NCBI RefSeq assembly: GCF_964213995.1
Contig: NC_135808.1
Location: forward strand, 17,174,001 to 17,238,000
Direction of reading: 5' to 3'
Length of the DNA: 64,000 nt
Source of the DNA: Mustelus asterias
Taxonomy: Eukaryota
Under the pieces are notes generated by a model. The model was not told the origin of the DNA, made no database searches, and saw only the letters and a program-made list of their open reading frames with translations. Of this stretch, positions 1 through 64,000 are shown piece after piece. Within the stretch, counting starts at the first letter, position 1. Each line of letters begins with the position of its first letter. The translations under genes were made by a program, and so were the position numbers.

Positions 1-485
1 TTCTCTGAGTCTTACTGGCCCTACTCTCTGGTTCCCCTTCAGCTAATTCACCTTTACTTTGGTTCCCACCCCCTGCCAAATTAGTTTAAATCCTCCCGTG
101 TGACACGAGCAAACCTCCCGGCCAGAATGTTTGTGTCCTTCCAATTTAGGTGCAACCCGTCCTTCTTGTACAGGTCCCATCTGCCCCGAAAGAGACCCCA
201 ATGGTCCAGATATCTGAAAGCTACCCTCCTACACCAGCTGTTTAGCCACGTGTTGAGCTGCACTATCTTCCTATTCCTCGCCTCACTAGCACGTGGCACA
301 GGGAGTAATCCTGAGATTACAACCCTAGAGGTCCTGCTTTTTAACTTTCTACCTAACTCCCTAAATTGCTGCTCCAGGACCTCATCACTCTTTCTGCCTA
401 TGTCGTTAGTACCAATATATATCACGACCACTGGCTGTTCACCCTCTTCCTCCAGAATGCTTTCTGTCTGTTCAGAGACATCAAT
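1..485 (-). mobile_element. CR1 LINE fragment: ORF1 SGNH/GDSL esterase C-terminus, running off the window start
   Basis: ORF 81..551 has IGTNDIG, VVISGLLP and DGLHLN motifs typical of CR1 ORF1 esterase. Confidence 0.85.
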
Positions 486-489
486 CACA

Positions 490-3400
490 TGATTACTTCC
501 TGTGTCACGTGCCAGTGAGGCTAGGAATAGGAAGATAGTGCAACTAAACACGTGGCTAAAGAGCTGGTGTAGGAGGCGGGCGTGGGGGGTTCAGATATCT
601 TGGCCTTTGGAATCTGTTCCGGAACAGATGGGACCTGTACAAGAAGGACGGGTTAGACCTAAACTGGAGGGGCACCAATATCCTGGCAGGCAGATTTGCT
701 GGAGTCACTCGAGAGGGTTTAAACTAATATGGCAGGGAGTGGGAACCAGAGCAATAAGTCAGCAGAAGAAATAACAAAGGAGAGCTGCAGACTAAGGCCA
801 GTAAGATTAAGAGGAACAACAGGCAGGGAGTCGTTGTTGAACACAACGGGGCTGGTGGTCTGAAGTGCACTTGTTTCAATGCGAGGATCTCGGATTAGTA
901 CTTGGAACTGTGATGTTGTTGCTATTACAGAAACTTGGTTGAAAGAGGGACAGGATTGACAGTTAAACATTCCAGGATTTAGATGCTTCAGGCAGGATAG
1001 AGGGGGATGTAAAAGAGGTGGGGGAGTTGCATTACTGGTGAAGGAGAATATCACAGCTGTATTGAGGGAGGACACCTCGGATGATTCAGGCAGCGAGGTA
1101 ATATGGGTCGAGTTCTGAAACAGAAAGGGTGCAGTCAAATTGTTGGGAGTTTATTACAGGCTTCCAAACAGGCAGTAGGATAAAAAGGAGGAGATATGCA
1201 GGCAGACTTTGAAAAGATGCAAAAACAACAGGTGGGTGATATAAACTTTCCTATATTGACTGGGACCCACTTAATGCTATGGGCTTGTATGGGGAAGAAT
1301 TTGGAAGGAGCGTCCAGAAGGATTTCCTGAAACAGTATGTAAATAGCCCAACTCAGGAAGGAGACGTATTAGACCTGGTATTAGGGAATGAGTCCGGCCA
1401 GGCGATCGAAGCTTCAGCAGGAGAGCAGTTCGGGAACAGTGATCCTAATTCCATAAGTTTTAAGGTGCTGTGGATAAGGACAAGAGTGGTCCTCGGGCTA
1501 AGTTGTTAAATTGAGGGACGACTAATTAGAACAACATTCGGCAGGATCTGGAGAGTGTAGATTGGGGGAGGCTGTTTGAGGGTAAAACAACATCCGACTT
1601 TTGGGGGTCTTTCAAATGTCAATTGATTGGAATTGAAGACCGGCATATACCTGTGAGGATGAAGGCTTAGTGGCAAGTATAAGGAACTCTGGATAACATG
1701 ACATATTATGAGCCTTGTCAAAAAGAAAAATGAAGCATTTATAAGTCCGAAAAGGCTTAGGACAGATGAAGCCCCTGAAGAACATAAATAACGTAGGAAA
1801 GAACTTAAGGAAGGAATTAGGAGGGCCAAAAGGGGTCATGAAATGTCCTTGGCAAACAGGATTCAGCAAAATCCTAAGGCAATGTATGCGTATGTAAATA
1901 GCAAGAGGGTAGCCAGCGAAAGGGTTGGTTCATTCCAGGATAGCGGAAGGAATCTATGCATGGAACCAGAGGAAATGGGCGAGATACTCAATGAATACTT
2001 TGCCTCAGTATTCACCAAAGTGAGGGACTTGATGGATGAGGAGCATAGAGAAAGGTGTGTAGATATTCTGACCATGTCAATATCAAAAAGGAGGAGGTAT
2101 CGGGCTTCTTAAAATAGATAGGTTCCCAGGGCCTAATGGGATCTACCCCTGAGTACTGAGGGAAGCAAGGGCGGAAATTGTTGGGGCCTTGACAGAAACT
2201 TTTGTATCCTCATTGGCTACAGGTGAAGTTCCAGAGGACTGGAGGATAGCCAATGTTGTTCCATTGTTAAGAAGGGCAGCAAGGATAATCCAGGAAATTA
2301 TAGGCCGGTGAGCCTTACATCAGTGGTAAGGAAATTATTGGAAAATATTCTTAGGGACAGGAATTACTCATATTTGGAAACAAATGGACTTATCAGTGAT
2401 AGACAACGTGGTTTTGTGAAGAGGAGGTCCTTTCTCAGGAAGTTGATCAAGTCTTTAGAGGAAGTGACAAAGATGATAGATGAGGGAAAGGCAGTGGATG
2501 TTGTATACTATGGACTTCAGTAAAGCCTTTAACAAGGTACCTCATGGTAGACTGGTGCAAAAGGTGAAGTCACATTAGATCAAAGGAGAGCTGGAAAGAT
2601 GGATACAGAACTGGCTTGGCCATAGAAGACAGAGGGTAGCAGTAGAGGAGTGCTTTTCTGAATGGAAGGTTGTGACTAGCGGTGTTCCACAGGGATCAGT
2701 TATGGGACCTTCGTTGTTCATAGTATATATAAATGATTTGGAGGGAAATGGAGCTGGTCTGATTAGTAAGTTCGCAGACGACACAAAAATTGGTGGAGTT
2801 GCGGATAGTGAAGGGGATTGTCAGAGGATGCAGCAAGATTTAGACCAGTTGGAGACTTCGGCTGAGAAATGGCAGATGGAAGTTAATCTGGATAAGTGTG
2901 AGCTAATGCATTTTGGAAGGTCCAATGCATGTAGGAATTATACAGTAAATGGTAGAACCCTGAGGCACATTGACAGGCAGAGAGATTTGGGTGTACATGT
3001 CCATCGATCTCTGAAAATGGCAACGTAAGTGGATAAGGTAGTCAAGAAGGTATATGGTATACTTGCCTTCATTGGTTGGGGCATTGAGCATAAAAATTGG
3101 CAGGTCATCCTACAGCTGTACAGAACCTTAGTTGTGCCTCATTTGGAATATTGTGTACAATTCTGATTGCCACACTACCAGAACGCTGTGGATGCTTTGG
3201 AGAGGGCACAGAAGAGGTTTACTAGGATGTTGGTGGCCTGGAGGGTATTAGCTATGAGGAGAGGTTGCATAAACTCGACTATGCTTCACCGGAACGACGG
3301 AGGTTGAGGACTGACCTGATAGAGATTCACAAGATTAGGAGTGGATAGCCAGATGCTCTTTCTTCGGGTAGAAAAGTCAACTACTAGAGGACATAGCTTT

Positions 3401-3672
3401 AGGATGCATGGGGAAAAGTTTAGAGGAGATGTGCAAGGCACGTTTTTTGCACAGAGGGTGGTGGATGTCTGGAATGCCCTGCCCGGGGAGCTGGTGGGAG
3501 CAGGTTCAATAGTAGGATTTAAGGGGCAACTAGACGAATACATGAGTAGGATGGGAAAGGAAGGATACGGAATCCATAAGTGCATATGGTTTCACTTTGG
3601 TCAGGCGTCATAATCAGCGCAGGCTTAGAGGGCAGAAGGGCCTGTTCCTGTGCTGCACTGCTCTTTGTTCTT
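490..3672 (+). mobile_element. CR1 (HER1-like) LINE: end of ORF1, disrupted endonuclease-RT ORF2, 3' UTR
   Basis: AITETWL and GGGVALL endonuclease motifs, SGVPQGSV and [12 protein letters not shown] motifs in several frames; CR1 3' tail gggcctgttcctgtgctg...ctttgttc. Confidence 0.93.
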
Positions 3673-3885
3673 TTGATGCAGTTGCAGCATTACTAGCAGT
3701 GACGAGTTTGAAGTCATTGTTGTCTGCTTGGCAATCAGATCGAGGAGGCTGGAAAGGGGACTTTGGGGGATAGTGGTATTGCCGCCAGACTAATACTCTA
3801 GAGACCCAGGTATGTTCCAGGGACCAGGGGCTAGAATCTCACCATGGCATATGGTGGTATTTGAAGTATGACCATGAAACTATCT

Positions 3886-4165
3886 GGCGACACAATGGTT
3901 AGCACGCTGCCTCACAGCGTCAGGGACCCGGATTCAATTCCGGCCTTGGGTGAACTGTCTGTGTTTGGAGTTTGCACATTCTCCTCGTGTCTGCATGGGT
4001 TTCCTCCGGGGCTCTGGATTCCTCCAGCAGTCCAAAGATGTGAATGTTTGGTGGATTGGCCATGGCAAATGCGTGGTGCGAGGGTGGAGGTATGGGCCTT
4101 GGTGAGGTCTTTCGGAGAGTCAGTGCAGACTCTGTGGGCCTCCTTCTGTACTTTAGGAATCCTAT
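3886..4165 (+). mobile_element. HE1-type tRNA-derived V-SINE nested in an older SINE-like element (about 3765-4250)
   Basis: tggttagcac A-box, gattcaattcc B-box, ggagtttgcacattctcc core. Confidence 0.85.
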
Positions 4166-4251
4166 GGGCCCTTATTGAAGGAAACCTGGTCTGCATGTGG
4201 CCCCAAATATTCAACAATGTAGCTGACTCTTAAATGCCACAGCAAGCAATT

Positions 4252-4415
4252 AGAAACATAGAAACATAGAAGATAGGAGCAGGAGGAAGCCATTTGCCTC
4301 TTCGGGTCTGCTGCACCATTCATTACGATCATGGCTGATCGTCCAACACAATAGCCTAATCCTGCTTTTACCCCATAATCTTTGATCCCATTCGCCCCAA
4401 GTGCTATATCTAGCA
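4252..4415 (-). mobile_element. CR1 3' end fragment
   Basis: agaaacatagaaacatagaagatagg tail and gatcatggctgatc 3' UTR motif. Confidence 0.8.
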
Positions 4416-5381
4416 CTTACATCCATAAATGCTGGCCCAACCAGCGACGAATGAATGTCCAATCTGACCGCGACCTGATGCAATTACTTGACACTCCTAA
4501 GGCATTAAGGGAAGATGATGCTTTTGATGAAAATGACTCCTCTCTCTTGCTGTTCCCCATGTTGCCTGATCTATTATCTCCTTTGCAGCTACACCACTGG
4601 GCTCAGCAGTTGCTGCTGTTTGTCATCTTGGCAACACATATGCAGCAGAATACTCGAAAACCATTCTGACCTCGTCGAGCAAACATCAGAGAGTGTGGGT
4701 ACATGTATTTGAATCGTCACTGACTGCCCTGAGCAAACACCCAAAAGATAGGAGAAACCTCCAAAATCTGCAACGTGAAATCTGAAAAAGGACTGTGTCC
4801 CAGCCCAGTCAGCAGCAGCTATGAAAGCACCTGCGCGTATTGAATCTTATGTACCTTATTTACCTGAAATTAATTGCCGCCCTCAATTGGCTCAGTGTCC
4901 TTGCCCCGCTTTCACAGATTTGTGGAAGCTGAGACAAAACATCACTCACTCAGTGAAACAAAGAAATAGAAAAAGAAATATGGGAGCTGCTTTGGGTAAT
5001 TTTAACCTATGATTTCAGACAGGGCAACGAAATGAATGGGTAGCATGCAGGCTTTACAGCACATCTCAGATTGCTTGCCATTCTATTCAATTAAGGGTAA
5101 AATTGGTCAGTAGGAGAAATCAACACTGTCGTCGAAATCGCTCATTTCCCCATTGGTGGATTAGACTGAAGTTATCTGGACGGTGAACAAATCAGTTCCA
5201 AACTTTTATCAGTTTGATCAAAGTATTTGAATTATTCGTGAACTCTGCCTTTGTTAAAGCATTTAAGATGCCAGCTAAATTACAAAGTTCCTTCAATATT
5301 CTAGAGCAGCTCATGTTCTGCATGCATTAACATGTAACAATAATTATCACTAAGTAACTGAATTATGAATTTCATTCACAG

Positions 5382-5408
5382 TACAAGAATTACTATTAAA
5401 AGATACAG
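5382..5408 (+). CDS. micro-exon A, 27 nt, (V)QELLLKDT
   Basis: ttcattcacag|TACAAG...GATACAG|gtacgt. Confidence 0.85.
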
Positions 5409-8400
5409 GTACGTCAACTGAAATATACGACCCCAGTCTTCCAATAGTTCAAGTGGTGATTTTAATTTTCCTTTTCAATTTTGTGGTTGAGGCCGCAAGG
5501 GGAAAATGGGATTTGAGGCATCACGTTTTTAATGGAGTCAACATCTTGCACTGTGATTAGAAAAAACCTATAGGGTAGACTCCTGACGAAGATTAGGGAA
5601 TGTTGGCTCTGTGATTAAAGATCTGAATGGAAAGCATTTCTTTAATTAGTGCGAAGCGATTCATATTGGAGGATTATAGAAACCAGCATTCCACATGGAT
5701 CAGTTCTTTAAATGCTATTATTCATATCTTAAATGAAGCAGTCGAACTTCGGAATAAGTAACGTGATAAAAAGAATTGCAGCTGGTACCAAACTGGCGAT
5801 TAAAGTTAATACTGAAAAGCATTGCAAAATAACGCAAGAAGAGATTAGAAAACTTGTAGCCCTGGCAGCTAAGTAGCTAATGAATTCTGACATAAATTAT
5901 GGTGATCTGATGCAATTCGGTCAGAAAAACAGAAGCATCGCTCACATAATCAAAAACAAGATAAAAGGAGATAGAACAACAAGGGATCCGGACGAAGTGA
6001 AATATCATTAAACTTAGAATCGCAGGCCAGAAAAGTCAATTACAAATGCTAACAATAAAATGGAATTGATTTCTAGTGCATAAATTTCAGGAGTGGATCC
6101 AGATTGTAGAATGTGTAGGATCGAGATCAGGCTATGCTTATAGATCTGTGCACAGATCTGGCCTCCATACTATTGAAAAGGATTTAGAAGCACTGCAGAA
6201 AGTGCGTAAATGATTACTCTGTCACTACCAATACCTAAATATTACAATTACAGAAAATAATTGAAATGATTGGAGATTTTTTTGAGTCTTGCTCGATGTT
6301 GTTGACCATACAAGGGGTTTGACAGGTAGATGTGGAGACTATTTTTCTAATTCTGGGGCGGGGATAAAAATCGCGACCATAAATTTGCTAATACTTTCAG
6401 CTGAGAATTTGTTCTTTTTTGCTGAGGTGAAGGAGAAGGTAAAGCTCTTTAGCAAACGACTTGATTGAGTGAAGCATCACTTTCCAAAGAAATGAGACGA
6501 GCATATGAAAGATAATTAAGTAGAAAGATGTCCTGAAAGGCTAAGACTGCGTAATTGAAATAACAGGAGTCACGGGTGGATTTTAAATATGAGTGCAGGC
6601 TCGTTGAGTTGAATGACTAGTCGAGCTGATGGCACGCCTCTATATTATATATTCTGTTTCATTCCATTGGATTCATAATTGCAGCCACATACAATACTTT
6701 GCAATCAGCATCTGAACAAAGTTGAGACCGCACCTGTACTGTGTGCAGTTTGCGTCTTCTTATCAAAGATACAATGCATTTTCCAGAGAGGGGGTGCAGC
6801 GAAAGTTCACCAGACTGATTCCTGGGAAGACAGGATTGTCGTATTGGGCCAACTGAAACTGAATTCACTTGAATTTAGGAGACTGAGAGAGATCTAATTG
6901 AAACGTATAAAATTCTGACAGGGATGGAAAGATCGGAAGCAGGCCTCTGGCTGGAGGGTCGAGAGCAAGGGATTACAGTATTAGAATACAAGGTAGACCA
7001 TTCAGGATTTAAATGAGGAAACATTTCTTCACTCGGAGGGTGGTGAACCTATGGAATTTTCTACCACAGAAGGTTGTGGAGGCCAAATCACTGAATATAG
7101 TTAAGAAGGAAATAGCTCGATTTCTATACTCTGAAGATGTCAAGGGGTATGAGGAGAGCGCTGATGTGTTGCGTTCGGATGGAAGATCAGCCGTCATCAT
7201 GCTGAATGGTGGAGCAGGCTCAAAGTCCCGAATGGTCTACCCAAGTTCCGTTTGCCTATTTTTCTTCGTAGAAGTTCCAAGGTGGTGCGTTGCAAAGCAA
7301 TGTCCTTTGACCCCAAACTAAGGTCGCATTGCAAATGCACATAAATCAAGAGCCAGGGCAACCTTGACACCGGTGTGAAACGGGGTGAGACTCCTTGGCA
7401 CTTTTGAGCATTTCACTGCATCTGTCACATAGCGAGAACTAATGGGAAATATCGCTCTGCCCATCATGTTCGAGCGGCTAAACTAAAGCGAACTTAGGAG
7501 TTGGATGCAAAGGATCCCAACAGCGTAATTACCATCGTGGCTTCAGATCCCCATTCTGCACTCAGGATTTCCCTTTCATATTCCCAGTGCTGAATGGGCG
7601 TCATATTTCCCGCACAGAAACATAGAACGGGAAATCAAACCATTAAGTGCCAAATATTAAACAAATGACTTGAAAACCTAAAGGTCTGTTCTTGCAGAGA
7701 TATGATCGTGTTCCATCAATGTCCGATTCCAGAATTAGAAAAGTTGACAAAACAAATTGAGGATGCTGGTAAGTCCATTTCTCTTGAAATGTGCTCTGCT
7801 TTAATTACTTAATTATATGAAATATACCAGCATAGACATTGTTCCCATTACCTGTTTACTATTTTTAAGCAAACTGCCCAATGGTTCACTCCCTTCAACT
7901 CAATCCTTCCGTGTCCTCAACAGTAAAATTTCTTGTGCATCAGATTTCTTGGATCAGTTGAAAGCTACTTGACATAAATGCCACTGAACTCCCATCGCTT
8001 ATAGCACATGACTACTAGTAACTACCAACACTTCAATCGCCCTGAACACATTCTTCCATTATTTATATAATAGTGGGTTACCGACTACACTAACTGGACC
8101 TACTAAGCGAGGCAAATGTTATGTAAAAGGATTCTCGCTTTTATTCTAATTATTAATCAACAGACAATATTCTTCTTGAATACTCATTCTTTCTGCACGC
8201 TATACCACTAATTGGGCAAAAAACAACATCACGCATACAATTATTACATTACAATCTGACTTGTATGTCATCCTAACTTCCCCCATCAGTGGGCGTCAGA
8301 TTCCCCTTTCGTCCTGTCTGAAGGTGGATGAGCAAACGCGCGAACCCCAGTAGGAAAACAAACCTATAAATGCTCTCACCTTGCGGTCATAGGACGATAT

Positions 8401-11400
8401 CTATAAAGTGAGAGAATTGTGTACAATTGATGCCATCTAGCTCAGTCATGCCCGTGGGCTACATACTGCCCATTAGGGACCTGAGTGCAGGCCAAGAAAT
8501 ATCTTGTTCACCGTTCTCCACGCGCAGGGTTGCCAGATTCCACTGGTTTCCGGCCGTGTGGTTCGTTCTCCCTACCGATATGACCAATGTGATCAGCAAG
8601 TAAAGAAAGTGCACGTAAAGGAGGTGCACGTGAAGTGAGGTGCGTGTTGATTGCTCACCCTCCGTCCAATCAAAGCTCTAATATTTATTTAGAAAATTTG
8701 AAGTTAATGGTTCCATTAATATATGACTGGATAAGCATTCTCTACCACTCGTTATGAAATGTTTAAGGTGTGGTAAATGTATTCAATCTAATTCATTGGG
8801 ACATTGTTCATGAACATGCCACAGTTCATTGACGTGGAGCAGGGCACTTATGCGGCCACTAATCTAGGTTGCATATCATTGGGCTGAAAGTATAACATTT
8901 CCAGTTTAATCGTTTCGTTGTCCTGATTGACATTGTGGTTGATATGTTCCCATGTTATTGATATCCTTGTTTAAAATATTTTTTGCAGGACTGACTATCA
9001 ATCAGAAGGACAAAGGTAATTAAAACTTGTTTCCAGTAATGAGGTCAACGGTGAACAGTAATCTGGCGGAGGGTTACCTGAACCCACGAGCGGTGTTTGG
9101 CACTTTAAAAGAACACTGTAAGTTTATTGCCCGCGGGGAATATTTCTCGGGGTATTCTTTATAGCTGTCGTAATTCTGGCGAATAGCTGGCGTCAACCAC
9201 ATTCCCAGAGATCCGGGAAACTGAAGAAGTCATTTCTGGTACATTGACATTGACATTGGTCAGTTCTTAAAGCCCGGCAGACACGCCCATGTCCAACCGT
9301 CAATAAAGGGATACTTCACCAACATCGGCAAAGTTGGCCTCCATGCTCTTAGATGTACTAGTGCAAGCCGTGCCTGTGATGTCTTGTTACGAGTAGAAAC
9401 AAAGCGGTACACATGATCAGCTTTATCTTTCACGGTATTGACATGAACATTACAGTCGGGTGGTTCCTCTAACAGAACTTTAAACTGTAATGTCCACGGT
9501 GAACCGTGGTCAACCGTGGTTACAGTCCAACCATGGCCAACAAAGGCGTCAAAAGGTGAGAAAAGAAGCGTAGCGGATAGAAAGTTTCAGGGCAGAGATG
9601 CCAACAGCATAAAAGCAAAGCGAATTCAGGCATTGCCGCTGTAATTAGATGAAAGAGAAGGAAATCTCATAAGGGGGTAGCATGAGGCAAGATCTGATCA
9701 ATGGAGGACGTTACAAACGTAACATAACATTAAGTCAGGTAAACAGAAGGAAAGGTGTTTAACACGATGGGACTCCGGTCATGCAGACTCTATGACAGGC
9801 GGATATTTGTCTGAGCCCATTCGTTGAAGCGGACGATACAATATATTGTTTGGTGGATGGTAAACAAGTAGAGTAGCAAACAGGTTAACGGCCATTATAG
9901 ATTACAGCTAATTTTAGACCGTTTTCTGCAATTTTGGAGGAGAACAAAGAACAATACAGCACAGGAACAGGCCCTTCGGCCCTCCAAGCCCGCGCCGCTC
10001 CCTGGTCCAAACTAGACCATTCTTTTGTATCCCTCCATTCCCATTCCATTCATGTAGCTATCTAGATAAGTCTTAAACGTTCCCAGTGTGTCCGCCTCCA
10101 TCACCTTGCCCGACAGCACATTCCAGGCCCCCACCACCCTCTGTGTAAAATACGTCCTTCTGATATCCGTGTTAAACCTCCCCCCCGGCCCTCACCTTGA
10201 ACCTATAACCCCTCGTGAACGTCACCACCGACCTGGGAAAAAGCTTCCCACCGTTCACCCTATCTATGCCTTTCATAATTTTATACACCTCTATTAGGTC
10301 ACCCCTCATCCTCCGTCTTTCCAGTGAGAACAACCCCAGTTTACCCAATCTCTCCTCATAACTAAGCCCTTCCATACCAGGCAACATCCTGGTGAACCTC
10401 CTCTGCACTCTCGCTAAAGCCTCCACGTCCTTCTGGTAGTGTGGCGACCAGAACTGGGCGCAGTATTCCAAATGCGGCCGAACCAACGTTCTATACAACT
10501 GCAACATCAGACCCCAACTTTTATACTCTATGCCCCGTCCTATAAAGGCAAGCATGTCATATGCCTTCTTCACTACCTTCTCCACCTGTGACGTCACCTT
10601 CAAGGATCTGTGGACTTGCACACACAGGTCCCTCTGCGTATCTACACCCTTTATGGTTCTGCCATTATTCGTATAGCTCCCCCCTACGTTAGTTCTACCA
10701 AAATGCATCACTTCGCATTTATCTGGATTGAACTCCATCTGCCATTTCTTTGCCCAAATTTCCAGCCTATCTATATCCTTCTGTAGCCTCTGACAATGTT
10801 CCTCACTATCTGCAAGTCCAGCCATTTTCGTGTCGTCCGCAAACTTACTGATCACCCCAGTTACACCTTCTTCCAGATCGTTTATATAAATCACAAACAG
10901 CAGAGGTCCCAATACAGAGCCCTGCGGAACACCACTAGTCACAGGCATCCAGCCGGAAAAAGACCCTTCCACTACCACCGTCTGTCTTCTGTGACCAAGC
11001 CAGTTCTCCACCCACCTAGCCACCTCCCCCTTTATCCCATGAGATCCAACCTTTTGCACCAACCTACCATGAGGGACTTTGTCAAACGCTTTACTAAAGT
11101 CCATATAGTCGACATCCACGGCCCTTCCCTCGTCAACCATTCTAGTCACTTCTTCAAAAAACTCCACCAGGTTAGTGAGGCATGACCTCCCTCTCACAAA
11201 ACCATGCTGACTATCGTTAATGAGTTTATTCCTTTCTAAATGCGCATACATCCTATCTCTAAGAATCCTCTCCAACAACTTCTCGGCCACGGACATCAAG
11301 CTCACCAACCTATAATTTCCCGGGTTATCCTTCCCTTCTTAAATAACGGGGCCACATTAGCTATCCTCCAATCCTCTGGGACCTCACCTGTGTCCAGTGA

Positions 11401-14400
11401 CGAGACAAACATTGGCGTCAGAGGCCCAGCGATTTCATCTCTCGTCTCCCTGAGCAGCCTGGGATAGATTCCATCAGGCCCTGGGGATTTGTCAGCCTTT
11501 ATATTCCCTAAAAAACCGAACACTTCCTCCCTTGTAATGGACATTTTCTCTAACGGGTCAACACTCCCCTCCGAGACACTCCCAGTCAACACATCCCTCT
11601 CCTTTGTGAATACCAACGCAAAATATTCATTTAGGATCTCCCCTACTTCTTTGGGCTCTAAGCATAATTCCCCACTTTTGTCCCTGAGAGGTCCGATTTT
11701 TTCCCTGACAACCCTTTTGCTCCTAACGTATGAATAAAATGCCTTGAGAGGTGAAGCTGAGCGGATATAAATTGCCCTGGGAACCAGCGCAGAACAGGCG
11801 ATACCAAATTAACACAAAAACCGATTGCTTTCTAATTGAAATTATTGGAATACAAACTTGGCTGGAATGTTAAATCCCATTCTAAACTAGCAGCCCGGAT
11901 CAATTTCAGGCTCGTGGTATGGCATTTGTCAATTATTGTACTTCATGTCTCTGTTTACTTTCAATGGGCGAGGGAGAGAGTTGAGGATTCAGTCAGACCA
12001 GCCAAGAAATAATCGAGTTCTGGAGTAGGCTCAAGGGACTAAACGGCCTACTTCTGCTGTTAGGTCGTATGTTCGTATGTTGGGAAATTCGGCCCATGCA
12101 AAGGCATCTGCTCGCCATGCCAATGTCTCATGATATTTTCCTCTTTCGCCCGCAGGTATAGAACTTGAGGTAAAGAGCCCAACCCCATCACCATTATTGA
12201 CCCAAGGACAACAGCAGAAGAGTTCCGAAGAGGCATGATCACACCATACAAGCACACACTCCAGCAGTTCAATTACGTCGTTCGGTGCTCATGCATGGTG
12301 GAATGGGGGTGGCAGTGGATGTTCAACAATATTTGGGAAGTCGTTTCCATACGAGAGCCAGCTGTGTGAAGTCCCCGTAATAGGAGCAGGAGGAGGACGG
12401 GCACAACGCTGCTGAGCTGGACAGAGACACAACCTCTCAAGATTTACAGGAAAAGAGGCTCTACATAAACCAGCACAAAACGATCTGCTCCTACATATCA
12501 GAGCTGGCTGAGAAAATGTCACCTTTTGGGCGGAGGATGGAGGAGGCATTCCAACTCAACTGTACCACAATGACTCAGAGCTGAGAGCGCATGCGCTCCT
12601 CCATCGGAGAGTGGCTAATCTCATGGAGAACAATTTGCAACAGCATTTGAAATTCATGAACGAACTACGCCCTGACTTACATATTGTGCATATGATACTA
12701 TCCAGCATTGAGTGGGTCAGAGACACTGTGATACAGGCATCTCAGGAGGGGGTGTCAGTTGCGCCCTAGCTGCTGCTGCCCTCCACCCATCCGGAGTGTC
12801 AACCAAAAGCTAAGGATATCACTGAAGAGGAGGTGGGTGCCAAGGTTCATGATCTAAATCCTTGGACTCTGAAAGGGGGGGCATCTGTTCAGAAGAGCCA
12901 AGAGATGGAGGCTGCCTGAGCAGCTCCACGGTAAGGAAGATGCCCACTTGCATCACAGTCACAGGCACAGGAGGGAAGCAAACTACCCCTAGATTCACCC
13001 AGTATATCGAGCATGTTCAGCGCAGAAATCACCGCACTCTTCCGAGCATTGAGTGGTTAATGCGGCTGTTTTCTATCTCCAAATATGAAGCACTTTCTTT
13101 CATGAGCACAAAATAAGTAATCCCAGATGCACGAGTCTCCTTTTATTCATGATGGGACAAGAAATGTGAAGTAAGGAGTACATAAGACCATAAGACCATA
13201 AGACATAGGAGCGGAAGTAAGGCCATTCGGCCCATCGAGTCCACTCCACCATTCAATCATGGTTGATTTCAACTCCATTTACCCGCTCTCTCCCCATAGC
13301 CCTTAATTCCTCGAGAAATCAAGAATTTATCAATTTCTGTCTTGAAGACGCTCAACGTCTCGGCCTCCACAGCCCTCTGTGGCAATGAATTCCACAGACC
13401 CACCACTCTCTGGCTGAAGAAATTTCTCCTCATCTCTGTTCTAAAGTGACTCCCTTTTATTCTAAGGCTGTGCCCCCGCGTCCTAGTCTCCCCTGTTAAT
13501 GGAAACAACTTCCCTACGTCCATCCTATCTAAGCCGTTCATTATCTTGTAAGTTTCTATCAGATCTCCCCTCAACCTCCTAAACTCCAATGAATATAATC
13601 CCACGATCCTCAGACGTTCATCGTATGTCAGGCCTACCATTCCTGGGATCATCCGTGTGAATCTCCGCTGGACCCGCTCCAGTGCCAGTATGTCCTTCCT
13701 GAGGTGTGGGGCCCAAAATTGCTCACAGTACTCCAAATGGGGCCTAACCAGTGCTTTATAAAGCCTCAGAAGTACATCCCTGCTTTTGTATTCCAAGCCT
13801 CTTGAGATAAATGACAACATTACATTTGCTTTCTTAATTACGGACTCAACCTGCAAGTTTACCTTTAGAGAATCCTGGACTAGGACTCCCAAGTCCCTTT
13901 GCACTTTAGCATTATGAATTTTGTCACCGTTTAGAAAATAGTCCATGCCTCTATTCTTTTTTCCAAAGTGTACGACCTCGCACTTGCCCGCGTTGAATTT
14001 CATCAGCCACTTCTTGGACCACTCTCCTAAACTGTCTAAATCTTTCTGCAGCCTCCCCACCTCCTCAATACTACCTGCCCCTCCACCTATCTTTGTATCA
14101 TCGGCAAACTTGGCCAGAATGCTCCCAGTCCCGTCATCTAGATCGTTAATATATAAAGAGAACAGCTGTGGCCCCAACACTGAACCCTGCGGGACACCAC
14201 TTGTCACCGGTTGCCATTCTGAGAAAGAACCTTTTATCCCAACTCTCTGCCTTCTGTCTGACAGCCAATCGTCAATCCATGTTAGTACCTTGCCTCGAAT
14301 ACCATGGGCCCTTATTTTACTCAGCAGTCTCCCGTGAGGCACCTTGTCAAAGGCCTTTTGGAAGTCAAGATAGATAACATCCATTGGCTCTCCTTGGTCT

Positions 14401-17400
14401 AACCTATTTGTTATCTCTTCAAAGAACTCTAACAGGTTTGTCAGGCACGACCTCCCCTTACTAAATCCATGCTGACTTGTCTTAATCCGACCCTGCACTT
14501 CCAAGAATTTAGAAATCTCATCCTTAACAGCGATACATCAAGTGTGATAGTCGGAACTCGGGCCAGTTTCGCAGCTTTCATTAATGGCAGGAGCCACACG
14601 TTCTACGCTGTGACTTAATGGAAGTCCTGACACATTTCATTAAGTCCTGCGTCAGGCCTCACCACATATTCGAGCAACTCGGATAACTCGGCATTTGCAC
14701 GTTTTCCCACAACCTACATTTCCTCCTCCTCTTCCTGTACCTCATCCTGCTCTTCCTCCGTGTGCTCTGTCCTAAAGCCTCAGCGCCCTTAGGTCCAGAA
14801 CTCTCCGGTGGATCAAGTTTTTGATTTTGCGGCAGACCACCACGATAAGCGGGATTCTTGAAAGAAAGTACTGCAGGGCTCCATCCGACTGGCCCAGGCA
14901 CCAGAATCACATCGTCAGAGGCCCTAAGATCTGCTCGAAGTTTGTCTGAGTGAGCAGATGGCTTCCGTTGTGTGACATCTGTAACTCTGTCTGATGTTCG
15001 CACAGATGGAGACCAGCGGACATCTATTCAAGAAAGTGTGTCTCCCTCCATTCACTTAGCCGGCTGAATGAACTTGTACATGCAATTATTTGACATTCTT
15101 AATGAGTCAAGCGGGATCTCAGGTTTCACTACCCACCTGCCCTGCTCAAATCCACCAGCATGTGGAGCGGCGTCAGAAAGCCATCTCACCTGCCGACTAT
15201 GCTATTTCCATCCACCAGTTACTAATGCTCCCAACCCCAGTGGGGTTAAAAAATGCAGTTCCCATAACTCAAATATTTAAGCCGAGAATGAAATACAATA
15301 GAATCAATCACAACGAGTCACAGGAAAAGACGAATTCATTGAGAAATAAGTTGTAAAAAAAACTTCATTTGTATTCGAAAGCAAGGGACAATAAATTATT
15401 GTACTCGTTGAGCTGGAACATTATGCAAGAACGGACGAAGGTACTTATAGCAGTGGATTGAGGTAAACGACCTTGCTCAATAAAAATGCATGGCTCAGTT
15501 AAAGGGGGTTGAAGATCATTGCAGAGTGTAGCAAATTCCCATGTTGCACATGGCCTTCTACAGACTCGACAAGCAACTGGGCCGTTTGATCTTCGCATGC
15601 ATTCACTCACTCCACCACCGATGCTCAGTGGCTCCATCTGTCCAATGCACAAGTTCACTTCACTGCAGCAATTCTCCAAACTCCACTCAACATGGTTTAA
15701 AACCGCTACGTGGAAGAAGAAGGTAACAAGCCTCCTGCCACGCCTCATACCGATTTGCCAATATGCCGTTGCTCCTGCACTGCCTTAAGTACCTTCGCTT
15801 TCACCGACGTACTGGAGCTGCCTCCCTGAGATCACCATGGGGTGCCGATAGAACCTGATCTACAGCGGTTCAAGAAAGCTACTCAACACAACCCTTCTCA
15901 AAGGCAATCCAGGGCGGGCACTTCTAGTTGCTTGCCAGTGCGGCTCAAATCCCAAGGGCCAAGTGACGTTTCTGGGTTCATTATACTGATCGAGCTCTGT
16001 GCATGATCCACCAAAATGTAATCTGTAAATAACGAATCGGTAAGGTATTTTACTCATGGAAACATAGGGAAACGATGGAAAACATGACGAAAACATAATA
16101 GCACATGGCAAGTTTGAGAAAGGATATTAACTTTCCGAGTCCAATGTGGCTCCTCTTCAGAACGGGACATCTTCGTTATTGTGGCGCTTTCGTAAGAGCA
16201 TGAGGAATATTTGTCCGTGTTCTAAAGAAGGTTGCAAAGAGGAAGATGAAAAGAATTGAAGTAGTAAACCATGCATTCAAGAGCGGAAGTAGATAGACAT
16301 GGTCTCAAACATTGTCACATATACAAAGATAAAGAAAAGAGATAAAAGAAACCTCCTCACTATATGGAGGCAGTGAGGTGATGCAAGAGTAGTAGGCTGA
16401 TTGACACAGAGAGGAGAACGAAGGGAAGTGTTTCCGAGCTTTACAAAGAATCAGGTGAGAACACATTAAAGCAATACGAGTTACAAAACTATGCATACTA
16501 ATTTCTTCCGTTTTTCCATTTACCCACGACAATGGTATGGAAGGGTTGCCTAATTGATGTTAATGACGATTAACCTGATAATTATAATGATCTGTTACTC
16601 TTGTAGAGATGGAGGATCATAAGAAAACTGATGGTGAGTAATTCTATAATGAGGGATATTTGGATAGAAGGTATTGAGCACTTGTTGTAAGAGCACACTC
16701 CTCTTTTAGATAAGAATGTGTACCAGTAGCCCCAGAACATCGAGCGCTCTTCGACATCTGGTCTTATTTTTACTACGCCTTCCAGGTGCAGTGGTTACTT
16801 TTCTGAACCATTTGTCTAAATTGAAGCCTCTATAATGTCCAATCATATAATAATACTGAAAATGCTGCTATATCTGTTACATGGTATTTTCTTTCTATTT
16901 TAATCAAATGCTTAATTAAAAGTAAGAACTCTTACAACACCAGGTTAAAATCCAAAAGGTTTACCTGGTATCACGAGCTTTCGGAGCACTGCTCTTTCAT
17001 CAGGTGAGTACCTTACCCGCTCAATTGATGGAGCAGCAGCGGTCAGATAACAGATAAACCTGTTGGACTTTAACCTGGTGTTGTGAGACTGTGCCCACCC
17101 CAGTCCAACGCATCTCCACATCTTAATCAAAAGTGACATTTGTTCTCCGTGTGCATTGCTAGCATTATGCTTTGCTTCTCCTTCATTTTACAGACGACAG
17201 AATACAGGAAGCTCGAACAGGTGAATATTCCTTCATTTTTGCTTCATTCGGCGGTCTATTTATCGTTTTCTTTATTTTTATGGAACATGAGAGTCCCTAG
17301 GAAAGTCCTCATTTGATGCCAATCCCTGATTGGGTCTGAACTGAGTAGCTTCCTCGGTTAAAGTCTAATTAAGCGTCAACCACAATGTTGTATGTCTACG

Positions 17401-20400
17401 GTACTTCGCTGGCTTTTTAAACAATTACCAACAATGATTTCAATTACACGTATTAACCAAATTTCAACCCATGTCAGCTGCCACGGGCAAACAGTGTTGT
17501 AGTATTGTCACTACACTAATAATCCAGAGACCGACGGCAAGACTTGGAGACCCGGGTTCAAATCCCACCACGGCAGATACTGAAATTTGAACTCAACAAA
17601 AATTTGTAATTAAAAATCTAATGATGACCATGAAACTATTAAGGAAATCTACCATCCTAATTGGTGTGGCTTACACGTGGCTCCAGATCCACAGCAATGT
17701 GGCTAACATGTAGGGCAGTTCGGGATGGGGAATAAATTCTGGCCCAGCCAGCGATGCCCATTACCCATAAAACATGTTTAAAAATGAATGCGTGTCCACA
17801 GAACATTAGCTTGAACCTTCGTATTACCAGCACAATGGCACTACCGCTCCGCTGCCGAAACCACCGTAAGATGCAGCGTCAAATTGCACTTGCGGTGTGA
17901 TATTTTTTTCAGCTATTTTCTTCAACGTTCGTGCAATTCGGCTTGTGTGGGCCTTGGAGAAGAATATTATGCAGCTTCTCTATCAGCCTTATGAAGTCGC
18001 CTTTAGTATTAAGTAGGAACACTCCCACAGGGGAAGAAAATAAGTTTTAAAAGTTTATTTATTAATGTCACAAGTAGGCGTCCATTAACACTGCAATGAA
18101 GTTACTGTGAAAATTCCCTAGTCGCCACACTCCGCCACCTGCTCGGGTACACTGAGGGAGAATTTAGCATGGCCAATGCACCAACCAACACGTCTTTCGG
18201 ACCTTGGGAGGAAAACGGAGCACCCGGAGGTAACCCACATAGACACGGGGAGAACGTGCAAACTCCACACAGGCAGTGACCCAAGCCGGAAATTGAATCC
18301 CCGGCCCGCAGTGCGAGCCATTGTGCCACCGTAAACAACTGCGAAAAGCAGCTAGAGTGTTGCTGACGACACCACCTGCTTAGTAGCAGCCATTCATCCA
18401 AAAAGAGCAGTCCAGTTGAATAGACATTGGTAACAACTTCCATCTTTTTCTGCAAATGGTACCAGGTGATAATTTACGTTTTCCCGAGATAAGTTCTCCT
18501 TTGGAGGTTCAATTCCAATAACAGCATTCCTGAATCGGCGGCTCTCGCTCGATCGTGCACTGTGACGGCAACCTAGGTTATGCGCTTAATTTTCTGGGGT
18601 AATTATAATCTGATCAATAAGGTTTGCTGGTTAAAAACCGGGGATATTTCTTCTCTTTAGTCTCCAAAGATCTAAAATGTCTCATGATGCTTATGCCTGC
18701 AATAAAAAAGCAACATTCGCTTGTTTACAGAACTCCAGAAATTACAGCAAATTCTTGCGGATGTCGGTAAGCACTGGTGTGCAGTTTAAACGGTCAGGAA
18801 AACATTATATTAAACGCCCTCGTCCGGTTTCACGCAATTGAGTTGTTGAATAAAAGGTATTGAATATTCCTCGATATCAAATTGTTTGCAGTCCTTATAT
18901 ATCGTTGCCAATTGAATTGCCAGTCTGCTCAACCCGTGGTTCAAAAATCAAGAACTGATGATACGTTTGCTGGTAATGGCGCGTGGATTCAGAAGCTAGT
19001 TATTCTTTGGCTATCTTAATCTTTCTGTATTCTCATTATATCATGTCCCCTTGCTTCAAGCATATCACGTTTGACTCGACTGTAAATTCCCTCATGAAGT
19101 TTTCTTCAGTTCCAGTAAAATAATGATCACAACAATATGATATTCATTTCTATAATACAACATGATTGAAAACATTTCGACATTTTATAGGCATAGAGAA
19201 AGGGCTGCTGCTCCAAACACAAACTGTTTGTAGCCAAGTGTAGCTCTTTCACAGGGAGGTCATTGAAAATGTAACGAAGAACCTTTTGTGCAACTTGGAA
19301 TATTTTACAATACATCGAATGGGACAGAGGTAGAAGAGCAGATTTGCAAGAACATTACTGAGAAGTGCATGCGGAATAGAGTAGCCACTATGGCAACTCC
19401 AATACTGAGTTGGGCATTATTTGTACTGACGATTGAGCGGGGGTGAATCGTTGAGTGTATATTCAGGAGAGCATTCTGAATCTGGTTGTTGCTGAACAAG
19501 ACAGGAGTCATTGCTGGATCTCGTCCTGAGAGGTCAAGTGGAGAACGTGGGGGCTATGGAATTCTATTGATAAGGCTTAGGTTACTTTGAAGTAAAACAA
19601 GAACCAATCTCGAAAAAAAACGAAGATTGACTAGAAGACAGCTACTTTCAGTGAACAGGGAAAGATTTTGGCCTGGTAAATTGGAGTCAGGCTGTCAAGC
19701 ACAAAATAAAACAATATTACATGGTTCCGGTGAAGTCGACGTATATTTTCTCAAGAGTAAAGCGAGGACAACCGAAGCCAGATCTCCCTAATGCTGAATA
19801 GATTAGCGGGTAGAATGAAGAAATAAATAGGGAGTATACTAGGTGGCAACTTGTTAATGCAAAGGGGAAAAGGCTGGACATATAAAGTACAGTATCCAGC
19901 GGTACAATAGCAGTTGACTAGCAACTGTCAGGGCAAGGAATCCAGTGTTGTTCTCGATGCAGAATAAGATAAAACGAAAATAACGATAAAAGGGTTGCTG
20001 ATGGACAAATGCGGGACAAAATCAAAGTTAGTTGCAGGAGGCAGAAGAGTTAGTTCAGGTGCTAAATGGTTACTTCATTGCCTAATAATGAAGAATACTT
20101 TTTTCAACTTTACAGTATAAACGACGATGATGTCAGAATGCTCTATGTGATAAAAGTTGAAAGGAGGGAGCACTGAGAAAAAATACACGGTTCAAAGTGA
20201 AGAAAAAGTCGCCCATTTCGGATGGGAAGAATCATAGATTGTTTGGAAAGGATGGGTGAGAAAGATTTTGAACCTCGCCACGTTCTTCCAATCCTCCTTA
20301 GACAGAAGAGTGCAGCCAAACATCTGAGAATTGCAAATGTTATATCTTTGTGTAAAAGTGTGCGGCAGGATGGACCTAGATAATTCAGTTGACGTTTGTT

Positions 20401-23400
20401 GGGAATAATTGTTTTGAAGCAATAATGCGGCAGAAGAAGAATGCATTTTTCAACGGGCATTGTATAAACACGAGTAAAGGCAGATTGATTAAGGAAAACT
20501 CCTCTTTGAATATCGTGATTGTGTGTTTCATGAGTTAACACAGAAGCTGATTGAAGACACTGCCGTTGATAGACCGTATATAGGCTTACAAAAGTGTGCA
20601 ATAACCTCCGATATAATAGACCAGTTAGCCAAAATTAAACCTATGGAAAAAGGAGAGCTTGAGAGCGTGGATTCAAACTCGGTTGACATATGAAAAATAA
20701 AGTGTTATTCTGTCTAACCAATATTTGGAACTGTGCTCCACGGGTGCTCCTGCTAGTGTTGTTCGTGATTACTATCAAGACTAGTAGTTGGTGTCTACAG
20801 CTCAATTTAGAAAACTTCATGTGGTGAAACAGCTTGGAACTAGGGTCAAGAAAAATATAATAGGCATTCAAGGGGACATAGACTGGTGAAGTGGGCGGGG
20901 ACGAAGTTAAAAAAACAACTTCAATGCAGGAAAATGCTGTTTCTTCGTGTACAAGTAATGAGAATAGATAGTAAAAATAAATGTAAAAGAGGATGCAGGA
21001 GAAGAAAGATCGTATGAGATTTTGAAAACATCTTTGGAGGTGTAAGAAGCAGTCTAACAAATTATACTGGATCCTGGAAATAATTATATGGAATAAAAGC
21101 CAGCAAATATGTTTAACATAAACCAAGCATGAATCCGGCTCCAACTGGAGCATTGTTTTCAATTTCGATCAAGAGGCTTTTGGAAGAGCGTGAAGGCTTT
21201 GAAAAAGAAATACATAAGACATACTAGTATATCTCCAGCGGTAATGGACTGCAGCCGGGTGGATAGACTGGCGATGTTGGAGGCGTTATTCCCAGAGCAC
21301 AGAAGGCTAAGGGAGATCAACTAGATTTGTATAAACTTGGAAAGGTTTTGCACGCAAAAACAGGTTGCAATGGCTGAAATATCAATTACCATGGAGCACT
21401 GCTTTAAGATAATTGGCAAAAGAGGCAGGGGATATTATAAATTGAATGGGTGGAATAGCCTCCTCGGTATTCTGCGTATCTATGATTCCCTGACGCAACA
21501 AAGTCCGAATTAGAAGCGTCAATTTAGTGGCCCGTATTAGATGAGCAAGAAAGCAAGTTTATGTAGCAGTTTAAGGATGCGTCACTGAATTCTCTCATTC
21601 CTTTCCTACATTCTGTGTCTTCTGTCCCAGAGCAACTACTACGTTTGAAAGATGAAGGTAAAATTATTTTCTCCATTTGGTTCATTCCGTCCATGGCATT
21701 CCAAATCTGTGAAACGGAGGCTGTTTTAATTTTGATTTTGTGCAGATGCGTAAGACACATAATAGAGAAAAATCAGCTCACTGCACATCTCTCCCGATAT
21801 TTATATCTACTGAGAAAGAACAGGGAAAGCTAGAAATATTCAGCATGTCTGGCAGCGTCTGTTAACAGGGAAACTTGGTTAAAGTTTCATGTCACGGCCT
21901 TTCATCAAAACCAGCTAAAGGCGTTCAGAAATTTAAGAGAAACAACAAGAGGATGTTGCACCGTAGTGATACGGAGAATGATAACCAGATTGTGACATAA
22001 AAGGTCAGAGTTTGAGTGATAAAGGAAAACAGTAAGTGGAGAGAGGTGAGTGGTAAGTGGTAAGTGGAGGTCCTCTCTGGAATACACACACAATTCGTAA
22101 TAGCTTCGATAAAACAACAGTACAAATGAAATAGGAATAAGCGGACATCATGTGAAAACGGAGCAAGGTGATCAGGCCTGGAAATTGAATATTGAAACGA
22201 ATTTGAAATCAAAGTTAAAGTCACTTATTATCACTGCATTGAAGTTCCTGTGGAAGCACCCTCGCCGCCACACTTCGGAGGCTTTTCGGGTGCACTGAGG
22301 CAAAATGTAGCAAGGCCACTGCACCTAACTAGCTGTGGACTGTGGGAGGAAAGGGAAGCACCAGGAAGGAACCCACGCAGACAGAGGGGGAACGTGCAGA
22401 CGCCGCAAAGACAGTGACCCCAAGCCAGGAATCGAACCTGGGTCCCTGGCGCTGTGAAGCAGCAATGCTAACCAATGTGCCACCGTACTGCGCCCACCAG
22501 GAATAGTTGGAAGAAAGCGAAAGGAGGTGGGGTATCTAGGTTATGAGGTCAGCAGAATAGTGACAAAGATGGCACGCGATTCCACGATTCAAAACCTGAT
22601 TGCGTGTGGTTAAGCAGCAGGTCGGGAAAGACCTCGGGTACGGAAGTAATTTTACTTCCTCCCCCCGCACGAAGTGTCATCCTGACTCGGATCATTGGCT
22701 CTATTCTCTCTCCACAGATGCTGTCAGACCTGCTGAGATTTTCCAGCATTTCCCATTTTTGTTTTCAGAGGAAGAAAGGGAACTTTTCAGCAGTTTTGGC
22801 TTCTGCGTGTGGGAGTTTGGAGAATAAAAGATAGACTTATTGAATCGTGTAAGATTCTTGGGGGGGGGGCGGTGAACAGTGTAGATGATGAGAAGGTACA
22901 CCCTTGGAAAATATAAATCTGGGTGGGTCACGACTTCAAAATAGGGACATTAGTCAACATAACGACGAGAGGGAATGATTAATCTCAGAGACCAATTGAT
23001 AACGGAAAATCTCTGTCCCAGAGAACCGAGGAGATAAAAAAGGTCATTAAATAAATTCAAAGCTGACGTTTACAGATTTGTGACGTACAAGGTCGTCGGG
23101 GCTTAGGGGGGACAGAAAGGAATGTGGATTAAAATCCAGATCTTCTGATTTTATTGAAAGGCACAGCAGGCTGGAAGAGCCAAGTGACCTGTTTCTGTTC
23201 TGATTCCTTAGTGGAAGAACTGTCGGCAGGGAACAGAGAGAATATTTCCTTTTGTTTTAGAGATAACCCTTAATGTTGACACCGAAAATTACAGGCATAA
23301 CATTGGTGTCCGTCAGTACCATGACATTGGTTCACGGGGAATCGATAGGGCTACGATGCATCTGCCTTCGTTTGCCTTACAAATACGCTGCGCTTTGAAA

Positions 23401-26400
23401 GGCTGCAAATTTGCTTTGAACCCTTTGTGAACTGTCGATGAAGGCTGCTCTTCACGTGCAGAAATCGGTAAGCTGTTTATTTAACAGTCCGCTTAGATTG
23501 AGAAATGTTTAAGAAAGGAAGTCTTGTGGTTTCAATGCTTCATCTTCTGCATGGTTTCTTCATTATTTGCAATTTTTCTATGCAGAGCTAAGGCAACTGC
23601 GAAAACAAGGTAGGAGCGGCAAGACAAATTACCTCGGGCTTTTATCATTGCAAAATATGCTGAAAAAGTGAAATTGTTTAGAGCGGTATTTGATGAAATG
23701 TCAAATGAATACGGGCCCATATGCAATGGCATAGAGAAATACTACAATCAAGAATAGTGAGAATGGAGGTCAGATCCTTAAAGGATCTGATGGATTAAAT
23801 TAAGGATGGGCGTTATTAGTTTTAATGAAACTTTATTTCCACCGATAAATATGCGAGAAAGCAAAAGTGATATTAATCAGAATAAGTTCAACACGTCTAC
23901 ATAAAAGAAATGGAAATTAAAAGGGTTAGATTAGTTCCAAAGCCATATTTCTAAAAATCTGAATGAAGGCCTGCTCGCTTTATTCTAAGTAGCTAGGATT
24001 TCAGGTAAATCCTTCGTAATAGGGATATTTAAATGTAAGTATCAAATCAATGTCGTGAAATAAATGGGCAACATGAATAATTTCTGGCACATTCTCGATT
24101 TGTGGTTGCAATTTCCTTCAAAACTATGAAGGGAATCCATTTCTACCATTTCAATTTGTGTTGGTCACATTTTTCTTTAAGAATGATCTATGTAGCGGGA
24201 GGCGCAGATCTCCAGTCCTGCTCCTGGATTCTACTAATTTACCCAAAGTTAATGTTCTTGTTCTGAGCATGTCAAATTAGTCAGATCAATGCAGGAAGGT
24301 GATACAGAACGGGTGTTTGAAACAGCCCTGACGTGTTGGTCCTCTACATGTTTTAGAGTACATATGTTTCGGCTAAGCTGTGAAAGTGGGTGACCGAATG
24401 AACCTTTTAGGCGGTGCATGGAAAACCATTAAAACGTTAAGCGGTTTTGGGTGACTTGATGATTCCTCCCATTTTGCTTGTGTGGCTTCACAAATGCAGA
24501 TAAGTGTAGGTAGCGAACGTACCATCACCATCTTGACTTCTGCCTTGAAAATTAATAGGCTTTGAGAAGTCAGTAAGATAACTCGACAAAGTTATTCTCG
24601 TCCTCTGCATACTTTCACGTAAAAGTGGCAGATAAACTCTCATGTCAAAGAGAGAAGAAAGTGGGGATTTCAGGCTTCTGCGAGAGGAAAGGCGTTTATG
24701 GTGAAGTGCTGAGCAAGCTGCGCCCATCCTGTTCTACCACCCAGTCGAATTTCACGATGTTTCCTTGACTGATGGCGAAGAAGGGCGCATATTATATTGA
24801 TGTGTCATACACAGTAATATGGGACAATAGGTCTCCAATATCACTTCAAATAAAGCCATAAAAGTAGACGAAACGTAAGTGAACGTTTTGACAGGACAAA
24901 GTTGAGTGCCGCTGAGGTTGAAGAATTTCGGGTCACCTACGTATATTGTAGCAAGTTTGTTTTCATAGGCACGCTTGTGGGAAACGGATCAGCAATTTAA
25001 AAACTCCTGGGGAATGAGGCGACAGGCAAACTGAATCCAAAAGTCTCAATGGCAGGAGGCAATGGGTAATAGTGAATGTTTCGAGGTTGGAAATCTGTTT
25101 CTCGTGAAGTTCACGAGTCTCAATGCTGGATCCCTTGCTATTCGCGACCGACATCATTGATTTGGACTTAAATGTCTGGGTCATGACAAGAAATTTGCAG
25201 TTGATAATTCTTCTTCTAGTTATTAATGAGAAAGACAGATACAGACTGCGAGTAATTATCAAGGGTTGGTCAGCAAGGCGTACAGTGGCCAGTGGCATTG
25301 AATTCTGAGAAATGATACATTGGGGAGAGGACAAATATAACACAGGCAATTCAATTCATCTCGGCAATTCAAAATCCTAAGATGCGGCAAAAATAGAATA
25401 ATAGTGAATCGACAAATTCTTCTCCAGCTCAGCTGATTTCCCTTTCCATTGCCGTTTCTGTCTCCCAACTGCTGAAAGTAAAACTGAAAGTTCATCACCA
25501 GAGTATGTATGTGAACAGCTTGCAATTAACAATTTGCCGAGATTCGGTCAATGTTCCAATGCGATTTGTGGAATTTAAAATCCGGCAGTGTGTGTAATAA
25601 GGTGTCAATCCGCTCTTGTCCATTTGCTTCTCCTGGCCAAAGATCAATTTCAACCCCATATGGTAATTTGTTACACTTAGTTAATGATTAAATCCGATAT
25701 TTCTTTCTGTCGGTCACTTTCATATCTAAATGCATTCAAATCATTACTTTTGTGTTTCCCCTTTTCACTGCGCAAAATCAAATGAATGAAAAGAAATATT
25801 ACCCGAGATCAAATTTCCTTCTGTGCAAGCCGTTTCGTTTCTTTGTTCTGTTCGGCAACTCTTCAGTTTAACATGTTCACTTTTCTTGCAGCTGCAGGCG
25901 TCCCAAGTTCAGGTGAAATGATTAATTCACAAACAAAATACTGGCAGCATCTACGGAGAGGTTTCAAGTCGATGATCTTTCATCAAAATTGGGAAAGGTT
26001 AGAGGTAAAAGAGATGTTAACCAAGTGTGGAGGCAAGGAAAAGGGGGACCCTTTCCTTGAAGTTCAGTGGAAGGCACAGGATCACAGAATTGTTGCTGTG
26101 CAGAAGGAAGCCCATTCGCTCTGTCGTGTCTGCACCGGCTGTCCCAATGATCATCATAAATTAGTGCCAATACCCCGCCCTTTTTTAGTGACCCCCGTAT
26201 ATTGTTTTTATTCTAATAATCATCTAATGCCCTCTCGAATACCTCGATTGAACCTGCCACCACCACACGTTCAGGCTATGCATTCCAGACCGAACCACTG
26301 GCTGTGAGAAAAAGTTTTTTGTCACGTCATATTTCCTTCTTTTGTAAATCACTTTCAATTGTACATCCTCGTTCTCGATCCTTTTACGAGGGGGCACAGC

Positions 26401-29400
26401 TTCTCGCGATTGACTCTGTTCACCCCCTTTATGATTATGAACACCTCTATCAAACCTCCTCTCAGCCTTCTACTCTCAGAGGAGAGCATCCCCAACATGG
26501 GGACACGATGGCCTAGTGGCATTATCGCTCGACCATTAATCCAGAAACTCAGATAGTGTTCTGGGGACCTCAGTTCGAATCCCACGGCAGATGGTGGAAC
26601 TTTAATTCAATAAAAAATATCTGGAATTAACAGTCTACTGATGTCAATTGTTGGAAAACCCCATCTGGTTCACTAGTGTCCTTTCGGGAAGCAAATATGC
26701 TGTCCTTACCTGGTCTGGCCTACATGTCACTCCCCAGCCCCAGCAATGTGGTTGACTTTCAATTGCCCTCTGCCATGGCCTAGCAAGCCACTCAGTTGTG
26801 TCAATTGCTACGAAGTCACACAAAGAAATGAAACCTGACAGACCATCTGACATCGACCGAGGTACCGGAAAAGACAATGGCAAAACAAACAGCCCTGTCG
26901 ACCCTGCAAAGTCCACCTTACTAACATTTGGGGGCTAGTACCAAAATTAGGAGAGCTGTTTCACAGACTAGTCAAGTAACAGCCTGACATAGTCATTCTC
27001 CCGGAAGCATAGCTTAAATATAACACCCCAGGCAACACCATCACCATCCCTAGATATGCCCTGTCCCAGCAACAGGACATACCCAGCAGAGTGGCGGCAC
27101 AGTGGTATACAGTCGGGAGGGAGTTGCCCTGGGAATCCTTAAAATCGACTCTGGACCCTAATATCTCATGGCTTCAGGTTAACAAGAGCAAAGAAACCTC
27201 TAACTGGTTATTACATACCAGCCTCCTTCGGCTGATCAGTCAGTACGCCTCCATGTTGAACAACAGTTGGAGGAAGCACTGATGTGGCAAGGGCACAAAA
27301 TGTACTCTGGGTAGGGGATTTCAATGTCGACCACTAAGAGTAGCTCGTTAGTAGCATTATTCATCGAGATGGTTGGATCCTAAAGGATATAACTGCTAAA
27401 CTGGGTGTGCAGCAGGTGGTGAAAAAACCAACAAGGGGAAAAAGAACACTTGTCCTTATCCTTACCAATCTGCAGGCTGTCGATGCATCTGTCCATGGCA
27501 ATATTGGTAAGAGTGACCACCACACAGTCATTGTGGAGATGAAGTCCCGCATTCGAATCGAGAATAACGTGTTGTGTGGCACTATCACTGCGCCAAATAG
27601 GACAGACTTCGAACAAAACTAGCAACTCAAGGCTGAGGCTCTGTGAGCCATCAACGGCAGTGGAATAATACTCCAGCATAATCTGGCATATTCCCCACTC
27701 AACCATAACCATCAAGTGACGGGATCAACCTTAGTCCAATAGCGAGTGCAGGAGGGCATGCCAGGAGCAGCATACCTAAAAATGAGGTGTCAATCTGGTG
27801 AAGCTACCAAACATGACAACTTGCATGCACCAACGGGTCAGATCTAAGCTCTGCAGTCCTTCCACATCCAGTCGTGAATGGTGATGGACACTTCAGCAAC
27901 TCACTGCAGGAGGAGGCTTCACAACTATCCCCATCCTCAATAATGCAGGAGCCTAGCACACCAGTGCAAAAGATAAGGCTGAGGCATTCGCAAAATTCTG
28001 CAGCCGGATGTGCCGAGTAGATGATCCATCTCGGCCTCCTCCATTGATCCCCAGCATCTCCGATGCCAGTCTCCAGCCAATTCGATTCACTCTACGTGAA
28101 ATCAAGAAACGGTTGGAGGCACTGGATACTTCAAAGGCAATGGGTCCTGATAACATTTCGGCAATACTACTGAAGACTTATGCTCCAGAACATCTTCCGC
28201 TCACCTAGTCCAACAATGCGAGAAGTTGTCCATGTGTGTATGTCCTGCACACTAAAAGCAGGACAAATCCAACCTGGCCAATTACCACCCAATTAGTCTG
28301 CTCTCGATCATCAGTAACGTGATGATCGAAAGTGCTATCCAGCAGCACCTGCTCAGCAATAACCTGCTGAGTGACGACCAGTTTGGGTTTCGCCAGGGTC
28401 ACTCAGCCCCTGATCTCATCACAGCCACAGCCTTTGTTCAAACATGGAACAACAGTTGAGTACCAGAGGTAAGGTGAGAGTGACAGCTCTTGACATCAAG
28501 GCCGCATTCGACCGAATGTGGCATCAAGGAGCCCCAGCATAACTGGAATCAATGATTATCAGGAGTCAAACACCCCACTGGTTGGAGTCATACCTGGTAC
28601 ATAGGAAGATGGATGTGGAGGGTCAGTCATCTCAGCTCCAGGACATCACTGCAGTAGTATTGTGTTAGGCCCAACAATCTTGAGCTGCTTCATCAATGAC
28701 CTTCCCTCTATCAGAAGGTTAGAAGTGGGAATGTTTGCCGATGATTACACACTGTTCAGCACCATTGACGACTCCTCGGATTCTGTTCAAATGCAACAAA
28801 ATCTGGACAGTATCGAGGCTTGGGCTGACAAATAGCTAGTAACATCCGCTCCACACAAATGCCAGGCAATGACCAACACCAATAAGAGACACTCTTACCA
28901 CCGCCCCTTGACATTCAGTGGTGTTACCATCACTGAATCCGCCACTGTCAACATCCTTGGGGTTACCATTGACCAGAAAGTCCACTGGACTGACCACATG
29001 AATATAATGGCTACAAGAACAGGTCTGAGGCTGGGAATACTGCGGCGAGTAACTCACCTCCTGACTCCCCAAAGCCTATCCACCAACTGCACGGCACAAG
29101 TCAGGAGTGTGATGCAATACTCCCCAGTTGCCTGGATGGATGCAGCTCCAACAACACTCAAGACGCTTGACACCATCCAGCACAAAACAGCCCGCTTGAT
29201 CGGCACCCCAGCGACAAACACCCACTCTCTCGGGGCGGCAGGTACCGGGGCGGCACGGTAGCACAGTGGTTAGCACTGCTACTTCACAGTTCCAGGGACC
29301 TGGGTTCGAATCCCGGCTCGGGTCACTGTCTGAGTGCAGTTTGCACATTCTCCCCGTGTCTGTGTGAGTTTCCTCCGGGTGCTCCGGTTTCCTCCCACAG

Positions 29401-32400
29401 TCCAAAGATGTGCGGGCTAGGTTGATTGGCCATTCTAAATTGCCCCTTAGTGTCCCGGGATGCATAGGTTAGAGGGGTTCGTGGGCAAATATGTAGGGAT
29501 ATGTGGACAGGGCCTGGGTGGGATTGTGGTTGGTGCAGACTTGATGGGGCGAATGGCCTCTTTCTGCACTGTAGGATTATATGATTCTCTCCACCACAGA
29601 CGCTCAGTCGCAGCAGTGTGTACTATCTACAAAATGCACTACAGCAATTCACCAAAAATCCTTAGACAGCACCTTCCCAACCCAGGACCACTTCCATCTG
29701 GGAGGACAAGGTACATAGAAACATCATCACCGCATGTTCCATTCCAAGCCACTCATCCTGACTTGGAAATATATCGCCATTCGTTCGCAGTCACTGGGTC
29801 AAAATCATGGAATTCCCTCCCTAATGACATTGTGAGTCAACACACAGCACATGGACTGCAGTGTTTAAAGAAGGCAGCTCACCACCACCTTCCCAAGGCA
29901 ACTAGGAATGGACAATAAATGCTGGCCAGTCAGCGACGCCCATGTCCCACGAATGATTTTTTTAAAAAATACATTCTATCCTCATAATAGCAGCTGAAGT
30001 AGGAGGTATTAAATAACAAAAACGATAAAGGAGATGGTAAAGAGATAAGTGCAGGAACAAAATATGCATCCAGGGGAGCTGTTAGTGTAAATGACCAACT
30101 CAAATATGACAGTTGGTTTCCGAAGTAAAAATGAGTGCAAACGACATCGTGTGAATTTGTTGAACAGGACTGTAAAACTATGAAATGGAACATAAGCTCT
30201 GGAAACATTTCCTTATCTTTCGATTGGGCACATTAAAGCAGAATGAGTGCATAGGGAGAAATTAGCGCCCTTTTCTGTACTGCTTTTGGTGAAGAGTGGG
30301 TTCAATTTGGGTCTTTACCGCCGGAAGGTTAACCTTTGGCTGGAGGGAACAGAAGTCGGTGAGAGAACTCGTTGGATTATCATCTATTTCAAATCAACTC
30401 AGTAAACTCGGATTATAATATTTTTTCTACTTGCCCTATCAATGGAGCAAAATACTTTGCAAATCGTGACGAACTAACTTTTTTTGCAATATCTGTGGAT
30501 TGTCTAATGATTCCAATTTATCAATCAATCCAGTTGCCAGTCTGTGTGAACTGTACATGTACGAGGTTTAACATTTAAATTCTGAAACTAAACAAATTTG
30601 CAGAAAATATCATTCTGAGAGTTAGTGACTAAATGATTTGAATCTGGTTGGCAGATTTTGCTAAACTGAAACGAGAGCTAGAAGATAAAGGTCAGTAAGG
30701 ATAATCACATCATCTTTCCTGTTGATTTCAATGCTAGTCTATTTCTTCTTGCGTTTTAGAGCATATCTCTCACAAAAGTGCAACTTAATATGCATTGAAG
30801 TGTGGGAAATCCACAAAGGGCTTGCAACGCCGATTAAGTCTGATTCAGTTATATGAAAAGTTCATACCTTCAAAGATAATAGTTAGAAATATGCCTCAGG
30901 CATTGGCTCAAGACGGACAGAATCGGGTCAGCCGCCCGTATTACCCAATGCCGTGCATTAAATTATAGAATGAATGTATAACGCGCAATTTACTCGGATA
31001 CTTCCTTCAGCATCGAACCCTTTTCCACAGGGACTGATTGAGGCGAGGACCTTTAGTTATTTTTAATGAATGCATTGAATAATATTTGAAACGAAGGAAG
31101 ATTCGAGACTGTGGGGTTGAAAAATGTTCCAAGGCGCAACGTGACAAAATATTCGGTCCAGCACATAGTTCATACAGAGACATTCCAACTTTAACATTTT
31201 GTGCGCCTTCCGTAGGATTTCTTAACGCATATTCACGGAAACCTTGTCCTTAAGCTACATGTGCAATTTCTAAGCAAATTTGAATTTTGAAAATCACATA
31301 TACTTTGTAAATACCATGATGGTCACCTTAATAGAGCCTTCCTTAGTGCAGCAACTCGGTGTAGCTATAATGAATATTATTTATGAAGTATACCTGCTTC
31401 CGGCTAATTGCAAAGATCTGTTGCAAAGTCTGCTCCTGCGTATCAAGATTTGTTTCTCGAATGGAACTGAATCGTAAATCGATTGTTTTATTGCCTTGTG
31501 CATCTGCCTGATAGATCGGGAACTGAGAAGAAAAGATGAAGGTAGAAAATCGAATCTTCTTAGTTCCCCATTTATGGTATTCAAATTTTCCTCATTGCCT
31601 CAGATAGCATGATAGTTGTTTTATAATGATGGGTGCAAGACTTCTCCTTGTTACTCTTTGAGCATCTTATCGGCTATTGGCTTTAATATGATGCTTGCAC
31701 TGGTGATTCAGGTGAGCGAATAATTCCGATATGGATCCTATATACTAGTTCATGAGTGTAATTTGTAATGAAACGCTCCTATGAACGACCATTTTGGAGA
31801 ATAAGCTGCTGCTTCCCTTTTTTTTCTTAACCTCCCATATTTGGTAATATCGGGTTTTCTCAAACAAGTCTGCATCGTTTTCTAAAGTGCTAATTAAATG
31901 TCAACAGTATTAGTTTGTTTTTGATGAGCCCAAACCCTTAAACACTGCCAATTACGCCCCAACCACTGCCACCTTAGCCCAACGCAGCACGTTTAATAAA
32001 GCCATATGATGTAATCTTGTTTATTCATGTGTTATGCTCAGATTTGTTTCCAAAGCGAAGGTGCTGAATATTATTTAAATGCAGACCAATGCAGAAAGCA
32101 GGGCCAGTAATCCAGAGACCGAGGGTAATGTCCTTTGTCCACGGCGTCAGTTGACCCGAGTTCGATGGATTTCGAGTTCGAATTCCATCACGGTAGATGT
32201 TGAAATTTAAATTACACTTTAAATCTGTAATTAAAAGTCTAGTAATGATCATGAAACCATTGCCGATTGTTAGAAACTCATCTGGTTCACTAATGTCCTT
32301 TAGAGAAGGAAATCTGCTACCAGGTGATTCCAGGCCCACAGCAATGCGGTTGATTCTGAAGTGCCCCGTGAAATGACTCAGCAAACCACTCCGTTCAAGC

Positions 32401-35400
32401 GCAATGAGGGATGGGCAATGATTGTTCGCCCAGCCAGCGATGCCCACATCCCCTGAACGAATAAAAACAACTGAATGACAGAGCAGATCCGACTGGTTGA
32501 CTTCTTCTCCTACGTGTTATGGTCTTAGGGCGGAAGGTTTTGCTGTGATTGATGAATTATGCTCTAACAGTGGCATCCTGACTAATGCAAAGGTTTAGAT
32601 ACAATGGTTTCCACGTTGCACTGATATCATTCCTTTACTGTTTATCGACGTCATTAGAAATAGATTTACTGAAGGATCGCCTCCGGGATGCCGGTAAGGA
32701 CGCACACTGAAATATTCTCTGTAAACGTACTTGTAGTCCAAAATACCAACTGCAATCTATAGAATGGAGCAGATTACGAGAATTCTGTACCGCAAAGGGG
32801 AAATGCGCTGTCAAATATATAGGAAGTGATAGTGTCAATAAAATCATAGATGCTTCAGCGTGATATGGACAGGCAGAGTGAGTGAGTATTGGGATGGTAG
32901 ATTCAGGATATATATATAAATATTAGGTTATCCACTTCGGTAGCAAAAATAACAAGGCAGATTATCATTTTAATGGATGTAAATTGAGAGAGGTGGCTAC
33001 TGCACGACACCTTGGTAATGCAGATACAGTAAGCTGTAAATAAGACAAGGGTTATGTTGGCTTCCATAGCAAGTGGATTTGAGTACATGAATAGGATTGC
33101 TTTACTGCAATTTTATAGGGTGCTGATGAGGTCACACGTGGAGCATTGTGTGCAGTTTTATTGTCCTTATCTGAGGGAAGATGTTCTTGCTATAGAGATA
33201 CTATACTAGAGGGTTTACCAGGCACATTCCTAAGGTGGCATATGAGAAGACACTAAGTCGTTTAGTATTACATCCATTGGAGTTTCGAAGAGTGAGGGGG
33301 GATCTCATAGAAGCTTATAAAATTCAAGCAAGATTAGACAGGGTAGATGCAGAAAGAATGTTCTCGATGGTGGGGGTCTCCAGCACTAGGGGTCATAGTT
33401 TGAGGTGTGGAGAAACCTCTTCACCCAGAGGTGGTGAATCTGTGGAAGTCACCACCAGAGGAAATAGTTGAGGCCGAAATGTTGTGTGATTTCAAGAAAG
33501 AATTGGAATAGCTCTTAGGGCTTGAGGGATCAAGTGATATGGGGGAAGGCGGGATCAGGGTATTGAATTCCATGATCAGCCATGATCATAATGAATGGCG
33601 GAGGAGGTTCGAAGGGCCGAATGGTCTATTCCTGCTTCAATTTCTTCTCTATATTTCTATGTATTCGCGCTTAAAAGAAAAGTACTTGAATATAAAGAAA
33701 GCAATGGCCATTAAATGGCACGACAATTATGTTGGGATGTGTAAATGAAAGCATCATGCATTCAGAGTGTGGCGGTTTATGTAATTATAATGTCATCTGC
33801 CTATCCAGGTGTGGGGTAGGGGGCAGAGTTGGACGCATATTTACATCCTCCGCAATATTGTTTGAATTGAACTGAATGAACAGTTTGAAAAGGCGACCCG
33901 ATACAAAACCAGACTTGGAATCGAACATGTCAGTTTCCAGATAGGAGGGCCAGACGAAAACAGCCCTGTAACTCAGATTTCAATAGTGTTGAACATCATC
34001 GGCCCTTTGATCTCCTGTTAGCTTTTTACCAACTGCCTGGAGCCTTATGCAATCAGCTTTCTGCTCCAGCCACTCCTCAGGACCGAGTCGGCCGAATGCT
34101 GCCTTTTTTGCCATTGGTTCCATCGGCTGTGAACCGGAAACGGAAAGTGCAAAAACAAGGCCCTGGATAACATTGCAATGCAGATTGAATCTGCCAGTTT
34201 AAGACTCAAAATGCCTCCCTTACATCATCGGCTAAGGAGCATTTCACCGCAGCGTGGAAATATATGCGGACTCATCTTAACCCACTCGGTGCGCTATTAG
34301 TCCGTCTGCCATGTTATTGGTGACAATTTTAAACGGTCGATCTCAAGCGGATAGCAGGAAGGATTCTGCCGATTCTCCGTAAGAGTGGAAAGGCAATATT
34401 TATGAAATATTATGGAATTGGATGATCTACATCATATTCAGCTAATGCCGTTCAATATCCCTATTATCATAGAAAAGAAACCGGCTAGGTGCGATGGTAA
34501 GTATTAAAACGTCGTTTAATGGAAAAGCAAAGTAATCCCTACTATGGGGTTTTTCTAAAACCCTAGAAAGATGCTGACTCGTTGACTAAGAGTTCACCCT
34601 TCCCAACATGTGTTGAAGTGGGAAATCACTCTTCGAACAATGTGTTCTGCTCAGCGTATTAAATCAATGGTCAATACATTAATAACAATGGATTTAGGAA
34701 AATGAAAGAAAATATGTGTTCATTACTTTATCAGTACATAGCAACATTTAATATTCACCGCACCCCAACGTTTAATTGTCTGGTCACTGAAAAGGGCCCG
34801 GGGAATAAGAAATTAGATAAAAGCCAGCAAGCAGATTAAAATTCATCCCAGAAACTCGCTCAGGCCCGAGCTATGAGACAACATTTCGCGTGGCGTTGCA
34901 ATTACTGTTGTCCTCTCTGCTATTGTAACTTACCATGTCCACAGGTCAAATTTACAAGAAATCTGCACGGCGGTCGAAAGAACTCCCTGCGCACGTATAC
35001 GAATCAGCTCACCTAAAATATAGCTATCAGTCTTCTTGCAGCAGGCGGCACGGCTGCGGATCTGACTTTTTAATGATCGAGGGACTGGGAAGTTCGTTCC
35101 GTTTGGCCATTGGAGGCACTTGGAACGGGGTATTTCCTTCGCAACTTGATAGGTGCAGATCAGTAGGGTGTGACCATTATTGATAATCCAAACACTCCGG
35201 ATGATGAAGTACTGCTGAAAACCAACTGCTACCAAACCATATAAAAATTATTATTGGCCGGGTATTCGCGTATTTTAACAGTGATATTAGCTTTAATGTC
35301 CTGAATTATTTTGAGAATATGATATTTTACTTACACTGTACTCTAGACCCGAACTCGGGTCAACTGACGCCGTAGATAAAGACATTCAAACTCTCGAATT

Positions 35401-38400
35401 ATTGTACAGCAAATTTCACTTTCTGCACTGTACCAAATTATCACAATGTCACACGAAGCATCAAACTTCGTTATACTTACTTCGTTACACACAAATTAAC
35501 TAACTTTTCACCTACTCCAGTATACACACAAGTATTCAAAAAGTATCAAAACATCACAAAATATCCAAACACACGAATTAGACTTAGCGATACTGCATGT
35601 GGCGAGGCGATCTGATGACATTTCCTGCTCTTGGGTCTTGTTCCAATGTCTCCAATCCCCAGACTCTCAGTCTTGCTTCTCCACTGATTTATCTGTGGTT
35701 ACCGCTGCCAGTGCTATTTTGTCTTCCTCTTATACTGAACTGTTTATGCTTCCAGTCACGTACTCACAGTCCAGGCACTAATCAGTCACTGTCTCTTTTG
35801 TCACGAACAGTGAGAGTCATGCCTCTGCCAGAGGGTCGTAATTCCCTCAAGAACATGATACACAGAGATCTGTGTTCGATCACTACCTATTCAAGGCATA
35901 GCAACAGTCACTGTTAATTCCCATGTTTGTTCCATAGCTGCACATTCTGTTCTTTGCTGCTCCCACAGTCCTTAGCTCTTTTAACCATCACGCTTTGCTG
36001 GTGTCTTCTCTTCGCTGGTGTCTTTATGAATACCCATCAGGCTACAGACAAATACGTTATGGCTTCAAGACTGGGTGTGCAAATGCAGATGGATGGGAAT
36101 AAAATACCTCTTCACCGAAATATGTTTGTTAAAGTGACTCAGTTGGGAGCACATTGTCACCAATAATGTTGCATGTCCAACATGTGAGAAAGCCCAGGTA
36201 AACTTTGTGAATATAAAAATCTCTAGTTTATGTCATAAAGTCTATGCTGTTGCGGCTATCTCCATACGTTGTTACTGAAGCAATTTGTTCCCATCAAAAC
36301 ATTCTGCGCCAGATCCCAGCAGTAGTTAGCAAACCTTACGTTAGTTACTGAATCTCCTATCCTGTTAATCACAAAAATCGCCAAATCTTATGATAATATG
36401 TAACATGAGTGAGCTCCACCTCAACGACCTTCTTCAGAAACGGATTCTAACTATTATTTGAGGACAAATTTCTTCATTCTAGTCTACGGGGCAAACTGCT
36501 CCTATTCTGCATACTGTATAACTGAGTTCCACCAAAACTATGTTTCCCGTGTTCTCCCACGCGCAAATGCCACTCCATCATCATCCTGTTGAAGGAAGTC
36601 TCAGATACGTATGCATTCTTTATCAATCAAAAATAATTTACGTGACTTTGGAGAGTAATAATCATTGCCTTGTAGGTAAACTGCATATCAGTTATGCATC
36701 AGTAGTCCAGAATGAGAGTAAGTTATTTGGTTTCATTGAAGGAGCCATACTTGTCCATATAACAGACGAAATCAAGGATTGTTTTAGGACACTGCCAGAG
36801 ATATTTAATGTGGACGTCGAGTTAAAGATTGATTAGATTTGACAAAGGAATACACTATTAACATCTTGTTCGGAGTGTTATTGTGATTAATCTGCCCAAG
36901 AAATGCATTAAAGCAAGGACTATCAACCATCTCACTCAGAATATGCCCCAATCAAGATAAGACTGTTAGGACAGAATAATCATAGAATCCCTACAGTACA
37001 GAAGGATACCATTCGGCCAATCGAGTCCGTACCGGACACAGTCCCACTCAGGCCCTATTCCCGTAACCCCACACATTTATCTTGTTAATCCCCCTAACTC
37101 TAGGGTCAATTTAGTGTTTAGGGTCAATTTGATTAATCAACCTAACCCGCACATCTTTAGAATGTGGGAGGAAACCGGAGCACCCGGAGGAAACCCACAC
37201 AGACATGGGGAGAACGTGCAAACTCCACACAGACAGTGACCCGAGGCCGGAATTGAACCTGGGTCGCTGGCGCTGTGAGGCAACAGTCCTAACCACTGTG
37301 CCACCGTGACAGCTAAATGCGTCTCTTGGGATAAATTAGGATTTGTACGAAACTCACATATCTCTTGATTAAAGCATGGAATGTAATGGAAAATCGGTGG
37401 TTTGATTTCTTTTCACCTGCGAAGTGACATTAAATGTTCCTATCAAACTATGTAGCGGACGCATACTTACCGCACGGAAGGATGTAATTTCACAGAACCA
37501 CGGAATTGCTGCGCTGCAAAATGAGGCTATTTGGCTCATCGTGCTTCTCCAAACGAGCCACATGCCTTTGTGTCATTTCCCTGCCTTTTCCTCGTAGCTC
37601 TGCAAATTGTTCCTCTTCAAGTAGTGATCTTTAGCCTTCTTGAATCTTCAACTGAACCCACACTTCCAGACAGTGCCTTCCACTTATCTAAATTTCCGTT
37701 ATAATTAGCTCCCGGACATAGCCTCCATCCTCAGACCTTGCCCTACCTTATCCTTGATAAGCAGTGGCGAATACGTTAGTCTCTGCAGTGGCTAGATCAG
37801 CAAGTCATAAATTTGTTCAGTCCCTTCGATGAGTTCTTTCCACTGATTTGACTCTGCAATTTGACGAGCATCTTGGCTGTATTTTCCTTTCAGACCGAGA
37901 TAAATTAGAAGCTATTCAAAGGGATCTCGGTGAGATTACAGCATTTTTATTGAAAACAATAAACGTTTGGTTTTCATGCCTTCGTGTTGCAATTTACCCT
38001 CCAGCCAAACTTTTCATGTTAACTTGAAATCCATGCTGCCAAGTTGAATAATAAAATTATCTCAAATATTTCTTGCAAGCCCGCTGATAAAAAAAAATGT
38101 TAATTGTTTCCACAGTGGAACTGCTGCGTCTGAAAGACAAAGGCAAGTAAACAGAGCTAACGGGTGAAATCGAGTCCGATCAGAATATCTCCCCGATTCG
38201 ATAGACTTCGCCCGAAACTGCAGGATGGCGATGTACAGGAATTTGCCTGACGGCGAGGAAGGCGACAAAGCCAAAGAAGATAGGACAGAAAAATGACCAA
38301 AAACAGCCTACTCTGTTGCAAAAGTCGTTTTCTTAATAGTTATTGTCAGGACTGAAAATAAAACAGGTCGTTTCAAACTATTGAATAACGAAGATGCTAG

Positions 38401-41400
38401 CACATGTCACCGTTATTTATGACGAAGTCCAATAAATACATTGGGCGCATGCGCAGTTCAAACTGGGAATCCGGGCGGGACTTTCAGAGCTGCCCCTCCA
38501 AGGTTTCCCCAAAATGTCATTTCGCCATATAACTCGCCAATTAACTGTCCTGAATGGCAAGGATATCTTGTACTTGCCGCTTAGGTAACGACTTAACTCA
38601 CCAGGAATGTCTCAGAGCTCTGTTCTAATCTATCCACGCTTTTAACGCCCTGGTTAGCCTTAGTAGGGCCGATGCAATTTTAGTCCTAGAAACAGTTAAA
38701 TTGTTCAACTATGGCGTCCTATTCTTCACTTATTGTTGGAGTTAACTTTTTTTTACTTATTGCATGCTACTTTTCATTTCTCGCTCTTACGCTCAAATCC
38801 ATCTTATTTTCTCTCGCTGACACGTGCGTTATTTACATGCCGGTGCGGAATATTATGGGAAAAGATGGCATAGTGAAAATGCTATTCCACTAGTAATCAA
38901 AAGATCAGAACTAATACTCTGGGGACAGAGCTTCAACTTCCACTACGGCGGTTGGTGGAATATAAATCGATTTAAGAAATATCTGGAACAAAGTTTGGGA
39001 CTCAGTAATCGTGACCACGGTACCTTTCACCGATTGCTGTAAAATGTATTTTTAAATTCATTTTTGCAACTGAAAGTTACAAAGCCAATGCTCAGAGTGG
39101 ACAGGGCAAAGCCAAACTCTTTCATTGCTCCAAATTCCAAACCCAAATTCCAATTGAATCCAATTCATGGCCCCCACAAGAGAGACAAACAAGATCCAAG
39201 CTGACAAGATAAGTCGTTTCATCCCATTTGGGCTCGGTCTGATGTTTGATTTTCGCCAAAAGGCGGAGAAGCGATTGCTGTGAAATGCCGTCTGCTTCAC
39301 GAATGTCCTTAGGGAAGAAAACCTGTCATTCTTACGGAGCTGGTCGACATGCGCCTGCAGACTCATGTTAATGTGGTTTACTTTGAACTGCCTGCTGAAC
39401 GGCCTTGGAGCCATTCAGTTTAAGGGTTGTTTCTAACAACAAATACTGATCTTGTCTGCAACGCCAACATCCAATGAATGAATTACTAAAACCGTAACAT
39501 TCTCAACAGACACTTCCTGGTACCGGCACTCACATCTCAGTAACCATTCCTTCAACTGTATGGTCAGGTAGATGCACAATTGTCCGCGCTGTTCACTCAG
39601 CCGCCAGGTTCACTGAAGAGGGCGCTGCGCGGTAAGAGCTTCCTCATCTCAGCCAATTCCAGTTGAAAAGCCAATGAAGCAGAGATGGGTCGAATGCCCT
39701 ACTTCTGCTCCTGTATATTATGGTCTACAGGTGGCACTGTTGGTTTGTTGCCGCAAAGTCGGCCCAATCGTCCCCACACACTCTTTAACATTAATATATT
39801 TTCCAACTCGCATGGAAGGGTGAGTTGACAACTTTCACGGCGACACATTGCTGTCTAACCATTCCACACTATGCTTTTGAAGGGCAAAAATTTGCTTGCC
39901 CCTGGGGCAAAAAGAACACAAATCACTAAAGCTCAGAATCGAACGCCTGGTTTGGAATGTCGCCATCAACCATCAACACCACACATGCGGTAGATAGATA
40001 AATTAAGATAGCCTTGTACTTTCTGTAAAAGAACAAAGTAAGAAACTCCAAAGCGACAGAGACCCCAGGCTAGAATCGAACCTGGGTCCCTGGCGCTGTG
40101 AGACAGCAGTGATAACCATTGTGTCACCGTGCTACCCAGATGTAGAGTTGAGTCCATAATCAGATCATCCATCATTTTTTTTACGACGTAACAGACTTAA
40201 GGAGCCGAATGGCCGACAGTTTCCACCGCCCCCCCCCCCCCCTTAATCTGATGTTCGACTATTGAATTCTAGAGCTAACGAGAGTGGCATTGCAGGTAGA
40301 AAACTGCATTGCATTATTGACAAGGTATTCCACAAATCGGAAAAAAAATTCCAAAGCCAGAACGAATAAGTAGGAACACCAGTTCTCTCGCCTGTTGCAC
40401 CATGTGATCAAATCATCATTGAGACTGAACAACAACTCCACTTTCCTGTCATATTTGCATATCCCTGATGCCCTCAGTACCCAAAATGCTGTGGATCTCC
40501 ATCTTGAATGTACAGCAAGTGAGAAGATCTTTCCTCAGGTTTTACGTTGCTACTTCTGTCACTGCCATTGAAGTTGACATTGCTAAAAAAAAAGCAAGGC
40601 AGCGAAGTAGGTTTCTGCAAATTCCATTCTTGAAGTGGAAAAGTTCAGAGACCAAAGCAGAAAATGCTGGGAAAACGCAGCAGGTCTGGCAGTATCTGTA
40701 GTGAGAAAACTAGTTTCGAGTTCTATATGACTCTCTTTCAGAAATGTTCAGGTTCGGCGCAGAGATAACGCACTCGCTCAATTCGACTTATTATTTTCCA
40801 ATATGGAATATGTTAATATTACTTAATGAACCCGTCATGAAAGCATAGAATCATAGCATGGCTGTAGCACAGCAAGAGGCCATTCGGCCCGTCGTGACCG
40901 TGCTACTCTTCAGCAAGAGCGATTCAGTTATCTTTTCCCCCACATCCGTGCGCATTGTTTTTCCACTTGAGAATAATGATCCATCAATCCTTTTCGCAAC
41001 GCATTCGCAGGGAAGTCATTCCCTATACCAGAAAATGGTGAAGATGTTTTTCTTCAGGCACGCCTTGGCTCATCTGACAATTACGTAACATCTGTGCCCT
41101 CTGCTTCTCGAACGTTCCAGCGATGTGAAGCATTTGTTCCCCATGCAGCTGCCCAGAACCCTCATGACTTTGAATACGTCTGTAAAACGTCGCAACCCTT
41201 TCTGCTCCAAGGGAAGCAGACCCTCACTCCCCAATCTGTCTGCGTACCCCTTATGCCAGGAAACATTCTCTTGATGCTTGTCTGTACCGTCTTCAATGCC
41301 TTCACATTCTTCCTTACTCCAGGTAATCAGAACTGGAAGCAAATCTGCCAGCTGAGACCGAAACTATGTTTATGAATGTTTAACGTAACATCCTTACCTG

Positions 41401-44400
41401 TGTACGCTATGTTCCGAATAAAGAAGTTTATGGTGCCGTATCGCTTATTTATCATGTCTGAAACTGACCTTCCTTCAATGAACTGTGCACATATACATCG
41501 AGGCGCCTTTGTTCTTTCACCCCGCATCCCCCCTTAGAACCACCCCCCCCCCCAAACACACACACACACACACCCTGTTAGAACTTTACCTTTTATGTTA
41601 TACTGTCTTTCTACTTTCCTCCGAACAAATTGGATAACTTCACATGGCAAACTTCACACCGTACATGTTTCTTTATTGTAATCGGAAAACAAGGTCTGTG
41701 GAATGCACCGGCAGGCTGCTCGGGTACACGGAGGAAGCATTTAGCATGGCCAATGTACCTAACCAGCGGGTCTTCAATATACAACTGGAATTGCTGGTGC
41801 GTGCCACAAATTGCAGACATTCATTCATCATTTTTCTTTGTAACAAGGTCCGTGGAGCGCACAGGCAGTGAAACGCGCGATTATTCCAAAGCGGAACTCA
41901 GTTTTTCATAATTCTTGTCCATTTATAACAGAAAAAACATGTTTTATTTTACTTTTACTGAGCATTTGTTTCTCTTTCTTAATCTCACTTCCTGGCTATC
42001 TCTTGAGTTCATTTCCGTTCATTGATTTGCCACGGAAGTCGCTGTTACAATTCACACTTTCTGTTTCCAGTGATTTCTGCTGAATTATTCTTCAATTGCA
42101 TTGGTTCACAGTTGCTCGGTTACTTGCTTTGTTCACGCAAAGTGTTCCACTTCACAAATGGTTGGGTGAGAGGAACAGTGCAAAAACCTTTCGGAAATGC
42201 ATCGACAGTTTGAACTCTAACGGAAGCTCTCGTCGTTCAGAGCAAAATCGGGCCCAAAACTTTCGTATTTTCCCCTGATCAAGGGAATAAAGTGAAGAAT
42301 GCAGAATGAATAGTAGGCGCGATGGACACGAAGGTCTGAAGAGTATATTGCAGTTTATAACTGGGTTCCAAATGACCTTGCGTTTACTGATTGGTACAGC
42401 GAATAGGATAAACTGTTCTAATTGCTGGTGTAATAATTCATGTGCTATTATAGATATTCAAAAATGAGGTGAAAACATCTAAATTATCCTCCACAATATG
42501 GTATATTGCAGAAAGCAGCGTGAATTAATGAATAAGTTAATTAATTGACCATGCATGTATTTGTCCCAGATGAAACACCATTCATACGAATCTATTCTTA
42601 CCATAAATGTATGAACGTGTATGTAACGATTTGCATGGACATAATGTTTTGAATTATTTTCTTCAGAACTCGAAGAACTTCGAAAAGAAGGCAGTAAGTA
42701 TAACTATCAAAGCATCGAAACCCTCAAAATAAAAAATACTGCGATTTTAGCGTTCACTTCGGGTCGTAGCATAAGGGTAACACAGCAACGGAGAGAAACT
42801 GTGATTCATTGTTTTTCATATTTTCAATATCATTAATAATCTTTTTTCATTATAAGCGTTTTTGCCCATTCAAGTCAAGCTTAGAAATGTAAAATTATAG
42901 AACACACAGTGCTGCGGCTAAGTATGCTTCAGCTTGACCTCGGTGACACTGGATTAAATGAGAATAAATGATTCCCTCAATCACTTGCCATTTGACCAGC
43001 AATGAAAATCCTTCGCTGAGATGATGGATGAGCATTATTGCACAAACAAAGATGGTTCAGTGCATTAATCTGATACTATTTGATGTCTGTATTCAGGCAG
43101 AACGACTGAAGAATGCGGTAAGAGAATTTAATTTAGACTGCATTTGTTAAAAATTCGAATGTCAACATTGGCGCATTCCCCGCTGTTTGACTGAGACAAG
43201 TACTTTCATTGCATTTTTTATTCTTTCAGATAAAGAACTTAGGGAATGCAAAGCAGGCACGTAATTCTACAATGATTCAGCTAAAATGTGATCACACACA
43301 AATTTCACTAATTTGTAGAAAAACAGCAATATGACATTTGTCTCGGGGTGATGTTGAGGCGTTGCCGACAATTATAAGGAAATTTGATTTGATTTGATTT
43401 GATTTATTATTGTCACATGTATTGGTATACAATGTATACAATGTATTGGTATACAATGTATTGATTCTTGTGCGCTATGCAGGCAACGCATACAGTTCAT
43501 AGAGTACATAGAGTACATAGGGGAGAAGAAAAGGAGAGGGTGCAGAATGTACTGTTACAGTCATAGCTCGGGTGTAGAAAAAGATCAACTTGCCTCATTC
43601 AAAGGTCTGACAGCAGCAGGGGAGAAGTTGTTCTTGTGTCGGTTAGTACGTGATCTCAGACTATTGTACCTTTTTCCCAACGAAAAAAGGTGGAAGAAGT
43701 ATGTCCAAGGTGCGTGGGGTCACTGATTGTGCCGGTTGCTTTTCCGAGGCAACAGGACTTGTCCACGGAATCAATGGATGGGAGGCGGATTTGTGTGATG
43801 GACTGGGCTTCGTTCGCAGCCCTTTGTAGTTTCTTGCGGTCTTGGTCGGAGCAGGAACCATAACAAAAGTTTAAAGTGTATTTGTTAGTGTCACAGTCGG
43901 CTTGCATTAACACTGCAATGGAGTTACTGTGAAAATCCCGAGTCGCCAAACACCGGCGTCTGTTCGGATACACTGAGGGATAATTTAGCATGGCCAATGC
44001 ACCTAACCAGCACGTCTTCAACATACAACGACAACTGCTGATGTGTCTCACAAATTGCAGGCATTCATTAATCATAAGCATTCACTTCATCGGTGAGCTT
44101 TGAGGGATGAATTTAGAGATGCACTTTAAAAATATTCCAATTGTTGCATTTCTAAAGCTCTCTTCTGTTTATTAGAGCCTGTTGACGATAAGTACACAAT
44201 TATTAGCAAGTTAATCCATGATAACTTCATGCACACTGGAACACCTAGATAACAAAGACACCTATGTCAGACTCCTATTTATTGACTATGCTCAGCCTTC
44301 AACACCATTATTCCCATGAAACTCATCTCCAAACACAGTGGCCTGGGCCTCGGCACCTCCCTCTGCGACTGGATCCTGAACTTCCAACTCACAGAGCACA

Positions 44401-47400
44401 ATCAGTAAGGATAGGGAACAACACCTCCTCCACGATCATCCTCAACACCGGTGCCCCACAAGGCTGCGTTCTCAGCCCCCTATTATACTCCTTATACACC
44501 TATGACTGTGTGGCCAAACTCCCCTCCAAATCGATTTTCAATTTTGCTGACGGCACCACCTGGTGGGTCGGATCTCAAACATGATGTGACAGAATACAGA
44601 ATGAGATAGAGAATCGGGTGAACTGGTGCAGAAACAATCTCTCCCTCAATGTCAACAAAACGAAGGAGAGTGTCATCGACTTCAGGAAGAGTAAAGGAGA
44701 GCATTCCCCCCTTGACATCAATGGGGACGACGTAGAAAGGGACGAGAGCTTCAAGCTTTTAGGTGTCCAGATCACCAACAACCTGTCCTGGTCCCTCCAT
44801 GCCGACACTATAGTTATGAAAACCCATCAACTTCCTCAGAAGACTAAGGAAATTTGGCATGTCATTTACGATTCTCACCACCTTTTACAAGTGCACCATA
44901 GAAAGCATGCTTTTTGGTTGCATCACAGTTTGGTATGGCCCCTACTCTTCCCAAGATCGCAAGGAACTACAAAATGTCGTGAATGTAGCCCAATCCATCA
45001 CGCAAACCTGCCTTCCATCCATTGACGCGTCTACACTTCCCGCTGCCTCGGCAAAGCAGCCAGCATAATTAAGGACCCCACCACCCTGGACATTCGCTCT
45101 TTCACCTTCTTCCTTGGGAAAAAGGTACAAAGGTCTGAGGACACGTGGCAACCGACTCAAGAATAGCTTCTTCCCTGCTGCTGTCTGACTTTGAATGGAC
45201 TTGCCTTGCATTAAGTTGATCTTTCTCGATACCCTAGGTATGGCTGTAACAATACATTCTGCACTCTCTCCTTTCCTTCTCTATGAACGGTATGCTTTGT
45301 CTGCATAGCGCGGAAGAAACAATACTTTTCACTGTATGTTAATACATGTGACAGTAACAAATCAAATCAAAATGCCTTTTCTGGTTCAGATATTAGACTC
45401 TTCAAATCGCCGCAGCGCCACCGTGTGGGCAGTAGAGATATCTCGCGGGCTGCTCATCGTGCCTGGAAATACCCAAATATTCTGCATTCTTTGTTGCATT
45501 GTTGACTCGATTGTCCACTGCATATCCATGCCTGTGCGTCAGTGGATATGTCTAAAAAAGGAATACCGATGCAATTCGTTACAATTAAGAAACAGCTTTT
45601 GGGTGTTCCTCGTCTTATTTTCTCTTACGGAATGCTCATGACATGAGGAATTTCTATAAAGCCCTGAAGACTGTGTAAGATCCTCTCTCAGGGAGTTACT
45701 CACCTGTACACAGCAATTACGAGAATCTCGTCTAACGATCGTTTTCAAATAGCGCTGGGTTGAGCACGTTGGAAATACTTAACGCCACAGCCGGCTTCAA
45801 TGCAACAACTACGCACAAACTTCCTAGCTGGGTAAAGTGTGAAAACTTGGGCAGAGAATTATCTACTATGGATATTGACAAAGCCATTGGATCCTTAACC
45901 TTAAGGAAAGCAGCGGGCTCAGACAGGACCCCAGGAGAATTATAAAAGTCTGGTTGGTGGGGAATTAGCTAACTATCAATCTCACATAATTATATCACAG
46001 AAAGAGGGATAAATCAAACATTCAGCGGGACATCAATATTGCTCATATGTTCAAAGTAAAATGAGACATATCTGTGGGCAGAAACTATAGGTACACCTGG
46101 CTACTTATGATAAGTGATGCCTTTCTAGGGAAAGGTTCGACCCAACACCGGCCAGCCACATAGTAAAACGCGTGCAGCCTGAAAGCACATAATTGGTCCA
46201 GTCAAATCAGAGGCACTTGCAACATGATCTTCACCCTTTTGGAAAAGGAGAGCGATACCAAGAAGAAAGGATGGAATATTTCGATCAGACGAAGGCCTTC
46301 AACGCGGTAAACAGAGAGGCCTCGAGGACAGCCCTAGCCTAACCCACATGTCTTGATAAAGCTTATAGACGCCACAGTCGCCGAATGTGTTGAATACACA
46401 GACAGATCCATTTCACCTAACAATTGGTGCGCGGCATAAGTATTTCCTTTTCTCCCTGCACTTCAGGATATTTGTTGTGTCGACGCCTTCTGGAGAATTT
46501 GATGGAAATATGGATGGAATTGAATCGATTTCCAAACAGATGGTAAACCTTTCAACTTGAGACCTCTGAAATTCTGGTCCGTTGATGAATGTGCCCTTGT
46601 GGGGTACCCTGAGCGCGGCATTCAGTGGATCATGGACTGTTTGTTTTTCCAAAATTCGCCAAAGAATGGTGGCTAACCATCAGTTTAAGTAAGATCTTCC
46701 TGCCAACCGCCACCATATTGTGACCATACACCACCTCCTATAATTATTAATGGTACAACACCCGAAAGCTGTAGATAACTTCACCTATCTCCAGAGCACA
46801 ATCTCCAGAAATCATATCATTAACAATGATGTGGCAATCAGAATTAGCAGAGCAATCTCAGCATTTTCCGTTTTACGCAGGTGAACGTGGAGAAAATAAA
46901 GTGCCCAACATGCAAAAAACGTACTGTCTACAAAGCGTTCTAACACAACTGAGCTGCCCCCTATATTCCCACGTGACATGAATTATCTACCCCGGACATC
47001 TTATTCAGTTGGCCAGATTGCACATTATATGCATTTCGAACATCAAATGGGAGGACATAGCACCAGCATAAATAGCACTACAAGAGTCTGCAATGGAAAC
47101 ACTCATCGGAGCTCATCTGTGTGACCATTTAGTATATATGACTGATGATGAAAGTCCTAAGTCAAGTAGATATTTATAATTCAAACGTGAACACGACCTG
47201 TGCGATAAGGAGAGATTGAGATTCAAAACCTTCTTGGTAGAGAACCTCAGGAAATGAGACATTGACACCTCAGAATGGGAGAAAAGAGCACCAAAAAGAA
47301 GTACCTGGGGTGTGACTCCAAGGAGTGATGTTGCTTCCTTATCAGAACATAAGAACATAAGGACTAGGAGCAGGGTCCCTCTGGCCCCTCGAGCCTACTC

Positions 47401-50400
47401 CGCCATTCAATAAGATCATGGCTGATCTTTTCGTGGATTTAGCTCCACTTAGCCGCCTGCTCACCATAACCCTTAATTCCTTAACTGTTCAAAAACGTAT
47501 CTATCCTTGCCTAAAAACCATTCAATGAGGTAGCCTCAACTGCTTCACTGGGCAGGGAATTCCACAGTTTCACAACCCTCTGTGTAAAGAAGTTCCTCCT
47601 CCACTTAGTTCCTTCAAGCGCCAAAGCACGCAGGCAGCTAAGGACAAAAGGCAAATCAGAAAAATCGTGCGGTGCCAACGAAATCAGACATTCCATGCTT
47701 AGCCGCACTATGGATTTCATGCAGCTCTGCAATTAGGTTCCACCAGCGCAGTGGAAACCACAATAAATAACTCCACTCACACAAGATGTGACCACCTTCG
47801 ATTTGGAAGGGGACCGGCAACGATTAAACTGCCTTGCACGGTTGATCAGAGCTCCGTTTCCTCACGTTGATCTGAGCTCCGTAGGCGGCACGGTGGCACA
47901 GTGGTTGGCACTGTTGCCTCACAGCGCCAGGGACCCGAGTTCGATTCCCGGATTGGGTCACTGTCTGTGTGGAGTTTGCATGTTCTCCCCGTCTGTTTCC
48001 TCCGGGTGCTCCGGTTTTTCCCACAGTCCAAAGATGTGCGGGTTAGGTGGATTGGCCATGCTTAATTGCCCCTGAGTGTCAGGGGGATTAGTTATGGCAA
48101 ATGCATAGGGTTATGGGGATAGGGCTTGGGTGGGACCGTGTTTCGTACAGACTCGATGGGCTTAATGGCCTCCTTCTGCACTGTAGGTTTCTATGATTCT
48201 ACGATATGAAGTGGGCTCATGGTTGACAACAAGGTTGATGAGATTAGTGAATTCTTCTATCCTTTCCATCAGCCTTCTGGCGATAAGGCGGAGAAGTGAA
48301 GTTGAGGATTGTCAAATCAGGTCAGTAATGATCCCATTGAATGGCAGAGCAGATGGGATACGACAAATGACCGACTTCTGCGCCTCCGTCGTTTCGTCCT
48401 AATGCTGGGCCAGGGGGTCCAAATATTCCCCAGAGGTCTTGTGCAACTAACCTGTTGGATGAGATGCCTAATCAACTGTGCCACATCTCAGTCCCAGATA
48501 ATGGAACTTATAAATAAAAACTGTACATTGCTGAAGGTCGATGATGAACATGGATGACGATTAATTGGATCTGAAATTAAATCGATTACCATTGGTTGTA
48601 TTTGTCTTTATAGAAACCGAATCTCTGAAAAGAGAGCTAAAGTATGCAAGTAAGGAGAGACAAATTGAGCGGCATGTTTCTTTAAAAGCTGATTGAAGGG
48701 AATGAAATGGAAACGCTTCTGCCTTCTATAAATTATCCCTTACTTCCGTTTTCGCCATGACAATTGTGATCTTCTCACACAATTGAATACTTCCATGTAG
48801 CGTCATGTTACACCCCCATGTCAACGTTATCGATGATTGGGAATGCGAAAAGCTTTCAGCCTCCAATTTCCGTTCACCCTATAAAGCACCGCTCCGAACC
48901 TCAATCCAATTAGGGAGCATGTGCAGAAAAAGCGTTAGCAGCACAATGTCCTCCATCCAATAAAGCTTCGAGTAAAACCATGGGAAAATCATGGTCTGGG
49001 AATTATTTCCCTTCCGTGAATTTACAGTGTGCATTTTCTCCTTCAGCGAGTGTGAAAGGTTATCAACCTTTTTAATCCAAAGTAGCAACGGAATGCAATG
49101 TAAACATAGTTATCGATACTTCATAATTGGCGATGAATATTGAGCATCAGAACATTCTCTCTGGCGGCGGTGTGCCCCGCATGCACAACAGCCATTAATG
49201 GCGATGAATTAAAAAAAACCCAACCGCTGATCTCGGCATTTGCTTCGCACCGCCTCACCTAGAATTATGGTCATTTAAGCCCTTTGGCTTAAACTTCGAA
49301 CGTCTCGGTGGAGGACAAACTCAGGGCTATTGCATATTATTTGATAAACCTGTACGAATGGAAAGCTTCATGGATGAGCCTTGAATGGTATTACGCCATC
49401 AAACTAACTGATCCGAGAGCGGAACTTGTTTCTGACCTTTGCGACTCAATCATCACTCAGTCTCAAAGGGGAGGTAAAATACTGTGACACGTTGCTTTCT
49501 TTCCCAAAAGAGGATGAAATAAAAGCCAAGGCCGAAGGTAGCCCCTTTCAAAATGCTACGCTTTGCGTTAATAATCACGCATAAATTCTCAGTGAATTCT
49601 TGATTGAATTTAAAAGTTGACATGTGCTGTTTATTCACCGAATCGCTATATTGTTTTAGAAAAGGAAAAACATCTCAAAGACGATGGTAAGTATCAAAAC
49701 CAAAAATGACAGTAAAGAGACGGTGAGACTTTCATTGATGCTGAGATGTGTATTTTTCAAATTCACGCGCATGAAGGAGAATTCCAAATGTCCGTGCTTG
49801 CCGGGACAATGCCCATATCAGGGGCAACTCTGGCTTAACATTCCATGCGAGTCTAGACTCTGCTAAAGTCAAACCCTGGGTTTCCTGCCCGACGATTAAT
49901 GTTCAAGTTGTGCGCGCAAACTCTAACCAAATTTGTCCTGCAACTTTTCCATCTCTCCCCCTTCAGGCTCTGACAGAGTAGGGGATGATGCCAGAGAATC
50001 CGAAAATCGCAAATTGTACAGGCTCGCCTGGTTCAAAATGGGTGTATGGATGAAACCAGCAACTGCAAACCAGTGAGTTTAATTTCGGTGGTGGGGAAAC
50101 TGGTGGAAAACAGAACTTGGGACGGAATTAACAGCTACTTGGGGAAAGTACGGATTAATTAAACAAAGCCAACACGAATTTGTTAAATGCAAACTAACTT
50201 GTTTGCGCTTTTAGTGAGGTGAAGGGCCGGGTAAATTAGGGTAATGCAGTCGATGTAGTGCACATGGATTCTTAGTGCTATTTTTATTCAGTACCGCAGG
50301 ATAGACTTGTGAGTAACTTTAAAGCTCATGGAAGAAAACCGATAGAAGCGACATGAGTATGAAATGGAAAGAGAGATAGAAAACAGAGAGTAATGGTAAC

Positions 50401-53400
50401 ACGTTGTTTTCCACACGGAGTGAAAGCTAATAATGGGGTCCCCGAGGGTTCGGTGTTAGGACCCTGTTGCTATTGATTTATTTGAGTTGTCCAGACTTCG
50501 ATGTATAGGAGAAAATTTCAAATTTTGCGCAAGACATGAAACTTAGAAGTAATGCGAACTGCTCTAAGGATCGTTTTAAACTTCAAACTGAATGGATTTG
50601 TTGATGGAATGGACATACGAGTGGCAGGTGAAATTTCTGGCGGACAATTGTGAATTGACGTTCAAGGGGTACTAGGAGCAGAGAGACCAAGGTACATGTG
50701 CACAACTCATTGAAGCTGGGAGGGCAGGTTGTGGGGATGGTTATTAAAGCATCCAAGATACCAGCTGTTGGAGGAGCATGCAGTACCAAGCAAGGAAGTT
50801 ATGAAACTCTACATTCAACATTGGAGTATTGCATCCAGTTCTGGGAACCGCATGTCAGGAAAGGATGCAAAGGCATTAGCGAGTGTGCAGGCAAACTTCG
50901 CGCAAATAGTTCCAGGAATGAAGAACTCCAGATATATAGAAACATTGTTAAAAATATTGTGGCTGCTTTCCTTGTATAAGAGAATAACTGGAGATTCAAT
51001 AGAAGTGTTAAAACTGCTGAGGGGTCTGGGTAGTGTAGCGGGTCCGAAGCTATTCCCATTAGTAGAAGGATATAGCACCAGATTGTGAAGATTGAATGTT
51101 TTGGCAATACAGTGATATTGGGAACCTTCATGCAGCGAGTGGTTACGATGTGGAAAGCATTGCCTGAGAGTGTGGTGGAGGTCGCTTCAATCGTGGCTTT
51201 TGAAATTGATTTGGGCATTTGTTTCAAGATGGACAGTGTTCAGGTCAATAGACAAAAGGCGGGCGAGTGACAATTAGTGAATTGCTGTCGCAGTGACCGA
51301 GCGCTGTATATATATATATATATTCGGATTCAATGATTCTGTGAATAACTTTGCTTTTCTGCATTCCGTAATGTCATAAATTGAAAGGATAATCGGATAT
51401 AATGCTCGGATTTTGAATGCAATGCGTATTCAATTTTTAAGTAGTGAATGAGCATTTTTGTCTGGAATTGACATTAACTTGGACCGCTCGACGTTTGTTC
51501 CGTCCAATCGTTGACCTTAATGCACTTTGTTTCACATTATCAATTTTACAGAGGATCAAATACGTGAGACTCAATTAGGTAAGCTTTTTACCTGCTCACA
51601 ATAGTTCTGTGCTGCATTATGCCGACAGTGTGAGAAACATGTAACTTGTTGTTGAAATTTAGTTCACTTACTGTTTTCGATTTAAGCTTCCTCCAATCAA
51701 TTAGGAGGAATATGATTTCATTGAATTTTAAAATTGATCTTTTTGCATGCGATGACGTTCAGTAAATCCGACAAAATAATTTGTGCCCAGGAGAATTATC
51801 TTTAAATTAGAGCCTAACGTTTCAGACTGCAAAATGTAGCCTAGTTATGAAAGCATACCCGCATTGATATACCAAAGCCTATTGCATTGAATCTTGTGCT
51901 GATCAAATAAAGGTGCAAAAAAGGATACTGATTTAAGTTCTATTTTCTTCATAATAAATGGTGATGGCTGCTGTCAGCTTGATGCAGTGACTCTGCCAGT
52001 CAGCAACCATGAACCCATTTGATTTCATTTAGGACATAGACTCATCGAGGTTTACATCATGGAAACGGGCCCTTCGGCCCAACTTGTCCAAGACGCCCCT
52101 TTTTTTAAACCCCTAAGCTAATCCCAATTGCCTGCAGTTGACCCATATCCCTCTATACACATCTTATCCATGGGCTGAGGGCAACGGAGGCAATTGCCCG
52201 TCCCTTTGGTCAAGTCGAGCAATAACTTGAGCGTGCTGTGATATTTTTACACTTATCGCTTTTGTGCGTTCCGTCTCATGCACATCACATTCAAAGTGAA
52301 ATTTAATTATTTATTGTCACAAGTAGGCTCACATTGAAGTTACTTTGAAAATCACCGAGACGCCACACACCAGCGCCTCTTCAGGTACACTGAGGGAGAA
52401 TTTAGCATGGCCAATGCACCTAACTAGCACGTCTTTCAGACTGTGTGAGGAAACCGGAGCATCTGGAGGAAACCCACACAGACACAGAAAGAACATGTAG
52501 ACTCCACACAGACAGTGACCCAAGCCGAGAATTGAACCCAGGTCCCTGGCACGCTGAGGCAGCAGTGTTAACCACTGTGCCATCACACCGTGCCATGACC
52601 AGAAAGTACTGATGGTCGGAAGGTTGCTTTCCACTTATCTTTTGTTAACGTGGAAGTGATACTTGAAACGAGCAGGAACCAGTTCGAAAATCCACGTGAA
52701 AAACGTCTTCCTGAATATACAGCAAATAAAGAGATAATTAAAAAGACTAAAAAAATGGTTCAGAAACATTAGAAATCTGTAGTAAATGAGACTAACATGA
52801 TGGATAATAACCGAAAATCATAAGAAAACAAAGATATATTGGAACTTGTGAAGCATGGTTGGAGAGAAGTGCTGCCTTCCTGGAGCCATATTTTAAGATT
52901 GAATTACATAGAACATAGAACAGTACAGCACAGAACAGGCCCTTCGGCCCACGATGTTGTGCCGAGCTTTATCTGAAACCAAGATCAAGCTATCCCACTC
53001 CCTATCATCCTGGTGAGCTCCATGTGCCTATCCAATAACCGCTTAAATGTTCCTAAAGTGTCTGACTCCACTATCACTGCAGGCAGTCCATTCCACACCC
53101 CAACCACTCTCTGCGTAAACAACCTACCTCTGATATCCTTCCTGTATCTCCCACCACGAACCCTATAGTTATGCCCCCTCGTAATAGCTCCATCCACCCG
53201 AGGAAATAGTCTTTGAACGTTCACTCTATCTATCCCCTTCATCATTTTATAAACCTCTATTAAGTCTCCCCTCAGCCTCCTCCGCTCCAGAGAGAACAGC
53301 CCTAGCTCCCTCAACCTTTCCTCATAAGACCTGCCCTCCAAACCAGGCAGCATCCTGGTAAATCTCCTCTGCACTTTTTCCAGCGCTTCCACATCCTTCT

Positions 53401-56400
53401 TATAGCGAGGTGACAAGAACTGCACACACTATTCCAAATGTGGTCTCACCAAGGTCCTGTACAGTTGCAGCATAACCCCACGGCTCTTAAACTCCAACCC
53501 CCTGTTAATAAAAGCTAACACACTATAGGCCTTCTTCACAGCTCTATCCACTTGAGTGGCAACCTTTAGAGATCTGTGGATGTGGACCCCAAGATCTCTC
53601 TGTTCCTCCACAGTCTTCAGAACCCTACCTTTGACCCTGTAATCCACATTTAAATTAGTCCTACCAAAATGAATCACCTCACATTTATCAGGGTTAAACT
53701 CCATTTGCCATTTTTCAGCCCAGCTTTGCATCCTATCTATGCCTCTTTGCAGCCTACAACAGCCCTCCACCTCATCCACTACTCCACCAATCTTGGTGTC
53801 ATCAGCAAATTTACTGATCCACCCTTCAGCCCCCTCCTCTAAGCATTAATAAAAATCACAAAGAGCAGAGGACCAAGCACTGATCCCTGCGGCACTCCGC
53901 TAGCAACCTGCCTCCAATCCGAAAATTTTCCATCCACCACCACCCTCTGTCTTCGATCAGACAGCCAGTTACCTATCCAATCGGCCAACTTTCCCTCTAT
54001 CCCACACCTCCTCACTTTCATCATAATAGCATATGGTGAGCAAAATTTGTCTGGTTTAAACTGCAAACCAAAACTGAGAAAATGTGGATACAGTAAGGTG
54101 GAATTAACACAAAATAACCGGAAAATAAACTGAAAGCAGTTGACGGAAAATGGAATATAAGTGTGGTAACGTGGCCCCATTAAGAGATGAGCCTTTGCGG
54201 GCCACGTATCTTCACGTGACCCCGCACGTTAAGAGACGTGCCGGACCCTATGGAACGGAACTTTAGGAAGCCGGGCAAATTGGGAGCAAGCATCTTGGTG
54301 ACTGGAAAGAGTTAAGCTGAAGCCAGGAAGGAGAACAGAGCAGACATGTGCGATGTTCCTGTAAAACCTTTAGAATGTAAGTAGCTATTATAGTTTAATA
54401 AAGTGTGGAGCTGGATCGAGTTGCCTCCAGTTGTTACAATAAGTGCAGAATAAATGGAAAACCTTTGTCACAATAGACTTTTGAAAATCTGCTAGAACAG
54501 GAAGCACGCAGACCCTGATATTCTGGAGTGACATGCAATTGCCTCAGCGAGTGTATCCAAGGCAAAGCGGTTCTTTCAACTGCCATGCAGTCCATTGATG
54601 TAAATGTCATCACCAGAGCGCCATTGCTACAAAGGTAGCATGTGTACCATCTATAACATATAGTACAGCAAGTCAACAAGGCAATATTTCCACAGTGCTT
54701 CCAAAGCCGCAATCTCCACCATCTAAAAGGGCAAAGGAACGTGGGAATATTGCCACCTCCAATTGCCCCTCCAATTTACACGCCATCCCGGCGGGGAAAT
54801 ATATGAGAACTCCTTTGTCGTCGCTGGGTCAAAGGATAAAGAAAGTCCCCCGATAACCACCATTACTTCCTCGAATGAAATTAGGAATGGCCAATACATG
54901 CTGGCCTTACCAGGAACGCTCAAGTCCCATTAAAATATATGTATTTTAAATTTCCTAAGAGGGTCAAGGAGGAATTTTGTCCAATTGCAAAACAATGTCT
55001 CTAAATTCTGCCACCCCTGTGATACTGAACCCCGGGGACATTAATACAAATATTTAAAAATGGCCATTCGTCTCATGGTTTCATGGATCTTCCATTGAAG
55101 TTAGGATGGACGATGGGAATGGGCCGACCTGTTTCAGGTTACTGGATAATAACAATGCAGATTTGCTTCAAAGTAGGACCTTTACAATTGGAGCTCAATC
55201 GTTCAGATGCAAACTACTGAGAAGCAATTTTACCACAGATGACATGAAAAATGTAATCACTCGGAATGAAAATATCTGAAAGCCATCCTCCGAGCGAAGC
55301 ACAGCAGCATTGTGAAAGGCAATTAGATTGCGTGATTGAGAATTCGATGCATTTGTCCAATTTGCTCTCAGGGTGGACAAGTGCTATTGCAGATCGGCGG
55401 TCCTCCTCAATCCTCCGATAATTTGGTGGGTTTTATTCACAAGGGGGCGTCGAAATTAGATTTTAAAACAATGGCAACTCTCAAGTAACAATGTATAACT
55501 GATTCTCTCACACAATAAATGGAATTATCGATTGTAGAGGCATTTGTGCTGTTTAAGGAAACGTCATCAGGTTTGCAGAAATTTATTTTGCAAATATAAT
55601 TTTGCCAGAACGTCAGAAAATAGAAGCCATTCGTAAGAATGTCGGTAAGACCACTCAACTTCACTTATGTGTGTGCAGAATTTCCAAATCTGGGACCCAA
55701 AGGAATCATGGAGTATTGTCAGTCTCCACACCGTCTCACCAACACCGTCCCTCCCTATCCCATTCTCCACCCACCAACCCCTTATCAATTCAGAGAAAGG
55801 CATATGAACAGCACTTTACTCTGCTCCTCCCAGATTGTTGCCAATCTTCTCTGGCATCAAAGGGAAAGAGAGGAAGACCCACAGGGAAATTCCACGCCCA
55901 AAGTTCCAATAGGTAATAAATCACTCAAGAGAGCTGCCTAAGGAAGGAAGATTTACACTGGTCTCAAAAGACAATCTATATCTCCGTGAAAAGTGTAAGA
56001 CTGCGAGTTCTCTGACCCAACATCAACATTCCAGTCATATTCCAGAGTTAGCAGTTCAATGATAGATTTTGGGAACTGAATCTCCAGGGCTGCGAGAGTG
56101 GGCATGATTTCAGCTTTACAAATGCAAACAGGAATAGCGTTTCCTCAGACCAGGACATAAAAAAGACCCATGTGCATGTGCTACTTTCATTTCTGTGCAG
56201 TTCCCACAGCATTTCAACCTACACCTCGCTTACCCCATTCTGCTTATCATTGGCTACACAGAACGGCATGATATAGCGCCGTGATGTTTCTGAATCCATT
56301 GCTCTAACTTACGTCTTTTCATTTTGCAGAGGATTTACTGAAAGGGCAGGATGCAGGTACAATAAATATGAGGTGGGGCATGAGCAGGGACCAAAAAGAA

Positions 56401-59400
56401 AAAAGGAAACGCATTCGGGCATATGATTCAACACGTCTGTTGCTCAGTTATGTTATAAGCATATGACGCTACAGTGCCTTTAAGAACATATATTTTATAA
56501 TCATGCTCTCTGCAGTTATAAGGAGGAACCGAGCTGTCTGATTTGATGTCTTTTTATTGCTGCTTAATTGGTTCCTGTGGGTTTTTTTATTTTCACTCTG
56601 GGGCTAATGCACTTTCTGGGAGTTTGCGAGTTTTTGAATTATTCTGGCAAGAATGATTGACAGGTCAGGTGGGACCACGTTTTCTTCCCCAAGAGTTTGT
56701 TTTACTTTCAGTTTTGGTTGCTGGTTAATTAGAAGGTGTTTGGATATCAGGCTGGATGCAGAGTTCTGTCTCTCTCTCTCCCTGGTATCTTGGGAAGCTG
56801 CCCTGACTTCAAGCTTGTCTGTGTGTCTGTCAGGAAAGCTGCAGAATCCAACAGCAATACATCAGCATAAGAGCCTTCTATGCTAAACCCGAGAATGGTG
56901 TTTGGTTATAGGATTTGTTTGGTTGGAAGGTCGCAGTTAGTTGTTAAGATTTATACAATATCATTTATTTTTCTTGTTTGTAATTGGTAAGCGTTTTTGC
57001 TGATTTTCTTTAGATATGTTAACCGTTCTTAATCAAATTTTGATTAAAGCTCCCTAGTGGGTCATTTGAATCATAACTGCAGTGAAGCATGATATGCTTA
57101 CCCTAGCCAAATTCAAAGTGCAGAACTTATGTCTGGGCAGACGTCATAAAATACCTTGGCATTTCTGACCTGGATTATAACAAGCAATTCGACTGAATAT
57201 CAGGATGTGTGAGCAATGACTGACTGGTGCCATAGCGGCTGTGTTGCTTTCCTGCTCATCACACAATGTCATCGACTGTATCTACTTTTGATTTCAATCT
57301 GGAGATGCGATCAATTTCTTGTTATGTATTTGGGAGGGGCGAGGGAGATTATGTTAGGACCCAGGCCTTCAAATCTCATCAAAGTGCAGCTCTAAGTTTG
57401 TTTCGATTTCCACCCAAAACTCCGAGGTAATCCGATGAACTGCAAAAACAGGCTTTTAACACTCGCTAAATGCTGAGGCACAGTTTAGCTGATAGAAATG
57501 TTGTATTTCCGGTGATAAGACTAGGGGTTGTGTAGTTACTTAAGTGGTAAATTTATTGACCTCTAACAACCACAAACAGCTCCCTTTGTGCTAGGCATGA
57601 CACCCACACAGTAGAGTGTTTTCCCCATGATTCCCATTGACTTCATTGTTTCTAGGGCTACCTGCTGCTACACTCAGTCAAATGTTGTCCTGATGTTAAG
57701 GGCAGTCACTTTAACCCCATCCTTTGGATTCAGATCGTTTGTCCATCTTTGGACCAAAAGCTGTGATGAGACGAGGAGCCGAGTGGCCCTGGTGGAAATC
57801 AAACATTCAGTATCAATGAGTAGATTATTATTCAGTGAGTCATACTGGGTATTACTGTCGACAACAGCTTCAATCACTTTGCTAATGGTTGAGAATAAGT
57901 TGATGGACCAGATTTCTCCTTTTTTTCTACACAGGACATTTGGGCAATTTTCCACAATTCTGGGCAGATACCAGTGTTTTAGTTGCCTTAGGACAGCTTG
58001 GCTGGGTGTGCGGCAAGTTCTGGAGCACTATTGCTATCAGTACGATTGCCAGAATATTGTCAGGACCCACTGGCAGTGCTGACCACTGTGCCACCGAATC
58101 GTCAACCTACATTCTGTCTGGATGTGGCATGGGTGCAAATCTTTGACCTCATTCGTTTGTTGTGGGATCACATAGCTCTGTCTATCGCATACTGTTTCCC
58201 GCTGTTGGAAGGCAAACAGTCCTCTGTTGTCACTTTACAAAGTTGACACATTTTGGGTATGTCTTTTACTGGTCCGGGCACTCATTCACTCTTCTTGAAT
58301 CAGAGTTACTCCCCCAACTTGATAATGATAGAGAGACGGATATGGTGGGCCATGAGATTGCATATGCAAAAACAAATTACTGCGGATGCTGGAATCTGAA
58401 ACCGAAAGAGAAAATGCTGGAAAATCTGAGCAGGTCTGACAGTATCTGCAAGGTGAGAAAAGAGCTGACGTTTCGAGTCCAGATGAACCTTTGTCAAAGC
58501 TTTGACAAAGGGTCATCTGAATTCAAAACATCAACTCTTTTCTCTCCTTACAGATGCTGCCAGACATCCTGAGATTACGTGTGATTGAGTACAGTTTTAC
58601 TGATGGTGATGGCCGGTAGCAATCCATGATTGCCCAGTCTTAAGTTGCTAGATCTGTTCGATGTCTGTTCACTTAACATGGTGGAGTGGGTACGGATGGA
58701 GGGTGCCAAACATGACCACGAACGGTATTCTCAATTTGATGACGGGAATTCGTCTCCACAAGGACGGTTAAGTGATCTATCCTTTCAACACCGTCATTAT
58801 CAGACGCATCTGCGACGGTAGATTGATGAGGATGATGTCAGGTCGGTTGGTCCCACTTGTTGGTTCCCTCACCACTTGACACAGTCCCGGAGATGTTCGT
58901 AGTTGTGTCAGGGCATCCTACGGAATGATTCACTGAGCATGACGATGTCAGGATGTTGCTGGAGTAGTCTCTGGAACATTTCGCCCAATTTTGGTATATG
59001 CCCCCACTCTAAATTATCGAAAACTTTGCAATGTCGACAATATGCCATTGTTGTTTCAGGTGCCAAGATTGATACCGGTGGTTCGCCGGGTTTCATTCCT
59101 TTCTGCCATTTCTCTAGTGGGTTGGCGCAACTGACTGGCTTGTTAGACCACTTCTGAGGGTATGTAACCATCAACCACACTGCTGTGAGATTGAAGTCAC
59201 ATCTCAGCAAAACGAGGTAATGATGCCTCATTTAATTCAAGGGTATTAGAATGACAATTGCCAGTAGTTGCCTAGTCACCATTATTAAGACTAGCTTTCA
59301 ATTCCAGATTTGTCAACTTATTTTAGATTTCACCAGCTAGCATGATGGGGTTTGATGCTATGTCCCAGCACATTAGGCTCCGGATCACTACTCAATTACC

Positions 59401-61755
59401 AATATCCCTCTATACCCCGCAAATGAGCAGGAATATCAGGTGTGCCGATACTTGGATGATTTTAGGACTGGAGGAGATTGTCTGATTGTTCTAAGAAAGA
59501 CGTTGGAGAGATTAAAAGCAAGTATTAACATGTCCTGAAGATTAGTTTGACTGTAAACTTCTCTAGCAGTCCACGAGTACAAGGATGTTGGCGAATGACA
59601 TTTGGTGCAAGTTAGGAGAAGACAACCCGAGTCTTGGATAAGCTCAAATTTAGAGACTGTAGCACGTGGAGGATGTTGACCCGAGTTTACGTGAGAAAAA
59701 AGTTAATTTTGAAGGTTGCAAAAGCATGGGTGCCAGTTCCAACAGTGGAAGAGCTGGGGCAGGGGTAGTGACTGGCGATGTTACAGCAGTGGAAATAAAC
59801 GATCTCATAAGTGACGGTACTGGTACTGGTTTCAAAATCATCTCAGGACCATATTTGACTCTGAGATTTGTGAATAGTCTGCTTCAGCCTCAGCCAAATG
59901 CTGGGGAGAGAGATGGAATCGATGGTAAAGGATCAGAAATTGGTGCAGGAACCAGGAGGAACGAAAGCAATCTTCCCAATATTAAACGCGCAAGGAAGTT
60001 CCTGTCCGTCTAATGCCGGTTAAGGAGTCTGATAATCGTGAGGCATCAGTGGCTCGAGAGAGGTCTTTCCTTGTGGAGAAATTGCACAGCATTTCTGATG
60101 GAAGTCTTCAAGGAGAGGACATTTTTTTGTATTTTAAGAACCATGGATAGATGGGTGGAGCTTCATAAGGAAATATAAAGGATTACAAAACTTTGGCCTA
60201 TTTCTACCTGTGAAGTTGCAATGCGGATCATGTATAGACCTTCCTGATAAATACAGAGAACTGCAAGCACAAAAGTGTTCCACCAGCGCCATACAAGTCA
60301 TTTAAATCAATGCATTTGAATATATCTTACAGTGCGTCGTCATTTCCTTGGCAAGAGAAGACATTGATTCCACAACAGTAAAAGAGACAGTGATCTCGGT
60401 TTTGACAATGAGGATACGATAGATTCGATGGATTGTACTACACTCCCTCTGCCATCCTCAAGTTTTTGTGGTTTCTTTTTCTTAATTGACTCTGGAAAGA
60501 TTGGATCAACGAGGCAGTTATCGGAGAAAACAATTTCTAAAATTAGGCAGGAATTCTTCCTACAGTGGTTGTTACCGCGCTTAGAAGTTGATAGGCATTT
60601 GTAAATGTCAATCAGTATTGTGCGGGAGGTGCAACGACAGAAAGGACCACTCGACCCAGGGAACTCCATTCCTCTGAGAAATATCAATTGGAAAGTCGAG
60701 ATCGATGCACAGAAATGATAATCTGCTGATTTCTGTATCTCGGACATCTCGAGAGTTGCTCCGAGTCAGTAATTTGAAAATCCGAGGAAGCGAAAACACA
60801 CGTCTGCCGGTTAACTTTGTAATTTAACCATGAGTATGTGGGCAACAAGGTAAAGAAGCACACAAAATTACACAGCAAGAGTCCATCATCTACACTCTCA
60901 ACTCAATCTCTTAGCAATAAGCCAACACAAACAAAGTACAGGTTATAAAAACAGATCGAGACAGACAGCACGCACGCACACACGCACACACACACGTGCG
61001 CGCGCGCACACACAACCCCCCACCCCCAGACCCCCACCCCACACACACACACACACGCTGACCCAGAGTGGGAATGTTATTATCGTTTGGGAAATGAAGT
61101 TTCTGAAGCTCCAAATGATTCTGAGCAAACTATATGGACACTCCAGTCCCTGAATCTCTGACATGTTTGCAATCTTTGTCTCTCTATTCATAAATTTATG
61201 CGGAAAGCAATCCATTGTGCAAGCCGCTGTCGTTACATTTTAGTTCATTTTAAAACTTTATTTCCGCTATTGGTTGTGTTCTTCTATTTGACAAAACCTG
61301 ACGTCCACTCAAGCCCCTAAAATACTTGCAGCCCGTCACAGCAACACAAAGAGTGGAGAGAGAATGAGGATGTGTTACTGATCTCACCGTGGGTTCACCA
61401 CATCCATGTTTCAAGATGGCACTGGAGCGTGGCAACTCCTCGCGAGCTATGTGTGGTATGATTTGAATGGATAGCACGCAAAACAATACTTATCGCTGTA
61501 TCTGGGTGCATTTGACAATAATAAATCAAATCAAATCAAAGTGTTAGATGCTTGAAAGAAAAAAAGATAAAATGATTTGCCGTTGCTGATACGTCACTCA
61601 TCTTACGTTGGGAACATTTGCACCATAAATCATTTTGATAGAACAGGAGCAATTAAAGTTTTTTTCAAAACTGTGCCTGCCTTTTTCATTATAATTGCTG
61701 ACTGAACTCGTTATATTTTTCGTAGATAAAGGGGACCTCGCAGCAAAGGAAGACG
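5382..61755 (+). CDS. Partial multi-micro-exon gene encoding a long heptad coiled coil (at least 24 exons, 232 aa); butyrophilin/BG-like architecture, identity unresolved
   Basis: 24 short segments, each with AG before and GT/GC after, lengths all divisible by 3, all open in phase 1, with mutually similar E/K/L/R/D-rich peptides. No 5' or 3' end in the window. Confidence 0.88.
5560..6620 (+). mobile_element. Old degenerate CR1 RT / 3' portion
   Basis: Decayed PQGSVL-, TKLG- and WPPYY-like segments in CR1 order. Confidence 0.6.
6770..7250 (+). mobile_element. CR1 3' fragment
   Basis: SLEFRRLR and [11 protein letters not shown] peptides plus CR1 3' UTR. Confidence 0.85.
7733..7768 (+). CDS. 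micro-exon B, 36 nt, [12 protein letters not shown]
   Basis: gattccag|AATTAG...GATGCTG|gtaagt. Confidence 0.88.
8989..9015 (+). CDS. micro-exon C, 27 nt, GLTINQKDK
   Basis: ttttttgcag|GACTGA...GACAAAG|gtaatt. Confidence 0.87.
9943..11747 (-). mobile_element. Young 5'-truncated CR1 LINE with near-intact RT
   Basis: ORFs 10172..11308 ([26 protein letters not shown]) and 11302..11616; 3' tail at about 9943. Confidence 0.95.
12100..15270. mobile_element. Probable degenerate DNA transposon (PIF/Harbinger-like) interrupted by a CR1
   Basis: GC-richer, coding-like decayed sequence on both sides of the CR1, with an acidic run on the minus strand near 14720-14760; no catalytic motif confirmed. Confidence 0.3.
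13180..14528 (-). mobile_element. Very young 5'-truncated CR1 LINE with an uninterrupted 411-aa RT C-terminal ORF
   Basis: ORF 13269..14504 ([21 protein letters not shown]); 8-nt (CATAAGAC)n terminal repeat at about 13181-13207. Confidence 0.96.
15510..15950 (+). mobile_element. Degenerate 3' end of an L2/CR1-group LINE related to 26499-29968
   Basis: ccaccaccgatgctcagt...cactgcagcaattctccaa parallels 29590-29660. Confidence 0.6.
16607..16633 (+). CDS. micro-exon D, 27 nt, EMEDHKKTD
   Basis: ctcttgtag|AGATGG...ACTGATG|gtgagt. Confidence 0.87.
16921..17122. mobile_element. Penelope-like terminal remnant in inverted arrangement, with a hammerhead-like core
   Basis: Inverted arms acaacaccaggttaaaatccaa / ttggactttaacctggtgttgt; minus strand CTGATGA-aagagcagtgctcc-GAAA. 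Confidence 0.7.
17194..17220 (+). CDS. micro-exon E, 27 nt, DDRIQEART
   Basis: ccttcattttacag|ACGACA...CGAACAG|gtgaat. Confidence 0.87.
17490..17785 (+). mobile_element. Short non-autonomous element sharing both ends with the 26499-29968 LINE
   Basis: taatccagagac...gggttcaaatccc head, acagcaatgtgg middle, aataaattctggcccagccagcgatgccca tail. Confidence 0.75.
18048..18332 (-). mobile_element. HE1-like SINE with an alternative 3' tail
   Basis: HE1 head and core on minus strand; tail aagtttatttattaatgtcacaagtagg. Confidence 0.85.
18731..18766 (+). CDS. micro-exon F, 36 nt, [12 protein letters not shown]
   Basis: ttgtttacag|AACTCC...GATGTCG|gtaagc. Confidence 0.9.
19420..21485 (+). mobile_element. 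Old degenerate CR1 LINE (endonuclease end to 3' UTR)
   Basis: Decayed LDLVL-, WRIANV-, LEHC- and RRLRGD-like segments in colinear order. Confidence 0.65.
21631..21657 (+). CDS. micro-exon G, 27 nt, EQLLRLKDE
   Basis: cttctgtcccag|AGCAAC...GATGAAG|gtaaaa. Confidence 0.9.
22210..22495 (-). mobile_element. HE1-like SINE (alternative tail)
   Basis: acagtgacccc...gaatcgaacctgggtccctggcgctgtg...gtgccaccgt. Confidence 0.8.
22675..22768 (-). mobile_element. Penelope-like terminal fragment
   Basis: acagatgctgtcagacctgctgagattttccagcatt; same family at about 21815-21910, 40650-40745 and 58370-58575. Confidence 0.6.
22770..23205 (+). mobile_element. Degenerate CR1 3' fragment
   Basis: ggagtttggagaataaaagatagacttattga and decayed 3' UTR. 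Confidence 0.55.
23462..23467 (+). CDS. candidate 6-nt micro-exon (EI)
   Basis: ctcttcacgtgcag|AAATCG|gtaagc; frame-preserving phase 1-1, 118 nt upstream of exon H. Confidence 0.35.
23586..23609 (+). CDS. micro-exon H, 24 nt, ELRQLRKQ
   Basis: tttttctatgcag|AGCTAA...AAACAAG|gtagga. Confidence 0.87.
23990..24004 (+). CDS. candidate 15-nt (or 12-nt from 23993) micro-exon (VARIS/ARIS)
   Basis: ctttattctaag|TAG|CTAGGATTTCAG|gtaaat; tandem NAGNAG acceptor, both options frame-preserving. Confidence 0.35.
25892..25912 (+). CDS. micro-exon I, 21 nt, AAGVPSS (hinge-like)
   Basis: cacttttcttgcag|CTGCAG...AGTTCAG|gtgaaa; occupies the same slot as 21-nt exon Q in the next repeat. Confidence 0.7.
26080..26497 (-). 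mobile_element. CR1 3' fragment
   Basis: [16 protein letters not shown] peptide (ORF 26355..26585). Confidence 0.75.
26499..29968 (+). mobile_element. Near full-length degenerate L2/CR1-group LINE with tRNA-like 5' head and a single endonuclease-RT region
   Basis: A-box tggcctagtgg 26509-26519 and B-box gttcgaatcc 26573-26582; [38 protein letters not shown] motifs across frameshifts; aataaa-containing tail. Confidence 0.88.
29232..29590 (+). mobile_element. Full-length young HE1 SINE inserted in the LINE
   Basis: ggggcggcacggtagcacagtggttagcac head, B-box gttcgaatcc, V-core, CR1-type tail gaatggcctctttctgcactgtag; short tctctc flank on both sides. Confidence 0.93.
30655..30690 (+). CDS. micro-exon J, 36 nt, [12 protein letters not shown]
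   Basis: gttggcag|ATTTTG...GATAAAG|gtcagt. Confidence 0.85.
31515..31541 (+). CDS. micro-exon K, 27 nt, DRELRRKDE
   Basis: ctgcctgatag|ATCGGG...GATGAAG|gtagaa. Confidence 0.85.
32100..32468 (+). mobile_element. Short non-autonomous element sharing both ends with the 26499-29968 LINE, with a foreign insert of about 40 nt
   Basis: Same head, middle and tail blocks as 17490-17785. Confidence 0.75.
32658..32693 (+). CDS. micro-exon L, 36 nt, [12 protein letters not shown]
   Basis: gtcattag|AAATAGATTTAC...GATGCCG|gtaagg; a second in-frame AG lies 6 nt downstream. Confidence 0.85.
32880..33662 (+). mobile_element. CR1 3' portion
   Basis: [16 protein letters not shown] and 3' UTR gatcagccatgatcat. 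Confidence 0.85.
34473..34496 (+). CDS. micro-exon M, 24 nt, EKKPARCD
   Basis: ctattatcatag|AAAAGA...TGCGATG|gtaagt. Confidence 0.78.
36048..36074 (+). CDS. candidate micro-exon, 27 nt, DKYVMASRL
   Basis: gctacag|ACAAAT...AGACTGG|gtgtgc; weak donor, but lies where the repeat pattern predicts an E/U-type 27-nt exon. Confidence 0.4.
36978..37308 (-). mobile_element. HE1 SINE
   Basis: Full HE1 head, core and catagaatccctacagt tail on minus strand. Confidence 0.9.
37894..37929 (+). CDS. micro-exon N, 36 nt, [12 protein letters not shown]
   Basis: ttttcctttcag|ACCGAG...GATCTCG|gtgaga. Confidence 0.9.
38116..38142 (+). CDS. micro-exon O, 27 nt, VELLRLKDK (GC donor)
   Basis: tgtttccacag|TGGAAC...GACAAAG|gcaagt; peptide closely matches exon G. 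Confidence 0.87.
38865..39492 (+). mobile_element. Split short element of the 17490/32100 family
   Basis: Head at 38865-39050; remainder (ttagggaaggaa-like block to tail) at 39280-39490. Confidence 0.6.
40845..41520 (-). mobile_element. Degenerate CR1 3' portion
   Basis: catagaatcatag tail, ggccattcggccc, and an [12 protein letters not shown]-like peptide. Confidence 0.7.
41530..41575. repeat. poly-C plus (CA)n microsatellite
   Basis: ccccccccccaaacacacacacacacacac. Confidence 0.85.
42667..42693 (+). CDS. micro-exon P, 27 nt, ELEELRKEG
   Basis: ttttcttcag|AACTCG...GAAGGCA|gtaagt. Confidence 0.87.
43097..43117 (+). CDS. micro-exon Q, 21 nt, SRTTEEC
   Basis: ctgtattcag|GCAGAA...GAATGCG|gtaaga. 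Confidence 0.78.
43230..43256 (+). CDS. micro-exon R, 27 nt, DKELRECKA (GC donor)
   Basis: ttattctttcag|ATAAAG...AAAGCAG|gcacgt; peptide resembles exon K. Confidence 0.8.
43383..43865 (-). mobile_element. Rex1-like LINE 3' end
   Basis: (TTTGA)n tail; reverse complement of about 44930-45372. Confidence 0.8.
44245..45372 (+). mobile_element. Rex1/Babar-like LINE, 5'-truncated, frameshifted RT
   Basis: [42 protein letters not shown]; (AAATC)n tail. Confidence 0.9.
45640..47800 (+). mobile_element. Highly degenerate RTE-clade LINE, interrupted by a CR1 3' end
   Basis: [47 protein letters not shown] remnants in RTE order. Confidence 0.7.
47345..47607 (-). mobile_element. CR1 3' end
   Basis: gaacataagaacataag tail; [17 protein letters not shown]. 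Confidence 0.85.
47883..48200 (+). mobile_element. HE1 SINE
   Basis: ggcggcacggtggcacagtgg head, core, ggcctccttctgcactgtagg tail. Confidence 0.9.
48614..48649 (+). CDS. micro-exon S, 36 nt, [12 protein letters not shown]
   Basis: tttgtctttatag|AAACCG...TATGCAA|gtaagg. Confidence 0.85.
49660..49686 (+). CDS. micro-exon T, 27 nt, KKEKHLKDD
   Basis: ttgttttag|AAAAGG...GACGATG|gtaagt. Confidence 0.87.
49960..51340 (+). mobile_element. Degenerate CR1 RT and 3' portion
   Basis: GVP-GSVLGP remnant, [19 protein letters not shown]. Confidence 0.8.
51552..51578 (+). CDS. micro-exon U, 27 nt, EDQIRETQL
   Basis: aattttacag|AGGATC...CAATTAG|gtaagc. Confidence 0.87.
   Translation, partial: RIKYVRLN
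52290..52592 (-). mobile_element. HE1-like SINE (alternative tail)
   Basis: Same structure as 18048-18332. Confidence 0.82.
52907..54025 (-). mobile_element. Young 5'-truncated CR1 LINE
   Basis: ORFs 52985..53425, 53429..53779 and part of 53839..54180 are consecutive RT segments; catagaacatagaac tail. Confidence 0.95.
54162..54438 (+). mobile_element. Solo LTR (277 bp) with 5-bp target-site duplication
   Basis: TGT...ACA termini, ATAAG at 54157-54161 and 54439-54443, AATAAA at 54397-54402. Confidence 0.8.
54500..54930 (+). mobile_element. Degenerate 3' end of the 26499-family LINE
   Basis: gtgtaccatcta...gtcgctgggtcaaa...ttaggaatggccaatacatgctggcc. Confidence 0.65.
55609..55644 (+). CDS. 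micro-exon V, 36 nt, [12 protein letters not shown]
   Basis: aattttgccag|AACGTC...AATGTCG|gtaaga; peptide matches exon N. Confidence 0.88.
56330..56356 (+). CDS. micro-exon W, 27 nt, EDLLKGQDA
   Basis: cttttcattttgcag|AGGATT...GATGCAG|gtacaa. Confidence 0.87.
56515..57182. mobile_element. Possible solo LTR
   Basis: gttataa start and ttataaca end are inverted; target-site duplication not clear. Confidence 0.35.
57590..59400 (-). mobile_element. Degenerate, internally deleted 26499-family LINE with a Penelope-like insert
   Basis: [20 protein letters not shown] (endonuclease start) and [15 protein letters not shown] / [11 protein letters not shown] (RT). Confidence 0.75.
58370..58575. mobile_element. 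Penelope-like inverted terminal remnant (fold-back)
   Basis: Perfect central palindrome ctttgtcaaagctttgacaaag; arms gcaggtctgacagtatctg / cagatgctgccagac. Confidence 0.7.
59440..60050 (-). mobile_element. Old LINE remnant (L2-like)
   Basis: Low-identity RT C-terminal-like sequence. Confidence 0.35.
60968..61057. repeat. (CA)n/(CG)n/(CACG)n microsatellite
   Basis: cacgcacgcacacacgcacacacacacgtgcgcgcgcgcacacaca...acacacacacacacac. Confidence 0.9.
61726..61755 (+). CDS. micro-exon X, 30 nt, [10 protein letters not shown]
   Basis: atttttcgtag|ATAAAG...GAAGACG|gtaaca. Confidence 0.75.
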
Positions 61756-61899
61756 GTAACATTTTATAGAACTTTGATGTTCTTTATTACATTTTGGGCT
61801 TCCTGGTGGGAGAGAACTAATCATTGGAATTAGGGGGATGGATGAGGAGAAACCTCGAACAAAGATATTTACCTAAAAGAGGGTTAATTTCAGATCATA

Positions 61900-62960
61900 A
61901 AGGAGGGAGTGGTCTGGAGTCCAGGACTGGCAGTCAGAAATCTAATGGAGAGCTGGGCTTCAATTCAAGCAGATATGGTTCTAATTGGTTCTAGGTACAA
62001 TTCCAAAGAGAGTGAAGAAGGTTAAACAAAGCCAAAGTTCTTGGCTTTAATGGCATTAGAAACAGGTTGTCAGAGCAAAATGGAGGCTGGTGCATTATGA
62101 AGCCGGAATATCAGGGTAAAAAAGCCTTAAAATTAAAAATACAGAGGACAAGCGAAAAAGAATAATGTGGGAAACAAACACACAGTACGAGAATAGATTG
62201 AAGCTGACCTAAATGAATCGAAAGGTGTAATTCGTAAAAGAGGTTCCAGAGAAAGAGTTGGTCCAAGTTGAGTCCAAAGGGGTGAAGGGTTGGTGGATGC
62301 AGAAGGCGTGGAGGAGGTATTAAATGAATAATTTGCATCAGTGTTAACCAAGGATGTGATCTTCACTGAAGCTTCGGTAACTGAGGCCACAAGGTCAAAC
62401 ACAATAATGGATACGGAGAAATCAGTTGAAAGGCTGGCGAATTTAAAGATAATGAGATCTGGATGAATACAGCGGGCATTGCTGAGGAAAATAAGGATAG
62501 AAATTACACACTCACGGGCCGGGTTTCTCCCATTCCACCCGCCACTGGAATTTTAGTGGACGGGTTGCTGAGAATGGGAAACATCATTGACGGTCGGGCG
62601 GGAATTTCCGGCTTTAATACCAGCGCGGCCAGAGAATTCCGCCCACGATCTTCAAATCCTCATTCCAAACAGGAGTGGTCTCAAAGGATTCAAAATATCA
62701 CACAATTGTTCAAAAAGGTAGGAGGATACAATTGGCTGTTAGAGACTTATCAGCTTAACATTGGTAACAGGGGAAACCTGTCGAAATAATAATGTGGGAG
62801 AAAATGAATAGTCACTTAGACAAGCACAGACTAAAATAAAGAGCCAGTATGGACTTGTTAAAGGTAATTCGTGACTGATTACCATGCATTTTGATGGTCT
62901 AACATTACGAGAAGTTACTGGATTCCGAGGGGTGTTTAAGAAAGCGCAATAGACATCTCG
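61900..62960 (+). mobile_element. Degenerate CR1 ORF2 middle portion
   Basis: EVLNE-FASVLT remnant, LFKK, SQYGLVKG. Confidence 0.65.
62516..62644. mobile_element. MITE-like insert with imperfect TIRs
   Basis: gggccgggtttctc ... gagaattccgccc interrupting the CR1. Confidence 0.55.
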
Positions 62961-62974
62961 GTAATTTTAAGTAC

Positions 62975-63830
62975 ATGAGGCAAGAGAAAGCGCAACATCT
63001 CGTCCTTAGGTCTATTTATGTCGTTATTACCAATATCGACCATGACAACTGGATCCTGACCCTTCCAGTGCAATTTCCTCTCTAGTCCCGGGCAGATGTC
63101 CAAAACTACGACACCTGGCAGGAATCACAGCCATTTGGACTCATGCTTTCGACTGCATTGGAAAGTATCAACTCCCACACCCCGTACTATATTGTCCCAT
63201 ACTAGCAATTCTTTCACTATAACTCCACCCATTTAAGTAGCCTTGCTTATTGGTGATGGAGTCAATTCGTTCATCATTCTGCATCCTCTGCTTTCATCCC
63301 CCACATGCTGCAGGAATCTGGAACCTATTGGACGATTGCAAGGCCTGACATTCCACGACTTTTGACTTCTCGTTCCCCTTACCTGCCTCATTCGCAGTCA
63401 CACCATCCCTCTCCCTGAGCACTGGCCAGATCAGCAGGCCCTAACCTAAGGGGTGTGAATACCTCCTGGAACAAAATGTCCAGGTACCTTCCCTCGTCCC
63501 TGATGCGTTGCAGTATCGACAGCACAGCCTCCAGCAGAAGCACACTGAACCAAAGTTCCCAAGGTGCTTACATTCATTACAGATGTATTTGCCCTGGATC
63601 ACACTGTGGTGCAGAAATCCCCACATTTTGTATTCACAACACATCGCCTGCTCTGCCATCTTCATGATATTTTAAGTAGTGTGTTATTTTGTTCGAAGTG
63701 TTCTGCTCCGAATGAGATTTACGACTTCTTGTAAATGCGATTAATGTGAATCAAACTTTACAATTGCCGATATATTACTGCGACTCTGTAAATATAAATG
63801 AGCAAAATTCTTGCCATCACTTACCTGCTT
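62975..63830 (-). mobile_element. CR1 5' region / ORF1 remnant
   Basis: MAEQAMCC..MW..YICNEC zinc-knuckle-like start and DPVVMVDIG esterase remnant. Confidence 0.65.
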
Positions 63831-64000
63831 CCCTCGCCCCTGAGTGCACCGAATTCCTTTACTCACGATATTCTCAACTTCAAACTCTGTAACTGGTTGC
63901 ACTCAGTGATGAGCTGCTGTCTTTGTGCGTAATGGTTAACATCGTAATCTCAAAGGGGTCTCAAGGAGGTTCCTCTGGATGCCGATACACGAACCTTTGA

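Follow-up and report, generated by a model that had tools for sequence, protein, structure and literature searches.

A giant micro-exon gene in the shark Mustelus asterias, predicted to encode a soluble coiled-coil rod with a B30.2 head

The question raised by this locus is whether a string of very short segments with splice consensus on both sides, scattered over 64,000 nt of the Mustelus asterias genome (contig NC_135808.1, referred to as C8; the window is this whole stretch, C8:17,174,001-17,238,000), belongs to a genuine gene, and what kind of protein such a gene would encode. The initial annotation had counted 24 micro-exons (12 of them of 27 nt; 696 nt together) and had proposed a hidden, spliced plus-strand gene of shark origin for a modular coiled coil, being either the tail or stalk of an immune receptor of the butyrophilin/BG type or a new micro-exon gene family.

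Micro-exons of the window and the gene around them

The micro-exons are real because, in a spliced alignment, they tile residues 379-619 of the catshark (Scyliorhinus canicula) protein XP_038671249.1 in order, at equal lengths and without a gap, which was the decisive check. The ungapped identity was 170/240 (71%), against a mean of 28.5 and a maximum of 53 for 2,000 shuffles of the exon order. The hidden gene and its origin in a cartilaginous fish were thereby borne out, and the count was raised by one overlooked exon of 27 nt: 25 symmetric phase-1 micro-exons are found on the plus strand at 5382..61755 (13 of 27, seven of 36, two of 24, two of 21 and one of 30 nt; 723 nt), separated by introns of 112-7,591 nt. 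Read in phase 1, the joined exons give 240 residues free of stops; each of the other two frames is interrupted by 19 stops. The donor is GT in 23 of the 25 exons and GC in two. The coiled coil that had been proposed was confirmed by a hydrophobic period of 3.51.

All window exons are on the plus strand. Both the splice scan and the catshark alignment recovered the 27-nt exons at 5382..5408 (phase-1, QELLLKDT), 16607..16633 (MEDHKKTD), 17194..17220 (DRIQEART), 31515..31541, 38116..38142 (GC donor), 42667..42693, 43230..43256 (GC donor), 49511..49537 (weak splice scores, AAG acceptor), 49660..49686 and 56330..56356, the 36-nt exons at 7733..7768, 18731..18766, 30655..30690, 32658..32693, 37894..37929 and 48614..48649, the 24-nt exon at 23586..23609 and the 30-nt exon at 61726..61755. 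The catshark alignment placed the exons at 51552..51578 (27 nt, 8/8 residues identical to catshark), 55609..55644 (36 nt, 11/11 identical) and 43097..43117 (21 nt, followed by the 112-nt intron). Combined with a comparison of exon blocks it placed the 27-nt exon at 8989..9015, which opens a five-exon block that is repeated downstream, and combined with the alignment of the tandem paralogue (copy A, see below) the 27-nt exon at 21631..21657, the last in the window with a counterpart in that copy. Two putative hinges were located by the catshark alignment and a structural model of the orthologue, in which the helix breaks at both: a 21-nt exon with Pro and Gly at 25892..25912 and a 24-nt exon at 34473..34496. 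One more candidate, at 39608-39631, had fair splice scores, was unused by the orthologue alignment and was dropped.

In a scan of the window by splice sites only, with approximate weight matrices based on textbook frequencies, segments of 27 or 36 nt made up 11 of 52 on the plus strand and 3 of 47 on the minus strand; 40 Markov-4 simulations gave a mean of 2.2 and a maximum of 5. The scan totals were not enriched, the enrichment being confined to the 27- and 36-nt length classes. These strand and simulation controls led us to reject a chance origin, and an origin from tandem repeats was rejected because TRF was blank at the exon sites. Outside the exons the window consists of intron with LINE- and SINE-like repeats, and an Rfam search of the window gave no match. 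Just 3' of the exon at 43230, positions 43360-45375 hold two opposed pieces of one repeat family, whose inverted arms (69-97 nt, 78-87%) enclose a central segment; degraded sequence resembling reverse transcriptase is also present. At 58399-58576 lies a palindromic element, with a relative at 22669-22764; its two arms of 77 nt are 83% complementary and adjoin each other directly.

The initial annotation was right about exons over the span given above and far too modest about the extent of the gene, of which they form a middle part of ~57 kb. The whole gene runs from C8:16,847,101 to 17,298,288 (~451 kb), with the ATG exon ~327 kb upstream of the window. Similar micro-exons carry on beyond the window, over ~320 kb on its upstream and ~55 kb on its downstream side. 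At least 112 micro-exons were mapped through the orthologues (65 of 27, 26 of 36, 13 of 24 and three of 21 nt, and five others), a count taken from the 116 rows of the whole-gene alignment minus the terminal exon and three rows with poor splice scores. A de novo scan added 11 further sites, of which ~4 could be chance as judged from the minus-strand count; the strand control over 450 kb gave 99 matches on the plus and 4 on the minus strand. A candidate at C8:17,293,364 does not map to the orthologue and was left out. Within an intron, C8:16,857,750-16,860,233 is a 2.5-kb repeat with at least 39 copies elsewhere in the genome at 98-99% (among 9,111 candidates) and is a very young retroelement family.

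The product would have ~1,500 residues; the split orthologue models combined give ~1,480. S. canicula XP_038671249.1 (945 aa) was retrieved with the terminal B30.2 domain, where it is 65% identical, and S. canicula XP_038671248.1 and S. torazame XP_072329363.1 span the N-terminal half and map to the exons from C8:16,847,101 on. Because XP_072329363.1 overlaps both split S. canicula models, these represent one gene. No full-length RefSeq model was found among other chondrichthyans, in which the gene is split into two or three models with unrelated names: XP_038671248.1 is called 'CENP-E-like', XP_038671249.1 'zinc-binding protein A33-like' and the Narcine models XP_0697754xx 'golgin A6-like'. 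S. torazame also has XP_072329362.1, and B30.2 ends have been modelled in Chiloscyllium, Hemiscyllium and Cetorhinus. The orthologues keep the same exon order, with 71% identity over the window and 60-65% in the B30.2 domain. A new micro-exon gene family, the second of the two earlier proposals, fits better than a receptor tail, with the reservation that the spliced product is already in RefSeq as split, misnamed automatic models from other sharks. RefSeq relatives have up to nine isoforms, which differ by cassettes of ~6-25 aa, and the micro-exons and isoforms in these automatic models imply transcript support for the splicing of the relatives; in Mustelus asterias itself micro-exon splicing is predicted from the automatic models of the orthologues.

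Neighbouring exons are most often 27-27 (n=35), and 27-36 and 36-27 occur 22 times each; 9 plus 12 residues (27 + 36 nt) make up three heptads. The hydrophobic positions are fixed per class, namely position 4 in the 9-mers and positions 2, 5, 9 and 12 in the 12-mers. Blocks of three to five exons recur along the gene, which would have grown as symmetric phase-1 micro-exons, and entire blocks of them, were duplicated in tandem. In the full-length model of the orthologue, which has low confidence (mean pLDDT 56, pTM 0.24), the long helices are interrupted at exons of 21 and 24 nt, which look like hinges.

The B30.2 head, its relatives and the surrounding locus

The initial annotation had pointed to the downstream flank as a place for a B30.2 exon, and one is there: ~60 kb downstream of the window the phase-1 terminal exon (C8:17,297,768-17,298,288) encodes a SPRY domain (E 5e-10). 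Its best PDB sequence matches are BTN3A1 (E 1.7e-17) and TRIM21, and its AlphaFold model (pLDDT 81) is matched by Foldseek to the B30.2 domains of TRIM7, TRIM21 and BTN3A1 at TM 0.7-0.76. In a tree of 156 B30.2 domains the gene falls in a clade of 16 (support 1.0, stem 1.06) whose named members come from sharks, rays and a chimaera (Scyliorhinus, Chiloscyllium, Hemiscyllium, Cetorhinus, Narcine, Leucoraja and Callorhinchus); the leaves closest to it from outside include Ig, RING and unlabelled proteins, all about equally distant. Arg106 is invariant in all 12 aligned family members. Members with short rods (230-460 aa) have the B30.2 head and a rod motif in common with the giant gene, the motif being noted in members of 372-460 aa. 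The model of the Leucoraja member XP_055510696 starts with a hydrophobic, signal-like stretch, which could be a modelling artefact or mark a secreted member.

Synteny with the MHC, suggested earlier as a check, was found: all 140 MHC class I matches of the genome are on C8, and the closest of their clusters begins at 21.6 Mb, which puts it 4.3 Mb away from the gene. A class II beta search had no match anywhere in the genome and was uninformative. C8 also carries most PRY matches of the genome (well over 100). The region C8:1-43 Mb appears as one very large MHC region, with PRY matches at 1-13, 18.7-21, 25-26 and 31-32 Mb and a dense class I cluster with near-identical repeats at 21.6-24.7 Mb. 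Three ordinary PRY loci were sampled; two showed 96- and 23-nt exons, one of them with a RING exon in view, and a micro-exon array was found at none of the three. A genome search with a BTN-like protein located B30.2 exons only and no Ig exons.

Upstream, at a distance of 32 kb, the gene is bounded by copy A, a tandem paralogue that extends from before C8:16.484 Mb (<16,484,001) to 16,813,053 and has ~60 mapped open micro-exons. It is colinear with the gene under study (copy B) at 65-70%, introns included, and lacks the stretch that would match 17.196-17.287 Mb. We rejected the idea that both copies belong to a single giant gene duplicated internally, because copy A has its own B30.2 end, frameshifted and truncated, and copy B has its own ATG exon. 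Copy A could still encode a headless rod, or could be a young pseudogene. The micro-exons are under constraint: over 45 exon pairs of the two copies dN/dS is 0.38 at a dS of 0.48, a no more than moderate value, obtained from one intact and one decaying copy. Recent 2.1-kb tandem repeats (95-98%) occupy part of a copy A intron (C8:16,575,861-16,587,359). The unplaced scaffold C1489 holds, at 48,357-69,758, the 5' end of a paralogue with an ATG exon and at least five micro-exons, which might supply the 5' end that copy A lacks.

C20 and C8 carry three more clade members of this genome, each preceded by micro-exons. Upstream of the member at C20:14.30 Mb there are ~10 exons of 24, 27 or 36 nt (region C20:14,257,001-14,297,000), and no Ig or RING motif was found within 39 kb. 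Two further close B30.2 matches lie at C20:12.40 and 12.75 Mb.

Possible role of the product

By analogy with the BG zipper protein and enterophilin, we consider the most likely product to be a soluble coiled-coil protein that is hinged, carries a head for ligand binding and serves as a tether. We give an even chance to the fuller reading, in which the gene is intact, belongs to a chondrichthyan family of soluble proteins that combine a coiled coil with B30.2, and encodes a cytosolic, self-associating, hinged rod that acts as tether or scaffold. The ~1,500-residue product would self-associate, probably as a parallel dimer like the tails of butyrophilins and BG, into a hinged rod of up to ~190 nm (~1,300 residues at 0.15 nm each), with paired B30.2 heads at one end and the conserved N-terminal Tyr motif EYINI at the other. 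The YxN of this motif presumably is a consensus docking site for SH2 domains, as predicted from the motif. The heads might bind a protein ligand with avidity while the rod reaches the cytoskeleton or a trafficking membrane. Paralogues and species may tune its length through the number of exons they have, and in-frame exon skipping may tune it further; single skips of 9 or 12 residues keep the reading frame and shift the heptad register, which weakens the idea of simple length tuning.

A rather unlikely alternative is an innate-immune sensor or decoy without RING, in which the head would recognise a pathogen or stress ligand and the protein would signal through the Tyr motif or titrate neighbouring TRIMs. 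The position of the gene among the PRY matches of C8 and relative to the first class I cluster agrees with it, as do a recent duplication after which copy A lost its head, typical of birth-and-death behaviour, and the codons of the Tyr motif, which are invariant between paralogues. Against it, the B30.2 domain is single-copy in the genome (next paralogue 35%) and keeps 60-65% identity across shark orders, unlike an expanding family of restriction factors, and sensing does not need a rod of 1,300 residues. His351, given as the phosphoantigen residue of BTN3A1 in PMC7348870, aligns to a Thr (Thr40 of the domain), so that, judged from the alignment, phosphoantigen sensing of the BTN3A1 type is unlikely.

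We are more doubtful still of a lineage-specific structural fibre, for instance of germ cells, cilia or a specialised epithelium, with the B30.2 domain as assembly head and the MHC linkage reflecting ancestry only. The extreme length of the rod and its block repeats are in line with such a fibre, and the N-terminal 200 aa retrieved only generic coiled-coil look-alikes and clusters from the ESM Atlas. The fragmentary RefSeq models would be expected for a gene of narrow or low expression. The short members of the family speak against a fibre, because they keep the head and the rod motif and length is therefore not essential to the family.

That the rod is the cytoplasmic tail of a butyrophilin- or BG-like receptor, with Ig and TM exons further upstream or missed by the models, was the first of the earlier proposals and is now improbable. 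Heptads from micro-exons followed by B30.2 are the layout of butyrophilin tails (PMC8813856), and BTN3A1 is the best PDB sequence match. Since the first coding exon is also symmetric in phase 1, and its frame stays open ahead of the ATG, a distant upstream coding exon may formally exist. The ATG has a strong context, and in the C1489 paralogue the sequence is completely identical for ~40 nt from the ATG and differs in the preceding 14 nt. A conserved donor lies 1.8 kb upstream and follows an in-frame stop, which is what a 5'UTR exon should show. A non-coding upstream exon is predicted near C8:16,845,337, and the non-coding block C8:16,845,021-16,845,482, 70% conserved between paralogues, contains a splice donor and a conserved GGAA/ETS-like motif; the block is likely to comprise the promoter and the 5'UTR exon.

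The receptor reading failed at the very point where the butyrophilin/BG link was to be checked, the upstream side. The 33 kb that separate copy A from the first coding exon contain 134 plus-strand ORFs of ≥50 aa, none of which matches an Ig, RING or B-box family; 132 ORFs upstream in the C1489 paralogue likewise gave no Ig or RING motif. The N-terminal S. canicula model starts at the same Met and has neither signal peptide nor TM nor a Pfam match; the S. torazame model begins 22 residues earlier and apparently reads through the acceptor. A RING or B-box Pfam match was found neither upstream nor in orthologues or family members, and motif and hydropathy screens for Ig, TM and RING gave 0/16 in the clade, many members of which are partial models. 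Over 450 kb there was no credible TM exon, the hits being dinucleotide-repeat artefacts near the 5' end and three weak intronic candidates that are absent from the orthologue proteins. We also rejected a type II membrane protein whose TM exon would follow that of the Tyr motif, since no credible TM was found and the orthologues run straight into the rod. Two ray-finned fish proteins do have this type II layout (N-terminal Tyr motifs, TM, C-terminal B30.2); one is annotated 'TRIM39-like' in gar, and isoforms differ by 9 aa.

A decaying or untranscribed locus, whose exons persist through slow shark evolution, is very improbable: the broken head of copy A and the likeness of the introns of both copies, which implies that neutral retention is slow to fade, would agree with it. 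Against it, the ATG exon and the micro-exons of copy B are all open, its B30.2 is complete and has a stop codon with AATAAA sites beyond it, the window keeps its identity to catshark, and codon positions 1 and 2 are more conserved than position 3 (0.84, 0.82 and 0.73).

Returning to the soluble tether, a wider proposal can be made tentatively. The family might be a third ancient MHC-linked B30.2 branch beside the TRIMs and butyrophilins, confined to cartilaginous fishes (chimaera and elasmobranchs) and made of soluble B30.2-tipped tethers. Their reach (~60 to 1,300 rod residues) would depend on how many exons of 9 and 12 residues each contains, with splicing for adjustment, as in a molecular ruler, and they might have a conserved ligand pocket of their own (the invariant Arg106 and a W-x4-W-N motif) and an N-terminal phosphotyrosine docking site.

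Comparison with known systems

As far as searched the gene is undescribed, and it is built from known parts at an extreme scale. The full-text literature that we searched contained no description of the family; most subscription journals fall outside its scope, so absence is unproven. The main text of a bamboo-shark single-cell study mentions btnl2 alone (PMC11372145), and the literature used for comparison also takes in PMC12841164. An MHC-linked chondrichthyan family has been hidden under names such as TRIM39-like, A33-like, golgin-like, CENP-E-like and BTN-like, and counts of shark TRIM or butyrophilin genes that rely on annotation names therefore include non-members. The gene offers a natural test case for the splicing of long runs of micro-exons and for the growth of coiled coils by exon duplication.

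Chicken BG genes have 13-36 one-heptad exons of 21 or 24 nt per gene, with IgV and TM and without B30.2 (PMC4046983, PMC5043582, PMC8813856), and the zipper protein, a BG tail in soluble form, controls how actin and myosin interact (PMC4046983). Shared with them are the long coiled coil from a string of micro-exons, expansion and contraction by exon blocks, tandem paralogues, MHC linkage and, for BG, the existence of a soluble tail form. The shark gene differs in using 27- and 36-nt exons, in its terminal B30.2 and in that no IgV or TM was found. Its 9 + 12-residue unit is a different way of building a heptad rod from exons, and at least 112 coding exons of ≤42 nt in one gene are several times the number described for chicken BG tails.

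With the butyrophilins (BTN/BTNL) the gene shares heptads followed by a terminal B30.2 exon, the MHC linkage and the best PDB match, BTN3A1. It is unlike them in that no signal peptide, IgV, IgC or TM was found, and in having a rod of ~1,300 aa as against a few heptads, a Thr for His351 and a B30.2 domain on its own long branch. If the family were a sister of the BTN/BG tails, it would bear on the origin of the micro-exon tail of those receptors. Like the TRIM proteins with PRY-SPRY (TRIM21, TRIM7, TRIM39), it combines a coiled coil with B30.2 in the same chromosome region and has them among its top Foldseek matches; unlike in them, no RING or B-box was found.

The guinea-pig enterophilins are soluble mammalian proteins, several-fold shorter, with a long leucine zipper and B30.2. 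Their layout is matched in the absence of TM and RING, the long heptad rod and the B30.2 head; this is a match of architecture, and the likeness is probably convergent. Secondary sources report that enterophilin-1 binds SNX1 (PMC13749957, PMC9205943). On their defining features the gene stands outside BTN, BG and TRIM, and by analogy its product would work like a BG or butyrophilin tail freed of its receptor, or like an enterophilin.

Follow-up and report, generated by a model that had tools for sequence, protein, structure and literature searches.

In BG genes, as the accounts in PMC5938342 and PMC4046983 present them in part, a long predicted coiled coil is encoded by numerous short exons whose junctions split codons; the number of these exons differs among genes, and the true heptad straddles the exon borders. 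Butyrophilins are likewise described with short heptad exons, placed between the TM and the B30.2 domain (PMC6790196 and PMC4046983, in the portions consulted). We analyzed a 64,000-nt stretch of DNA from Mustelus asterias (the window), which contains 25 phase-1 micro-exons, among them 13 of 27 nt, seven of 36 nt, and two of 21 nt that are both linker-like. Candidates were found chiefly on the plus strand by splice-site scans for 27/36-nt exons (15 plus versus 2 minus; 18 versus 1), and the splicing of the array was deduced from homolog gene models. The original prediction for this DNA treated a 36-nt exon followed by a 27-nt exon, together exactly three heptads, as the unit of the array. In the explanation that we consider probable, the window is the middle part of a very large elasmobranch gene with symmetric, phase-1 micro-exons, the exons follow a head/tail grammar and encode a rod bearing a B30.2 pair, the array grew by duplication, and the 36+27 pair is no cassette.

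Table 1. Micro-exons of the window, in window coordinates; letters are presumably those of the original prediction.
Feature	Position	Strand
27-nt tail exon (core a = residue 4; Lys d = 7)	5382..5408	+
36-nt head exon B; opens six-exon block copy 1	7733..7768	+
27-nt tail exon C	8989..9015	+
27-nt His-type head exon; 11-residue core spacing with next exon (predicted stutter)	16607..16633	+
27-nt tail exon	17194..17220	+
36-nt head exon F	18731..18766	+
27-nt tail exon G; closes six-exon block copy 1	21631..21657	+
24-nt head exon at end of rod segment	23586..23609	+
21-nt Pro/Gly hinge exon; homolog model shows helix break	25892..25912	+
36-nt head exon J	30655..30690	+
27-nt tail exon K	31515..31541	+
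36-nt head exon L; sole 36-nt exon without 27 nt after	32658..32693	+
24-nt hinge exon; homolog model shows helix break	34473..34496	+
36-nt head exon N; counterpart skipped alone in predicted Narcine isoform X5	37894..37929	+
27-nt tail exon O; GC donor	38116..38142	+
27-nt head exon; GT donor	42667..42693	+
21-nt linker-like exon; model without helix break	43097..43117	+
27-nt tail exon; GC donor	43230..43256	+
36-nt head exon S; opens six-exon block copy 2	48614..48649	+
27-nt tail exon T	49511..49537	+
27-nt His-type head exon; predicted stutter with next exon	49660..49686	+
27-nt tail exon	51552..51578	+
36-nt head exon V	55609..55644	+
27-nt tail exon W; closes six-exon block copy 2	56330..56356	+
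30-nt tail-type exon; spacing from W = 10 residues; model breaks helix at W junction	61726..61755	+

Aligned one after another, the 25 window exons account for residues 379–619 of the Scyliorhinus canicula protein XP_038671249.1 with no gap (170/241 residues identical). A wider gap-free chain takes in 38 consecutive exons (263/365 residues identical), across which exon gain or loss relative to the catshark is zero. Statistics were restricted to this 38-exon block; beyond it the chain contained spurious fill-ins at both its 5' and its 3' end, and these parts were left out. Candidate exons at 39608, 40574, 25220 and 59060 were rejected, there being no space for them in the chain, as was a 24-nt reading of exon 42667 with a GC donor, which leaves a gap relative to the homolog that the 27-nt GT reading closes. 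The elasmobranch relatives in RefSeq (XP_038671249.1, XP_072329362.1, XP_069775418-28, XP_038672306-10, XP_069775384-90, XP_078422387.1, XP_060706632.1 and XP_043533989.1) are direct orthologs or family members that have rod motifs and/or the B30.2 subtype in common with the Mustelus asterias gene. They differ from it in being fragment-like and in their automatic names (A33-like, golgin-like, trichohyalin-like, TRIM39-like, BTN-like), and the catshark model XP_038671249.1 leaves all but the 3' part of the array uncovered.

The claim that six of the seven 36-nt exons directly precede a 27-nt exon was borne out, the exception, at 32658, preceding a 24-nt exon. If the letters of the original prediction run consecutively from A at 5382, as we infer, it lacked one of the 27-nt exons at 49660 and 51552. 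By length alone the excess of the 36-then-27 order is weak (p = 0.046, length shuffling), and it falls to p = 0.24 with 36-36 neighbours barred from the shuffles; the reverse order, 27-then-36, likewise 63 nt, is found in 5/7. The six window pairs are moreover not independent, because four of them are copies of just two pairs, both within a six-exon block that recurs. These weak length-only values and the shared descent of the pairs would suit a neutral reading, in which the exon lengths are a by-product of copying one 27-nt ancestor, register breaks are tolerated, and the sum of 63 nt came about by chance and was perpetuated by block duplication. An upstream run of 13 near-identical 27-nt exons, where a heptad register is impossible, would suit it as well.

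When the exons were compared by sequence, two alternating classes were apparent: heads, with core residues 2 and 5, and 27-nt tails, with core residue 4 and Lys 7. With the classes defined post hoc, same-class neighbours occur at one of 37 junctions (0/200,000 shuffles as extreme), and nine of the ten 36-nt exons in the 38-exon block precede a tail-class 27-nt exon (p = 2e-4, on the same post hoc classes). At all 28 junctions free of hinges the core spacing is 7, 14, 11 or 10 residues, and a strained spacing (+1, +2, +5, +6) occurs at none. This absence of strained spacings and the conservation of all 38 exons relative to the catshark both argue against neutral copying, which we regard as very improbable. 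Two-class grammar makes of the 36+27 pair one outcome of the grammar, not a co-regulated splicing cassette. The pair is accordingly not the basic unit that had been proposed, but one half of the head/tail alternation; a 27+36 combination likewise encodes 21 aa, and a 27+27 combination 18 aa.

In the proposed grammar, the core spacing at a tail-to-head junction is always 7, and the length of the head would govern the next spacing. A 36-nt head would give 14 and pure heptads, this being the 36+27 pair; a His-type 27-nt head would give 11, with one stutter; and 21- and 24-nt exons would close rod segments and act as hinges. Selection likely retained exon combinations with the tolerated spacings (7, 14, 11, 10), and exon length likely sets the helical rhythm of the rod. 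Against this grammar, the Narcine model is without His-type exon D, and the spacing there would be a strained 9 residues.

The predicted three-heptad register of the pair stood in part: register is tied to the exons, but N-O and V-W prefer another phase. In nine pairs from each of two species (18 in all), an aliphatic residue stands at position 16 in every case and at position 5 in 17, and Lys stands at position 19 in 15. For F-G the proposed register holds, except that the 'I9' of the original prediction is wrong, residue 9 being Leu and the Ile residue 8. An exon-blind register model, with weights set by hand, started the best phase at g in 7/9 pairs with flanks in both species (4/6 window pairs), and fitted all three heptads in just 5–6 of the nine, with discontinuities inside N-O and V-W. 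The hydrophobic period is 3.46–3.52 in four segments of both species, in agreement with the heptad a/d value near 3.5. A 3-position skip was placed at or beside two of the three His-type exons under all penalties and at the third solely under the lowest penalty; upstream of 5382, the spacing across the first junction of two 27-nt exons is 11 by anchor count, whereas the exon-blind model reads plain heptads there. From the sequence, the rod is likely a segmented coiled coil and is predicted to form a cytosolic parallel dimer. The dimer state is suggested by Lys and polar residues in the core, which we presume to be indicative of dimers, and by a sub-threshold PKcGMP_CC match (E 0.0017) in XP_038671249.1. 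Loss of a single exon of the pair had been expected to leave a stutter or a stammer. Those terms denote shifts of +4 and +3, respectively, and PMC4786415, in the portion consulted, counts +2 as one of the most strained insertions; the loss of 12 or 9 residues is instead +2 or +5 modulo 7. A possible resemblance to 21-residue exon units in tropomyosin was set aside, the literature giving no confirmation.

An AlphaFold2 monomer of the homolog, a low-confidence model (mean pLDDT 57.9, pTM 0.20, 5 sequences, SPRY part unfolded), shows long helices interrupted at residues 455–461, 499–503 and 607–610, and of these breaks two fall at hinge exons and one at the junction of W with the 30-nt exon. No break is seen at two of the four linker-like exons within the rod, 43097 and window +73859. 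In the ESM Atlas the top feature score was 0.78, below the cut-off, and structure matches had TM of at most 0.32.

We also considered how the array was built. The best-supported duplicated unit is 36-27-27-27-36-27, present in three copies; the longest collinear repeats comprise six exons, at odds with duplication of the 36+27 pair itself. The sister genes contain tandem runs of single exons of 27 and 33 nt. The array probably grew by tandem duplication of multi-exon blocks as well as of single exons. Relative to the upstream copy (67 exon pairs), substitutions are found at 153/568 third codon positions, compared with 106/568 first and 99/568 second positions.

A potential concern is whether the pair might nevertheless act as a structural, evolutionary and splicing module, joint skipping of which tunes rod length. 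The association of 36-nt exons with tail-class 27-nt exons favors this possibility, as do the best phases, which run g-to-f three times per pair in 7/9, and a Narcine homolog with a 12+9-residue stretch in place of a single 10-residue shark exon. The repeats of six exons and the single-exon runs of the sister genes do not fit it, nor do the introns within pairs, which are not significantly shorter (median 861 nt inside pairs versus 1998 nt, p 0.25). Predicted isoforms speak to skipping directly. In 17 such isoforms of three homolog loci there are eight internal deletions, none of 21 aa; two are head-exon deletions, of 12 and 11 aa, and the partner exon is kept in both, which is the independent skipping named in the original prediction as counting against it. 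The coordinated skipping of 36- and 27-nt exons is thus not supported by the data at hand, which are predicted isoforms of other species, and we consider the module unlikely. Because the 12-aa skip follows a hinge, it is no test of an internal register break. No RNA data set was listed as containing the B30.2 exon. One run, presumed to be RNA and from another organism, contained a 265-nt piece within the B30.2 exon and none on five micro-exons, and it carries no weight for or against. A DNA run matches both stretches almost exactly and may be where the window's sequence came from.

The preferred head/tail reading places the window in a gene of approximately 430 kb, in which roughly 100–125 micro-exons are followed by an intact B30.2 exon. 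This terminal phase-1 SPRY exon (G000:C8:17297768-17298288) matches the Pfam SPRY model above cut-off (E 9e-10) and has no match to the Pfam PRY model. Its nearest solved structures are the B30.2 domains of BTN3A1 (E 1e-17) and TRIM21. The gene sits among many SPRY exons on C8, the next closest B30.2 in the genome having 35% identity. A dimeric rod would bear a pair of putative C-terminal B30.2/SPRY binding domains, and is predicted to serve as a spacer or adaptor.

Alternatively, the array could encode the cytoplasmic part of a butyrophilin/BG-like receptor in the membrane, with its Ig and TM exons farther 5' and possibly with both tandem arrays joined in a single transcript from which the broken B30.2 copy is skipped. 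The small margin by which BTN3A leads TRIM21 among solved structures is in keeping with such a receptor, as are the butyrophilin layout and the extension of micro-exons upstream to at least C8:16.157 Mb, where no 5' end was reached. However, no signal peptide, IgV or TM exons were found in the DNA as far back as the upstream copy of B30.2. At C8:16.804-16.894 Mb none of 134 plus-strand frames of at least 75 aa matched Ig, RING or B-box families, and no strongly hydrophobic exon candidate was found, whereas at C8:16847101 there is a phase-1 exon that contains an ATG and has strong splice sites. Seven elasmobranch homolog models, possibly 5'-truncated, have SPRY as their sole domain, without Ig, RING or B-box. 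A receptor tail seems improbable. RING was found at a single place, 85 kb downstream and in a different frame, and no TRIM_CC match was obtained in XP_038671249.1 (Pfam, E up to 1).

With the head/tail grammar, the BG/butyrophilin principle of building coiled coils from tiny exons is extended to a code of two classes, where the length of an exon corresponds to the known coiled-coil periodicities 7, 11 and 10, and a register constraint on exon gain, loss and skipping therefore becomes testable. A bolder version, which we think doubtful, is an elasmobranch-only exon code, in which a constant 27-nt tail is joined to a head whose length specifies heptad (36 nt), hendecad (27 nt) or hinge, and regulated splicing among more than 100 micro-exons adjusts how long and how twisted an immune rod tipped with B30.2 becomes; the two tandem arrays might then even form a single transcript exceeding 1.1 Mb, with more than 200 micro-exons. 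Current annotations split the 430-kb gene and its two sister genes into misleadingly named fragments, and our literature search, with few subscription journals within reach, found no description of the family or of a 27/36-nt code.

In its order of predicted coiled coil, then B30.2, the shark gene resembles PRY/SPRY-bearing TRIM proteins such as TRIM21 and TRIM7, as well as a TRIM-like shark cluster located on its own chromosome arm, but no RING or B-box was found upstream on the plus strand or in homolog models, nor a TRIM_CC match in XP_038671249.1. It shares with butyrophilins the C-terminal B30.2 and phase-1 micro-exons running up to the B30.2 exon; butyrophilins, however, have few short heptad exons together with IgV, IgC and TM, whereas the shark gene has approximately 100 such exons and none of these three was found. 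The chicken BG genes are alike in spreading a long predicted coiled coil over many short exons. Theirs are mostly 21-nt exons, 13–38 per gene, that follow IgV and TM and lead to no B30.2, whereas the shark gene, in which Ig and TM were not found, has approximately 100–125 exons of 27/36 nt in two alternating classes, a terminal B30.2, and predicted stutters and hinges built into the rod.

The window (G000:C8:17174001-17238000) is repeat-rich vertebrate DNA. Using approximate splice-site weights of our own, we scanned it for small AG...GT stretches with an open phase-1 reading. Phase-1 segments of 27 or 36 nt numbered 15 on the plus strand versus 2 on the minus strand at one scan setting, and 18 versus 1 at another. 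Twenty-five micro-exons form a single open frame across the window. As an independent check we used a Scyliorhinus canicula homolog with a SPRY domain (XP_038671249.1, 945 aa). All 25 exons, together with 2 upstream and 11 downstream (38 exons), chained onto it free of gaps, with identities of 170/241 in the window and 263/365 across the 38 exons. The six 36+27-nt neighbours seen earlier were recovered, a 27-nt exon following six of the seven 36-nt exons in the window; residue 9 of pair F-G, previously read as Ile, is Leu.

The original prediction also held that each pair encodes exactly three heptads (21 aa). Positions were counted over nine 36+27 pairs in two species. The aliphatic fraction at pair positions 2, 5, 9, 12 and 16 was 0.56, 0.94, 0.67, 0.56 and 1.0, respectively, and was 0.44 at positions 8 and 15; position 19 was Lys in 15 of 18 cases. 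An exon-blind register model with hand-set weights gave g as the best phase for 7/9 pairs in both species (within the window B-C, F-G, J-K and S-T) and placed N-O and V-W in phase d. Along the complete Viterbi path, the three heptads stayed intact in 5-6 of the 9 pairs. The three-heptad register thus holds for most pairs and is doubtful for N-O and V-W.

By length alone, the 36-then-27 order is barely beyond chance. The 27-nt length accounts for 13/25 window exons, and length shuffling gave p 0.046 in the window, or 0.24 with 36-36 neighbours barred; across the 38 exons the order occurs in 9/10 cases (p 0.011, or 0.13 with the same bar). The reverse order, also 63 nt, is found in 5/7 cases in the window and 7/10 over 38 exons, and in the noisier whole-gene list both orders stand at 20/28. 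The pairs are related by descent, through a six-exon block present in three copies.

The exons fall into heads (36, 27 or 24 nt, core at residues 2 and 5), tails (27 nt, core at residue 4, Lys at 7) and linkers (21/24 nt). Heads and tails alternate, with same-class neighbours at only 1/37 junctions, p values for this being optimistic because the classes were set after the sequences had been viewed. Of the 28 junctions without a linker, 14 had a core spacing of 7, 9 a spacing of 14, 4 a spacing of 11 and 1 a spacing of 10. Passages of one coiled-coil study describe insertions of 4 residues (a stutter) and 3 residues (a stammer) as tolerated, those of 1 and 5 as more demanding, and those of 2 and 6 as most strained (PMC4786415); no strained spacing was found among the 28 junctions. 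Given these spacings and tolerances, the 36-nt head forms heptads and the His-type 27-nt head (16607 and 49660) one hendecad per block. We would guess that the core His of such stutter-forming heads is a pH- or metal-sensitive site. The homolog, modelled as a monomer with AlphaFold2 at low confidence (pLDDT 57.9), was nearly all helix, with breaks at the linkers at 25892 and 34473 and at the 56330/61726 junction, and none at two further linker-like exons.

Removal of a 36-nt exon shifts the register by +2 modulo 7 and of a 27-nt exon by +5, so the expectation that a single skip would add a stutter or stammer understates the damage. Clean skipping of pairs was not seen in predicted homolog isoforms. 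We aligned 17 predicted RefSeq isoforms from three homolog loci (9 + 3 + 5), including a Narcine gene model with doubtful ends, and put aside five end-only variants. The eight distinct internal deletions measured 8, 8, 11, 12, 23, 9, 6 and 9 aa, none being 21 aa or any multiple of 7. The 12-aa deletion takes out the exon corresponding to N and leaves O in place, and need not break register because a linker precedes; the 11-aa deletion falls within a segment.

Features of the window gene and its surroundings (plain numbers, window positions; C8, chromosome carrying the window; L-numbers, sub-stretches of the same genome)
Feature	Location	Remark
36+27-nt pairs (exon starts)	B-C 7733, 8989; F-G 18731, 21631; J-K 30655, 31515; N-O 37894, 38116; S-T 48614, 49511; V-W 55609, 56330	
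Exons with GC donors	38116-38142; 43230-43256	Both match homolog gap-free
Block 36-27-27-27-36-27	7733-21657; 48614-56356; ~11-23 kb beyond window end	
Stutter-forming 27-nt heads	16607-16633; 49660-49686; +79652	Core His, then acidic residues; same in homologs
Nested inverted repeats, intronic	43523-45281	Flank 1-kb insert
Palindrome, intronic	58423-58576	77-nt arms, no spacer
Micro-exon span	~C8:16.86-16.88 Mb to 17.29 Mb	
Candidate start exon	G000:C8:16847101 (L082:1101-1232)	Strong splice sites, ATG, Tyr-x-Asn motif, phase-1 end
Tandem sister array	G000:C8:16.157-16.813 Mb (L134-L143, L116-L123, L084-L103, L061-L080, L041-L048)	Collinear with 5' two thirds of window gene
Near-identical 27-nt exon candidates, 13 in row	G000:C8:16156965-16200247 (L134-L138)	
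Third family gene	G000:C8:14.346-14.457 Mb (L104-L115)	Matches S. canicula XP_038672306
Seven related 33-nt exons in tandem	C8:14.37-14.41 Mb	In third family gene; 11 residues, hendecad length
LINE-like element, ~2.2 kb	L011:1869-4052; L045:6146-8329	98-100% identical between two sister genes, non-matching positions
RING finger protein	L039:5208-5885 (G000:C8:17383208)	85 kb downstream; single frame, C-terminal hydrophobic stretch; synteny marker
SPRY matches of genome (150 scored)	G000:C8:0.7-32 Mb	Majority on this one arm

With the 38 exons as training set, a model found 101 micro-exons on the plus strand versus 5 on the minus strand at one threshold. After homolog- and paralog-supported exons were added, the whole-gene list reached 127 candidates (3564 nt); some of these are false, and some exons are missed. 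The chain ends 3' in an intact phase-1 B30.2 exon. The candidate start exon is possibly the start of the gene; its counterpart was not found in the upstream tandem copy. No Ig, RING or B-box was detected in 134 frames from the interval separating that copy from the first micro-exons, frames at 10-kb borders being shortened. Among the records named, which include 10/150 matches of one search, close homologs occur in sharks and rays only; teleost and sturgeon matches show only generic SPRY or coiled-coil likeness. The intronic inverted repeats and palindrome probably derive from mobile elements.

Collinearity with the upstream copy extends over about 70 exons; those that follow G are missing from it, and the alignment of its B30.2 is spread over three frames. 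Followed back to C8:16.157 Mb, the copy showed no 5' end. It is a separate gene, a pseudogene or a piece of one giant transcript. The sister genes carry runs of a single exon (33 nt x7; 27 nt x13), and the 9-residue repeat of the 13-exon run cannot keep a heptad register. The LINE-like pair is a recent insertion.

Direct observations comprise the set of exons with their classes and spacings, the repeated block, the terminal B30.2 and the conservation. The gene would encode a segmented coiled-coil rod, predicted to carry two B30.2 binding heads as their long spacer or scaffold and to have neither a ligase domain of its own nor a membrane anchor. Lys and polar core residues point to a parallel dimer, and on this basis the rod would most likely be one. 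Membership of the butyrophilins or of the TRIM proteins would depend on the 5' end alone. A plausible source of the array would be the type of short phase-1 exon that, in passages of PMC6790196, precedes B30.2 in butyrophilin genes. Butyrophilins are present in cartilaginous fishes, and such arrays are not mentioned in the relevant passages (PMC12841164). The pairing first observed is real and its interpretation right in part, the gene being a variation on an already known design. The tail of BG genes works alike, according to portions of two reports (PMC5938342, PMC4046983); the window gene differs in exon size and in having B30.2, which is absent from BG.
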